From positions 1-42,809 of the forward strand of contig PFUW01000040.1 in the NCBI GenBank assembly GCA_002790315.1: DNA of 42,809 nucleotides. The letters run 5' to 3'. Both the position numbers and the translations under genes were made by a program. The stretch comes from Candidatus Huberarchaeum crystalense. Lineage in GTDB: Archaea > Huberarchaeota > Huberarchaeia > Huberarchaeales > Huberarchaeaceae. The notes beneath the pieces were generated by a model. That model was not told where the DNA came from and did not search any database. It worked only from the letters and a program-made list of their open reading frames with translations. Of the stretch, positions 1 to 42,809 are shown piece after piece. Position 1 is the first letter of the stretch; each line of letters starts with the position of its first letter.

Positions 1-116
1 AAAAAAATAAAGCAGTTAAATCCTTACAAAAAATAATAAATATAATAATCTTGTTTTTCAGTGAAGAAAATAAAACAAACTCAAAAAAATTTATAGTAAT
101 TATTCCAAAAAAATTT

Positions 117-833
117 ATGGGTATTATTAAAAATAAATCAAACAATTTGCGCGCAAGTATATGTGTTCTTTTTTCAGGAGGTAAGGATAGCACAGCAGCG
201 GTATTTGAATTGAGCAAAAATTACAAAATAGCTTGCTTGATAACGATTGTGTCAGAAAATCCTGACTCTTTTATGTTTCACACACCAAACATAAATTTAA
301 CTGAATTGCAAGCAAAAGCAATGAAAATCCCGCTCATAAAATTCGCAACAAAAGGAAAAAAAGAAAAAGAGTTATCTGATTTAAAAGCAGCAATAAAACT
401 TGCAAAAGACAAATACAGCATTGAAGCTGTTGGAGTTGGCGCGCTTGAAAGTCAGTATCAATTGCAGAGAATTGAAAAAATCTGCAAAGAATTAGATTTA
501 TTTGTTCTTGCACCATTTTGGAAAAAGAATATTGAAAAATATATGAATTATTTGCTTGATAATAGTTTTGAAATTATTTTTACTGGGGTCGCTGCTGAGG
601 GTTTTGATAAATCTTGGCTTAGAAGAAAACTTGATAAAAATGCGCTTGAAGATTTGAAGAAACTAAACAAACACTACAAAATTCATTTGGCTGGTGAAGG
701 GGGAGAATACGAAACCTTTGTGCTTAATTGTCTGCTGTTTAAAAAAAAGATAAAAATTTTGGATTATGATAAAATTTTAAATAAAAATTCAGGAAAACTT
801 GTTATAAACCAAGTAGAATTGGTCAAAAAATAA
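117..833 (+). CDS. dph6: Diphthine--ammonia ligase (PP-loop ATPase)
   Basis: PP-loop LFSGGKDS, DSFMFH, GA..S.YQ..RIE, GEGGEYETFV. ATG at 117 preferred over TTG at 51. Confidence 0.85.
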   Translation: MGIIKNKSNNLRASICVLFSGGKDSTAAVFELSKNYKIACLITIVSENPDSFMFHTPNINLTELQAKAMKIPLIKFATKGKKEKELSDLKAAIKLAKDKYSIEAVGVGALESQYQLQRIEKICKELDLFVLAPFWKKNIEKYMNYLLDNSFEIIFTGVAAEGFDKSWLRRKLDKNALEDLKKLNKHYKIHLAGEGGEYETFVLNCLLFKKKIKILDYDKILNKNSGKLVINQVELVKK

Positions 834-948
834 ATATAAACTTAAAAATATCACCATAAGCTGCGTTGTCTTGCTGTTTTTTTTCTTGCGCGTCGGTTTT
901 AACGGCGTCAAAAAGAAGCAAATTTGCTGTTTTCTTACATGTGCCAAT

Positions 949-1581
949 TTATCTTACCTCTATTATAAGTTTTTGTTTTCCTGTTTCAATTGTTTTTTCT
1001 TTCAAAATTAGCCTTCCTATTTCTTTTGTATTTTTTACATGCAGACCACCACAAGGAATTGGAATATAACTTCCAATCTGACACCATCTAAAACCTTTTC
1101 TTTTCTTATCCCCATAAGTTTTGATTTCTAACCCTTCTTGAATATCTTTATTTGCTTGCTCTAATGCTTTTTGAATTATCTCATCAGCTAATTCGTGTTT
1201 AAAAACCAAATAAGCCGAATCAGATTTTATTACTCCCGCCACAGCTCTTTCTTTGAATTGCAAATCAAAAACTCCTACCTATAGATGTAAAGCTGAATGC
1301 AATCTCATCTTTTTATATCTTTTGTTCCAGTCAAGTTGTAGGTTAACTGTATCTCCTTTTTTAAATAGTGGTGCTTTGTTTAGGATGTGCCAAATCTCAT
1401 CCCCTTCTTTCTTTAATCCTATAACCTCACAATCGTTTATTTTGCCCAAATCTCCAGGTTCATTTGAGGTTTGAGGAAAAAACATGGTTTCTTCTAATAA
1501 AACCCTATTCCCCTCTATCTTAGTCACTTTTGTTTGACGCTCTTTTAGATAAGCGTCTTCATGAAACAATATTTTGGTCAT
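949..1581 (-). pseudogene. alaX: Alanyl-tRNA editing protein (AlaX-M type) interrupted by an in-frame TAG at 1279-1281
   Basis: ORFs 1279..1632 and 949..1263 share one frame: MRLHSALHL*VGVFDLQF...PCGGLHVKNTKEIG (HxxxH and CxxxH zinc motifs). ATG 1581 has GGAGG upstream. Confidence 0.85.
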
Positions 1582-1710
1582 TTGAACCGCCTCCAAAAAA
1601 TGGTGAAACCAATCTCGTGTCATTGTCTTCAATAGTGTTGATTCCTTCTTCTACTAAATATTTATTTACTTTCCTTCCGAGGAAACTACTGACTCCTATA
1701 ATTAAGACTG

Positions 1711-2661
1711 TTATTCTCCTTTTGCCCCGCTTTTAAATTTAAAATCGACGCCTAATTTCTTAGCCCATATTTCTGTATTGGTAGTTAAAGCATCAACAGC
1801 TAAACTTTGAAAACCGCACCAATGTTTATTGGCATATTCAATTAACAATTCATCTGGTAATTTCTCTCCATCAAAGTAGAAAGTATACATTGCTTCCCTC
1901 ACAAATCGATCTAAGTGTAATATATCTTTTCTTCGCAAACCAACCGAGAGCACCAAATTTGCAGTATAAGAACCTATACCAGGAAATTTTAATAATTCTT
2001 TGCGTGCTTCTTCTGTAGATAATTTTTTGAGTTTTTCTAAGTTAATATTATCTTTTACAATAATCTCAGCAATCTTTTTTATGAATTTATCTCTATAACC
2101 AACTTTACATTCTCTAATTGTTGATAAAGGAACTTTTGAAATATTTTGTGGAGATGGAAAGCTAAAATAATCCTTCCCGTCGATTTTGACCCTTTCTCCA
2201 AGTTTAGCACATAAGTTATACATCATAGAATACAGTCGTTTAAATTGAATATTCTGAGCACAGATAACACCTATTATCGCTTCAAAAACAGTAGGATAAC
2301 TTTTACCTTTCGAACTATATTGAGATTCCATCGCCGCCTTAAGAATCCTATCTTTCTCGCACATTTCATAGAATGCTCTATAATCTTCTTTTAATCCTAG
2401 ACACCAAGATATAATCTCTTTTACTTCCACAAGTTCTTCTGTCTGCAGATTTCTTGAGGGTTCAATTCTAATTACGAGCTTCGGATTATTCACAGTGCCT
2501 ACTGATTTAATCTCTGCTACACATATTTTGCCGTTTCGTAATTGTAATACTCTAATAAGTTTTCCTTCCTCGGAAACCTAGGGATAAATATTATAGTGGG
2601 TTAATACAAAATCGAAATTATAGGGTGGAGTGATATCTGTTTTTGATAATTCTATTTCCAT
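1711..2661 (-). pseudogene. AlkA/Ogg-like HhH-GPD DNA glycosylase interrupted by an in-frame TAG at 2578-2580
   Basis: Frame extends upstream of the called ORF to ATG 2661: MEIELSKTDITPPYNFDFVLTHYNIYP*VSEEGKLIRVL. Downstream FPSP, GYR, HhH motif LLKFPGIGSYTA and LHLD. Confidence 0.8.
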
Positions 2662-2819
2662 AAGCTAAACCTCTCTTTGAGATATTCTTTGCCTCTTAAA
2701 TTATATAAGAATTCTTGTTTTGGTCCTGTTGGAGCTAAATCAGAAAATAAATATTGCTGGCGAGAAATCATTGACTCCTGAGATTCTATATATTTATATT
2801 CTAGTGAAAACTTACTCAT
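2652..2819 (-). CDS. Short hypothetical ORF or gene remnant
   Basis: 55-aa frame from ATG 2819, overlapping the RPA stop and the glycosylase start; no recognisable motif. Confidence 0.3.
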   Translation of the reverse strand: MSKFSLEYKYIESQESMISRQQYLFSDLAPTGPKQEFLYNLRGKEYLKERFSLWK

Positions 2820-3715
2820 AGACTTTTTCTTCTGTTTTATCATCTTTTGTTGTTAAAGTTTTCTCGGGCGCGCTAACATCCTCATCTTCAACAATTTCAG
2901 TTGGTGATATATAACTTTCACTAGCAACTGCAAATACAGGTTCCCATTTATTTACCACAACATCTACGCGATCAAACTGCTCGTTGTATGTTGCTTTTCC
3001 TTCAAAATAAAATTCCCTTCCAAGTAAGTCTTTTTGCTTCAAAATTTCTTCTGCCCTTTCTCCAAAGAGAGTTATTCTAACACTGCCTGTTCCATCATCT
3101 ATAATTAAATTTAATATTGCCCTGTTTACTGCATTAAAAGTGCCTTCAGCGACTTTTTTGCCTGTTTCTGGGTCTGCAATATAGTATGTTGGATCAAATT
3201 TTTGGATTACTGTTGCCTTGATTCGCACATACCCTTCTTTAATTATTCGTATTGGAATTATAGGTGTGCTTGAAAATGATTTTATGTTGTTGATTGTAGT
3301 GTTTTCATCTATTTCGATTTTTGTTGTGGTTCCAAAATGGAGTTCAATGTCGCTCCTGTTATTTTCGCGCGCATATGCATTGGATATTCTCAAAACATCA
3401 CCTTCTTTAATTTGCTCTAATACTTGCGTTAGTTGTTCGTTCCACAAAACCNNNNNNNNCAAAGATACGCACAACTTTGCAAACAAGGTTCACATTACTC
3501 ATTTTTTGTATAATATCACTTATTTTCATTGGCTTAAATGATATTGGTTTTTTTTCAAGTTTAACACCCAAATCAGCGGCAACAATTTGAGCCGCGCCTT
3601 CTTCAGATATTAAATTTTCAAAAAAAGCCTGCTTTCGCCTAATTAATTCCATTATTTCAGTTTCTTCCTTTTTGCTCGCAGATGCTATTTCTTTAACAAT
3701 CTCTTCTGAAATCAT
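2812..3715 (-). CDS. rpa: Replication protein A-like OB-fold ssDNA-binding protein (frame broken at N gap 3452-3459)
   Basis: N-terminal LISEEGAAQIVA..LGV and KISDI; OB-fold motifs VLWNE, GDVLRISNAY, IDDGTGSVRITLFGERA. Confidence 0.8.
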
Positions 3716-3785
3716 ATATTATTTATAAAAATATATTTATTTTCTTTAATCTCTTTAAGATTTTAGCTTTTTTATAATTATATCT

Positions 3786-4433
3786 TCAAAAATCGTCAAT
3801 ATTAACAATATTTTTTTCCCAAGCATCTTCAATAATGCGCGGGCATGCAGTATTTATCCAACACTCAATTTGTAAAAAGTTTGGTTCTTCTTGTGGAAAA
3901 ATCGAATCTCCGAGAAACAATATTGCTTCTTTTCCTTTTTGCTCTAACTTTTTTTTAATTTGAAGTGCGGTTTTCAAATTTTCTTGGCCTGGTTTTGTGC
4001 TTACAAGTATTCCATATGTTGTTGCTTGTTTGGCTAGTTCGCGCCCAATAATTTTTTTTTGCAAATATTTGTCGCGCTCTTCTTTTGAAATTTGCACAAC
4101 ATTATTAAGAACATAATCAATCACAAATACAGGTTTATTTGTGGCATATGCAACAGCAAGCGGATGAAACATACCTGAACCAAAATAAACAAACGCATCA
4201 ATCTTTTTCTCAATTTTTTTTGCATTTTTTATATTGCATCCTAGTACTTGTCCGCCTATTAAAACTTTGAATTTGCGCGCACTTAATTGTTTCTCAAGTT
4301 TAGGCAATATATGTAGATGTTGAATTGTTGTTATTAGACCCACTTTTTTATATTTTTTTATTTTTTTTATTGATTCGCTGATCAGTTTGTGGAGTTTGAT
4401 GTCGCTTTTTGCAGAAATAAAAATTCTATTCAT
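3786..4433 (-). CDS. dph2: Diphthamide synthesis protein Dph2, C-terminal part
   Basis: TTIQH, GQVLGC, GSGMFH, STKPGQ, NTACPRI: two of the three Fe-S cysteines. Confidence 0.88.
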   Translation of the reverse strand: MNRIFISAKSDIKLHKLISESIKKIKKYKKVGLITTIQHLHILPKLEKQLSARKFKVLIGGQVLGCNIKNAKKIEKKIDAFVYFGSGMFHPLAVAYATNKPVFVIDYVLNNVVQISKEERDKYLQKKIIGRELAKQATTYGILVSTKPGQENLKTALQIKKKLEQKGKEAILFLGDSIFPQEEPNFLQIECWINTACPRIIEDAWEKNIVNIDDF

Positions 4434-4714
4434 TTTACTCCTTGTTGACCCATTTTCAAAGTTTTATTGTTGTGACCAAACTGAATAAACAGATCAATTT
4501 GTTCTTCAATTTTTTGCGGCAAAACAGGAACATCGCACGCGCCAAAGCAACTGCCATACCAAATAATTATTGTTGCATTTGTTTTTGCTTCTATTTTTTT
4601 TACTGTGTTTATTGCTTGCATTTTTAGGCCGTCAGGAAATTGCAGAAGAACAATTTTTGCTTTTGATTTTTTAATTTCAGCAATAATTTTGTATAATTCT
4701 AATTTGTAAGCCAT
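4430..4714 (-). CDS. dph2: Diphthamide synthesis protein Dph2, N-terminal part
   Basis: LLQFPDGLK, SCFGACD, IQFGH; ATGA overlap with the downstream half. Confidence 0.88.
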   Translation of the reverse strand: MAYKLELYKIIAEIKKSKAKIVLLQFPDGLKMQAINTVKKIEAKTNATIIIWYGSCFGACDVPVLPQKIEEQIDLFIQFGHNNKTLKMGQQGVK

Positions 4715-4717
4715 ATT

Positions 4718-5101
4718 TTAATTGTTTTTGGACCATTTTGTTAAGGCAAAATAAGTTTCAACAAGTTTCAAGATTGCTATAATACTAATAAATACTATGA
4801 TTGTCTTCGAAACTTCATTTAACAAACACCAAACAAAGATACCTATAATTAAAATAAAAACAATTGCTTGTATTTTAATATAAAGGTTTTTATTTATATC
4901 AGTTAAACCATATAATTTGATTTTTTTGTTGTTTTTGTTCACATTATTATAACTATTATTTTTTCTAAAAATACTGTTTTGAAATTTTGTTTCAAGATTG
5001 TATTTTAATTTTCTGGTTTTTTTTTTGATTTTATTATTTACATTTTCATTTAATTTTCTGGTTTTNNNNNNNNAAGATTTTGTTGTAATATATATAGTCA
5101 T
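4718..5101 (-). CDS. Hypothetical membrane protein
   Basis: Basic N-terminus and two hydrophobic C-terminal helices; N gap near the 5' end. Confidence 0.5.
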   Translation of the reverse strand: MTIYITTKSXXXKTRKLNENVNNKIKKKTRKLKYNLETKFQNSIFRKNNSYNNVNKNNKKIKLYGLTDINKNLYIKIQAIVFILIIGIFVWCLLNEVSKTIIVFISIIAILKLVETYFALTKWSKNN

Positions 5102-5107
5102 TATAAT

Positions 5108-5920
5108 TTAATTAGTAAAATTCCTAATAATTTTAGCCACAATTTCAAATGAATTAGAGTTTGAAAAATCTTGCAGAGCTTCCATCATACTTATTGCTTG
5201 ATTTTTATTATCATAAACTGTAAAAGTTTCGTTTGTTTTAATTGTTTTGTCAAACTCATCAAAAAAGTCAGCATAAATCTGTTTTCCTTGCACAATCTGT
5301 TGAATTTTATCATTTTTCGCAACTGCTTTTTTATAATTTTTTAGCAAAACTTCTTTTGGCTTTAAATCGCTTTCTTGCAAATCTTCAATTTTTACACAAT
5401 CTTCAATTTTTACATCCCCGCTTGCTGTTCTTTGAAGAGATAGCATTTGCGCGCCAACACCCAAAAATTCGCCAACATCATAACATAGTTTTCGAATATA
5501 AGTTCCTGCTTCGCATTTTACTCGAAAACCAGCGACATTATTTTTAAAATCCAAAAATTCAAAAAAATATATTTTTCTCTTCCGTAGCACTCTTTTTACT
5601 GCTGATTTAACTGGCGGAATTTGCTCTATTTCTCCTGTGAACTTTTCAAAACCTGTTTTAATTTGCTCTTCTGTAACTTGTTTGTGGAATTTTATTTTGC
5701 CAACATATTCCTTGTCTTGCCTACTTATGAATTGCAAAACAGGGGTTATTTTTCCAACAGCAATTATTAACACACCATCTACATTTGCATCAAGCGTACC
5801 GTGGTATCCACCTGTTTTTACTCCAAGTTTTTGTTTGACTTTTTCGAGTGTTTGAGATGATGTTAAGCCAACAGGTTTATACAAAAAAATAACGCCTTTA
5901 ACCATAAGTTTTTCATACAT
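5108..5920 (-). CDS. cbf5: Pseudouridine synthase Cbf5/TruB family
   Basis: KPVGLTS, HGTLD (catalytic Asp), KEYV, QIPPVKSAVKR, CEAGTYIRKLC, PUA-like tail. Confidence 0.9.
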   Translation of the reverse strand: MYEKLMVKGVIFLYKPVGLTSSQTLEKVKQKLGVKTGGYHGTLDANVDGVLIIAVGKITPVLQFISRQDKEYVGKIKFHKQVTEEQIKTGFEKFTGEIEQIPPVKSAVKRVLRKRKIYFFEFLDFKNNVAGFRVKCEAGTYIRKLCYDVGEFLGVGAQMLSLQRTASGDVKIEDCVKIEDLQESDLKPKEVLLKNYKKAVAKNDKIQQIVQGKQIYADFFDEFDKTIKTNETFTVYDNKNQAISMMEALQDFSNSNSFEIVAKIIRNFTN

Positions 5921-5960
5921 ATTGCAGATAAATAAAATATTAAAAAGATAAATAAAATAA

Positions 5961-6032
5961 ATTGAGAGCTTATAAATATTTTATTAAAAAGATAGATAAA
6001 TATATTGAGAGCTTATAATTATTTTATTAAAA
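5961..6032. repeat. Imperfect tandem duplication, period about 43 bp
   Basis: attgagagcttataa.tattttattaaaa at 5961 and 6004, next to an N gap. Confidence 0.7.
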
Positions 6033-6072
6033 ANNNNNNNNNGGAGTTAGAAAGGAGTTAGATAAATAATTT

Positions 6073-7254
6073 ATGACACTAATTAAAGAAGGAAATGTAG
6101 TTATTGATGTTAGTGATGCTGATTATGGAAAAATATTTGTTCCTTCAAAAAAAATGAAAGTATTCTATAACCCAAGAATGAAGCATAATCGTGACATTTC
6201 TGTTTTATTTTATGATTTTTGGGCTAAAGCAGTCAAAAAGAGCGAAAATTTGGTCTTTTTTGATGGAATGGCAGGGTCAGGCGTCAAAGGACTTAGAGTT
6301 TTAGCAGAAACAGGTATAAAAAATGTTATATTTAATGATCTAAATCCAAAATCTATTGAAAATATAAAATCTAACTTAAAAATTAATAACTTACCCAAAA
6401 ATATTCATTATAATCTCTACAATCTCTCTTTCCAGCGACTTTTGGCTGAAAAGCAAGCAGATATTGTTGATCTTGATCCTTTTGGAACTCCTGTTTTGTT
6501 TTTGGACTTTGTTTTGGCAAATGCTCGAAAAGGTGAGCTTATTAGTATTACAGCGACTGATACTGCTGTATTGTGCGGAGCTTCTCAACAAAATTCACAA
6601 AAATGCGAGAGAATTTATTTTTCAACACCATCAAAAAACGAATCTATGAAAGAAACAGGCTTGCGCATTCTTTTGGGTTATATTGCAAGAACAGCAGCAA
6701 AATATGGTCTTTTTCCACTGTTTTTGCTTTCATATAGCAAAGACCATTATATGCGCGCATTTTTTAGCATAGAAAAGTACAAACAAGGAGATTTGGATAG
6801 AAAAATAGGCCATATTTCGTTTTGCGCAGCTTGTAATAAAAGAAAAGTCAATTTTGAGCAGTGTTTTAGCTATGTTTGCGAATGTGGTGCTAATTTAACA
6901 ATTGCCGGGCCATTATGGCTCGGAAATTTCATAGATATGGGGTTTTACAAAGAAATAGATGGTTTTGTAAAAAAACAAAATAAAAAAATTAAATTCTCAG
7001 AAAAAACAAAAAATACTACCCTAAATACCCAACAACAATTGCGCGCAGTGCAAAAATTTGATAATCTCTTAAAATTTATGAAACCATTAGCAGCAGAGCA
7101 AAATTTTCTGCCGTGGCATTATAATTTACATAATTATCCTAACTATGCGCACAAAAAAATAGATCAAGCCCTGCAGGAAATTAAAGGAGTAAGAAGTCAT
7201 TTTGATCCTTTGGCAGTTAAAACAAATAAGACAAACTTGTTTGAAAAATCATAA
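6073..7254 (+). CDS. trm1: tRNA (guanine26-N2)-dimethyltransferase
   Basis: VFYNP, NRDISV, DGMAGSGVKGLR, DLDPFG, TATD, GLRILLG, CxxC/CxC, GPLWLG. Confidence 0.93.
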   Translation: MTLIKEGNVVIDVSDADYGKIFVPSKKMKVFYNPRMKHNRDISVLFYDFWAKAVKKSENLVFFDGMAGSGVKGLRVLAETGIKNVIFNDLNPKSIENIKSNLKINNLPKNIHYNLYNLSFQRLLAEKQADIVDLDPFGTPVLFLDFVLANARKGELISITATDTAVLCGASQQNSQKCERIYFSTPSKNESMKETGLRILLGYIARTAAKYGLFPLFLLSYSKDHYMRAFFSIEKYKQGDLDRKIGHISFCAACNKRKVNFEQCFSYVCECGANLTIAGPLWLGNFIDMGFYKEIDGFVKKQNKKIKFSEKTKNTTLNTQQQLRAVQKFDNLLKFMKPLAAEQNFLPWHYNLHNYPNYAHKKIDQALQEIKGVRSHFDPLAVKTNKTNLFEKS

Positions 7255-7319
7255 AAAGCGAAGATGTTTTAANNNNNNNNNCAAAAATATAATGGAAAAT
7301 TCCACTAATTTTAAAAATA

Positions 7320-7353
7320 GTATAAAATTTACCTAAAATGTAGAATTTTCCAC
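7320..7353 (-). repeat. 34-bp bipartite site, copy 1 (inverted relative to the others)
   Basis: Reverse complement gtggaaaattctac-atttta-ggtaaattttatac; 28/34 identical to 8942-8975. Confidence 0.7.
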
Positions 7354-7411
7354 AAATTAAATTATAATTTATTAGGGTTTTTTACTTTTTTAAATTTAAT
7401 TTTTTAATTTT

Positions 7412-8185
7412 TTATTCTTTGAATTTATTTTTTAATTTTTCATTCACTTTGTTAAAAATATCTGCATCGATTATTGGTTTGTGGTTCCCTTGTGTTTCTT
7501 TTCCTGCATATTTAACAATTCCAATATAGGTTTTGTTTATTAGAAGTTTTTTTATTCCTGATGTTGTTATTCTATGTTTTTTGGCAAGTTGTGTTAATGA
7601 AATAGGAGTTTCTAAAAATTCATTAAAGATTGTTCTCACCTCTTCTGCTCCTTTTTCGTCAATTATCAAATTTTTATTGATCAAACTATACCCTCGCGGA
7701 GCTTTTGTTATAAACCCACCTTCTTTTGCTTTTCTTTCCATGCCAAATTTGGTTCTGTCTCCAATTATATTTCTTTCAAATTCTGCAAATGCAGAAATTA
7801 CTTGAAACATCAACTTGCCTGATGCGCTGGATGTCTCAATTTTGTCTTGCAGGGAAATAAAGTCAACTCCCCACTCTTTTAGCTTATCTATTGTTAAAAT
7901 CAAATCTTTCAAATTTCTTGAGAATCTGTCAAGTTTGTAAACAAAAATTGCTGAAAATTTCTTGCTCTCAGCATCTTTTAACAATTGAATCATTTCATGC
8001 CGTTTTAAATCTTTTGCTGATTTTCCTTTATCACAGTAAATTTTAAAAATATCATAACCCAACACCTTTGCATAATTAACCAATGAATCTTGCTGCGCAT
8101 CCAAAGAAAAACCGTGCTGTGCTTGGTCTTGCGTTGAAACTCTTGTGTAAATTGCAGCAAAGGGTTTATTTTTGTTTGTTTCCAT
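7412..8185 (-). CDS. Serine recombinase (resolvase catalytic domain plus short recombinase domain)
   Basis: AIYTRVST (catalytic Ser), SLDAQ, D.GKSA, VYKLDRFSRN, SAFAEFER, APRGY, NKTYIG, H.PIID...F. Confidence 0.93.
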   Translation of the reverse strand: METNKNKPFAAIYTRVSTQDQAQHGFSLDAQQDSLVNYAKVLGYDIFKIYCDKGKSAKDLKRHEMIQLLKDAESKKFSAIFVYKLDRFSRNLKDLILTIDKLKEWGVDFISLQDKIETSSASGKLMFQVISAFAEFERNIIGDRTKFGMERKAKEGGFITKAPRGYSLINKNLIIDEKGAEEVRTIFNEFLETPISLTQLAKKHRITTSGIKKLLINKTYIGIVKYAGKETQGNHKPIIDADIFNKVNEKLKNKFKE

Positions 8186-8222
8186 AATTTTTATAAACTT
8201 AGGGTAAAATCTGCGTAGTTTA

Positions 8223-8250
8223 TGTTTACTTAGGGTTCCCTAAGTATACA
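8223..8250. other. 28-bp dyad upstream of the recombinase, candidate crossover or operator site
   Basis: TGTt-TACTTAGGG-TT-CCCTAAGTA-tACA: inverted arms around a 2-bp centre. Confidence 0.6.
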
Positions 8251-8266
8251 AGCAAAAAAATATAGT

Positions 8267-8300
8267 GTAGAATTTTCCACGATTTTGGTAAAGTTTACAC
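8267..8300 (+). repeat. 34-bp bipartite site, copy 2
   Basis: gtagaattttccac-gatttt-ggtaaagtttacac; ends 4 bp before ATG 8305. Confidence 0.7.
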
Positions 8301-8304
8301 AATT

Positions 8305-8685
8305 ATGACAAATTATAATATGTTGTATATTGAGATGCACAAAATTTGCACAAACATACAAACNNNNNNNNNATATGTTGGGGATACAACAAATAGTAAG
8401 TATTCTGTTGAAGACTCCCAATCAAAAAAAAGAGCGACGCAAATACAGATTTGTTTAGGAAAGGTTTGTATAAGACATAAAGATATTGTGGAACCTGTTA
8501 TAGGTGCTAACACAATATATGGGTTGGGTTTATTTAATATAGGTTTTGTGTGTATTAGCCTAAGCATATTTAATTTACTTACTTTTCGATTTGGAACAGA
8601 ACCAAACACTTTTCTTATTTTCTCTGTTGTTTCCTTTATGCTTCTTTTTATTATAGGTGTTTTATTTAAGGGGTTTGAAGGTTAA
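8305..8685 (+). CDS. Hypothetical membrane protein (N gap at 8364-8372, start uncertain)
   Basis: Two hydrophobic C-terminal helices; TAATG overlap with the next ORF. Confidence 0.55.
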   Translation: MTNYNMLYIEMHKICTNIQXXXXYVGDTTNSKYSVEDSQSKKRATQIQICLGKVCIRHKDIVEPVIGANTIYGLGLFNIGFVCISLSIFNLLTFRFGTEPNTFLIFSVVSFMLLFIIGVLFKGFEG

Positions 8686-8936
8686 TGAAGAAAAAAATAC
8701 AAAACACACACTACGAACTTAGAGATTTTGTTATTAGAGGAAAAACAATTTTTAGGGTATTGTTATTTCTTATAGCTAGTACCTTATTTACACTTTCTAT
8801 TATTTCGTATATTCAGGCACGTTTTTCATTATTTTTTACAAATGAAGGAATAGAAGGAATATTTTTATTTTTTGGGTTATTAGGGTTTGTTTTATTTATT
8901 TGCGGTGGGATCTTAATGGGAAAATTTAAAAATTGA
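8685..8936 (+). CDS. Hypothetical two-helix membrane protein
   Basis: 83 aa with two hydrophobic segments; coupled to the upstream ORF. Confidence 0.6.
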   Translation: MKKKIQNTHYELRDFVIRGKTIFRVLLFLIASTLFTLSIISYIQARFSLFFTNEGIEGIFLFFGLLGFVLFICGGILMGKFKN

Positions 8937-8941
8937 TGTTA

Positions 8942-8975
8942 GTGTAAAATTCTATATTTTTGGTAAAATTTCTGC
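8942..8975 (+). repeat. 34-bp bipartite site, copy 3
   Basis: gtgtaaaattctat-attttt-ggtaaaatttctgc; starts 5 bp after the stop at 8936. Confidence 0.7.
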
Positions 8976-9010
8976 GTTTTGCTCAAATATAATTATGCTT
9001 TTTAATTGTT

Positions 9011-9044
9011 GCATAATTTTCTACAAATAAGGTAAATTTTCTAC
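9011..9044 (+). repeat. 34-bp bipartite site, copy 4
   Basis: gcataattttctac-aaataa-ggtaaattttctac. Confidence 0.6.
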
Positions 9045-9357
9045 AAAAAGATATTATTTTTATAGAAAATCATAGCCAAGGCAAAATGATTATATTTTTA
9101 GGTGTAGAATTTTTAAACAGCTTTATTGCTTGGATCTAAATTAGTTGGTTTTTTTTCTAAAATATTGTGTATTGTATTTGAATCTATATTAGGTGCTTTT
9201 TTTTCTAAATTTTCTAAAATATCACCTGGTTTTAAAAATTGAGAGTAAACTAAATTTATTTCTGCATCCTTGTCATCGCTTTTCTTTATTATCTTTTGAT
9301 TATTGTCTATTGCTTTGTAATCTTCCGCTTTTTTTATTTCTGTATTTAACTTTTCTT

Positions 9358-9597
9358 TTAATTAAGCCCAAACCTTTGTTTTTTCTTTTCAATCTGGGCC
9401 ACGACACTTTCCACATCTTTTTTTAAAATTGTCTTTTTTTTGGCTTGTTTTGCGATAAAAACAACAAAATCAGCAATTCCCGAACCAAAATCCTGAATTG
9501 CCAACGCAAACATCTTTGCTCCTTTTTTTGAGACTCTTTTGGCTCCTTTTTCGCGCAAAATTCGTTCTGCTTGACTTGACAAGATTATTTCAGGCAT
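9358..9597 (-). CDS. Archaeal histone (HMf-like)
   Basis: ERILREKGAKRVS...IA...AKQAKKKTILKKDV histone-fold pattern. Confidence 0.85.
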   Translation of the reverse strand: MPEIILSSQAERILREKGAKRVSKKGAKMFALAIQDFGSGIADFVVFIAKQAKKKTILKKDVESVVAQIEKKKQRFGLN

Positions 9598-10199
9598 TAG
9601 AAGAAATCCTGCGACGCAAGTGATTGTGAATTTGTGTCTTTATTTTTATTGAGTATTATTTTTTTCTGAAAATCAGATATAGCTCGTTTTGCTATGTCTA
9701 TATTCTTTATGCCTGCGCACACTATTCTCCCTGTTTTAAAAATAAGAATAGCTGCTGAATATTCTTTGTTTTTTTCTCTATAAATTATTCCAGGAAACAC
9801 TTCTGGATTGTACTCTATATTGTCCAACATGGCTGCTAATTCGAACATACGAGGAATTTTTTTGATATAAGAAGTCACTACAAGGTTCCTTATTTTTAAT
9901 TCCTTTTTTTGTTTGACTTTAAAACCCAATTTATTTAATATTTTTATCAATCTAGTTAACGCTGAATTTACTGCTCTCATTGATTTTGCTCCAGTGCATA
10001 CGATTTTGCCTGTCTTAAATATAATAAAAGTTATTTTTTTATCTATACTGTCATGAAAAAAAACACCGGGAAACTTTTCTTTGTTGTATTTAAAGCCCTT
10101 TTTCTCGAACTTGCCTAATGCGTTAACATCTATAGGATTATTTAATTGCTCTGTCACTACAATGTTTTGGACATTGATATCTTCATTTATTAACCCCAT
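9597..10199 (-). CDS. tbp: TATA-box binding protein
   Basis: Two repeats: NIVV...FPG...IFKTGKIVCTGAKS and NLVV...YNPEVFPG...IFKTGRIVCAG. Confidence 0.95.
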   Translation of the reverse strand: MGLINEDINVQNIVVTEQLNNPIDVNALGKFEKKGFKYNKEKFPGVFFHDSIDKKITFIIFKTGKIVCTGAKSMRAVNSALTRLIKILNKLGFKVKQKKELKIRNLVVTSYIKKIPRMFELAAMLDNIEYNPEVFPGIIYREKNKEYSAAILIFKTGRIVCAGIKNIDIAKRAISDFQKKIILNKNKDTNSQSLASQDFF

Positions 10200-10363
10200 A
10201 ATATATTTATAAATAATAGATGTAAATATTTTTTAGAAAATAATTACAAAACAAGGCTAAGTAATTGCTCCCAAACATTGCAATTAAAATTATTTTTTAT
10301 TTGCGCGCTATTGAAATACAATTATGTTATTTGTTTTTAAAAATGATCTAATTGTTTGGTTTG

Positions 10364-11098
10364 TTATTTTGTGTTTGCTTGCTCTGTTGTTTCTGTTTGT
10401 TGAATATTAGATTTTTCTTCAATAACTACTTCTTGTTTCTGCTTTTCTTTTGCTCTTATTTCTCCAGGCATAACTACCCCAGGAGGAATTAGTTTGACTG
10501 TTATTCCTACTGTGCCCATTTTAGTTTGAGCGTCTACTTTTACTGTTTTTACTCCAAGTTTTCTCAAATTACCAGTATATATTCTTACACCTTTGTAATA
10601 TTTTCTTCTTCCTGCCAATGCGCTTCCGCCAATCTTTCCAGCTAATATAATCTCAATTCCGCGCGCACCTGCACTCATTGCATCTTTCATCAAATTATTC
10701 ATCAAATTTCTGAAATTTTTTCTTTCTTCAATAGAACGTCTAAGAATATTTGCGATCGAAACAGATGATAGGGCGCGAGTTTCAACTGGCTGAATATCTA
10801 CAACTATATTTTGAACATTAAACTTTTTTGTAATGTTTGCTGTTATTGTTTTTAATGTTTCTCCACCACCACCAATGAGCAATCCTGGGTTAGGTGTTAG
10901 GATTGTAATTTTTGTTTTTGTAGGAATTTGTTGAATAGTTATATTATCTATAAGAGATGTTTTTAATTGCTTTTGAATGTATTTATTGATCAGTACAATT
11001 TGTTTTGATGTTTCTAAAAACTCTTTTTTGCTTGACATATTATTTTTTTGATCCTTTAGCAGAAGTTGCAGATGTGCTAACTTTTGGCGAGTTATCAT
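10364..11098 (-). CDS. rps3: 30S ribosomal protein S3 (uS3); true start may be ATG 11038
   Basis: KH domain PGLLIGGGG; AMSAGARGIEIILAGKI; TKMGTVGITVKL. Confidence 0.92.
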   Translation of the reverse strand: MITRQKLAHLQLLLKDQKNNMSSKKEFLETSKQIVLINKYIQKQLKTSLIDNITIQQIPTKTKITILTPNPGLLIGGGGETLKTITANITKKFNVQNIVVDIQPVETRALSSVSIANILRRSIEERKNFRNLMNNLMKDAMSAGARGIEIILAGKIGGSALAGRRKYYKGVRIYTGNLRKLGVKTVKVDAQTKMGTVGITVKLIPPGVVMPGEIRAKEKQKQEVVIEEKSNIQQTETTEQANTK

Positions 11099-11110
11099 CT
11101 TTAAAATCTG

Positions 11111-11725
11111 TTATATTTGCAGATGTGCTAACTTTTGGCGAGTTATCATCTTTAAAATCTNNNNNNTTTTTTGCTTGATGTTGCTACCCTTTGTTTTTAG
11201 TTTAGGAATTTGTTTTTTATTAATTAGTCTTGCTTTTTTCACATTGTCTTTTGCTTCTATACTTCCAGCAATAATTTCAATATATTGTTGTCGTGTTCTT
11301 ATTTTTGGGTTTCCATTTCTTTTTCCGTGCTGTGCTTTGAAATAGCCACTCCATTTGGTTCGATTTCCAGGATTAGCAACAAAGTGAATAATTCTAAATG
11401 CGTCAGTGTCTAACATTTTTGCGTCTGCGTTTGCGCGCAGTTGCTTAAGATATTTAATAATTGCGTCGCTTGTTTTTTTTGGATAACGGCCACTCGCAAC
11501 ACCTGCGCCTTTTTTATGTGCTACTTTTCGCACTTTGGTTAGTGGAAGAGGTTTTTTTTGAGCAGCAACATTTTGCAGATATTTAATCGCTTCTTTTATA
11601 GTCTTTCCTTTGATTTTTATTCCAATAGCACGCGCATATTTTGGAGAAATGTTAGCATTAAGTATTTGTACGCGCGCATATTGCTTCATTTCAAGTGCTC
11701 CTTGATAAGATGATTTTAGTACCAT
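11111..11725 (-). CDS. rpl22: 50S ribosomal protein L22 (uL22); 3' end unreliable at the N gap
   Basis: ISPK, IKGK.I.EA.KYL, VAHKKG, GRYPKK, ANA..K.LD. Confidence 0.88.
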   Translation of the reverse strand: MVLKSSYQGALEMKQYARVQILNANISPKYARAIGIKIKGKTIKEAIKYLQNVAAQKKPLPLTKVRKVAHKKGAGVASGRYPKKTSDAIIKYLKQLRANADAKMLDTDAFRIIHFVANPGNRTKWSGYFKAQHGKRNGNPKIRTRQQYIEIIAGSIEAKDNVKKARLINKKQIPKLKTKGSNIKQKXXXILKMITRQKLAHLQI

Positions 11726-11830
11726 ATATTTTTTAGCAAGCTTAAAATGTAAAATAATGTATTTGCTTGATTAGTTATAGGTTAGCAAGAAAATTCTCAA
11801 TATAAATTAATACCTTTGCGAAGCAAAATC

Positions 11831-11922
11831 ATTTAAATTAAATATAACTTATTATACTTATTTTGTTAAAAAAAACAAAATTATTTAAATTAAATATAAC
11901 ATATTATACTTATTTTGTTAAA
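11831..11922. repeat. 40-bp direct repeat (period 52) including the trmB stop codon
   Basis: atttaaattaaatataac(t/a)tattatacttattttgttaaa at 11831 and 11883. Confidence 0.8.
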
Positions 11923-12731
11923 GGGATTGCTTCTTTGGACAAAAGTCCGAAAATCTCACCAAGAAACGCAGCAATTATAGGCGATTCAATAAAAATGCAA
12001 GCCTCTTCATTTTCCTTTGTTGCAGGATTATCATTCAAATACAACAATATTTTAGTTTTATCAAAAATCCAAAAACGAACTAGTTGCTTAGGATAAACTT
12101 TAACTTCGCATTCTTTCAAATTAGGATTAAGTGCGCAGGGGTTTGTGTAGGTTAAAAATTTTACAGATATCTCTTTAGATATAGCAGAAGATAACAAAGC
12201 AGATATATCATTTTTAGCAGACATTATATCTATAGCACTATTATAGGAAACCAAAATTTCCTTTTTTGTTCCTGTAATTGCTGTTTTTAAAAATGAAAGT
12301 ATATTACTTCTTCCAAAAATTTCATAGCTAGTTAAATTTTGCTTTGTAGTGCGTTGTTCAAATAATTGTTTTAATTTACTAATAAGTCCCCCGCTTTTTT
12401 CTTGATTTTTTATAGTTTGAACTTTAGAATTGTGTATTGCATCCATTTTTTCAATAACAGGAGCTATCATTGTTTCTGGATCTTTTGCAATATATTTAAC
12501 AGGGCGACCTTTTTTCTTTAAAATAAATCCGCGCATAAATAGTCCTTCAAGAGTATCATATGTTCTTGCTTTGGGAATTTTTGTATACACTGATATTTCA
12601 GCAGGAGTAAGTGTGCCGTGCTGAAGTAAAACATTAAGCGCCTTTGCTTCATATGTGTTCAAAAAAAAGGTTGAGCGTAATTGTCTCACTAGTTCTACAT
12701 CAATATCTGCAAAATCTATTGCCTTTGCCAT
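11910..12731 (-). CDS. TrmB-family transcriptional regulator
   Basis: LNTYEAK, EIS..TKIPKARTYDTL..L..RGF, GRPVKY.A.DP; C-terminal WIFDK domain. Confidence 0.88.
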   Translation of the reverse strand: MAKAIDFADIDVELVRQLRSTFFLNTYEAKALNVLLQHGTLTPAEISVYTKIPKARTYDTLEGLFMRGFILKKKGRPVKYIAKDPETMIAPVIEKMDAIHNSKVQTIKNQEKSGGLISKLKQLFEQRTTKQNLTSYEIFGRSNILSFLKTAITGTKKEILVSYNSAIDIMSAKNDISALLSSAISKEISVKFLTYTNPCALNPNLKECEVKVYPKQLVRFWIFDKTKILLYLNDNPATKENEEACIFIESPIIAAFLGEIFGLLSKEAIPLTK

Positions 12732-12872
12732 AATATGTTTATATGGGGTATTTAAAAACCCCTATTATTTTGAGTTTTGTATAAAAATGTGCTTTCACTA
12801 CTAACGAAAAATCAAAGTAAGAAACCAACAACACATATAAAAACAAGCAAAATTTCCATAAAATATCTTAAA
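12727..12872 (-). repeat. About 145-bp block (aglH 3' end plus trmB upstream region), copy 1
   Basis: Nearly identical to 33929-34075 with a few substitutions. Confidence 0.9.
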
Positions 12873-13769
12873 AAGTGATGCTAAAGAAAGATGACAGACA
12901 GAATAAATGTTTCCTTTTGGCAAACTAAGTGTATTGTCTTTATTAGGAGTACAAAAGTTTTCTGTTTTAAATTTGTATTTTGCTTTCAAAAAAAGTTCAA
13001 TAAAGAAAGGAATAAATAAAATGATTGCAATTTTTTCCATATTTCCCATTATAGCAACGATTCCGATTAGTGCTCCAACAGAATATGTAAGTGTGTCACC
13101 AGGAAAGACCTTTGCAGGATACCAATTAAACACAAGAAAAGCCAAGAGCGCAGACGCCATACAAAAAGAGAGTAAAGCCAACCACCCAAGCCCCGAAATC
13201 CAAGCAACATACCCCATAAAGCTTAAAATTATAACTCCTAGCCCTGCTTCAAGTCCGTTGTGACCTGCTAACATATTATAACCATTTGATGTTCCAACAA
13301 TAGCAAGAGGAATCAAAAGCAAAGGATAAAGCAACCCAAAATCAACATTACCTAAAAAAGGAAGATTCATTGTCGAAGTTCCAACATTAACCATCATAAG
13401 AGGAATAGCTGCAGGAATTGTAAGGAGTGGTTTTTGCCATTGCTTTAACCCTTTTTTCCAACCCAAAATATCATCAAGCAGCCCTATTATAGTAATTATA
13501 AGAATTGTTACAAGTATTGCTAAAATATTAGTTAATTGAGTTGTGTCTTTAAAAATAAATGTTTGAATTCCAATATAAATTAAAGCAGCAAATACAAAAC
13601 CAGCAACCACAGCAATTCCTCCTGCTTCTGCAACACTTTTATTTGAAATCTTATTCATATCCTTTCCTGTCAAATGCTGTTTCTTTGCCATTTTTATCCA
13701 TACTGGAGTTAAAAAAAATGTTGATAAAAACGCAAGAACAATTGTTAAAGCTACAAGAAAGTCAACCAT
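12801..13769 (-). CDS. aglH: UDP-GlcNAc--dolichyl-phosphate GlcNAc-1-phosphotransferase (GPT/MraY family); C-terminus apparently frameshifted
   Basis: GKDMNK, VAEAGG, GLLDD, NMLAGHNGLE, FNWYPAKVFPGDT. Confidence 0.88.
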   Translation of the reverse strand: MVDFLVALTIVLAFLSTFFLTPVWIKMAKKQHLTGKDMNKISNKSVAEAGGIAVVAGFVFAALIYIGIQTFIFKDTTQLTNILAILVTILIITIIGLLDDILGWKKGLKQWQKPLLTIPAAIPLMMVNVGTSTMNLPFLGNVDFGLLYPLLLIPLAIVGTSNGYNMLAGHNGLEAGLGVIILSFMGYVAWISGLGWLALLSFCMASALLAFLVFNWYPAKVFPGDTLTYSVGALIGIVAIMGNMEKIAIILFIPFFIELFLKAKYKFKTENFCTPNKDNTLSLPKGNIYSVCHLSLASLFKIFYGNFACFYMCCWFLTLIFR

Positions 13770-13876
13770 ATTTTATTTAATAAGAGGGGGTATTAACAAA
13801 CGCTGGCTTTAAACACCTAATAGCGCGCGCAACCCACATAAAAACAAACAAATATTAATATTTAAACCAAACAACT

Positions 13877-14482
13877 TTACTTTTTCTCATATTTCTTTTC
13901 ATTTTTCTCAAATTTTTCCGTTTTTTCTGCTTTGTTCTTCTTTGCAAACTCTTTATCTATATTTATCCATTCAAGTTTGCCTAAAAAGGGCTGTCTCATT
14001 GTTATTCCAATCTTCATTTGGCCGCTTTGCGAAGAAATGCTAACAATGCGCGCTCTAACAATATCACCTACTTTTAAAATCTTTTTGCTTTCCTGGCTAA
14101 TAAATGCCTTGTTTTTTTCATCAAAAGCAAATCTCTCATCACTAATTTGCGAAATGTGAAGTAGTGCTTCAACAAAACCAATCCTAACAAAAGCGCCAAA
14201 CACAGCGCAATCAACAACTTCCCCGCTCACAACTTCATTTAACCAGGGTTTAAAAATTAACGCATTATATGTTGTATGATAGTAAATATTAGCATCGCGC
14301 GCATTTATCTTGCCATTTCCAACAGAAATTGTCTTAATAAAACTACACAAAACAGCGCCTTTGTCTGAGAAGAATGTTCCTTCTTTTTTGTTAATTGTGT
14401 TTTCTATTGATTTATGAATATCATAGCTAAATTCTTCAGGTGATACTGCGACGTTCTCTCCAATGACTGCATTTGCAAACAT
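13877..14482 (-). CDS. rpoE1: RNA polymerase subunit E' (Rpo7)
   Basis: EVVSGEVV, FGAFVRIG..EALLHISQI, VGDIVRARI, TMRQPFLGKLEW. Confidence 0.95.
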   Translation of the reverse strand: MFANAVIGENVAVSPEEFSYDIHKSIENTINKKEGTFFSDKGAVLCSFIKTISVGNGKINARDANIYYHTTYNALIFKPWLNEVVSGEVVDCAVFGAFVRIGFVEALLHISQISDERFAFDEKNKAFISQESKKILKVGDIVRARIVSISSQSGQMKIGITMRQPFLGKLEWINIDKEFAKKNKAEKTEKFEKNEKKYEKK

Positions 14483-14512
14483 ATATTATTTTGAAAACAA
14501 AATATGTGAAAA

Positions 14513-14661
14513 TTTTGTCAAACATTTATATTAATATAGCATAGCAAAAACATATGAAAAATATTCAACTACCTTGCTGTAAAACGATTTTTTGTCAAAC
14601 ATTTATATTAATATAGCATAGCAAAAACATATGAAAAATATTCAACTACCTTGCTGTAAAA
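14513..14661. repeat. About 72-bp direct repeat, period 77
   Basis: ttttgtcaaacatttatatt...cttgctgtaaaa twice in the divergent intergenic region. Confidence 0.85.
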
Positions 14662-14714
14662 TGATTATGCAAAATCTAAATTAATATTTATAAACATTCT
14701 ATTTTATAAAACTT

Positions 14715-15176
14715 ATGGTAGTAGGAGATATATTTTATAAAACTTTTTTTGAGCCACAAAAAGTGCAAGAAAAAAAACAGATAGCTGTAATTGTTGATGG
14801 GCCAAATATGCTTCAGCAAGGTGGTGTTGATTTAAAGCAAATAATAGATACTGCAAAAACATATGGTACAATTAGATTAGCTAAAGCTATGCTTAACCAG
14901 TTTAGTTCTGAAAAATTGATTGAAGCAGTAAGTAACAATGGATTTGAGCTTGTGTTAAGCGTTGGAGATGTTGATGTTGCTTTAACAGTTGATTTTATGG
15001 AAATTTTATTTAATCCAGAAATTACTCACATTATTTTAGTGACGCGCGATGCTGATTTTGTTCCTGTAATTATGCGCGCAAAGTCATATAAAAAAAGAAT
15101 AATTCTATTTACAAAAAAAAATGTTGTTGTTGGGCGCGCGCTTTTGAATGCAGTAGATGAAGTTGTTTATTTGTGA
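14715..15176 (+). CDS. NYN-domain (PIN-like) protein
   Basis: IVDGPNM, GDVDVAL, LVTRDADFVP. Confidence 0.85.
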   Translation: MVVGDIFYKTFFEPQKVQEKKQIAVIVDGPNMLQQGGVDLKQIIDTAKTYGTIRLAKAMLNQFSSEKLIEAVSNNGFELVLSVGDVDVALTVDFMEILFNPEITHIILVTRDADFVPVIMRAKSYKKRIILFTKKNVVVGRALLNAVDEVVYL

Positions 15177-15333
15177 TTGATTTTTGAATAAATAAGTTAN
15201 NNNNNNNNNNAATAAATAAGTTAAATATAGAAGTTAAATATAGAAGTAGTTGTTTATTTGTGATTGATGATTAATTTTGAAAGATTAACTTAAATTTAAA
15301 GATGGTTGTTTATAATGTTGCTTTGGCAAATCA

Positions 15334-15407
15334 TGGGCTCGACGGGATTTGAACCCGCGACAAACGGATTAAGAGTCCGCTGCTCTACCAGGCTGAGCTA
15401 CGAGCCC
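15334..15407 (-). tRNA. tRNA-Lys(CTT)
   Basis: GGGCTCG acceptor stem, anticodon arm GCGGA-CTCTTAA-TCCGT, GTTCAAATC; no encoded CCA. Confidence 0.96.
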
Positions 15408-15465
15408 ATAAAATATTTAAATTTAACTATAAGCTGAATAATATATAAATATTTGAAATTAAAAG

Positions 15466-15537
15466 TGGGCCAGGAAGGAGTCGAACCTTCCACCTTCTCG
15501 GTGTAAACGAGACGCTATGCCGCTAAGCCACTAGCCC
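15466..15537 (-). tRNA. tRNA-Val(TAC)
   Basis: GGGCTAG acceptor stem, anticodon arm TCTCG-TTTACAC-CGAGA, GTTCGACTC. Confidence 0.96.
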
Positions 15538-15581
15538 ATAAAGTTTTTGCTATTTTATCAACATTATCAAAGCAAAGATTT

Positions 15582-17897
15582 TTACACTCCTTTTTTAAAG
15601 TCCTCATCTTTATAACCAAAAACACTCATAATTCTAAGTGTTACTGGAAGAATTTGGTTGTTTATATAATATTCTGAATCAAAATCATTGGTTGTTTTGT
15701 GGGGGCGCGCCCTTTCGCTTATTGTGCCTTTTCCAGGAACAATAATATATTCAATAATATCACCTGGTTTTGCTCCTATAATTTTTGCAACAGAAATGTG
15801 CGCAGCTCGTATATTATAAGATTTTGGATCGCGCGTTAATTTTTTATAAATTATCAATTCATCAAGAGGAATTTCTTTATTTTTCAGTTTTTTAACTATA
15901 TTTTTAACATACAACAAGGCATTTTCAATGTTTTCATTCAAACACATATTAATAACAGTTTCTTGTGTTTTTTTAGCCAAACTACACCAATCTCCGCGCA
16001 CAAATTCAAAGCCTTTTATTATGATTTTTCCTTCAGAAGTTATAGCGGCATATCGTTTTTTGGTTCCTTGTTCAGATGTTCCTGCAAATAAAATCTTTGT
16101 ATAAACACTTTCTTGTTTTAAATGCATAATGCCTGGCAGGTTTTTGTTAATTTTTTGTGTAAAATCATAGATTTTTTCTTTGTTTCCTAAAACCATCAAA
16201 CTATCAGTATCTCCATAAATCACTTTAAATCCTGTGTTTTCGTATTGCGAAATTGTTTGTTTAAGATAATATCTTCCCCACGCACTTGCAGTTTCAGCAC
16301 AAGGAAGGCAATACCATCGAGCTGCAATAAAACCCAAATAACCATAAGTAGCATTTGTTAAGAATTTTAACGCAATTTGCTCTGAATTCAAATTCTCATC
16401 AAACTTTTCTTTTAATATTTTTTTAAGTTCTATGCGTTTTTTTATCAATATATCAATAACAAAAGGAATAAAACCGCGCGGTTCTTTTAAAAAGAAATAT
16501 TTTAAATCAGGATATTCAAAACAATTTTGTTGTGCGTTTGTTTTTGTAAATGGATCTATGTTGTATGTTGAAATTATAGATGGGTAAAGTGAGCGAAAAT
16601 CAAGTATAACAACATCTTTATAAAGCCCTGGCTTTGGTTCAAGAACAAAACCTCCTTTAAAAGTATGCAAATATCTTTCTTCAAGATATTCTTTTTTTGC
16701 GCGCGTAGGAATAAGATATGAAGTTTCAAGAGCGCGCCTAATTAAGTGTTCTTCTACCAAGCGACTAAATCCCTGCCTGCTGCTTTGATCAATTGGTTGA
16801 AGTGTTAATCTTGATAAATTATATTCAACAGACAAAAATTTTTTGGCTAAATAATAAGTTAATTTAGCATCTTGTTTATTATAATTAACATACTCTTCAA
16901 TATTTCCACAATCCCAGATCTTTTTTGACAAACTCATATTAAACTCTTTTTTTTCTTTTTTTAAAATTTCGCGACCCAAATCACCAAGCGAATAAGATGA
17001 TAGGCGTAGATAAGGGTTGTGCTTTGTTACAACATCATATAAATCAACATGAAGCGCCTCATCAAAACTTGAAGATTTTCTCCATCCGCGACTAAAAATA
17101 TTTATAGTTTTTGCTTCAGAAAGACCAAAAACATCTGCTCTATCTTTTATTGAAGGAAGATCAAATTCATTTCCATTATATGTAACAAAAATGTCAAACA
17201 AGCCAGAATTTATAATTTCAAAGAATCCTATGAGCATTTCTTTTTCATCTTTATAAATTTTAACATTTTTTATATTTGTAGGTTTCCATGTTAGGGTTTG
17301 TGAAAATTGCGCGCTTTCATTTTCACTATAAAAACTGATCATAGTTATTGGATTATTTTTTGTATCACCTTTTGCTCCGAGCTCAGAATCATAGCACTCA
17401 ATATCAAATGCGCAAACTTTTGGTTGGTATTGTTCAAAAAAATTCAGTTTTTTGTCAACAAGATATTTTGAAACATTTCGAATATCGTGGTTTCTGTTGT
17501 GAAATTTAGGAAACATTAGTTTTATCTTTTCTTTTATTTTTAAGATATCTTTTTCTTGCTTACAAAAGATTTTAACACACTTTGTTTGTCTATTTTCAAA
17601 AGTCATAACTTCAATTTCAACAGAAACCAGACCTCTTATTTCATTATCAACTTCTACTCTAATTTTTCTAATTTTCTCAAGGGTATTTTTTAATTTTTCA
17701 GTGCTATATTCAGCATCAGGAACTGTATAAAAATAAGGTAAAAAATCTTTGTCAATTGTTTTAAAAATTTTATTTTTCTGTCGCCAAAAAAGTTCAAAAC
17801 CATAAGACCCCTCACTGAATTTTTTGTATTTTATGTTCAACAATATTTTACTTGCAATATCTGGATTTTTAGATGTTTGCTCAAATAAGAAAGACAT
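15582..17897 (-). CDS. polB: Family B DNA polymerase
   Basis: Exonuclease motifs FDIE, YNGNEFD, YNKQD; polymerase motifs DFRSLYPSII, K...NATYGY, YGDTDS, KKRY. No intein. Confidence 0.96.
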   Translation of the reverse strand: MSFLFEQTSKNPDIASKILLNIKYKKFSEGSYGFELFWRQKNKIFKTIDKDFLPYFYTVPDAEYSTEKLKNTLEKIRKIRVEVDNEIRGLVSVEIEVMTFENRQTKCVKIFCKQEKDILKIKEKIKLMFPKFHNRNHDIRNVSKYLVDKKLNFFEQYQPKVCAFDIECYDSELGAKGDTKNNPITMISFYSENESAQFSQTLTWKPTNIKNVKIYKDEKEMLIGFFEIINSGLFDIFVTYNGNEFDLPSIKDRADVFGLSEAKTINIFSRGWRKSSSFDEALHVDLYDVVTKHNPYLRLSSYSLGDLGREILKKEKKEFNMSLSKKIWDCGNIEEYVNYNKQDAKLTYYLAKKFLSVEYNLSRLTLQPIDQSSRQGFSRLVEEHLIRRALETSYLIPTRAKKEYLEERYLHTFKGGFVLEPKPGLYKDVVILDFRSLYPSIISTYNIDPFTKTNAQQNCFEYPDLKYFFLKEPRGFIPFVIDILIKKRIELKKILKEKFDENLNSEQIALKFLTNATYGYLGFIAARWYCLPCAETASAWGRYYLKQTISQYENTGFKVIYGDTDSLMVLGNKEKIYDFTQKINKNLPGIMHLKQESVYTKILFAGTSEQGTKKRYAAITSEGKIIIKGFEFVRGDWCSLAKKTQETVINMCLNENIENALLYVKNIVKKLKNKEIPLDELIIYKKLTRDPKSYNIRAAHISVAKIIGAKPGDIIEYIIVPGKGTISERARPHKTTNDFDSEYYINNQILPVTLRIMSVFGYKDEDFKKGV

Positions 17898-18005
17898 ATT
17901 GTATTTAAAACAAAATTGCTGTTATTTTAAACAAAAATATTGTATTTAAAACAAAATAGTAGCTATCCTTAACAAAAGCAGATTATTAACAATATTTGTT
18001 TAAAC

Positions 18006-18093
18006 ACAATAATAAATTAGATAAAATACAATAATAAATTAGATAAAATACAATAATAAATTAGATAAAATACAATAATAAATTAGATAAAAT
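18006..18093. repeat. 22-bp tandem repeat, about 4 copies
   Basis: acaataataaattagataaaat repeated just upstream of ATG 18103. Confidence 0.9.
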
Positions 18094-18102
18094 AAATATA
18101 TT

Positions 18103-18906
18103 ATGGCTATTAACTCAAAGCAAATATTTACGTTGGCGTTTAGTGCTATAGTATTGAGTATATTTATTGTTTCTGCTGTTTTTATTAGTGGGTGTGTTGG
18201 AAGTACTAATCAAAACCAATCAAATTTGGCAAGCGAAATCCCAATCAACACAGGAACTGCGGTTTTTACAATTACAGATGCTGCGATGAACATGGGCGCT
18301 GTAAGTTCTGTTAACATAACAATTAACAAAATTGAAATAAACAGCAAAAACAAAGGATGGATTGTTCTTTCAAATGAAGTGCAGACCTATGATTTACTAG
18401 AATTAAAAGCTGAAAACACAAGCAAATTATTAGTTATAGCAAATTTGTCTGATGGTTTATACAATCAAGTAAGATTGCATATATCTAAAGTTATTATTAT
18501 AAAAAATGGCGCGCCTATTGAAGCAAAACTTCCAAGCAATGTACTAAAAATGAATATTAATTTTAAAGTTATTGAAAACAAAACTTCAACAGTGTCTTTT
18601 GATTTTATAGCAGATGAATCATTGCATACAACAGGCGACGGAAAAATAATAATGGCACCTGTTATAAAAGTTGAAACAAGAACAAGCGTAAATGTTCAAA
18701 TCAAGGGGCAAAATAAAGTTGAAATTCAAGATGGCAAAGTTGAAGAGAATTTTGAGGTTGGAATGAATGAAAAAGGAGATGTTGATGTTGGAATAAAAAT
18801 TAAAGCAAACACCGAAATATCAATTTCTGAAAATGGAAAAATAGAGGTTTTTAGAAAAGGAAAAGTAANNNNNNNNAAATATAGAAGTATACCTAAAACT
18901 AAATAA
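18103..18906 (+). CDS. Lipoprotein, DUF4382-like; 3' end unreliable at the N gap
   Basis: Signal peptide with lipobox ISGC; ITDA, YDLLEL, G.YNQVRL, KLPS..LK, FDF..DESL. Confidence 0.75.
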   Translation: MAINSKQIFTLAFSAIVLSIFIVSAVFISGCVGSTNQNQSNLASEIPINTGTAVFTITDAAMNMGAVSSVNITINKIEINSKNKGWIVLSNEVQTYDLLELKAENTSKLLVIANLSDGLYNQVRLHISKVIIIKNGAPIEAKLPSNVLKMNINFKVIENKTSTVSFDFIADESLHTTGDGKIIMAPVIKVETRTSVNVQIKGQNKVEIQDGKVEENFEVGMNEKGDVDVGIKIKANTEISISENGKIEVFRKGKVXXXKYRSIPKTK

Positions 18907-18922
18907 AAATGCAGATATCCAA

Positions 18923-19153
18923 GTGCATATTTATGGAATAGCTTCGCGCCAAGGATCTAATCTAATTGACGAAACTAAAAATGTAAGTGTTTCTACTGAA
19001 GGTCAAAGTTCTGTTAAATTTGATGTAAATGCTCCTACTTGCACGCATGGATGTGGGGCAAGATATTTCCCGGGACTATATCTGCTAAATGCAGAAGTAA
19101 TTGTTAATGGAGAAGTAGTTGATAAAACAACTATTAATGTTGAACTTTACTAA
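18923..19153 (+). CDS. C-terminal fragment of a secreted beta-sandwich protein, joined across a gap
   Basis: Open frame with CxxGC and PGLY.LNAEV directly after the N gap; start not reliable. Confidence 0.45.
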   Translation: MHIYGIASRQGSNLIDETKNVSVSTEGQSSVKFDVNAPTCTHGCGARYFPGLYLLNAEVIVNGEVVDKTTINVELY

Positions 19154-19292
19154 ACAAAAATATAACTTGATTTTTAACCCAAATATTTTTATTATTTATT
19201 GGATTTTTCCAAGAGCCACATATAAATTATAGTTATTCTTATTCTAATGATTAGTGTTGTTCCTAATAACTTAAAAAAGATATAAAATATCT

Positions 19293-19436
19293 TTTGTTTG
19301 TCTTGAATTAAAGCAACAGCCAACAAATATAACTAAAATTTTTGTTTGTTGTTTGAATTAGAACAATATTTAGCAAATCTAACTAAAAATTTTGTTTGTC
19401 TTGAATTAAAGCAACGGCCAACAAATATAACTAAAT
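19293..19436. repeat. Degenerate tandem repeat, unit about 49 bp, three copies
   Basis: tttgtttgtcttgaattaaagcaac(a/g)gccaacaaatataactaaa twice with a diverged middle copy. Confidence 0.75.
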
Positions 19437-19494
19437 ATAAAGTATAAAAATATAAAAAACAATTGTTGTTATATTTACTATAATCTTTTTCAAT

Positions 19495-20463
19495 CTAAGA
19501 GCCTTTGCTCAACTCAATCAATAGCTTCATAAAAACACTCTCAGGCGGCAAATTTTCATAATTTCCCTTTACTCCTAACTCAAGCAACTTTCTTCCTCTG
19601 CTGTAAACATTCATATTTACAACTCCAAAAATTGTTTGTGTTGCCATAATAACTTTAACACCCTTTTTTATCAAATTTTCAATTTCAGGCAAGCAATTTT
19701 CATGAACATGCCCAAGACCAGTGCCTTCAATAACCAATCCAGAATAATTGATATAATTTCGCAAAATTTTAGGATCAAAACCAGGATGAACTTTAATTAA
19801 ACCAACCCATATATTTTTATCAATTAAAGTTAATTCAAACTTCTCTTTATTTATTATAACTTTGTGCAACATCTCAACTTCGCCAGACAAGTAAGAAACG
19901 CGCGCAACCAACCCATCATCAAAAGACATAAACGCATCTCTTCTGCTTGAGTGCATTTTTCTTGCTTTTTCACCAGGCAAAACCACACAACTTTCATCAC
20001 TTTGGTTTTCGTGCATGCAAACTCCTACTCCTCCCCAATTAGTTTTAATTATAAAGCGCGCTGCGCAAATCAGATTCATTCCTGCATCAGAGCTTGGTCT
20101 GTCAGAACTTCGCTGAGCCCCAACTAAAATAACAGGAATTGGCAAATTTTTAAGCATAAAATGCAAAGCAGCTGAAGTATAATGTATTGTGTCAGTTCCG
20201 TGAGTAATTATTATTCCTTTTGTCTCTTTTTTAATTCCTTTTTTAATTGCAAGTGCCAATTCATTAACAAAATTAAAATCAACATCCTCAGACATAATAT
20301 TTGCAACTTTGATAATGTCAAAGTCAGATACTTCTTTTAGTTCAGGGTATAAAGCATAAAGTTCTTCAGGCTCAAATTTCGCAACAACTGCACCTGTTTT
20401 ATAGTCAACTTTTGAAGCGATTGTTCCGCCAGTGTGAATAATTATTATTTTTGATTTACTCAT
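19495..20463 (-). CDS. gatD: Glu-tRNA(Gln) amidotransferase subunit D, asparaginase domains
   Basis: HTGGTIASKVDYKTG, THGTDT, GAQRSSDRPSSD, RKMHSSRRDAF, GTGLGH, MNVYS.GR. Confidence 0.93.
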   Translation of the reverse strand: MSKSKIIIIHTGGTIASKVDYKTGAVVAKFEPEELYALYPELKEVSDFDIIKVANIMSEDVDFNFVNELALAIKKGIKKETKGIIITHGTDTIHYTSAALHFMLKNLPIPVILVGAQRSSDRPSSDAGMNLICAARFIIKTNWGGVGVCMHENQSDESCVVLPGEKARKMHSSRRDAFMSFDDGLVARVSYLSGEVEMLHKVIINKEKFELTLIDKNIWVGLIKVHPGFDPKILRNYINYSGLVIEGTGLGHVHENCLPEIENLIKKGVKVIMATQTIFGVVNMNVYSRGRKLLELGVKGNYENLPPESVFMKLLIELSKGS

Positions 20464-20620
20464 ATTGTTTTATAGAATCTTCTTCAATATATTCAATTTC
20501 TTCTTTATCTAAAGCAACATTATATCCGTTTTTTAGTTTGATAATTATATATTTTGGATGTAATAGTAAAATACCTTCAAACTGACTATTATCTTTTAAT
20601 TTAACCTTTATTGTTTCCAT
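20456..20620 (-). CDS. gatD: GatD N-terminal domain as a separate 54-aa ORF
   Basis: FEGILL...IIIKLKNGYNVA matches the GatD N-domain; overlaps the main ORF by 8 bp. Confidence 0.8.
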   Translation of the reverse strand: METIKVKLKDNSQFEGILLLHPKYIIIKLKNGYNVALDKEEIEYIEEDSIKQYE

Positions 20621-20651
20621 ATATTTTTTAATTATAAATTTATTTTGTTTT

Positions 20652-21293
20652 TTAAATAATTTTAAAATTGATAAGAGAATCTTTAATAGTTTCAAATAGT
20701 TTTTGATGGCCAACTGAATTGGGGTGAAGCCCCTCTTCTAATAATTTTTTGTAATTAAAATTTAGCCAATTATCAAAGATTTCAATAAAGAGAATTTTAT
20801 TCTTTTGACAAACTTCTTTTATAATTTCATTGTATTCTTTAATACTTTTATTTTTGTATGTAATATTAGTATTCCATGAAATAGGTGTGGTTTTTGATTC
20901 ATCAACAGGTGTTAAACAAATGAAAACGATTTTATTTGTAAATTTTTTAGCAATTTCTATTAATTTTTTAATATTTTCTTTAAATTTCTTTGGTGAAGTC
21001 CAATTCTTTTTTAAATTGTTAAGATAAGCAGAGTCATTACTACCAATAGAAAATAAAATAATAGTCCTATCAACGTCTTTTGATAATCTGGCTTTTATTT
21101 CTGATTCTAATCTTTTTAAGAGATAATCACTTGTATCTCCATCAACACCAAGATTATAAACAGCAAAATGATTTAAATAATTAGATAATAAAATTCTTTT
21201 ATCTAAAAATGTTTTTAATTTCTGGACATAGCCACATTCAGGATCCCAAGCTCCAAATGCTATACTGTCGCCGAAAACTAAAATATTTGCCAT
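20652..21293 (-). CDS. SGNH/GDSL hydrolase
   Basis: FGDSI, NLGVDG, GSND, EGLHP. Confidence 0.88.
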   Translation of the reverse strand: MANILVFGDSIAFGAWDPECGYVQKLKTFLDKRILLSNYLNHFAVYNLGVDGDTSDYLLKRLESEIKARLSKDVDRTIILFSIGSNDSAYLNNLKKNWTSPKKFKENIKKLIEIAKKFTNKIVFICLTPVDESKTTPISWNTNITYKNKSIKEYNEIIKEVCQKNKILFIEIFDNWLNFNYKKLLEEGLHPNSVGHQKLFETIKDSLINFKII

Positions 21294-21305
21294 AATGTTT
21301 TTTAA

Positions 21306-22778
21306 TTATTTTGGTGCCCTGTTTGTATACACTTCGCTAATGAGATGAGCAAACAACGGCCGCGTTATAAACACACCAACAAGAATTCCTATGATAGTTG
21401 TAATTGCAAAGCCCTTCAAAAAGCTGACTCCTGTTGTGAATAGCAACAACGAAGCAATAGTTGTAAATGCAGAACCATAAATAACAAAAAATGCGCGCTC
21501 AATTCGCACATGTATAGTTTTTCCTGTCTGTTCGCCAGACCTTACTTCACTCAAGATGACAATAAGATTATCAACACCTGATCCAACAATTGCAATCAAA
21601 GCTATAATAGAAGCAATATCTAAGTTCCAATGAATAAGAGCTGCAATCCCCAAAATAATTATTAATTCAGAAACCAATGCACCTATGACTAGCAAAGTGT
21701 CAATAATTTTTTTGAACCGAATAAAAATAAGAACTGCAATACCTATAAAAGCACTTACCAAAGCAATCAAAAATTCATTTAGGAAAACATTGCCCATTTT
21801 TGCAGAATAAGGCTGCATACTATATATTTTTATTTGCACAGGCAAACTTCCAGATTCAAGCAAAGCTTTCATTCTATCTGCATCTTTTTTTCCACCAGAC
21901 CCTTTAATGCTTGTAGTTATTAGTTCATCAGCACTGCTTCGCTTTAACTCGTTTGCAATAAGCAACTCGCTAACATTTTCTTTGTCAAGAAGCAAAACAA
22001 TTTTTTTATTCAAATAACCCTTATATTCTGTACTATAATCCAATGTCTTTAAAATCCGCGCATAATTTTCAGCAGCACCAGGTGTTATGGTTAAAGGCAA
22101 TTGATAACCCCCTTTCTGCGCCACTGTTGGATAGCCAACTTTAGATATTTGATCCCCTGTGAATACTGTTTTGTTGTCTATTTTTGCTTCAAATTGGCCT
22201 TGACGCAAAAGCATTTGTTCTAAGTCCTCGCGCGTTGTGCCCGCCATTGATATTTGTAGAAAATAATTATTTTCCTCTTTTAATTTAACAATCTGCATAT
22301 CAGTAAGGCCAACACTATTAATTCTGCGGTTTAAGACCCCATACACACGATCTATCATTTCAGATGCATTTGAAACAGTTTCAGGACTTTCAAAACCGAT
22401 AATAACTGTTGTTCCCCCAACAATATCCAAACCATACTTTAAACCACGGCTAGGGGTTATAGATACATTAAATCCCAAACTATTATTCTCCATTGCAAGT
22501 ATTATTTTTTTTTGTCCGTCAATTACACAAATTACACTGTCCCCTTGCTTTATTTGATTCATAGCAAAGTAATAGTCATCTATTGTTTTTATTGGCTGAG
22601 AAAAAATTGCCTCAAATGTTTGCCCAGCATACTGGCCGTTTGTAATAATAACCTTTTGACCACTGCCAAAAACCCCTAGAGGGTTAATTAAATAAATACT
22701 AGCAAGCAAAAGAATAAAAACAAAAATTGCGCGCCATTCTTTTCTAATTAAATTTTCTAAAGAGAGCTTAGCAGGCAT
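21306..22778 (-). CDS. secD: Protein-export membrane protein SecD
   Basis: LKYGLDIVGGT, RIN..GL.D, LESGSLP, GSGVDN, KGFAITT..G, ITRP. Confidence 0.92.
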   Translation of the reverse strand: MPAKLSLENLIRKEWRAIFVFILLLASIYLINPLGVFGSGQKVIITNGQYAGQTFEAIFSQPIKTIDDYYFAMNQIKQGDSVICVIDGQKKIILAMENNSLGFNVSITPSRGLKYGLDIVGGTTVIIGFESPETVSNASEMIDRVYGVLNRRINSVGLTDMQIVKLKEENNYFLQISMAGTTREDLEQMLLRQGQFEAKIDNKTVFTGDQISKVGYPTVAQKGGYQLPLTITPGAAENYARILKTLDYSTEYKGYLNKKIVLLLDKENVSELLIANELKRSSADELITTSIKGSGGKKDADRMKALLESGSLPVQIKIYSMQPYSAKMGNVFLNEFLIALVSAFIGIAVLIFIRFKKIIDTLLVIGALVSELIIILGIAALIHWNLDIASIIALIAIVGSGVDNLIVILSEVRSGEQTGKTIHVRIERAFFVIYGSAFTTIASLLLFTTGVSFLKGFAITTIIGILVGVFITRPLFAHLISEVYTNRAPK

Positions 22779-22824
22779 TTTTCACCCCAACAAAATTTTC
22801 TAAAGAGAGCTTAGCAGGCATTTT
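22750..22824. repeat. About 32-bp direct repeat duplicating the secD start
   Basis: aaattttctaaagagagcttagcaggcatttt at about 22750 and 22793. Confidence 0.8.
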
Positions 22825-22886
22825 TAATCCCCATAAAAAAGTGTCGCGGTTATGCAATATTATTTTCTCTCTTTTTATTTTTATAT

Positions 22887-23774
22887 TCATACGCTTGCCT
22901 CCTTTTTTTCTAAATACCATCTTAATATTCCTGTATTTATAATCCAAGTGTTTATAATATCAAAAGCAATCGCTATATTCATAATCAGTGCAATTGTGCG
23001 CGCAATATCATTTGTAGAAACAAGCTGAATTGCCAAAAAAGCGCACCAAGACGTTATCTGCATCGTAAGTCCTATTTTGGCTGCTGATTTTATTGAAGCA
23101 AATATTGTGCCTTCTCGCATTTTCATAAGTTTTGTAGTCAAAAGAACATCAGTATTAATTGAGTATCCAAACACAAACATAAAAGCAATGATTGTAGATG
23201 TGTTAATTTCAACACCCAAAAATGAAGCAATAATAAAGGTCTCAATAACGTCAATAAGCACACAAGAAACAGCCATAACAGAAGGCACAACACTTCGAAA
23301 ATAAAAAAATACTGCTCCCCCCATCAACAAAAAAGAAAATAGCAAAATTCTTGTTGTTTTTTCATACAAAATTTTGCCTAAATATGAATCTATTTCCTTT
23401 GCATGCGGTTTTTCTTTCAAATTAAGCGCGCTCATAACTTTCTCTTCAAATTGCTGTTTTGTCAAAGAATTGCTACCTGATTTTAGAGTAATATCTAAAA
23501 TGCGCGTTCCTGTAAAAGATGTTGTTTCTTTAACATTTACGCCACTTAAATCGCCAAGTGCTGCATAAATCTCTGTCTCGCTGCCCCCTTGCCATTCAAC
23601 AAGCGAAATTTTATATCCTCCAACAAAATCAAGGCCCAAATTCAAATTAACATTTCCTGTGCTTAATCCTATGAAAAATGCTATAACCAAAATAACAAAC
23701 AACACTATTGGAAGTACAAGCATTTTTCGATAGTTTTTGTCGAAAAATAAATCAAGTGTTTTTGCGATTGCCAT
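22887..23774 (-). CDS. secF: Protein-export membrane protein SecF
   Basis: LGLDFVGG, FRS.VPS, GYSINTDVLLT, DIINTW..N.GIL.WY. Confidence 0.92.
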   Translation of the reverse strand: MAIAKTLDLFFDKNYRKMLVLPIVLFVILVIAFFIGLSTGNVNLNLGLDFVGGYKISLVEWQGGSETEIYAALGDLSGVNVKETTSFTGTRILDITLKSGSNSLTKQQFEEKVMSALNLKEKPHAKEIDSYLGKILYEKTTRILLFSFLLMGGAVFFYFRSVVPSVMAVSCVLIDVIETFIIASFLGVEINTSTIIAFMFVFGYSINTDVLLTTKLMKMREGTIFASIKSAAKIGLTMQITSWCAFLAIQLVSTNDIARTIALIMNIAIAFDIINTWIINTGILRWYLEKKEASV

Positions 23775-23778
23775 AAAC

Positions 23779-23862
23779 TTATTTTGTAAGTTTGTAGGTT
23801 GTTGTTATTGAATAACAATATTATTTTGTAAGTTTGTAGGTTGTTGTTATTGAATAACAATA
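23779..23862. repeat. Exact 42-bp tandem duplication upstream of secF
   Basis: ttattttgtaagtttgtaggttgttgttattgaataacaata twice. Confidence 0.9.
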
Positions 23863-24001
23863 TAAAAAAATATAAAACAACCTTTACTTGTTGTTGCATA
23901 GCAAAATAATTTGCGAATGAAATAAAATTACATAAATCTAATATAAATCTAAAATCAAAGAAATAAACCCGGCTGTATTTACCCAAAAATTATTTGTATT
24001 T

Positions 24002-24154
24002 TTAGTTTTTAGTGCTATTCTTTTTTGCCCACTTAATCAAATCCAGGTTTCCTGCAAAAGGATCTGTAACTTCTTCCTTTTTGATAAATTTTTTTAATCC
24101 CTGCAAAATAAAGTTTGATTTTGTTGTGAAGAATTGGCCTAATTGTTGTTTCAT
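24002..24154 (-). pseudogene. 50-aa N-terminal stub of an amino-DNA methyltransferase
   Basis: LGQFFT (motif X) and VTDPFAGNLDL (motif I-like), then a stop; no NPPY motif follows. Confidence 0.7.
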
Positions 24155-24185
24155 AATATGTGTGGTAAAGTTGTTTAAAAAATAT

Positions 24186-25460
24186 ATGCTAACTGAAGAA
24201 AACAATCAAATTAACTTAAAAGGTTGGGTGGACACAATCCGAGAACTTGGACAAATTAAATTTATAATAGTTAGAAGTCAGCTTGAAAAATATCAGGTTG
24301 TTATAAAAAAAGATAGCTCTATCGATATTAGAGAGATAGTAAACAATCTAAACCGCGAAGATGTAGTTGAAATTATTGGTGAGAAAAAAGGAGATGAACG
24401 CGCGTCTGGTGGCTTTGAAATTATTCCTTCTAAAATTAAAATACTTGCAAAATCAAAAGATAAACTTCCAATTGAATTTAGAGATGAGATAGAAACAGAA
24501 GAATCAAAACGATTTGATTGGAGATTTTTAGACTTGCGAAATCCAAAAAAAATGGCAATTTTTAAAATTAAGCAAGTGTTTATTAGCACTGCGCGCGAGT
24601 TTTTAGAAAGCGAAGATTTTATAGAAATACATTCCCCGAAAATCGTTGGAACAGGAGCAGAAGGGGGATCTGAAATATTTCCTATTGTTTATTATTCAAG
24701 AGAGGCGTTTTTATCTCAATCACCACAATTATATAAGCAATTGGGGTTGGCTGGTGGATTTGAAAAGGTCTTTGAAATTGGAGCTAATTATCGCGCAGAA
24801 AAAAGCCACACAACGCGCCATTTGACAGAATATATTGGTTTGGACTTAGAACTTTCATTTATTGAATCAGAAGATGAACTTATGGATTTAGAAGAAAAAA
24901 TGCTTAAATACTGCTTAGAAAAAGTTAAAGAAAAATGTAAAAAAGAGTTAAAAATATGTGAAGCAACAATCAAAATTCCAAAAATTCCTTTTCCAAAAAT
25001 CGCGATTAGTGAGGCATTCAAAAAATTAAATATTAGTAATACAAATAAAAATGATTTAAGTGATAGTGAAGAAAAAGAACTTGGAAAAATTATTGAAAAA
25101 GAAACAGGCAGTCAGTTTGTTTTTGTTACAAAATATCCTTTTAGCAAGCGACCTTTTTATACTATGAAAGATGAAAAAGATCCAACACTAACTAAAAGTT
25201 TTGACTTGCTTTGGAAGGGCTTAGAAATCACAACAGGAAGCCAACGAGAACATCGGCACAATATTTTAATAAACCAATGCAAAGAAAAGGGTGTTCCTAC
25301 TCAATCAATCGCAACATATCTTGAGGCCTTTAAATATGGAATGCCGCCAGAAGGAGGAATGGGAATTGGAATTGAAAGAATTATAATGCAAATGCTAAAT
25401 TTATCAAATATTAGAGAAGCGAGCTTTTTTCCGCGAACAGCAGAAAGATTAGAGCCATAA
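24186..25460 (+). CDS. aspS: Aspartyl-tRNA synthetase (archaeal type)
   Basis: GWV..IRELG.IKF, RFLDLR, AEGG, QSPQLYKQ, YRAEKSHTTRHLTE, GLEITTGSQREH, FPR. Confidence 0.95.
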   Translation: MLTEENNQINLKGWVDTIRELGQIKFIIVRSQLEKYQVVIKKDSSIDIREIVNNLNREDVVEIIGEKKGDERASGGFEIIPSKIKILAKSKDKLPIEFRDEIETEESKRFDWRFLDLRNPKKMAIFKIKQVFISTAREFLESEDFIEIHSPKIVGTGAEGGSEIFPIVYYSREAFLSQSPQLYKQLGLAGGFEKVFEIGANYRAEKSHTTRHLTEYIGLDLELSFIESEDELMDLEEKMLKYCLEKVKEKCKKELKICEATIKIPKIPFPKIAISEAFKKLNISNTNKNDLSDSEEKELGKIIEKETGSQFVFVTKYPFSKRPFYTMKDEKDPTLTKSFDLLWKGLEITTGSQREHRHNILINQCKEKGVPTQSIATYLEAFKYGMPPEGGMGIGIERIIMQMLNLSNIREASFFPRTAERLEP

Positions 25461-25540
25461 ATAAGGAAAAATACGAAAACTATTATAAAAAAAAAGAATA
25501 TATTTATTAAAAACTTAGATTTAAACTAACAAACCAACAC

Positions 25541-26201
25541 TTATTTTTTACTTTTAATCTTTTCTTCAGCACTATTAACAGATTTTAGAATACTTTCTTT
25601 TTTGCTTTTTAAAATTTCAGCAACAGTGTCTTTAGCTCCAAGTCCTATTGCTAAGCCCAAGCCCAAAGCAAACGCCACTGCAAAAGCCATTAAAATAATT
25701 TTAAAAGTGTCGGTAATAAGCGAAGGATCAATCATAAAACAGTATAATATATTTAACAATATTTGCAACTAAGCCAGCAAACAAAAATGGCGCGCGGCGC
25801 GTATAATATGCCACATATTCTCCAACAAACAAGCCAACTATAATTAAAATTACTCCATAAATAAAAATAGGGAATAAATTTGCAATATTAGTTATAAAAT
25901 GACTAAGCATATCTAATTTTGCAAAACTAACTGCTTGTAACACTACTATTAAAAGCAAATATACATATAAAATATTTACAAAAAACTTAATGGGTGAATA
26001 GTCACCAAGAGTATTTCCAACAGGGGAGTCTGCGATTTTCTTTTCAATGTTTGCTTTCTTTAAAATAGATTTAATTACTTTGCGTATAATTTTTGCAACT
26101 ATAACTCCAACAACCAAAACAAGTATTGCTATTAGGATAGGATAAAGGTGGTTGACAATTGTTTCAACTGCCACAAGATTAGATAAATCTGTTATTTTCA
26201 T
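25541..26201 (-). pseudogene. TM-helix-repeat (CmpX/mechanosensitive channel-like) membrane protein, frameshifted near 25735
   Basis: Repeats PILIAILVLVVG and P.FIYGVILIIVG; C-terminal ALG.GLAIGLGAKD lies in a second frame. Confidence 0.7.
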
Positions 26202-26299
26202 AATATTATTTAAATGGTTTGTTTAAAAGGCAAGATTAAAAATATAACAAATATATTACTTGCTAGTAGCTTTGAGAGATTTTGACATTAATAGCAGCA

Positions 26300-28414
26300 A
26301 NNNNNNNNNTTCTTAAAAGATAAAGCATGTGATAATACATCATAAAGCGTTTTACAAGCGATAATTTTGGTGTTTGCTATTTTTGATTTTGGTAACGACA
26401 CATCTCCTAAATTTCGTAGGGGTATAATTATTGTGTTAAATCCTTGCTCAATTGCCGCAGAAATTTTTGCATTAACTCCTCCAATAGGCAGAACTTCTCC
26501 TTGTATTGAAAGTGAACCGGTCATAGCAATGTTTTGCTTAATTGGTATATTTTCAAGTGCTGAAAAAATAGCGGTTGCTACACTAATAGAAGCAGAGTCA
26601 CCCTCAACACCTTCATAAGTATATAAAAACTGAATGTGTAAGTCATAATCGCTAAGATTTTTTCCAATAAATCGTTTAATGTTTGCCTCAATATTTTGGA
26701 TTGATTCTAATGCAATTTTTTGCAGATTTCCTGTCACAATTATTTTACCTTGCCCTTTTTTGTGTGGTTTTGTTATGACTGATAAAATAGGAAGCACAAC
26801 CCCACTTGATGTCTCTCTACTTCCTATAACAGCAAGCCCATTTACTCTTCCAATTTTCGTGCCACTAATTTCAATTGCTTCATAAGATTTCAATTTTTCA
26901 CAATACTTCCCTGATATTTGGTCTTCAACAGAATAGCATTTTTTTATTGCTTCTTCAACATCTAACTCATCTGTAAACAACTTATTTTTAAATAAAGCAA
27001 TATCTCCTGCTGATCTTACAAGTCCGCCAAGTGCTCGAAAATGTGCGCTTAATTTTCCTTTTTCGCCTGCTATCATTTTGTTATATTGAATAAATCTATC
27101 AACTGCTTTATTAGTAAAATGAGGAATTTTTCCGTCATTCACTATCTCTTGAGCTATAAATACAGATAGCTTCTGACGATTTTCAGCAGTATCTTCAATT
27201 GTATCTTCCATATAAATTTCATAACCATAACCTATTATGCGCGACCTTAAAGCAGGGTGAAGTTTTTCAAGTGCATGAATATTTCCAGCAGCAACCAACA
27301 CAAAATCACAAGGCACAGGCTCTGTATGCACTGTTGAACCTCCACTCATAGGGTTTTTTCCAGTGATAGATAGCTTTTTTTCTTGCATAGCAGTCAGCAA
27401 AGCAGTTTGGGCCTCAACAGGTAAAGTAGAAACTTCGTCAATAAACAAAACACCTTTATTAGATTTATGAATCAAACCAAATTCAACTCTTTCGTGAGCA
27501 GGAGTTCCTAATCCTCCTGATTGAAAAGGATCATGCTTAACATCTCCAAGTAGCGCGCCCGAGTGAACACCAGTAGCATCATAAAAAGGCAGTTCGTGTT
27601 TTTTTCTTTCTAAAATATTTGGCTTAACGTCTTTTGTAGATGATGATAGCATTTTAAACATAATAATTATAACTACGCCTGCGATTAAACCAACAAGTAG
27701 CTGTTGGGTGTTAATTGCATAAAAAAGGACACCTATAAGTGAAACAACCATTAAAACAGTAAAAAGTAGATTTAATAAGCGCCTTTGGTCAGTAAAAGTT
27801 TGGCGATATTTTTCTGCTTCAGCAACAGAAACAATAGTAATTCTTGGATTGTTTTCGTCGCGCTCATTTGGCAAAGACATAACAGCAGGTATTTCTTTTT
27901 CAGGTAAAAGCTCTGAAAGGGCTTTTCCTAACATTGATTTTCCAGTGCCTGGTGAACCTATTAACAAAAGGTTTCTTCTTTGTTTTGCAGCTTTCATTAA
28001 AATTTCTTTAGATTTTTCTTGACCTATGATTTGTGAAAATGTTTTTTTAGGAACTGGAATTTCTTGAGTTGTTTTAAAATTTTTAGGAACAGATGGCAAG
28101 ACCTCTTTAACAAAACCCATGGAATCTATAGACAAAATAAATTGCTTTTTTTCTTTCAAATATTTTTCAAACACAATGTTGTCACCGACAGATTCAAATC
28201 TGATAACCACTGGTTTGCCATCAAATTCAGCAACAATTGGCCCATAATTTATATTGTATTTCTTTGACGGAAAAAAAGCAAAGGCATTGCCTGGTTGTGA
28301 TTTAATATTCCAAAATATGTTTGATGTTTTAGCGCGCCCATGCATTTTCTCAAAATCTGTTGCTATTTTTGATGAAAAATAAAGTTCAATTATATTATCT
28401 TTTTGCTCTGGCAT
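26300..28414 (-). CDS. lonB: Archaeal membrane-anchored Lon protease; C-terminus cut by an N gap
   Basis: IGQE, Walker A GSPGTGKS, TM insert, HDPFQSGGLGTP, LFIDE, VEGDSAS, GGVNAK. Confidence 0.95.
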
Positions 28415-28645
28415 ATATTTTTTAGTGGATTTTAGTAGTTTCTACACAACTTATTTGTATATTCTTTGCATCTTTTTTGTATAGCAGTAAGGCAATATTA
28501 TATCTTCATTTTTTTATTATTTTTTTCTATTTTTTCATTTTTTTTTATAGCAGTAAAGCAATTTTATATTCTTATTTTCCTAACATCTATCTAAAATCTA
28601 TTTGTTATGTTAATAATTAATAATAAATATTAATATTCATATAAA

Positions 28646-28890
28646 GAGCAGGAGTGAGTTGTGAAAACACGCAACAGTGTTCAATAATGCAAGGGGCAGG
28701 CGCGAGTTGTGCAAAACGCACAACAGTATTCAATAATGCAAGGGGCAGGCGCGAGTTGTGCAAAACGCACAACAACTCCGCGATGCGGACTTAAACCTGC
28801 GAAGATTTATGTTAATATTATTATATTTATATGAAGAGCAGGCGCGAGTTGTGAAAACACGCAACAGTATTCAATAATGCAAGGGGCAGG
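28646..28890 (-). repeat. Array of about 49-bp units made of the tRNA-Leu 3' end plus a GTTGTG...CAAC hairpin
   Basis: tcaataatgcaaggggcagg three times (about 28681, 28730, 28871); hairpin four times (about 28658, 28706, 28755, 28848). Confidence 0.85.
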
Positions 28891-28960
28891 ATTTGAACCT
28901 GCGAAGACTTGCGTCAACGGATCTTGAGTCCGTCCCCTTTGACCACTCGGGAACCCTTGC
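28878..28960 (-). tRNA. tRNA-Leu(CAA)
   Basis: GCAAGGG acceptor stem, anticodon arm ACGGA-CTCAAGA-TCCGT, long variable arm, GTTCAAATC. Confidence 0.96.
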
Positions 28961-29073
28961 TTTGCGGGTTTTTTTGTCAGAGACAAANNNNNNNNNNACG
29001 CTAATGTTGAATATAAACAAAACAACAAAACGCGCGCTCCTTTGCTTGCCACTTAATTTTTTTACTTGCAAAA

Positions 29074-29146
29074 AGCCCTAGGGAAGAGTTGAACTCCCGA
29101 CCTACTGTTTACGAAACAGTCGCTCTACCAACTGAGCTACTAGGGC
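29074..29146 (-). tRNA. tRNA-Thr(CGT)
   Basis: GCCCTAG acceptor stem, anticodon arm ACTGT-TTCGTAA-ACAGT, GTTCAACTC. Confidence 0.96.
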
Positions 29147-29291
29147 TTAAGATTTTTTATCTATAAACAAAAAAACTAGCCATTAAAATAAAAGGCGCGC
29201 GAAAGTTTGGTTGAATATAATAAAAAATTAATAGAAAACATATTATAAAAATTTGTTAAGCAAAACTAAAAAGAAATCCAATAAAATTACT

Positions 29292-29708
29292 TCAAATCTT
29301 AATTCCTATCAGACCAAGCACAAATTTATGCACTATTAATAAAATTCCTAAAGCATATAAAATAAAACATATTTTGTTAAAATGTTTCCCTTTTTTTAAT
29401 ACTTTATTTAAATATATAGTTGCTTGAATTACTAAATACCCACATATTTGAAATATGTTTGCTTCTTTTAAAGCAAAGGTCCAAAATAAAGTAAGTGGAG
29501 TCCAGATAATCATTAAAAGAATAATTGTACCAAAAATAACAAATGCTTCAAAGGCTAAACTTGATTTGAACCTTTATAGTAAATCTATATATATAGTGCT
29601 AGCTATTATTCCTGTTGTAAGCCATACAAAGAAAATAGGTAAACTTAAATCTGAAAAATTAAAAAATTGAAACCTATCAAAAAATAAAGTAGTAGTATTT
29701 GAATCCAT
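29292..29708 (-). pseudogene. Hypothetical membrane protein with an in-frame TAA at 29574-29576
   Basis: One frame from ATG 29708: MDSNTTTLFF...IYIDLL*RFKSSLAFEAFVIFGTIILLMIIWTP... Confidence 0.6.
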
Positions 29709-29715
29709 ATAATAT

Positions 29716-32583
29716 TTACTCAACTTCTACAAAAACTGCTGGTTTTCCCGGCAAAGAAAATTTTGCAGTGTTTTGAGGATCAAAGGTTGTTTCTTTCTGT
29801 ATCTCGAAAATTACACCAAACTCCTTTTCAAAAAACATTTTTGCATCTTCTAAAACAGCAAATTCTTTGTTCCTGCTTAACAAAACACCAGGAATTGCGC
29901 GCAGTTTGCTCGCCATGTTTTCAATTTCAAATTTGTGTTCAGCATATTTTTGCGCGCGCAAAAGTTCGCCAATTTGCTTTCCACTTGATGCATCTTTAAA
30001 CAATTCATACTTCCATTCTGGCGCCAAATATAGATGAATTTTTTTTGCTTTTTTTCTACTACCTTTTTCTACCAAAAGAATTAGTTCGCGCAAAGTTTCG
30101 TGCAAGTTGATGATATTTTCTTCTGATGCTTCGGTGTGTTTGTCTTCCAAAGATTTATCAAATTGAGGATAAGAAGCAAGCGAGATAAAATCCTTATTAC
30201 CTATCTGCTCCCAAAGTTCTTCGCAAATGTGTGGAGTGAACGGCGCCATTAATCTTAGCCAAATATTGCTTACTTTTTCAAGTGTTTGTTTATCTTTTCC
30301 TCCTCGCGATAAATACCACTTTATTAAATTGTGAATATTAAAAAAGATCTCATCACTCGCTTTTTTAATATTAAATTTATTAAATTCGCTCTCAACAACC
30401 TTGCAAGAAGCATTTAGTTTTGAAAGAATCCATTTGTCAATCGCCTCTTTTTCTTCATCTTTTTTTATACTTAATTCATTAATCATTTCTTCTTCATCTT
30501 TTTTTATACTTAATTCATTAATCAAATTGATAATTGATTCTAATTTTTTTTTATATTTTATAATAATATCTTGATCCCATTCTATATCAGAAAAAAGCTC
30601 TGCTGTGTTTAAATAATACAATCTCATTCCATCAACAGAATATTTTTTTGCTATATCTTTAATAGGTTCTGCTCCGCCTTTTGATTTTGAAAGTTTAAAT
30701 TTTCCTTTTCCTGTGACCCAACCATTAGCGCCAATACCAACAGGCCAATATTTTTCTGGAAATATTGCTATATGGCTTTTCAAAAAAACGGGAAAATGAA
30801 CTGTTTTATGCTCTTTTCCCGCAATATTCATATTTAAAGGATACCAATAATCAAATTCTCTATGAATTTCTTTCCAAATCTCGTTTTTTGGTTTGCCTTT
30901 TCCCAAAAAAACATAATCAAAAAATTCTTCTGTTAGATCATCTACACTTATTTTCTTATTGTTAAAATATTGAGAAACAATATAATAAGCAGGATAAATT
31001 GTCGAGTCTGCAATTGGTTCTATTATCCATTTTTTGTCAAACGGCAGTTTTGTTCCTATCCAATTATTCAAACGAGTGCAAGCCCTGTCTTCAAACCAAG
31101 TTAAAATTCTGGGAAAATTTTTCTTAAAGCTTTCAGGAATTATTTGCATGTTATCTACTTGTTTTTTTGCCTTTTCTGTTATTGATTTATCACTATATTT
31201 TATAAACCATTGGTCAGGAATTTTTTTTATAACAACTTTTCCCCCACATCGACAAATAACTTCTTCTGACAAATCTCTGATTTTTCCAGCAAGATTTTGG
31301 TTTAATAAATCTGCCCCTAAATTTTCCTTAACTTCACTTATTTTTAAACCAGCATATTTGCCGCAAATTTCTTTCAAAACACCTTTGCTAAACTCTTTAA
31401 GGTATATTTCTGTAGTTGCTTGTTCAAGTTTTTCTATTTCATTTTGAGTGTCAATTCCTATTTTTTTGCAAATTTCTTCTGCAGGAAATTCTCCAAACTC
31501 TTGAGTCTTAATTAAAGAAATTTGTTTTATATTTTTTATTTCTTCTTTTGGAAGATTAAATTTATCAAGCAAGTTGTTATTGTTTTGTATATCTTTTAGC
31601 GCTATGTAATCATAAGGAGCATGAGCAGGAACACTCATAACAACACCTGTTCCTACATTTGGATCAACAAATAATGCAGGTAAAATTATGACTTTATTTT
31701 TGGTTAGAGGATTTTCGCAATATTTTCCAATTAACTCTTTTCCTGAAACTTGCTCTATTATTTCAACACTTTCTTCTTGATATTTTAATTTTTCTGCTGC
31801 TTGCTTGCTTATAATATAAATTTCAGATCCAACACTTGCGCGCACATAATTTATCTCTGGATTTATCCACATATTAACAACACCAAATAAAGTTTCAGGA
31901 CGCAAAGTAGCTGCAGGCAAAACATTATTTTCTAATTTAAATTTTATTGTAAAATATTCCACAACTTCTGCATTTCCTCCTTTTGAAATGTCTGTTTCAG
32001 ATAGATCAACTGCAACAGGCCCGCAATTAATGCAAGTAGTAGTAAAATATGGCTTTTGAATAAGCAAACCCAAATCCATAAACTTTTTAAACTGCCACTC
32101 AATGAATTTATGATAATCATCAAAACTAGTGCAAGTAAATGCACTCCAACTAGAAGAAAATCCATATGCTTTCCAACTATCAACATATTCCTTATTAAAA
32201 AACTCTATAATTTTTTCAGGAGTCGTAAGATTGCTGACTATGTCTTTAGGACAGCCATTATCAACTAAATAATTTATCCATTTTTCATCTCTATTTTTAA
32301 TTTTGTTTGCAAAACTAATTGCAATATTTCCACTCGCATGAGTGCCAACAGGAAAAAACACATTTTTTCCAAGCATGCGGTGGTAGCGCGCAACAACATC
32401 AGTGATAGAATAACCTCGCATATGACCTACATGCAAATATCCTGAAATTCCAGGATATGCAAATATTATAAAATATTTCTCTTTATTTTCGTCAACTTTT
32501 GGCTCAAAAACCTTTTTATTCTGCCATTTTTTTTGCCATTTTTGTTCTATATAATGAAAATCAACAGATGATTTATTAGCCAT
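29716..32583 (-). CDS. leuS: Leucyl-tRNA synthetase (archaeal type)
   Basis: HVGH, ATLRPET, GTGVVMSVPAHAPYD editing motif, IEPIADSTIY, KLSKSKG. Confidence 0.96.
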   Translation of the reverse strand: MANKSSVDFHYIEQKWQKKWQNKKVFEPKVDENKEKYFIIFAYPGISGYLHVGHMRGYSITDVVARYHRMLGKNVFFPVGTHASGNIAISFANKIKNRDEKWINYLVDNGCPKDIVSNLTTPEKIIEFFNKEYVDSWKAYGFSSSWSAFTCTSFDDYHKFIEWQFKKFMDLGLLIQKPYFTTTCINCGPVAVDLSETDISKGGNAEVVEYFTIKFKLENNVLPAATLRPETLFGVVNMWINPEINYVRASVGSEIYIISKQAAEKLKYQEESVEIIEQVSGKELIGKYCENPLTKNKVIILPALFVDPNVGTGVVMSVPAHAPYDYIALKDIQNNNNLLDKFNLPKEEIKNIKQISLIKTQEFGEFPAEEICKKIGIDTQNEIEKLEQATTEIYLKEFSKGVLKEICGKYAGLKISEVKENLGADLLNQNLAGKIRDLSEEVICRCGGKVVIKKIPDQWFIKYSDKSITEKAKKQVDNMQIIPESFKKNFPRILTWFEDRACTRLNNWIGTKLPFDKKWIIEPIADSTIYPAYYIVSQYFNNKKISVDDLTEEFFDYVFLGKGKPKNEIWKEIHREFDYWYPLNMNIAGKEHKTVHFPVFLKSHIAIFPEKYWPVGIGANGWVTGKGKFKLSKSKGGAEPIKDIAKKYSVDGMRLYYLNTAELFSDIEWDQDIIIKYKKKLESIINLINELSIKKDEEEMINELSIKKDEEKEAIDKWILSKLNASCKVVESEFNKFNIKKASDEIFFNIHNLIKWYLSRGGKDKQTLEKVSNIWLRLMAPFTPHICEELWEQIGNKDFISLASYPQFDKSLEDKHTEASEENIINLHETLRELILLVEKGSRKKAKKIHLYLAPEWKYELFKDASSGKQIGELLRAQKYAEHKFEIENMASKLRAIPGVLLSRNKEFAVLEDAKMFFEKEFGVIFEIQKETTFDPQNTAKFSLPGKPAVFVEVE
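30451..30524. repeat. In-frame tandem duplication (period 39 bp) inside leuS
   Basis: Encodes INELSIKKDEE twice. Confidence 0.9.
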
Positions 32584-32616
32584 AATTTTTTATAATATAA
32601 AAAAACCCATTTAATT

Positions 32617-33933
32617 TTATACTTGCCCACCACTACTACTACCACTACTACTAGAACCTTTTAAAATACATTTTCCATCTTTACATTCTTCATTATTTTT
32701 ACATTGAGCATTATTATTACAACTATTTATATAAATATCTCCTATTCCTGTTTTAGAACTATAAGATAATATTTTTGTTTCTTCAATACTAAATTTTAAA
32801 TCTATATTAAAGGTTGTTTTTTCATTGTTATTAAGCGTCTTAACCCAAACATAAACTGGAAGTGTAATATTTGGAATAGTTGCAGATAAGCTATTATATT
32901 CATATCCAGAACTATCTATGCCAGCAGAAGTATCCCCCCCTATTTTAGAAGGGCAAGATATACCTGTTAAATTTAGATTGTAGCCTTTAATATCACTAAT
33001 TTTAGTATTTTCATCTTTAAGAATATAAGTAAGATTATATTTTTTCTTACAAACATTTTGTTCGCACACAGTATCACTATCTGCCTTAAATTCTAGATGT
33101 AATGGAGCAAAATCAAAACTAGGATCAATACTTATACTATAATTACCATCTTTATTTGTTAGTGAAATACCAAAATCATTTTTAATTAAATCAATCTTTT
33201 TAAGAGAAATATAAGAAGGTAGTTCATTTTCTAAATTCATAGTTCTTATAACATATGTATAGTTATATTTAGATCCTATTTTAGCATTAGAATCTCTATT
33301 TTGGAAATTAAAGGATATATTTCTTTTATTCTTATCTAAAGATTCTCCTATACTCTTAATTACTTCATCATTTTTTATCTCTAATCCAGGAGAAGTGGCA
33401 GTAATAAACCCATACAAATTATTAAATACAACCTTTGCAGGGTAATTGTTTGTATTTTTAAACAATGATACATTGTCTTTATTCCCAACTTCAATATTTA
33501 TCTTAATGTCCTGGTCGGGTTTTATTTTTAATGGATCTTCAATATAAATATTTGAAGTTAAAAAACTATCACTTATTGCTGCCATTTTTGGATTGTTAGG
33601 ATTTGTAGTTGGCTTTTCTGTGGTTGGCCCTCTTTTTGCTGCTAAACAAAATTTTACATTTGGTGAAGTTTGCCTTTTTTCATTATCATCAGAAGGCTCT
33701 CTACATTCAGTATTATCTATCTTACAATCAGAAGTCTCCTTACATGTTGCTGTACAAACACCATTAAAACAAGCTTGAGCAGTAGTGCAATTGCTTGTAT
33801 TATCAACAGTGCAAGTAGATCCTCCAGATCCTCCTCCAACGCATCCGCTTACAAAAACAACTAAAACAATAAATATACTCAATATTATAGCACTAAACGC
33901 CAACGTAAATATTTGCTTTGAGTTAATAGCTAT
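32617..33933 (-). CDS. Cys-rich lipoprotein of unknown function; start ambiguous (ATA at 33933 or ATG at 33966)
   Basis: Signal peptide with lipobox VSGC nearly identical to 18103, Gly/Ser linker, Cys-rich repeats at both ends. Confidence 0.7.
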   Translation of the reverse strand: MAINSKQIFTLAFSAIILSIFIVLVVFVSGCVGGGSGGSTCTVDNTSNCTTAQACFNGVCTATCKETSDCKIDNTECREPSDDNEKRQTSPNVKFCLAAKRGPTTEKPTTNPNNPKMAAISDSFLTSNIYIEDPLKIKPDQDIKINIEVGNKDNVSLFKNTNNYPAKVVFNNLYGFITATSPGLEIKNDEVIKSIGESLDKNKRNISFNFQNRDSNAKIGSKYNYTYVIRTMNLENELPSYISLKKIDLIKNDFGISLTNKDGNYSISIDPSFDFAPLHLEFKADSDTVCEQNVCKKKYNLTYILKDENTKISDIKGYNLNLTGISCPSKIGGDTSAGIDSSGYEYNSLSATIPNITLPVYVWVKTLNNNEKTTFNIDLKFSIEETKILSYSSKTGIGDIYINSCNNNAQCKNNEECKDGKCILKGSSSSGSSSGGQV

Positions 33934-34112
33934 AATATGTTTATATAGGGTATTTAAAAACCCCATTATTTTTGAGTTTTGTATAAAAATGTGCTTTCAC
34001 TACTAACGAAAAATCAAAGTAAGAAACCAACAACACATATAAAAACAAGCAAAATTTCCATAAAATATATTAAAATTACGATGTTTTGCTCTGTTGCTAA
34101 TTTTTTATTAGA
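33929..34112 (-). repeat. Copy 2 of the aglH-3'/trmB-upstream block, with extra aglH-like coding sequence
   Basis: Matches 12727-12872; 34112-34014 reads SNKKLATEQNIVILIYFMEILLVFICVVGFLL*. Confidence 0.85.
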
Positions 34113-34159
34113 ATAATAAAAATAAATACTTGAAGTTAATTTTCGCACACACATAAAAA

Positions 34160-34957
34160 TTAGCACATCATAATTATTCTGCTCAAATCCCTAAACCCTG
34201 GCGCAAATCCAAGTACAAACAGAACAAACTTTAACATATTTTTTGTATTTTTATCTTTAATAAAATGATCTGTAAGCATTAAGCAAGGAATTACAACAAG
34301 CAACTTCAAAATAAAGAATGCAGCAGGACCCAACAAACCCATAATCGCTGCTGGTAAGACATGCTTCTCAACATAACCAAAAAAAGTTAAAGCAACAAAA
34401 GTCGCGCTTACATCAAACAAGTGCGCTGCCACAACAAGCAAATTCTGCTTTGTAAAAATTTTAGAAAACACCTTAAACCTCCAAGCAACAGCAAAAGGTG
34501 CGCAAGCAATCCCAAAAATTATTGAGAAAAATAGAAGTGCTTGCAGATTTTGGGCGCGCAAAGCAATAATTAAAATATTAAAAATTGTTAGAACAAACCC
34601 AGCAACAAACAAAGGTTTCCACCACTCTATTTTAAAAAAGCGCGATACAAAAATACTAAAAACCCAAGCCACAACAAACAACACAAAAATTAAAAAATAA
34701 ATTCCAGGTGCTACAAAAAACCAAATTGTTGGAAAAAAGCTTGCATCAACCAGTGCTCGACTCGTTGTTCCAAAAACAACCCAAGGTGCTACAGCCACAA
34801 AAAAATCGTCATTTAATTTTACTTTTTGTCGCTTAAAAATCCACAAAAGCAAAAAAACAAAAAGAGACAAAATTATACCATAGATCAAAGTGTTAAACAA
34901 AGTGTAAGGTGCAAAAGTCCCAAAATTTTGCTCAAAAAAAGAAAGAATATTAACCAT
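34160..34957 (-). CDS. DUF63-family membrane protein
   Basis: YT.FNTL.YG, RALVD, PGIY, AH.FD.SATFVA, Y.EKHVL, LG.APG.RD. Confidence 0.85.
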   Translation of the reverse strand: MVNILSFFEQNFGTFAPYTLFNTLIYGIILSLFVFLLLWIFKRQKVKLNDDFFVAVAPWVVFGTTSRALVDASFFPTIWFFVAPGIYFLIFVLFVVAWVFSIFVSRFFKIEWWKPLFVAGFVLTIFNILIIALRAQNLQALLFFSIIFGIACAPFAVAWRFKVFSKIFTKQNLLVVAAHLFDVSATFVALTFFGYVEKHVLPAAIMGLLGPAAFFILKLLVVIPCLMLTDHFIKDKNTKNMLKFVLFVLGFAPGFRDLSRIIMMC

Positions 34958-34960
34958 AAT

Positions 34961-35058
34961 TTAGTTTGTGTTAGTTAGTGTTATTTGTGTTAGTTAGTGT
35001 TATTTGTGTTAGTTAGTGTTATTTGTGTTAGTTAGTGTTATTTGTGTTAGTTAGTGTT
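34961..35058. repeat. 19-bp tandem repeat, about 5 copies, running into an N gap
   Basis: gttagttagtgttatttgt units. Confidence 0.9.
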
Positions 35059-35103
35059 NNNNNNNNNNNACAAACTTTTTATAAACTTTTGCTACAAAAG
35101 TTT

Positions 35104-35676
35104 ATGGCAACAACACAAACACAAAAAAGCACAAATAAGAACGCAAACCCCAAACCGTCAGGAAAAACAAACAAAATGCAAACACAAGTAGAATTAGACA
35201 AAGTAGTAATTAACATTGGAGCGGGCGGGGACATTTCAAAAATTGAGCGCGGTCAAAATATGCTGAAAAAATTAGTTGGCGGGAAATCAATAATTACAAA
35301 AGCAACAGGTGCTGCTAAAACATTTCAGGTTAAGAGTGGTGCTCCTATGGGTGTAAAGATAACTTTGCGTAAACAAAAGGCGCTTGCATTTTTAAAACTC
35401 TTTTTTACTGCTTTTGAAAATATAAAGGCTTCGTCATTTGACAAGCAAGGTAATATATCTTGCGGAACATCTGAATATTTTAGAATGAAAGATATAAAAT
35501 ATGATCCTTCAATTGGAACTCTTGGTTTAGAATGTATGATTTCGCTAAAAAAACCAGGTAAGCGCGTAAAGTTAAAAAAGCGCGCGCAATCTAAAGTCGG
35601 AAAAAAGCAAAGGGTTGAAAAAGAAGAGGCGATTGCGTTTATTCAAAAAGAGTTTGGCATTAAAGTAAAAGAGTAA
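35104..35676 (+). CDS. rpl5: 50S ribosomal protein L5 (uL5)
   Basis: KVVINIG, GVKITLR, SFDKQGN, YDPSIG..GL, KPGKRV. Confidence 0.93.
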   Translation: MATTQTQKSTNKNANPKPSGKTNKMQTQVELDKVVINIGAGGDISKIERGQNMLKKLVGGKSIITKATGAAKTFQVKSGAPMGVKITLRKQKALAFLKLFFTAFENIKASSFDKQGNISCGTSEYFRMKDIKYDPSIGTLGLECMISLKKPGKRVKLKKRAQSKVGKKQRVEKEEAIAFIQKEFGIKVKE

Positions 35677-35895
35677 ATAAATTAAATATATTTATTTATT
35701 CATAAGTTTTTCTTACTTGTTTGTTTTTTGGTTTTTCTCTTTTTTGCTCTTTTGGCTTTAGCTTTATTTTATATTTTTTGGTTCTTCTTGGTTTTTTTCT
35801 TTTGGTTTCTTTAACTTTTGCTCTTTTGTCCTTTTTCTTTTGGTTTTTGCTTTTTTGTCTGTTTTTATCTATTTTTGTTTGTCTGTTTTAATATT

Positions 35896-38800
35896 TTATT
35901 TTTTCTGGTTTTTTATTTTTGGTTTTTTATACTCTTTGTAATTCTTATAGATATAGATATAATACCCAACAATAACAGCTAAAATCAGCAAAACCCACCA
36001 ATACCAGCAAGCAATAAATCTAAGATTACAGCCAAGGCCAAAAAGACAGCAACTATGTTGCCCTTGATTTGTTTTGTTTGATAGAGATGTTATAATGTGA
36101 TCCTCTTTTGTTGCGTTGCATTTTCCGCAGTCTGTCTCGCAGGTCAAACAGGTTTCGTTTCCTTCGCATTTCTCATCTCTACAAACAGGAATTTTTGAGT
36201 AATCTTCTAGGCTGTTTTTGTAATTTTCTTTGCAAGTGCTATCGCAAACTTTGTCTCCGCAAGTACAATTTGAGCAATTTTTGACATTGATTATTGTAGG
36301 AGTGTTATATAAATTGTGGCGGCTAAAAGTTAGTAAATGTGTTCCTATTGTTGTGTTGAAACAAAAAATTTGATTGGGTTGAATTTTGTGTGTTGTTTGG
36401 TTATCAATATTTAATGTAAAGTTTGTCATAAACGCGTCGCAACATCCTCCACAGTTTGCGTTTTCGTTTGATGGAATGATTAGGCAGATTTTTTGGTTTG
36501 CGCAGATAGGGGTTGTGAACTTGTAAAATATTCTATGGCAGTGCTGATATTTGCTTGTTTTTGGTGGAATCAAATAAAATAAGCTATAAATTTCCTTGTT
36601 TTCACAATCCCAATTGCAATAAATCTTGTTCTCAAACCTGAGTGAAAGGTCTCCATATTTTATTACTTTTAGTTTAAGGTTTATTATTTTTGATTCATTT
36701 TGTGATAAGTCAAAAGAAGTATAAGTGTGTGCTGGCGCGCCATTATCTAATTGTGCGTCTGTGGATATTAACTCAAATCCATATGCTCCAACAAACACAA
36801 TAACATTTTTGGCAATATCATTTCCTTTATTTGTAATATTAATTTGATATTCAACTTCTTTTTTATATTCTATTTTATCGCTGATTTTTTTGGTGTCCAA
36901 CACAAGGTGTGGCGCACTAACATTCATTATTGTTGAGTTTCTTGTGTTGAAAATCGTGTCGTCAGTTATAAAAAGAGTGGCATTGATTGTGTCATTGATT
37001 GCGTGCGGCCTGCCAATAAAAGTTATATTTAATGTTTCGTTTGGAACAATTTTTGAAATTATTGCGCTCCACTCATTTTCTACATTGCTTATATTGTTGC
37101 TGAATTTTAATGACAAAACATCTACAAAATAAATGCCATTCATAACATAATGCGCAATCACATTGTAAGCAGTTATATTTCCTGTGTTTTTTATTGTTAG
37201 GTTTCCTGTGAAATCCTGGCAAGGATAAACTTTTGATGGAATTGAAATATTTAGAATTTCAAGGACAACAGATTGCATCTTCATTGTATGGTTTGTTAAA
37301 GTGTTAAATTCCTGATAAGGTCCTGATATATAACTTAGATATGTTGCGTTGATGTGGTTTGTTAGGTTCTCTTCTGCGCGCACATATTCTCCTTGCTTAT
37401 ATGTTCCGCTTATGTTTGTGTCTTCATATGTCTCGTTTATGCTCGCGTTTATTGTTATAGTATAGCAAGTGTTGTTTTCTATTGATGAGATCTTCCAAAT
37501 TAGGGTGCGCGTGCGGTTGTTTATTTGGGTAGTTGAATTTGGCGTAGGAGTTGCGTTTAAAAAAGTTGTTCCGTTCGCCAAAATGTCTGTTGTTGTTATA
37601 TTATATGCAACACCTTTTCCTGCATTGCAAATTGAAATATTATAAGTTATATTTTGGTTGGGGTAACTTTCGCTTATACTTGTTTTTGTGATAATTATGT
37701 TAGGAAGTTCAACATTTGTTGAAATTGTATTTGTGTGGTTGTATTGGTGACCGTTTGATGGCGCGCTCCATCCTGACAAATTTGCACTGATTTGTACAGT
37801 ATCGTCTTGGTTTAAAAAGGTGTTATTAGAATAAGTGTTGTTGATAAACGCCAAAACCGAGATGTTTATACAGCTTCCATTTGTCAGATTGTCAAACATA
37901 TAAAGAAGCATCTGCGAGCCATCAGATAAGTTTATTTGAGAGTTTGAAATAGGGGTTGTGGTCGCGCTCCAATTTATGAAAACAACGCCAGACAGAAGCG
38001 TGGCATTGAATGAAATATTATATGTTGTTGAATTTCCATAATTGCAGAGATAAAAGGTGTAATTATTGATTGCTCCACTAGGCAAGCTATTATTTTGCTG
38101 TGTGATTGACAACAATAAATTCGGCTCGACAACAAGCAAGTCAGCGCTCGCGTTTGTTGTGTAATTTCGGCTATTTTGCGAGTTCCAGCTCATTGAAACT
38201 GCATCTGCTTTGTTCAACAAATAATCACCTATTATAACATCGCTGTTATTATCATATTTTGTCTTAACGCGTGCGCTTATTGTTATAATAATTGTTTCGC
38301 TAACATTAACATTTGAAAAGAAATATGTTAAATTTCTTCTGTCGNNNNNNNNNNAAGCAATTGAGTTTCCTTCATTTTTAATTGTGATTGTGTAATTGAT
38401 GGGAAAACCCGGCGCTTGCTGTTGTGGATTTACTGTTTTTGAAATTGTGATATTGGGCTCCAAAATTACTATACTCGCATTTGCGTTTATTTTAAAGGTT
38501 TCATTTGTTGAATTATAATAAGTTATGTTTGCAAAATTGTAAAGTATGCTTCCTTTGTGTAGGTTTGATGCATTGTTTACAAACCCTTCAAAATTTAGAT
38601 TTAAAATCCCTATACGAACATCACTGAAATTGCAATAAACCGTGTTGTTGTTTATTATCTTGCAATTTGACACACAACTCGCAGCAGTGCTATTTAAATA
38701 AGTAAAGGTGCAATTTTCGATGGCTGTTATATTAAAATTAGTTGAATTGTCAAACAAAGTTAGATTTTTTACACCACCTCTCGTTGTGTTTGTAATTATA

Positions 38801-41800
38801 GTCCATTCGAGTGGTTGGCCAAGCGAAGCATTTATTTGGTTTGTGTATTTGTAAAATGTTGGAGGAGCAATGATAATTCCTCTTTGCACGAGTGAGTAAT
38901 TAGAATTTGCGTCAGTTGAATATTCGCGCGCAGTTCCATTATACTCATCTGCTTTTGTTTGATTTGTCGAATAATATATTATATTTAACTGGTTTGCTCC
39001 AATATTATCGCCAGCAACAATAAATTTATTATCACGGTAGGTTTCATTAACTTTAAAGGCAAGCCAAAAATTTACTGTTTCATTTACATTTATTTTTGAA
39101 ATATTTTGAATTATTATTGTAGTATTTACAAAAAGAGGTATAATCTCAGAAGAGTTATAAATAAGTCCATCTGGAATATAATCAATTATTGTAATATTCC
39201 ACGCAGTTGAAGAGCCGTTGTTTTTCAATGAAATTGTATAATTTATTATATCATCGATGCTGACAGGTGTGTCAGATGTGCGTGTTTTGTTTGCGACAAT
39301 GTTTGGCTCTAAGACTGTAAATGTTGTTGAAGTCTCATTTACTGTTTCTGCTCCTTGGTTTGTAGAATTGAAAAATTCATTTGCTTCAGGGCCAGATGAG
39401 TAGTAAGAAGTATTTATCCTATTTTTAAGTTGCGTGCTGTTTGTATTGGTGCTGATATTTTCAACAAATGTAGAGTGGTTCATAATTATTGTAATTGGCG
39501 CAGAAATGTTACCCAAACTCGATTTACACTGCCATAAAAGAGATTCTGTTGTCTCATTCAGAACAGAACAGTTGAGTGTTGAATCATTGCAGAAGTAATT
39601 GCTGTTTGTTGTGTTTGTATATTTGCAAGTCGCGCTTCCATTAATATAGTGCAATCTGCTCTCTAAATAGTCATTAATTGTTATATTTTCAATTGTGCCG
39701 CATTTTATTTCTGTTGTAATTATATAATCCTGTTTTTCTCCGATACTAAGATTTGAATATTTTCTTTCTTTGATTATAAACGGGGCATTGGCGCCGATTA
39801 TAGTTGAGTTAGTGGTCTGATTGATTGTTGTGGCATAATTGCAATTAGCGCAGCTTCCATTTACAAAAGTCGTAGAATTATACGCTACGGGACAGGTAGG
39901 TTTTGCTTTTACTTGCGCGCTCCAAGTTTTACCTGCCAAAAGATCTATTGTCCAATTTATTGTTCTGTTGATTTCATTTATTTCTCCAGATACATTTGTC
40001 CAAAGATCGCTAAATCCTTCTGCTAAACTATGCAAAATCGTCAGATTATAAGCAGGCCCTCCATTGTTTGTTACTTTGATTGTCCATGTTCGATTTTCGC
40101 CAAAATTAACTGTCTGGGATGTGTTGGCAACTTCTAAATTTATAGATGGGTTTGTATAATTAATATTAGTGGTTTTTGCATCTGAAAATTCTTCTGAACA
40201 AGAATCAAAATAAGTTAAATTTACACTAACATTTCCGCTCGCTGCTGCGATGCATTGTTCTGATGAATTGAATGCGCGCACAGACACTATGATTTGCATA
40301 TTTGTATTATTTGTTTGGCTGCTTCCATTCCAAAGTATATGTTGGTTATTTATTTGCTTAAAATCGACTTGCGTTGAATTTCCAACTACCCACCACAAGT
40401 TTGCATATCTTAAATCATTTCCAAGTGTTGTGTTAATATTCCAATTGTGCGCTGGCAGAACATTGGTGTTTATGTTGAAAGTTATGTTTTTTTCTTCGCA
40501 AGGTCCGATTTCTGGCGCGCTTATGCTTGCAATTCTCATAATTGGTTGTGTGTCTAAATCAGATGTTGTTGAAGCGCATCCAATTGTGCAATTGCAATTG
40601 CCAGAATAACAGCCCCAACAAACAGTGGCATTGTTTTTTGTAGTTAAATTACAGCCTGTTATGTTAGCAGTAATGTTTATGCTTATTTGACTGTGGTTTG
40701 CTAATGTGTTAAGCGCGCACCAAAATAAATCATCAGATGTTCCTGACCCTCCAGTTGTTCCGTTCATAGATTCGCAGTTTGTGCTGTCAAAAAGTGTGTT
40801 AATTGGCAGAAGGTCTGTAATATTTATGCCGTACGCATCTGCGTTGCCAGTATTTTTTACAGTTATATTCCATATTATTTGAGATTTGTTTTCTTTTGCA
40901 ATCCACAGCGGAGTTTTTGTAATTGAAATCTCAGGGTCTAAAACAACAAATGTTGGCGAGTATTTTTCAAGAGTTGTACCAGTAGAGCCCTCTGCAAACT
41001 GGCAAACAGTTTGATATGTTATTTTTGCTTTTGATTGACTTTGACTTGGCGAACAACAAGAAGTGGCATTGTATTTAAAAAAAGGCTGAACTGTTTCATC
41101 TTTTTTTATTTTATCAATAACAAAAGTGATCGAACCGTCAGGATTATAAGTAATAGGGGAAACCACACTTTCGTTGATCGTCACTTGTGTAACATTAAAT
41201 CCTACAAAAGGTAAATAATTTATTGTAACATTATACAAACTTGTTTCTCCTTTCATTTCTATAGATAGGTTTGATGTGAAATTTGGATCGCTCAGGTTAG
41301 TAATGCAAAGCGTTACAGAATCCATCTCACTAACAGATACTTGAGTTATAGGTGTCTTAATTATTGCATAACTGCTTGCGCTACTGTTTGAACATTCAAC
41401 ATCAAAGCATCCAACTTTAACATCTGCAAAAAGAGACATATTGCTGCATTTGGTAACAGTTGCGTTTGCATTGAATTTCGCCAAGCTTGACGGCTCAATT
41501 TTATCAATTGAAAATGTTGCGTATTTGCTCGTGTTTTCTATCAAAGATATATTAGAACCAATAGGCGCAGACCAATTTGAATATTCCATTCCCTCATCAA
41601 AAGTTATATTTACGATCGCATTGTATGCTGCGCCAGGCCCTAGGTTTTTCACAATAATTTCATAAGTAGCTATATCTTCGCTTACAATATCTGGTTTTCT
41701 GTCAAAAGTTATCGAAAGCAATGGTTTTGTTAGAACAAGAGATTGCGAGGTGCTGACAGAGTGTTCGCAGCCGCATTCTGAGCAATTATTATCTGTTCCT

Positions 41801-42809
41801 TCACTTGTATCATTCAATTTGCAATAACCTGTTTTGCATCCATCATTCCAGTTTATCCAAGAAGCTATAGAATTTGCTGAATTGCATTTTGGAGTTGCAT
41901 TAAGTGTTAAAGTTGAGTCATAAAAAAATGTGTCGTTTCCGTCTGATAGCGCGCTAAGATTATATTTTAAAATGCAATCCCCTGTGCTACAATTAATTTC
42001 AGGATCAGCAATAAAACTTTGCGTGTTATTTATATAAGGTCCATTATCAATCATATATTCATCTGTTTGGGTTGTCTTTCCTTTTAATGTTAAGTTTGAA
42101 CTTCCGGCAGTATAATTCCAATTACTAATATTTACATACCATATAAGGTCGTGCGCTCCGCCGAGTATGTTCCATTCATCGAGATATAAAGATATTGGAA
42201 CTTGGGAACAAGTATCGTGCATCATAGGCATATTTAATTCCATATGTGGATGTGCTTTAAATATTTTTACTTCAAGATTTTTATGCGCGCCATTTCTTTC
42301 ACAAGGCGATTCGTGGCATACATTCCCCCCACTTCCGTCAGTTTCGCTGCGAATTATTGACTCAAAAATATAGCGAGTATAAATATCAAGCACATCCCAC
42401 TTTCCAACAGTTATATTATATGTTGCATTTATTGGGTGCGAAGAGTTAAGAATGCAGCCAGACCTATTTGTAGCATTTTCAGGTAATCCAGATATTACTG
42501 TAAAATTTGTTAAATTCCAATTTGCGCAAACAACATTACCTCCAATATCTGAATAATAATCTGGTTCTTTTGAAAATGAAACATTTATTGTTTGCAGTGA
42601 ACTTGAAACATTAACTTGAACAGCGCAGGTAAATCTAGCTGTTGTGTCGTGATAGTGAAAATTGTTTTTCATAAAGCACTCACTCCAAGTTAGATCTGTG
42701 TAAGACGCAGAGATATTGGTTGTGTAGGCGCTAGCAGTTATATTATAATCATGGCAAGATTCTTGGCGTTGTGGGCTTATTATTTTATTCATTCCAAATC
42801 CGCCAGGGC
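35896..42809 (-). CDS. Giant surface glycoprotein with DUF11/Ig-like repeats and a C-terminal membrane anchor (5' end outside the window)
   Basis: More than 2,298 aa; recurring I.K....G..I.YTI.IKN.G...A.N.TI.D repeats, dense N-x-S/T sequons, Cys-rich CGD..C motif, TM helix and Lys tail; frame open to the window edge. Confidence 0.85.
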   Translation of the reverse strand, partial: PGGFGMNKIISPQRQESCHDYNITASAYTTNISASYTDLTWSECFMKNNFHYHDTTARFTCAVQVNVSSSLQTINVSFSKEPDYYSDIGGNVVCANWNLTNFTVISGLPENATNRSGCILNSSHPINATYNITVGKWDVLDIYTRYIFESIIRSETDGSGGNVCHESPCERNGAHKNLEVKIFKAHPHMELNMPMMHDTCSQVPISLYLDEWNILGGAHDLIWYVNISNWNYTAGSSNLTLKGKTTQTDEYMIDNGPYINNTQSFIADPEINCSTGDCILKYNLSALSDGNDTFFYDSTLTLNATPKCNSANSIASWINWNDGCKTGYCKLNDTSEGTDNNCSECGCEHSVSTSQSLVLTKPLLSITFDRKPDIVSEDIATYEIIVKNLGPGAAYNAIVNITFDEGMEYSNWSAPIGSNISLIENTSKYATFSIDKIEPSSLAKFNANATVTKCSNMSLFADVKVGCFDVECSNSSASSYAIIKTPITQVSVSEMDSVTLCITNLSDPNFTSNLSIEMKGETSLYNVTINYLPFVGFNVTQVTINESVVSPITYNPDGSITFVIDKIKKDETVQPFFKYNATSCCSPSQSQSKAKITYQTVCQFAEGSTGTTLEKYSPTFVVLDPEISITKTPLWIAKENKSQIIWNITVKNTGNADAYGINITDLLPINTLFDSTNCESMNGTTGGSGTSDDLFWCALNTLANHSQISINITANITGCNLTTKNNATVCWGCYSGNCNCTIGCASTTSDLDTQPIMRIASISAPEIGPCEEKNITFNINTNVLPAHNWNINTTLGNDLRYANLWWVVGNSTQVDFKQINNQHILWNGSSQTNNTNMQIIVSVRAFNSSEQCIAAASGNVSVNLTYFDSCSEEFSDAKTTNINYTNPSINLEVANTSQTVNFGENRTWTIKVTNNGGPAYNLTILHSLAEGFSDLWTNVSGEINEINRTINWTIDLLAGKTWSAQVKAKPTCPVAYNSTTFVNGSCANCNYATTINQTTNSTIIGANAPFIIKERKYSNLSIGEKQDYIITTEIKCGTIENITINDYLESRLHYINGSATCKYTNTTNSNYFCNDSTLNCSVLNETTESLLWQCKSSLGNISAPITIIMNHSTFVENISTNTNSTQLKNRINTSYYSSGPEANEFFNSTNQGAETVNETSTTFTVLEPNIVANKTRTSDTPVSIDDIINYTISLKNNGSSTAWNITIIDYIPDGLIYNSSEIIPLFVNTTIIIQNISKINVNETVNFWLAFKVNETYRDNKFIVAGDNIGANQLNIIYYSTNQTKADEYNGTAREYSTDANSNYSLVQRGIIIAPPTFYKYTNQINASLGQPLEWTIITNTTRGGVKNLTLFDNSTNFNITAIENCTFTYLNSTAASCVSNCKIINNNTVYCNFSDVRIGILNLNFEGFVNNASNLHKGSILYNFANITYYNSTNETFKINANASIVILEPNITISKTVNPQQQAPGFPINYTITIKNEGNSIAXXXXDRRNLTYFFSNVNVSETIIITISARVKTKYDNNSDVIIGDYLLNKADAVSMSWNSQNSRNYTTNASADLLVVEPNLLLSITQQNNSLPSGAINNYTFYLCNYGNSTTYNISFNATLLSGVVFINWSATTTPISNSQINLSDGSQMLLYMFDNLTNGSCINISVLAFINNTYSNNTFLNQDDTVQISANLSGWSAPSNGHQYNHTNTISTNVELPNIIITKTSISESYPNQNITYNISICNAGKGVAYNITTTDILANGTTFLNATPTPNSTTQINNRTRTLIWKISSIENNTCYTITINASINETYEDTNISGTYKQGEYVRAEENLTNHINATYLSYISGPYQEFNTLTNHTMKMQSVVLEILNISIPSKVYPCQDFTGNLTIKNTGNITAYNVIAHYVMNGIYFVDVLSLKFSNNISNVENEWSAIISKIVPNETLNITFIGRPHAINDTINATLFITDDTIFNTRNSTIMNVSAPHLVLDTKKISDKIEYKKEVEYQINITNKGNDIAKNVIVFVGAYGFELISTDAQLDNGAPAHTYTSFDLSQNESKIINLKLKVIKYGDLSLRFENKIYCNWDCENKEIYSLFYLIPPKTSKYQHCHRIFYKFTTPICANQKICLIIPSNENANCGGCCDAFMTNFTLNIDNQTTHKIQPNQIFCFNTTIGTHLLTFSRHNLYNTPTIINVKNCSNCTCGDKVCDSTCKENYKNSLEDYSKIPVCRDEKCEGNETCLTCETDCGKCNATKEDHIITSLSNKTNQGQHSCCLFGLGCNLRFIACWYWWVLLILAVIVGYYIYIYKNYKEYKKPKIKNQKK

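Follow-up and report, generated by a model that had tools for sequence, protein, structure and literature searches.

The hexamer GCGCGC recurs about once per kilobase through the AT-rich genome of Candidatus Huberarchaeum crystalense, in all reading frames and between genes, and is strong enough a presence there to influence both codon choice and protein sequence. We lean towards the view, held with some reserve, that GCGCGC belongs with HIP1 among the highly iterated palindromes, created and kept chromosome-wide by a sequence-specific process acting at the DNA level. Our analysis started from a stretch of 42,809 nt (the window), which is contig C5 of an assembly of 453,293 bases in 42 contigs (77.85% complete, 31% GC). 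Genes for LonB, a family-B polymerase and Trm1 in the window, together with an archaeal 23S rRNA in the assembly, indicate an archaeal origin. G and C make up 14.8% and 16.4% of the window, and genes were called as 374 crude ORFs that cover 70% of the genome.

Abundance of GCGCGC

The window contains 54 GCGCGC sites, among them every position listed in a first-pass annotation that had counted about 50 by hand. Base composition predicts 0.60 sites, slightly more than the 0.3-0.5 that had been estimated, and the proposed 100-fold excess comes to about 90-fold by composition and about 30-fold by dinucleotides. Dinucleotide-preserving shuffles of the window held 1.81 sites on average and 7 at most, and none of 100 reached 54. 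The sites and features discussed below are as follows, in window coordinates.

149..42290, no strand: GCGCGC sites throughout the window, 54 in 50 clusters (by count), with overlapping pairs (GCGCGCGC) at 13823, 15134, 29952 and 35580
10303..10308, no strand: intergenic site, with no ORF of at least 50 aa over it
13823..13830, no strand: intergenic GCGCGCGC, two overlapping sites (ORF check)
29032..29037, no strand: site between tRNA-Leu and tRNA-Thr (tRNA and ORF check)
29195..29200, no strand: intergenic site upstream of tRNA-Thr (tRNA and ORF check)
29716..32583, minus strand: LeuRS gene with 5 GCGCGC sites (comparison with homologues)

Across the whole assembly there are 509 sites, or 1.12 per kb, and main contigs of 5 kb or longer carry 0.6-1.7 per kb. 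Markov models of orders 0, 1, 2, 3 and 4 predict 6.9, 18, 167, 275 and 486 sites, respectively. The observed number exceeds order 0 by 74-fold and order 1 by 28-fold, above the threshold of at least 15-fold over-representation genome-wide that is applied to highly iterated palindromes; PMC5861425 gives 15- to 300-fold for HIP1 (GCGATCGC) and the alternate HIPs of cyanobacteria. Under the order-4 (pentamer) model the hexamer stands at 1.05 times expectation and shows no further enrichment. This model removes the excess because it already contains the sub-words GCGCG and CGCGC, which are the top-scoring 5-mers. Since the hexamer is not further enriched under the pentamer model, the unit could be GCGCG on each strand instead of GCGCGC.

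Reading frames, codons and proteins

The loss of the excess at order 4 would favor an explanation of GCGCGC as a side effect of codon usage, of the make-up of proteins or of low-order composition, to which we give next to no credence. The pentamers that seem to explain the excess are sub-words of the motif, and the sites lie in all frames and in non-coding DNA. Moreover, the 382 sites found in ORFs are 9-fold above the number in 100 synonymous-codon shuffles (41.7±6.5), which contradicts the by-product reading, and 100 codon permutations gave 18.5±3.8. The concern, raised along with the first observation of the motif, that the excess might vanish once codon and k-mer usage were controlled for is borne out solely by the order-4 model; codon shuffles and Markov orders 0-3 leave the excess standing. 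The mixed frames and non-coding positions first noticed in the window are likewise upheld, with ORF sites in frames 0, 1 and 2 numbering 134, 98 and 150, and with 5 of the window's 54 sites covered by no ORF of 100 aa or more. Genome-wide, the density is 1.20 per kb inside crude ORFs and 0.94 per kb outside them.

The effect of the motif extends to the proteome. GCGCGC spells 134 of the 272 Ala-Arg dipeptides, and Ala-Arg and Arg-Ala occur at 1.37 and 1.62 times expectation, compared with 1.08 and 0.94 times in ORFs on contigs of AT-rich relatives. In LeuRS a conserved Ala-Arg underlies one of the five sites; another site falls where 32 of 49 homologues carry Lys, and the other three lie in variable stretches in which Arg and Ala are rare among the homologues. 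On a HIP1-type reading, the process behind GCGCGC would have the strength to impose codon choice and alter amino acids.

Specificity of the word

Enrichment is centered on GCGCGC and not shared by G/C-only hexamers at large; equal enrichment of the others was what the first-pass annotation had named as an argument against its own reading. Counted on both strands in 36 classes, GCGCGC occurs 1018 times, followed by CGCGCG (388) and GGCGCG (282); GCGCGG/CCGCGC, which holds GCGCG, reaches 107 and GGGGGG/CCCCCC 100, and the remaining hexamers number 9-92 each against 13.8 expected. Those that rise together with GCGCGC share a five-letter alternating run (CGCGCG, GGCGCG/CGCGCC and GCGCGG/CCGCGC). 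The build-up is stepwise, with CGCG at 1.59 times and GCGCG at 1.33 times the maximal-order expectation, each among the top words of its length. Sub-word enrichment is graded from GCG through CGCG, GCGCG and GCGCGC to GCGCGCGC, and stops abruptly before 10 nt: maximal alternating runs number 410 for GCGC, 300 for GCGCGC, 63 for GCGCGCGC and none for 10 nt or more, where about 13 ten-mers are expected as reckoned from conditional frequencies. With no run of at least 10 nt, the word also lacks the run-length tail that slippage would give a (GC)n microsatellite. The flanks are weak, with T at -1 and A at +1 in 40% each, and because they carry so little information we conclude that GCGCGC is not part of a longer repeat; in this, and in occurring in every frame as well as outside coding DNA, it resembles highly iterated palindromes.

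Alternating GC is the classic Z-DNA former, and it is conceivable that GCGCGC acts as a structural DNA element, whether as Z-DNA, as a supercoil sink or as a GC clamp in AT-rich DNA. The presence of a gyrase A gene and the even spacing of the sites, described below, speak for such a role. We nevertheless judge it very improbable, as the longer and more Z-prone runs are the ones avoided, the equally stable hexamers GGCGCC and GCCGGC stand at 1.1 times expectation, and alternating-GC hexamers are, according to passages of PMC4060949, generally suppressed in prokaryotes.

One-letter variants of GCGCGC are enriched as well (about 1200 sites against about 220 expected), and most strongly at the outer letters, with 7.6, 6.1 and 2.7 times the order-0 expectation for deviants at positions 1, 2 and 3. 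A bias to the outer letters is also described for one-letter deviants of HIP1 in PMC4390886. Such enrichment of variants is as compatible with a repair drive as with graded binding, and therefore does not separate selection from drive. Flanking letters matter in the same way for CpG, which is depleted (0.08-0.37 times) without a 5' G or 3' C, stands at 1-1.75 times with one such flank, and reaches 6.85 times with both (GCGC). On both strands, 1018 of 2560 CGCG tetramers are part of GCGCGC and only 422 have neither a 5' G nor a 3' C.

Distribution along the genome

The sites are spread more evenly than chance would place them. After merging overlapping sites and dropping seven atypical contigs, we compared 439 clusters with 2000 random placements, on contigs too short to register periods of 10-90 kb. 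The coefficient of variation of cluster spacing was 0.86 against 0.99±0.05 at random. Close pairs were scarce (5 against 19.5 at less than 50 bp, 22 against 40.2 at less than 100 bp), and so were gaps above 3 kb (6 against 14.4).

Outside the seven contigs the compositional signature is uniform, with GCGC at 6-9 times expectation, CpG observed/expected of 0.7-0.9 and GpC observed/expected of 1.6-1.8. Five of the seven lack it: C31 (23S rRNA), C17 (a rolling-circle Rep element), C1, C42 and C24. On C13 and C32, which have 2 sites each, it is weak. The compositionally atypical contigs without the signature are probably mobile.

A methylase and Vsr cassette on an atypical contig

In Elhai's model of HIP1, methylation and Vsr-type repair are said to turn near-sites into sites. 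An equivalent process here would combine cytosine methylation of GCGC with Vsr repair, such that T:G mismatches are restored to C, CpG is protected and near-sites are converted to sites. GCGCGC holds two overlapping GCGC sites, and CpG survives in the GCG context only. The first-pass annotation had named a methylation/repair process as one of its two explanations, the other being a chromosome-marking protein, and suggested a search for the genes, which succeeded in part. The 2.2-kb contig C1 encodes an HTH protein, an HhaI-like C5 methyltransferase (E 2e-49 against M.HhaI), a full-length homologue of the GCGC-specific R.HinP1I (E 1e-79) and, at the contig end, the first 22 residues of a Vsr protein; the full Vsr of a sister cassette scores 130 bits on TIGR00632. 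These are the only candidates seen. EndoMS/NucS, which had also been suggested, was not found in the 78%-complete assembly (NucS 14 bits, below the cut-off), and neither was MutS, which weakens the case for a repair-driven cause. No UDG was found there, in keeping with a methylation and Vsr origin. C1 is present at 97% identity or more in 4 of 4 window-holding runs, a statement of presence only, made on fragmented unitigs from runs that are probably not independent.

Elsewhere, Vsr does influence how abundant GCGC is. In 29 comparator loci with methylase, restriction enzyme and Vsr, GCGC stands at 1.71 times expectation, GTGC+GCAC at 0.68 times and GCGCGC at 27 sites against 5.4 expected, whereas in 19 loci with methylase and restriction enzyme, space on either side and no visible Vsr, the values are 0.48 times, 1.00 times and 0 against 3.1, although these loci are related to one another and hence not independent.

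For H. crystalense itself, we consider the methylation and Vsr explanation rather unlikely. C1 is a compositional outlier, with a CpG observed/expected of 1.54 against 0.7-0.9 and 0 GCGCGC sites. All of its 2190 bases align, with 89-91% identity, to cassettes of Patescibacteria and other MAGs. L086, the only such cassette read end to end, has a complete Vsr gene and an AAA ATPase next to it, along with inverted repeats and a serine recombinase. The changes private to C1 are balanced (32 GC>AT and 32 AT>GC), with no drift towards the composition of this genome. By its outlier composition, its roughly 90% identity to bacterial cassettes and its balanced changes, C1 gives the impression of a recent arrival or of a contig binned in error. 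The rest of its cassette is on no other contig of the assembly, and it carries the only C5 methylase match in what is a 78%-complete genome.

The word counts also depart from what such a process would leave behind. The Dcm/Vsr oligonucleotide skew of E. coli, reportedly described by Bhagwat and McClelland in 1992, is one in which the target word is enriched, and the present case resembles it in that GCGC is enriched and the bin has a Vsr gene next to that of a C5 methylase. Unlike the E. coli skew, the T-containing derivative GTGC is not depleted (1.46 times; the Vsr-bearing comparators do have the skew), the magnitude is far larger, and the context is longer than a methylase site. Isolated GCGC is only about 2-fold above composition, and a 4-bp specificity does not fit because the conversion rate implied by the counts is about 5-fold higher beside an existing GC unit. 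In G041, a bacterial genome with a resident cassette including Vsr, GCGCGC stands at 4.5 times expectation, below the 6-9 times of other GC hexamers, and there is no GCGCGC-specific excess. Nor does the model predict even spacing. The idea of methylation and repair thus gained genes in the bin and lost ground on the atypical nature of C1, the misfit of a four-base specificity and the absence of the pattern from G041.

Other candidate factors

Family searches of the 78%-complete assembly gave no real match to MutS, N6_Mtase, UDG or ComEC, and identified no factor that reads GCGCGC. A glycosylase encoded in the window was rejected as a T:G enzyme, being Ogg-like. An HTH-D12 methylase that adjoins OapC on the main contig C19 was rejected as well, since its target is adenine, a base that the word lacks. 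C19 further encodes GyrA and an 863-aa protein that joins a UvrD-type helicase to a PD-(D/E)XK nuclease. Nothing links any of these C19 candidates (D12 methylase, helicase-nuclease or GyrA) to the motif.

Chi sites and DNA uptake sequences, by which DNA is recognized as the cell's own, are short and over-represented, as GCGCGC is. A Chi-like or own-DNA signal for a helicase-nuclease, or a signal for DNA uptake or recombination of the kind now proposed for HIP1, would agree with the fusion protein encoded on a main contig and with the lack of the motif on mobile contigs and on the rolling-circle Rep element, which may not belong to this cell. HIP1 itself has been linked to transformation, in PMC13756078 and bioRxiv 2024.09.10.611283. 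This reading is distinctly unlikely in our estimation. Chi and uptake words are asymmetric and strand-biased, whereas GCGCGC is its own reverse complement and, being a palindrome, lacks the strand orientation by which Chi is defined. A search for a partner subunit or paralogue of the C19 enzyme gave nothing, and the 78%-complete assembly yielded neither ComEC nor another uptake gene.

Relatives and other samples

Conservation of sites between relatives is the key argument for selection on HIP1. In the collection searched, this genome is the sole member of its phylum, and the nearest other LeuRS shows no more than 55% identity. A LeuRS scan of metagenome contigs left 79 loci, 3 near-identical and 76 distant. 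The 3 loci, from other assemblies, encode an identical LeuRS protein on DNA 99.1-100% identical and carry 1.3 GCGCGC sites per kb, and the stretch is present in 24 runs labeled groundwater or aquifer; the matching loci and these runs establish that the pattern is real DNA. Among the contigs of the 76 distant relatives, whose LeuRS does not exceed 55% identity, none shows the excess, and the AT-rich ones contain 0-1 site. A search of 41 genomes of the same domain, with GC content not given, returned no interpretable comparable case.

Differences from the 3 near-identical loci are too few to inform on population variants, and none falls at a GCGCGC site. Within the data, some copies of a repeat have GAGTG where others have GCGCG. 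This is probably due to exchange between copies, and such differences are therefore uninformative on the direction of change.

An iterated palindrome outside the cyanobacteria

For three decades the role of HIP1 has been a matter of debate, confined to a single phylum. The comparison with HIP1 made at first sight of the window holds on four points: GCGCGC is a short GC-rich palindrome, it is 28- to 80-fold over-represented, it occupies all frames and non-coding DNA, and its deviants concentrate at the outer positions. To these can be added a density of about one per kb and, perhaps, non-random spacing. The two differ in that GCGCGC is a hexamer of purely alternating GC with no GATC core, and in their hosts, here an archaeon with a genome of about 0.5 Mb whose only C5 methylase match sits on the atypical C1. 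PMC4390886 makes no mention of 'GCGCGC' or 'archaea', and the part of the literature that we searched contains no report of GCGCGC as an over-represented word in archaea or DPANN.

Under a HIP1-type origin, a protein would read the hexamer GCGCGC, or at least the pentamer. Reading might give the sites selective value, so that they serve the cell's own chromosome as marks or structural elements, or it might bias mismatch repair towards them. Either would result in about one site per kb, fairly evenly placed over the whole chromosome. It is tempting to go further and to speculate that GCGCGC is the archaeal counterpart of HIP1, a selected and evenly spaced mark of its own chromosome in a genome-reduced archaeon, read by a postulated hexamer-specific protein, absent from mobile elements binned with the genome and potent enough to remodel the proteome. 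We offer this more specific proposal tentatively, as a possibility that we would put at somewhat less than even.

GCGCGC would provide an independent HIP1-like case, with a different word, in another domain of life and in a genome of less than 0.6 Mb with few DNA-handling genes. A small genome narrows the list of candidate factors, and offers a test of methylation, repair bias or chromosome structure as the common cause. If the archaeal mark is real, iterated palindromes would represent a general and convergent means of organizing or marking chromosomes and not a cyanobacterial oddity. GCGCGC is, moreover, a sharp binning signature that distinguishes chromosomal contigs from probable mobile or foreign ones.

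Mobile defence cassette and rolling-circle contig

The defence genes are carried by a mobile cassette, found on a contig (C1) of the Huberarchaeum assembly and at a second locus, L086, where its flanks carry inverted repeats as well as a serine recombinase.

C1 (locus L001) and L086:600-7100: mobile defence cassette with HTH, GCGC methylase, HinP1I-like enzyme, Vsr and AAA ATPase

The HinP1I-like enzyme shows 90-97% protein identity across seven MAGs whose labels place them in different bacterial groups, and the MAG contigs that carry it are often short.

Another contig of the assembly, C17, probably represents a plasmid or a virus that ended up in the same bin as the genome.

C17 (L165:1-4874): 4.9 kb, rolling-circle Rep gene and small ORFs

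This contig has a GC content of 35%, contains no GCGCGC and shows no CpG depletion; a family search with its small ORFs returned no matches.

Palindromes and chromosomal contigs

Across the whole genome, the palindromic tetramers CTAG, ACGT, CATG, AGCT, TCGA and GTAC occur at 0.45-0.67 times their maximal-order expectation, and GGATCC, TCCGGA and GGCGCC are likewise rare. Restriction pressure, either former or ongoing, may account for these low counts. On contig C7 (L169:238-324), which bears the GCGCGC signature, an 87-nt stretch matches the model for the bacterial small SRP RNA (45.6 bits; cut-off 40). On contig C19, the methylase gene beside OapC may mark the origin region, and the helicase-nuclease gene adjoins gyrase A.

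C19, L188:396-2291: D12 adenine methylase fused to HTH, beside OapC
C19, L188:7822-13043: RecB-like helicase-nuclease and adjoining gyrase A

Repeats and other genes in the window

The window contains three copies of a 110-147-nt element, with 90-95% similarity among them; one copy is in inverted orientation. There are also many short tandem duplications, 22-77 nt in length; the majority do not lie within ORFs of at least 120 aa, and some reach 99-100% identity.

12727-12873, 33929-34075, 18092-18201: 110-147-nt element
11066-11160, 11821-11922, 14513-14666, 17896-18103, 19292-19435, 22750-22835, 23779-23862, 28633-28902: short tandem duplications

We also note a serine recombinase within this chromosomal contig, and a giant ORF that extends past the contig end.

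7412-8185, minus strand: serine recombinase, Resolvase and Recombinase domains
35896-42792, minus strand: giant ORF, at least 2298 aa

Follow-up and report, generated by a model that had tools for sequence, protein, structure and literature searches.

Is a DNA site that occurs only beside a recombinase gene also the substrate of that recombinase? In the window (the whole stretch of 42,809 nucleotides analyzed here, contig PFUW01000040.1 of Candidatus Huberarchaeum crystalense, a tiny groundwater archaeon), a serine recombinase gene, here called rec, stands among paired 14-bp boxes that also flank a small membrane operon. An earlier note on this DNA read the boxes as the sites of an integron-like or invertible cassette system and named a repressor operator array as the alternative. 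Archaeal serine recombinases are essentially unstudied; according to a 2021 review (PMC8371274), they have been seen in transposons and never investigated.

RESULTS

Anatomy of the locus

The island is anchored on the left by the plus-strand gene trm1 (tRNA N2,N2-dimethylguanosine methyltransferase; 6073..7254; Pfam TRM, 2.8e-73), which was not found in five recombinase-bearing relatives, and on the right by a minus-strand archaeal histone gene (9358..9597; Pfam), after which the TBP gene follows at 9597-10199. Within it, rec (7412..8185, minus strand) is divergent from two small plus-strand ORFs, orf107 (107 aa; visible part, 8373..8685) and orf83 (83 aa; 8685..8936). Each of these has two TM-like segments, and they are coupled, the start of orf83 overlapping the stop of orf107 (TAATG). 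This layout is real and unique to the locus, as the earlier note had it, and so is the arrangement of direct site copies on both sides of the membrane pair and inverted ones beyond the recombinase. No homologue of orf107 besides itself was found in 5.8 billion clusters, and orf83 had no Pfam or NCBIfam match. Among the genes of the island, Pfam, NCBIfam and inspection of the ORFs revealed none for replication, partition or a transposase, and no known RNA family was found in positions 2900-5900 of L043, one of the metagenome contigs described below. No cognate regulator gene for the boxes was found, rec being the only recognizable DNA-binding protein in the island; the closest candidate, a TrmB-like gene (11910-12731), lies 2.7 kb off, and nothing found connects it with the boxes. 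A binder of the AsnC/Lrp type was considered and rejected, since no member of that family was found in the 78%-complete assembly.

The assembly has gaps where the window shows N runs, at 7273-7281 and at 8364-8372. Their contents, 260 bases in the first and 71 in the second, were read from metagenome contigs that span them (L043, L046/L053 and L047) and whose proteins are 100% identical, so that they belong to the same organism. The second gap conceals a stop codon. A plus-strand ORF that starts 4 bp after the second site copy (8305..8363) ends inside this gap at 26 aa and is not where the membrane gene starts; the true membrane ORF begins about 120 bp farther on, with its ATG and, about 30 bp upstream of it, a TATA-like box inside the gap (L043 4588-4620). 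The claim that a site lies 4 bp before the start of the cassette was thus an artefact of the gap, and the companion claim, that the third copy lies 5 bp past the stop of orf83, is correct.

The first gap covers most of a left array (7261..7305, no strand assigned; L043 3204-3499), which consists of a 39-bp tandem repeat (3.6 copies), an extra composite site (L0) and a 51-bp tandem unit (2.3 copies, mostly within the gap) that carries two further composite sites, L1 and L2. Both of the latter have 9-bp spacers, and L2 has its A box at 7292-7305. Since the gap hides the rest of L2, the single box noted earlier near 7292 exists but is half of a full site. Contig depth doubled over 7282-7333 in two sequencing runs (X22 and X24) fits the tandem unit. 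The genome is rich in tandem repeats, with 166 TRF rows over 453 kb; assembly gaps adjoin such repeats, and a recent 51-bp duplication accounts for two of the seven sites.

The box array

All four 34-bp copies reported earlier are present, and they are real and nonrandom. S1 (7320..7353, minus strand) lies 58 bp beyond the rec stop codon. Inverted with respect to the others, it has the B box first, then a 6-bp spacer and the A box. S2 (8267..8300, plus strand), which reads A box, 6-bp spacer, B box, is 14 bp upstream of the TATA-like box of rec. S3 (8942..8975) and S4 (9011..9044) follow orf83 on the plus strand. The lone A-type box reported near 9104 is also where it was said to be (9104..9117, plus strand); the stop codon of a minus-strand ORF, about 74 aa long and without an ATG, GTG or TTG start, overlaps it. 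S1 and S3 are, by manual count, identical at 28 of 34 positions in inverted orientation, as claimed, and a repeat search returned them as an inverted pair (I1) of 42 nt at 79% identity. The complete locus holds seven composite sites and one half site.

The A box is a 14-bp palindrome resembling GTGGAAWWTTCCAC. It is self-complementary at 6 to 10 of its 14 positions, against about 4 expected from base composition by our own estimate, and it looks like a dimer site; by our reading, the central dinucleotide is AA or TT, and so nonpalindromic, in six of the seven. The B box is GGTAAA (invariant in 7/7 copies), followed by WTTT and a variable half, and a spacer of 6 or 9 bp separates it from the A box. 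The two boxes of one site match better as direct repeats (8 to 11 of 14 positions) than as inverted repeats (5 to 9 of 14), and conservation differs from position to position along them.

With up to three mismatches allowed, the 14-nt consensus was matched 23 times in the window (12.49 expected), a count reached in 0 of 100 shuffles; seven of the 23 matches fall within 7292-9117. A search of the full 453-kb assembly for boxes at a distance of 20 bp gave four pairs, each of them at this locus; all other offsets from 14 to 44 together yield two pairs. When each site was left out in turn, the eight boxes ranked 1, 1, 8, 11, 16, 25, 74 and 226 among 452,747 positions; of the remaining 12 best single boxes genome-wide, 11 lie inside ORFs. 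The boxes are not a general promoter element, their parts being unenriched upstream of 287 long ORFs, so the genome-wide promoter motif that the earlier note had named as contrary evidence was not found. They are no replication origin either: orc1, the only Cdc6_C match, lies on another contig, with repeats unrelated to the boxes, and GC skew does not turn at 7-9 kb.

Because the A boxes of S1 and S2 are identical on the plus strand, the rec module is bracketed by an exact direct repeat of 15 bp. This length equals the maximum of 60 shuffles, so the repeat is by itself borderline; direct repeats that bracket rec in relatives measure 0 to 13 bp, inside the shuffle range.

The recombinase and its relatives

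rec encodes 257 aa (PF00239, 2.5e-42; PF07508, 3.7e-8) and is present in one copy in the assembly. It is a truncated recombinase of the large serine type, with the catalytic and Recombinase domains (RD) and no zinc-ribbon/coiled-coil domain; Pfam gave no zinc-ribbon match at E ≤ 0.01, and the protein stops at residue 257. In large serine recombinases that missing domain reads the outer half-site and controls direction. The catalytic domain is closest to TP901-1 integrase (PDB match, 2e-31), whereas the RD matches PF07508 over residues 180-253 and the RD of A118 integrase (2.3e-4) over residues 163-250. Models of CcrB, CcrC and XisF match rec only over the first 239-286 of their 465-558 positions, with NCBIfam scores far under cut-off (for example, 149.8 versus 900 bits), and no attP/attB pair is known for rec. 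DNA-invertase structures match only part of the catalytic domain (residues 69-159), and with the Mpi model rec reaches 38.5 bits, where the cut-off is 272.

Hundreds of proteins of about 250 aa share both domains with rec at 55 to 84% identity, the closest at 79 to 84%; identity to the 22 related loci that we compared is 55 to 77%. We found no printed account of such a mini serine recombinase family for these DPANN lineages. In a tree of 39 rows, rec falls in a clade of 19 (support, 91/97) inside one of 29 (97/88) and is nested within the Woese/Pacearchaeota clade. The ribosomal proteins of the host are only 25 to 46% identical to those of the same genomes (S9, 30 to 39%; L13, 33 to 46%; S3, 25 to 29%), whereas within the relatives' clade the two genes have diverged comparably (rec, 59 to 70%; S9, 53 to 79%). 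To judge from these sequences, rec was acquired horizontally from a Woese/Pacearchaeota-like clade.

In the relatives, rec is a fixed, single-copy, syntenic and origin-proximal chromosomal gene. Among 301 genomes sampled from their order, the 66 that have rec have one copy each; a QTV211 gene lies upstream in 16 of the 22 loci and S9-L13 downstream in 14, and orc1 is 5-15 kb away in 5/5 genomes. None of this neighborhood (QTV211/HTH genes, S9-L13 operon, orc1) is on the present contig. A catalytically dead paralog with zinc ribbon and RD, which stands near rec in relatives and could be the CCCTAAGT binder there, was not found in this 78%-complete assembly. Directional repeats of another sequence, placed between variable small ORFs, occur upstream of rec and on its strand in 15 of the 22 loci, so arrays beside this enzyme are a family trait. 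The copy described here thus differs from its family in lying outside the usual neighborhood, without the dead paralog and beside a different repeat family.

What it shares with the family, besides its size and both domains, is a promoter. The region at 8197..8253 (minus strand) has a TATA-like CTTGTATA, the palindrome CTTAGGG-N3-CCCTAAG, 22 bp from S2, and a third CCCTAAGT, 31 bp downstream; the layout TATA/palindrome/CCCTAAGT recurs in 18 of 22 related loci, where it lies no farther than 170 nt from the start. CCCTAAGT occurs three times in the whole assembly (7.7 expected), always at the rec promoter. Similarity to relatives ends at the TATA box. This promoter/operator came along with the gene.

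The protein has changed little. In its YxRVSTxxQ and LDRFSR motifs it follows the consensus of 120 homologues, only seven aligned residues differ where that consensus is at least 90%, and there is a C-terminal extension of three residues. The HTH stretch is conserved in this alignment, and rec has not been re-specified.

The boxes outside the locus

Neither paired boxes nor the composite pattern turned up in 22 + 30 related rec loci, 52 in all. Whole genomes of five relatives gave box matches at background level only, and 401 genomes of the relatives' phylum had no paired boxes and, in one genome, a single match with one mismatch. Viral contigs contained neither the site pattern nor relatives of rec. 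Among metagenome contigs the pattern was seen only in those of the same organism; the 13 other single matches lie in a conserved coding stretch or, in GC-rich DNA, a bacterial promoter region, or are due to chance, and none is accompanied by a rec homologue. We also asked whether the boxes might be degraded CCTAAGT repeats of the relatives; the eye finds no convincing likeness, and the DNA upstream of the TATA box shows no similarity either. The array thus appears specific to this lineage.

Folding and rearrangement

Integrons employ a tyrosine integrase, IntI, and their attC sites fold as single-stranded hairpins. Here the enzyme is a serine recombinase, PF00589 (tyrosine recombinase) was not found in the 78%-complete assembly, and of S1 to S4 only S2 folds better than its shuffles (z of -2.67, versus -1.09, -0.20 and +0.88 for S1, S3 and S4). 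With one site in four folding in this way, the sites are not attC-like. To the archaeal integrons of Ghaly et al. (2022), as to integrons generally, the likeness is one of layout, with a recombinase divergent from a cassette of small genes and direct repeats bounding the cassette; the present locus differs in its non-hairpin sites, its one cassette with a TATA-like box of its own, its several adjacent empty sites and its extra inverted set beyond the recombinase.

No inversion or excision joint was supported in the contigs of four runs, an assay that drops rare variants, and three metagenome contigs of the same organism have one identical arrangement. Two joints, one linking 8628 with 10020 and the other, of low depth, linking 7374 with 10591, were discarded as unreliable. 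At 8184 a loose end of 25 letters matched nothing in the assembly or related loci, and contig cover is missing after 8437 in two runs, which proves nothing.

DISCUSSION

In the current study, we found that a recombinase acquired from a distant lineage stands among sites that none of the searched relatives of that recombinase possess. We tentatively favor, at somewhat less than even confidence, the view that a dimeric DNA-binding protein other than rec docks at the boxes, which are specific to this lineage, and that the rec module landed among them. The enzyme comes from a clade whose searched loci and genomes lack the boxes, its HTH is unchanged and it has kept its own cis element, which together argue against the boxes being its target.

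The locus would then be two things side by side rather than a single recombinase machine. One would be a self-contained unit of about 0.85 kb, rec with its own TATA/CTTAGGG-N3-CCCTAAG/CCCTAAGT operator, and rec most likely still binds the inherited CCCTAAGT element, probably in autoregulation. The other would be the array, seven and a half directional composite sites specific to the lineage, which dock a dimeric, sequence-specific protein and not rec. The ORFan membrane operon has four of these sites upstream of it and, oppositely oriented, two and a half downstream, an arrangement that would suit looping and tight control of that operon; rec, its promoter 14 bp from S2, may by now be under the same control. 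The module would have inserted into one A box, leaving the 15-bp direct repeat, and tandem duplication, rampant in this genome, would later have enlarged the left array. The data establish the anatomy, the uniqueness of the boxes, the transfer of rec, its conserved operator and its unchanged HTH; the binder, the looping and the regulation are what we infer here.

This view has its difficulties. For operators it is unusual that two of the three clusters are found between convergent 3′ ends, and sites at gene boundaries, a bracketed rec and inverted sets resemble recombination sites or the ends of an element. Moreover, since the motif is at no other promoter, a dedicated regulator would be expected nearby. 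The operator array named in the earlier note as the alternative fits the comparative facts somewhat better, although no cognate regulator gene was found. The locus resembles the arrays of operators and looping repressors and plasmid centromere arrays of the sopC and parC type in its 14-bp palindromes, which form pairs at 20-bp spacing and clusters to either side of a small operon, in their restriction to one locus and in its tandem 51-bp units that bear boxes; it departs from them in having no cognate repressor or partition gene and in placing two clusters in 3′-3′ intergenic DNA.

It is possible, if rather unlikely, that rec itself uses the composite sites as a recombination platform, S2 acting with S3 or S4 to excise or capture the membrane cassette, the left set permitting inversion and rec being in its turn a cassette between identical A boxes. 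The layout on which the earlier note built this reading is real. In favor of the platform, the motif is exclusive to the recombinase locus, its copies sit at gene boundaries in both orientations, and the exact 15-bp repeat encloses rec and its promoter. The AA/TT centers of the A boxes could, by our reading, set polarity, directional repeats accompany rec in the 15 related loci, and the cassette gene orf107 is an ORFan. However, no related rec locus or genome that was searched has the boxes, while the HTH and CCCTAAGT have been retained. Known serine-recombinase dimer sites have inverted arms with spacing, unlike the abutting 6-bp arms and the direct relation of A to B seen here, and the many adjacent empty sites are likewise awkward. 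The single arrangement in three metagenome contigs also counts against recombination, as does the failure to find a supported joint in four runs, although the latter is a weak point because contigs hide rare forms. Invertible switches (Hin/Gin/Cin, Mpi) resemble the locus in having inverted site copies, here I1 and I2, around a serine recombinase segment, but rec is not of the invertase type, the contigs of the four runs give no sign of two orientations, and there is no promoter or split gene for inversion to switch. Less probable than the platform itself, and in our opinion unlikely, is the broader proposal that the boxes belong to an integron analogue run by a zinc-ribbon-less enzyme that is itself a cassette, of a family that has replaced XerA in many DPANN lineages and moves between them as a self-contained module.

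We regard as quite unlikely a model in which rec is a chromosome or replicon dimer resolvase acting at a putative crossover site near its gene, the boxes binding a host protein that assembles the synaptic complex and makes resolution selective in the manner of res sites II/III or cer. Several findings speak for it. PF00589 (tyrosine recombinase) was not found in the 78%-complete assembly and was present in 14/14 control genomes; by hand cross-tabulation of the 301 genomes, a strong Xer-like match (E ≤ 1e-40) occurs in 17 of the 66 genomes with rec and in 215 of the 235 without it, an anticorrelation that is inflated by kinship and drawn from incomplete MAGs. In addition, this genome has one rec-linked CCCTAAGT cluster, S2 is close to the palindrome and the dead RD paralog of relatives could serve as an accessory. 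In crossover sites of serine recombinases the arms are farther apart than in a 3-bp-spaced palindrome, and the odd 3-bp spacer, by our reading, leaves them too close here; furthermore, most box clusters lie 0.8-1 kb from the palindrome, and rec in relatives is near orc1, not near the terminus. The res sites of Tn3/gamma-delta, Sin and RK2 ParA likewise have several protein-binding subsites that adjoin a serine recombinase gene and overlap its control region, and res site II is 34 bp long, like a composite site here. They have 12-bp inverted arms, whereas the present boxes are direct repeats in clusters spread over 2 kb in both orientations, and rec is of another subfamily.

A remnant of an unsampled plasmid or virus that had captured rec, with the boxes as iterons, centromere-like or end-binding sites whose binder was lost, is in our view highly unlikely. 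Plasmid centromeres consist of tandem units that each carry a palindrome, which the 51-bp units recall; foreign or ORFan genes do stand between housekeeping genes here, and inverted arrays at both ends resemble multisite element ends. Against this are the absence of the pattern from viral contigs and its restriction, in the metagenome scan, to this organism, the lack of rec relatives in viral contigs and of replication, partition and transposase genes in the island, and the dissimilarity of the boxes to the repeats at the orc1 locus of this genome. Finally, that the boxes are functionless by-products of a high rate of intergenic duplication, for which the 166 tandem-repeat rows, the gaps that abut such repeats and the recent origin of two of the seven sites might be adduced, is very improbable indeed, in that six diverged copies in three places keep the palindromic A box and GGTAAA while other positions vary, and duplication alone cannot yield opposite orientations.

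The locus shows that a compact recombinase, which one DPANN clade retains in the manner of a housekeeping gene, can be transferred together with its control element to a very distant DPANN lineage. The unique box array offers a well-defined, short and synthesizable substrate, and, as the presence of rec goes with the lack of a strong Xer match in the 301 genomes, a serine enzyme doing the job of Xer becomes a testable idea.

Gap-free structure of the rec locus

The earlier note had placed four 34-bp composite sites and two single boxes around rec, the gene for a 257-aa serine recombinase (7412-8185, minus strand) between trm1 and an archaeal histone gene, and these positions were confirmed. 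Each composite site (S1, 7320-7353, minus strand; S2, 8267-8300, S3, 8942-8975, and S4, 9011-9044, plus strand) consists of an A box, a spacer, and a B box. When metagenome contigs were scanned with a degenerate pattern of 30 letters, 17 stretches came up, four of which (L043, L046, L053, and L047) belong to the same organism, nine flanking proteins being all 100% identical. We discarded the remaining 13, which were single hits lacking a rec homologue and fell in a conserved segment of coding sequence or in a bacterial promoter region in GC-rich DNA. In the same-organism contigs, the N run at 7273-7281 is replaced by 260 bases and that at 8364-8372 by 71, and three contigs mutually agree across the gap-free locus.

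Read from the left, the trm1 stop codon is followed by a 39-bp tandem repeat (3.6 copies), an extra site (L0), two more (L1 and L2, with 9-bp spacers) inside a 51-bp tandem unit (2.3 copies), S1, rec on the minus strand, the rec promoter, and S2. Beyond S2 come a 26-aa ORF with its stop codon, a TATA-like box, the small membrane-protein ORFs orf107 and orf83, S3, S4, and a lone A box, giving seven full composite sites and one half site. The sites from L0 to S1 point one way and those from S2 to S4 the opposite way. S3 does lie 5 bp past the stop of orf83, as had been claimed; the placement of S2 4 bp before the start of the cassette was a gap artifact, as the 26-aa ORF, its stop, and the TATA-like box intervene before orf107. 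Both membrane ORFs have two TM-like segments, the start of orf83 overlaps the stop of orf107 (TAATG), and orf107 has no homologue other than itself. No Rfam family matched the locus region. Directly after the histone gene, an open frame of ca. 74 aa (9113-9337, minus strand) lacks an ATG, GTG, or TTG start; it contains a 32-nt direct repeat (9130-9161 and 9178-9209) encoding LEKK(A/P)xN(I/L)D(S/P) and could be an extension of that gene that has decayed or is unconventional.

Short intergenic tandem repeats abound in this genome (166 TRF rows over the 453 kb; period, 12 to 120 bp; many 100% identical). Assembly N gaps adjoin them, and therefore the window (with gaps at 3452, 5066, 6034, 7273, 8364, 11161, and others) understates both the length and the repetitiveness of the intergenic regions. 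Tandem duplication accounts for some of the left array, though not for the copies that are dispersed and have diverged. Repeats also flank the orc1/cdc6 gene on assembly contig C39, where a very AT-rich array of 13/23-bp repeats, ca. 340 bp long, and three 38-nt repeats lie alongside (250-590 and 1779-1954 of locus L055); this region is probably the replication origin.

Anatomy and rarity of the boxes

The A box has the consensus GTGGAAWWTTCYAY and is palindromic, with 6 to 10 of its 14 positions self-complementary, against the ca. 4 that we estimate from composition. The B box comprises GGTAAA-W-TTT and a variable half, and GGTAAA is invariant in all seven copies. The composite site has a direction, because A and B match better as direct repeats (8 to 11 of 14 positions) than as inverted repeats (5 to 9 of 14). 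Of S1 to S4, only S2 folds better than shuffled sequences as single-stranded DNA.

At up to three mismatches, the 14-nt consensus matched the window 23 times against 12.49 expected, a count that none of 100 shuffles reached; 7 of the 23 matches fall within 7292-9117. A weight matrix built from the eight boxes is circular by construction and was checked by leave-one-site-out ranking and pair spacing. The boxes then ranked 1, 1, 8, 11, 16, 25, 74, and 226 among 452,747 assembly positions, and all four box pairs offset by 20 bp in the 453-kb assembly lie at the rec locus, with the remaining offsets between 14 and 44 together yielding two pairs. Away from the locus, 11 of the 12 top-ranking single boxes are inside ORFs, and the regions upstream of 287 long ORFs contain few of the box parts (GGTAAA, 12 occurrences; TTCCAC, 2; TTCTAC, 4). 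On these shuffle, rank, pair, location, and upstream counts, the motif is neither a product of chance nor a general promoter element, and the genome-wide occurrence at ordinary promoters that the earlier note had named as a possible refutation is not what we found.

The recombinase and its relatives

The rec protein has only two domains, one of the resolvase catalytic type (2.5e-42) and a Recombinase domain (3.7e-8), the nearest solved structures being the TP901-1 integrase for the former and the A118 integrase for the latter. Models of CcrB, CcrC, and XisF differ in that rec matches only their first half. Because of this domain content and these partial matches, rec is classed from its sequence as an enzyme of the large-serine type that lacks the zinc-ribbon/coiled-coil domain. 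Homologues number 958 (E ≤ 0.001), and the best 120 of them are all 249 to 268 aa long and 71 to 84% identical. In the relatives' order, 66 of 301 sampled genomes carry rec, one copy each.

Among 22 related loci from species genomes, a QTV211 gene (16 loci) and an HTH gene (15 loci) lie upstream of rec, S9-L13 lies downstream (14 loci), and 12 loci have a paralog with a zinc ribbon and RD but no catalytic domain; orc1 is 5 to 15 kb from rec in five of five genomes. The 205- to 211-aa HTH protein encoded upstream of rec in the relatives has QT(A/G)V peptide repeats; the DNA encoding them turns up again, as repeats of the AAACAGCTGTTT/TGTCCAAACA type, in the promoter regions of the gene for this protein and of the catalytically dead paralog (2620-2700 and 3052-3118 in locus L028; 2691-2764, 3092-3115, and 5314-5337 in L014). 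Downstream of rec in locus L022 (4770-6200), 1.4 kb without an ORF of at least 77 aa holds five AAAGTGAGACTT-centered repeats ca. 100 to 280 bp apart.

None of the relatives' syntenic neighbors of rec occurs on this contig or nearby, and orc1 of this genome is on a different contig. Against the same clade, rec of this genome is 55 to 77% identical, versus 30 to 39% for S9, 33 to 46% for L13, and 25 to 29% for ribosomal protein S3; within the clade, rec is 59 to 70% and S9 53 to 79% identical. In a 39-row tree, from which 8 duplicates and a further 4 rows had been removed (the latter for stops or short matches), rec of this genome falls in a 19-row clade (support, 91/97) nested in a 29-row clade (97/88). 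Judged by these comparisons, rec is foreign to this genome. It is not a binning error, because rec and the ribosomal S3 gene lie together on a single contig in each of three independent assemblies.

What arrived with rec and what did not

Upstream of rec, this genome and 18 of the 22 relatives share a TATA box, CTTAGGG-N3-CCCTAAG, ca. 24 nt, CCCTAAGT, a Shine-Dalgarno-like GAGG, and ATG, and the likeness stops at the TATA box. In the whole assembly, CCCTAAGT occurs three times (7.7 expected), always at the rec promoter. Relative to the ≥90% consensus of 120 homologues, rec has only seven aligned departures (E53K, P63H, I82V, S91N, I129V, K223I, and F226Y) and a 3-residue C-terminal extension; its helix-turn-helix stretch is the same as the consensus. 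We infer that rec still recognizes the CCCTAAGT element. The dead paralog, a possible reader of CCCTAAGT in the relatives, was not found in this assembly, which is 78% complete.

Neither paired boxes nor the composite pattern was found in the 22 related loci, in 30 further ones (109,688 bases), or in viral contigs. Boxes in five relatives' whole genomes were at background (3 matches, against 3 in a reversed control), and 401 genomes of the relatives' phylum lacked the composite pattern save for a single one-mismatch match in one genome. On this comparative evidence, the boxes are not part of the heritage that came with rec. The relatives carry another directional repeat, CCT[AT]AGT[GT][CA]A, between variable small ORFs upstream of rec; it shares the strand of rec in 15 of 22 loci and was seen once on the opposite one. 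Directional sites of ca. 25 to 30 bp (AACTAAGYTAACCTAAGTGCACAAC-like) stand there in one to four direct copies, 0.2 to 1.7 kb upstream of rec on its strand (L016, L020, L024, L027, L028, and other loci).

Function of the sites

The reading that we tentatively favor, at somewhat less than an even chance, has two parts: a rec module of foreign origin inserted into an array of binding sites specific to the host. A protein other than rec would dock on the boxes. The palindromic boxes paired 20 bp apart, their clusters on either side of the ORFan membrane operon, and the position of S2 beside the rec promoter all speak for such a binder; against it, the island contains no regulator gene, the genome offers no other target, and two clusters lie at 3' ends.

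It is rather doubtful that the composite sites instead serve rec as recombination sites. In favor of it, the motif is exclusive to the rec locus, the sites lie at gene boundaries in both orientations, and repeat arrays next to the gene are habitual in the rec family. A 15-bp exact direct repeat also surrounds rec and its promoter (0 to 13 bp in relatives) but is borderline, the shuffle maximum also being 15. Against it, no excision or inversion joint was supported in contigs of four runs, which is weak evidence, as is the single arrangement in three contigs. Specificity, too, tells against the idea, the CCCTAAGT element and helix-turn-helix having been kept and the boxes being absent from relatives, and compared with the known site geometry of serine-recombinase dimers, the boxes better suit a classical dimeric binder. 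One contig of run X22 matches the window from 8184 rightwards, its 25 left-hand letters being absent from the assembly and compared loci, and low-depth records of runs X22 and X24 connect 7374 with 10591 across 21 intervening letters; either may stem from other organisms.

An accessory-site or resolution role is improbable, a mobile-element remnant marginally more so, and functionless repeats very improbable indeed.

Relation to tyrosine recombinases

In the main texts of the full-text literature, "serine recombinase" gave a sole match with DPANN, concerning proviruses, and none with Woesearchaeota or, among the papers listed, with Pacearchaeota, Nanoarchaeota, or Nanoarchaeia. A 2021 review (PMC8371274) states, in the section concerned, that archaeal serine recombinases have been seen in transposons and never fully investigated; integrons in archaea are the subject of Ghaly et al. 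At the far right of the window, a single ORF of ca. 2,300 aa (35896-42792, minus strand) runs off the end.

This assembly gave no PF00589 match. In the relatives' order, genomes that carry the mini serine recombinase tend to lack a strong match to Xer-type tyrosine recombinases, a lead rather than a test, because the genomes are related and MAGs are incomplete. In a hand cross-tabulation of the 301 genomes, uncorrected for kinship, 25 of the 66 rec-positive genomes had no PF00589 match and 17 a strong one (E ≤ 1e-40), versus 6 and 215 of the 235 rec-negative genomes.
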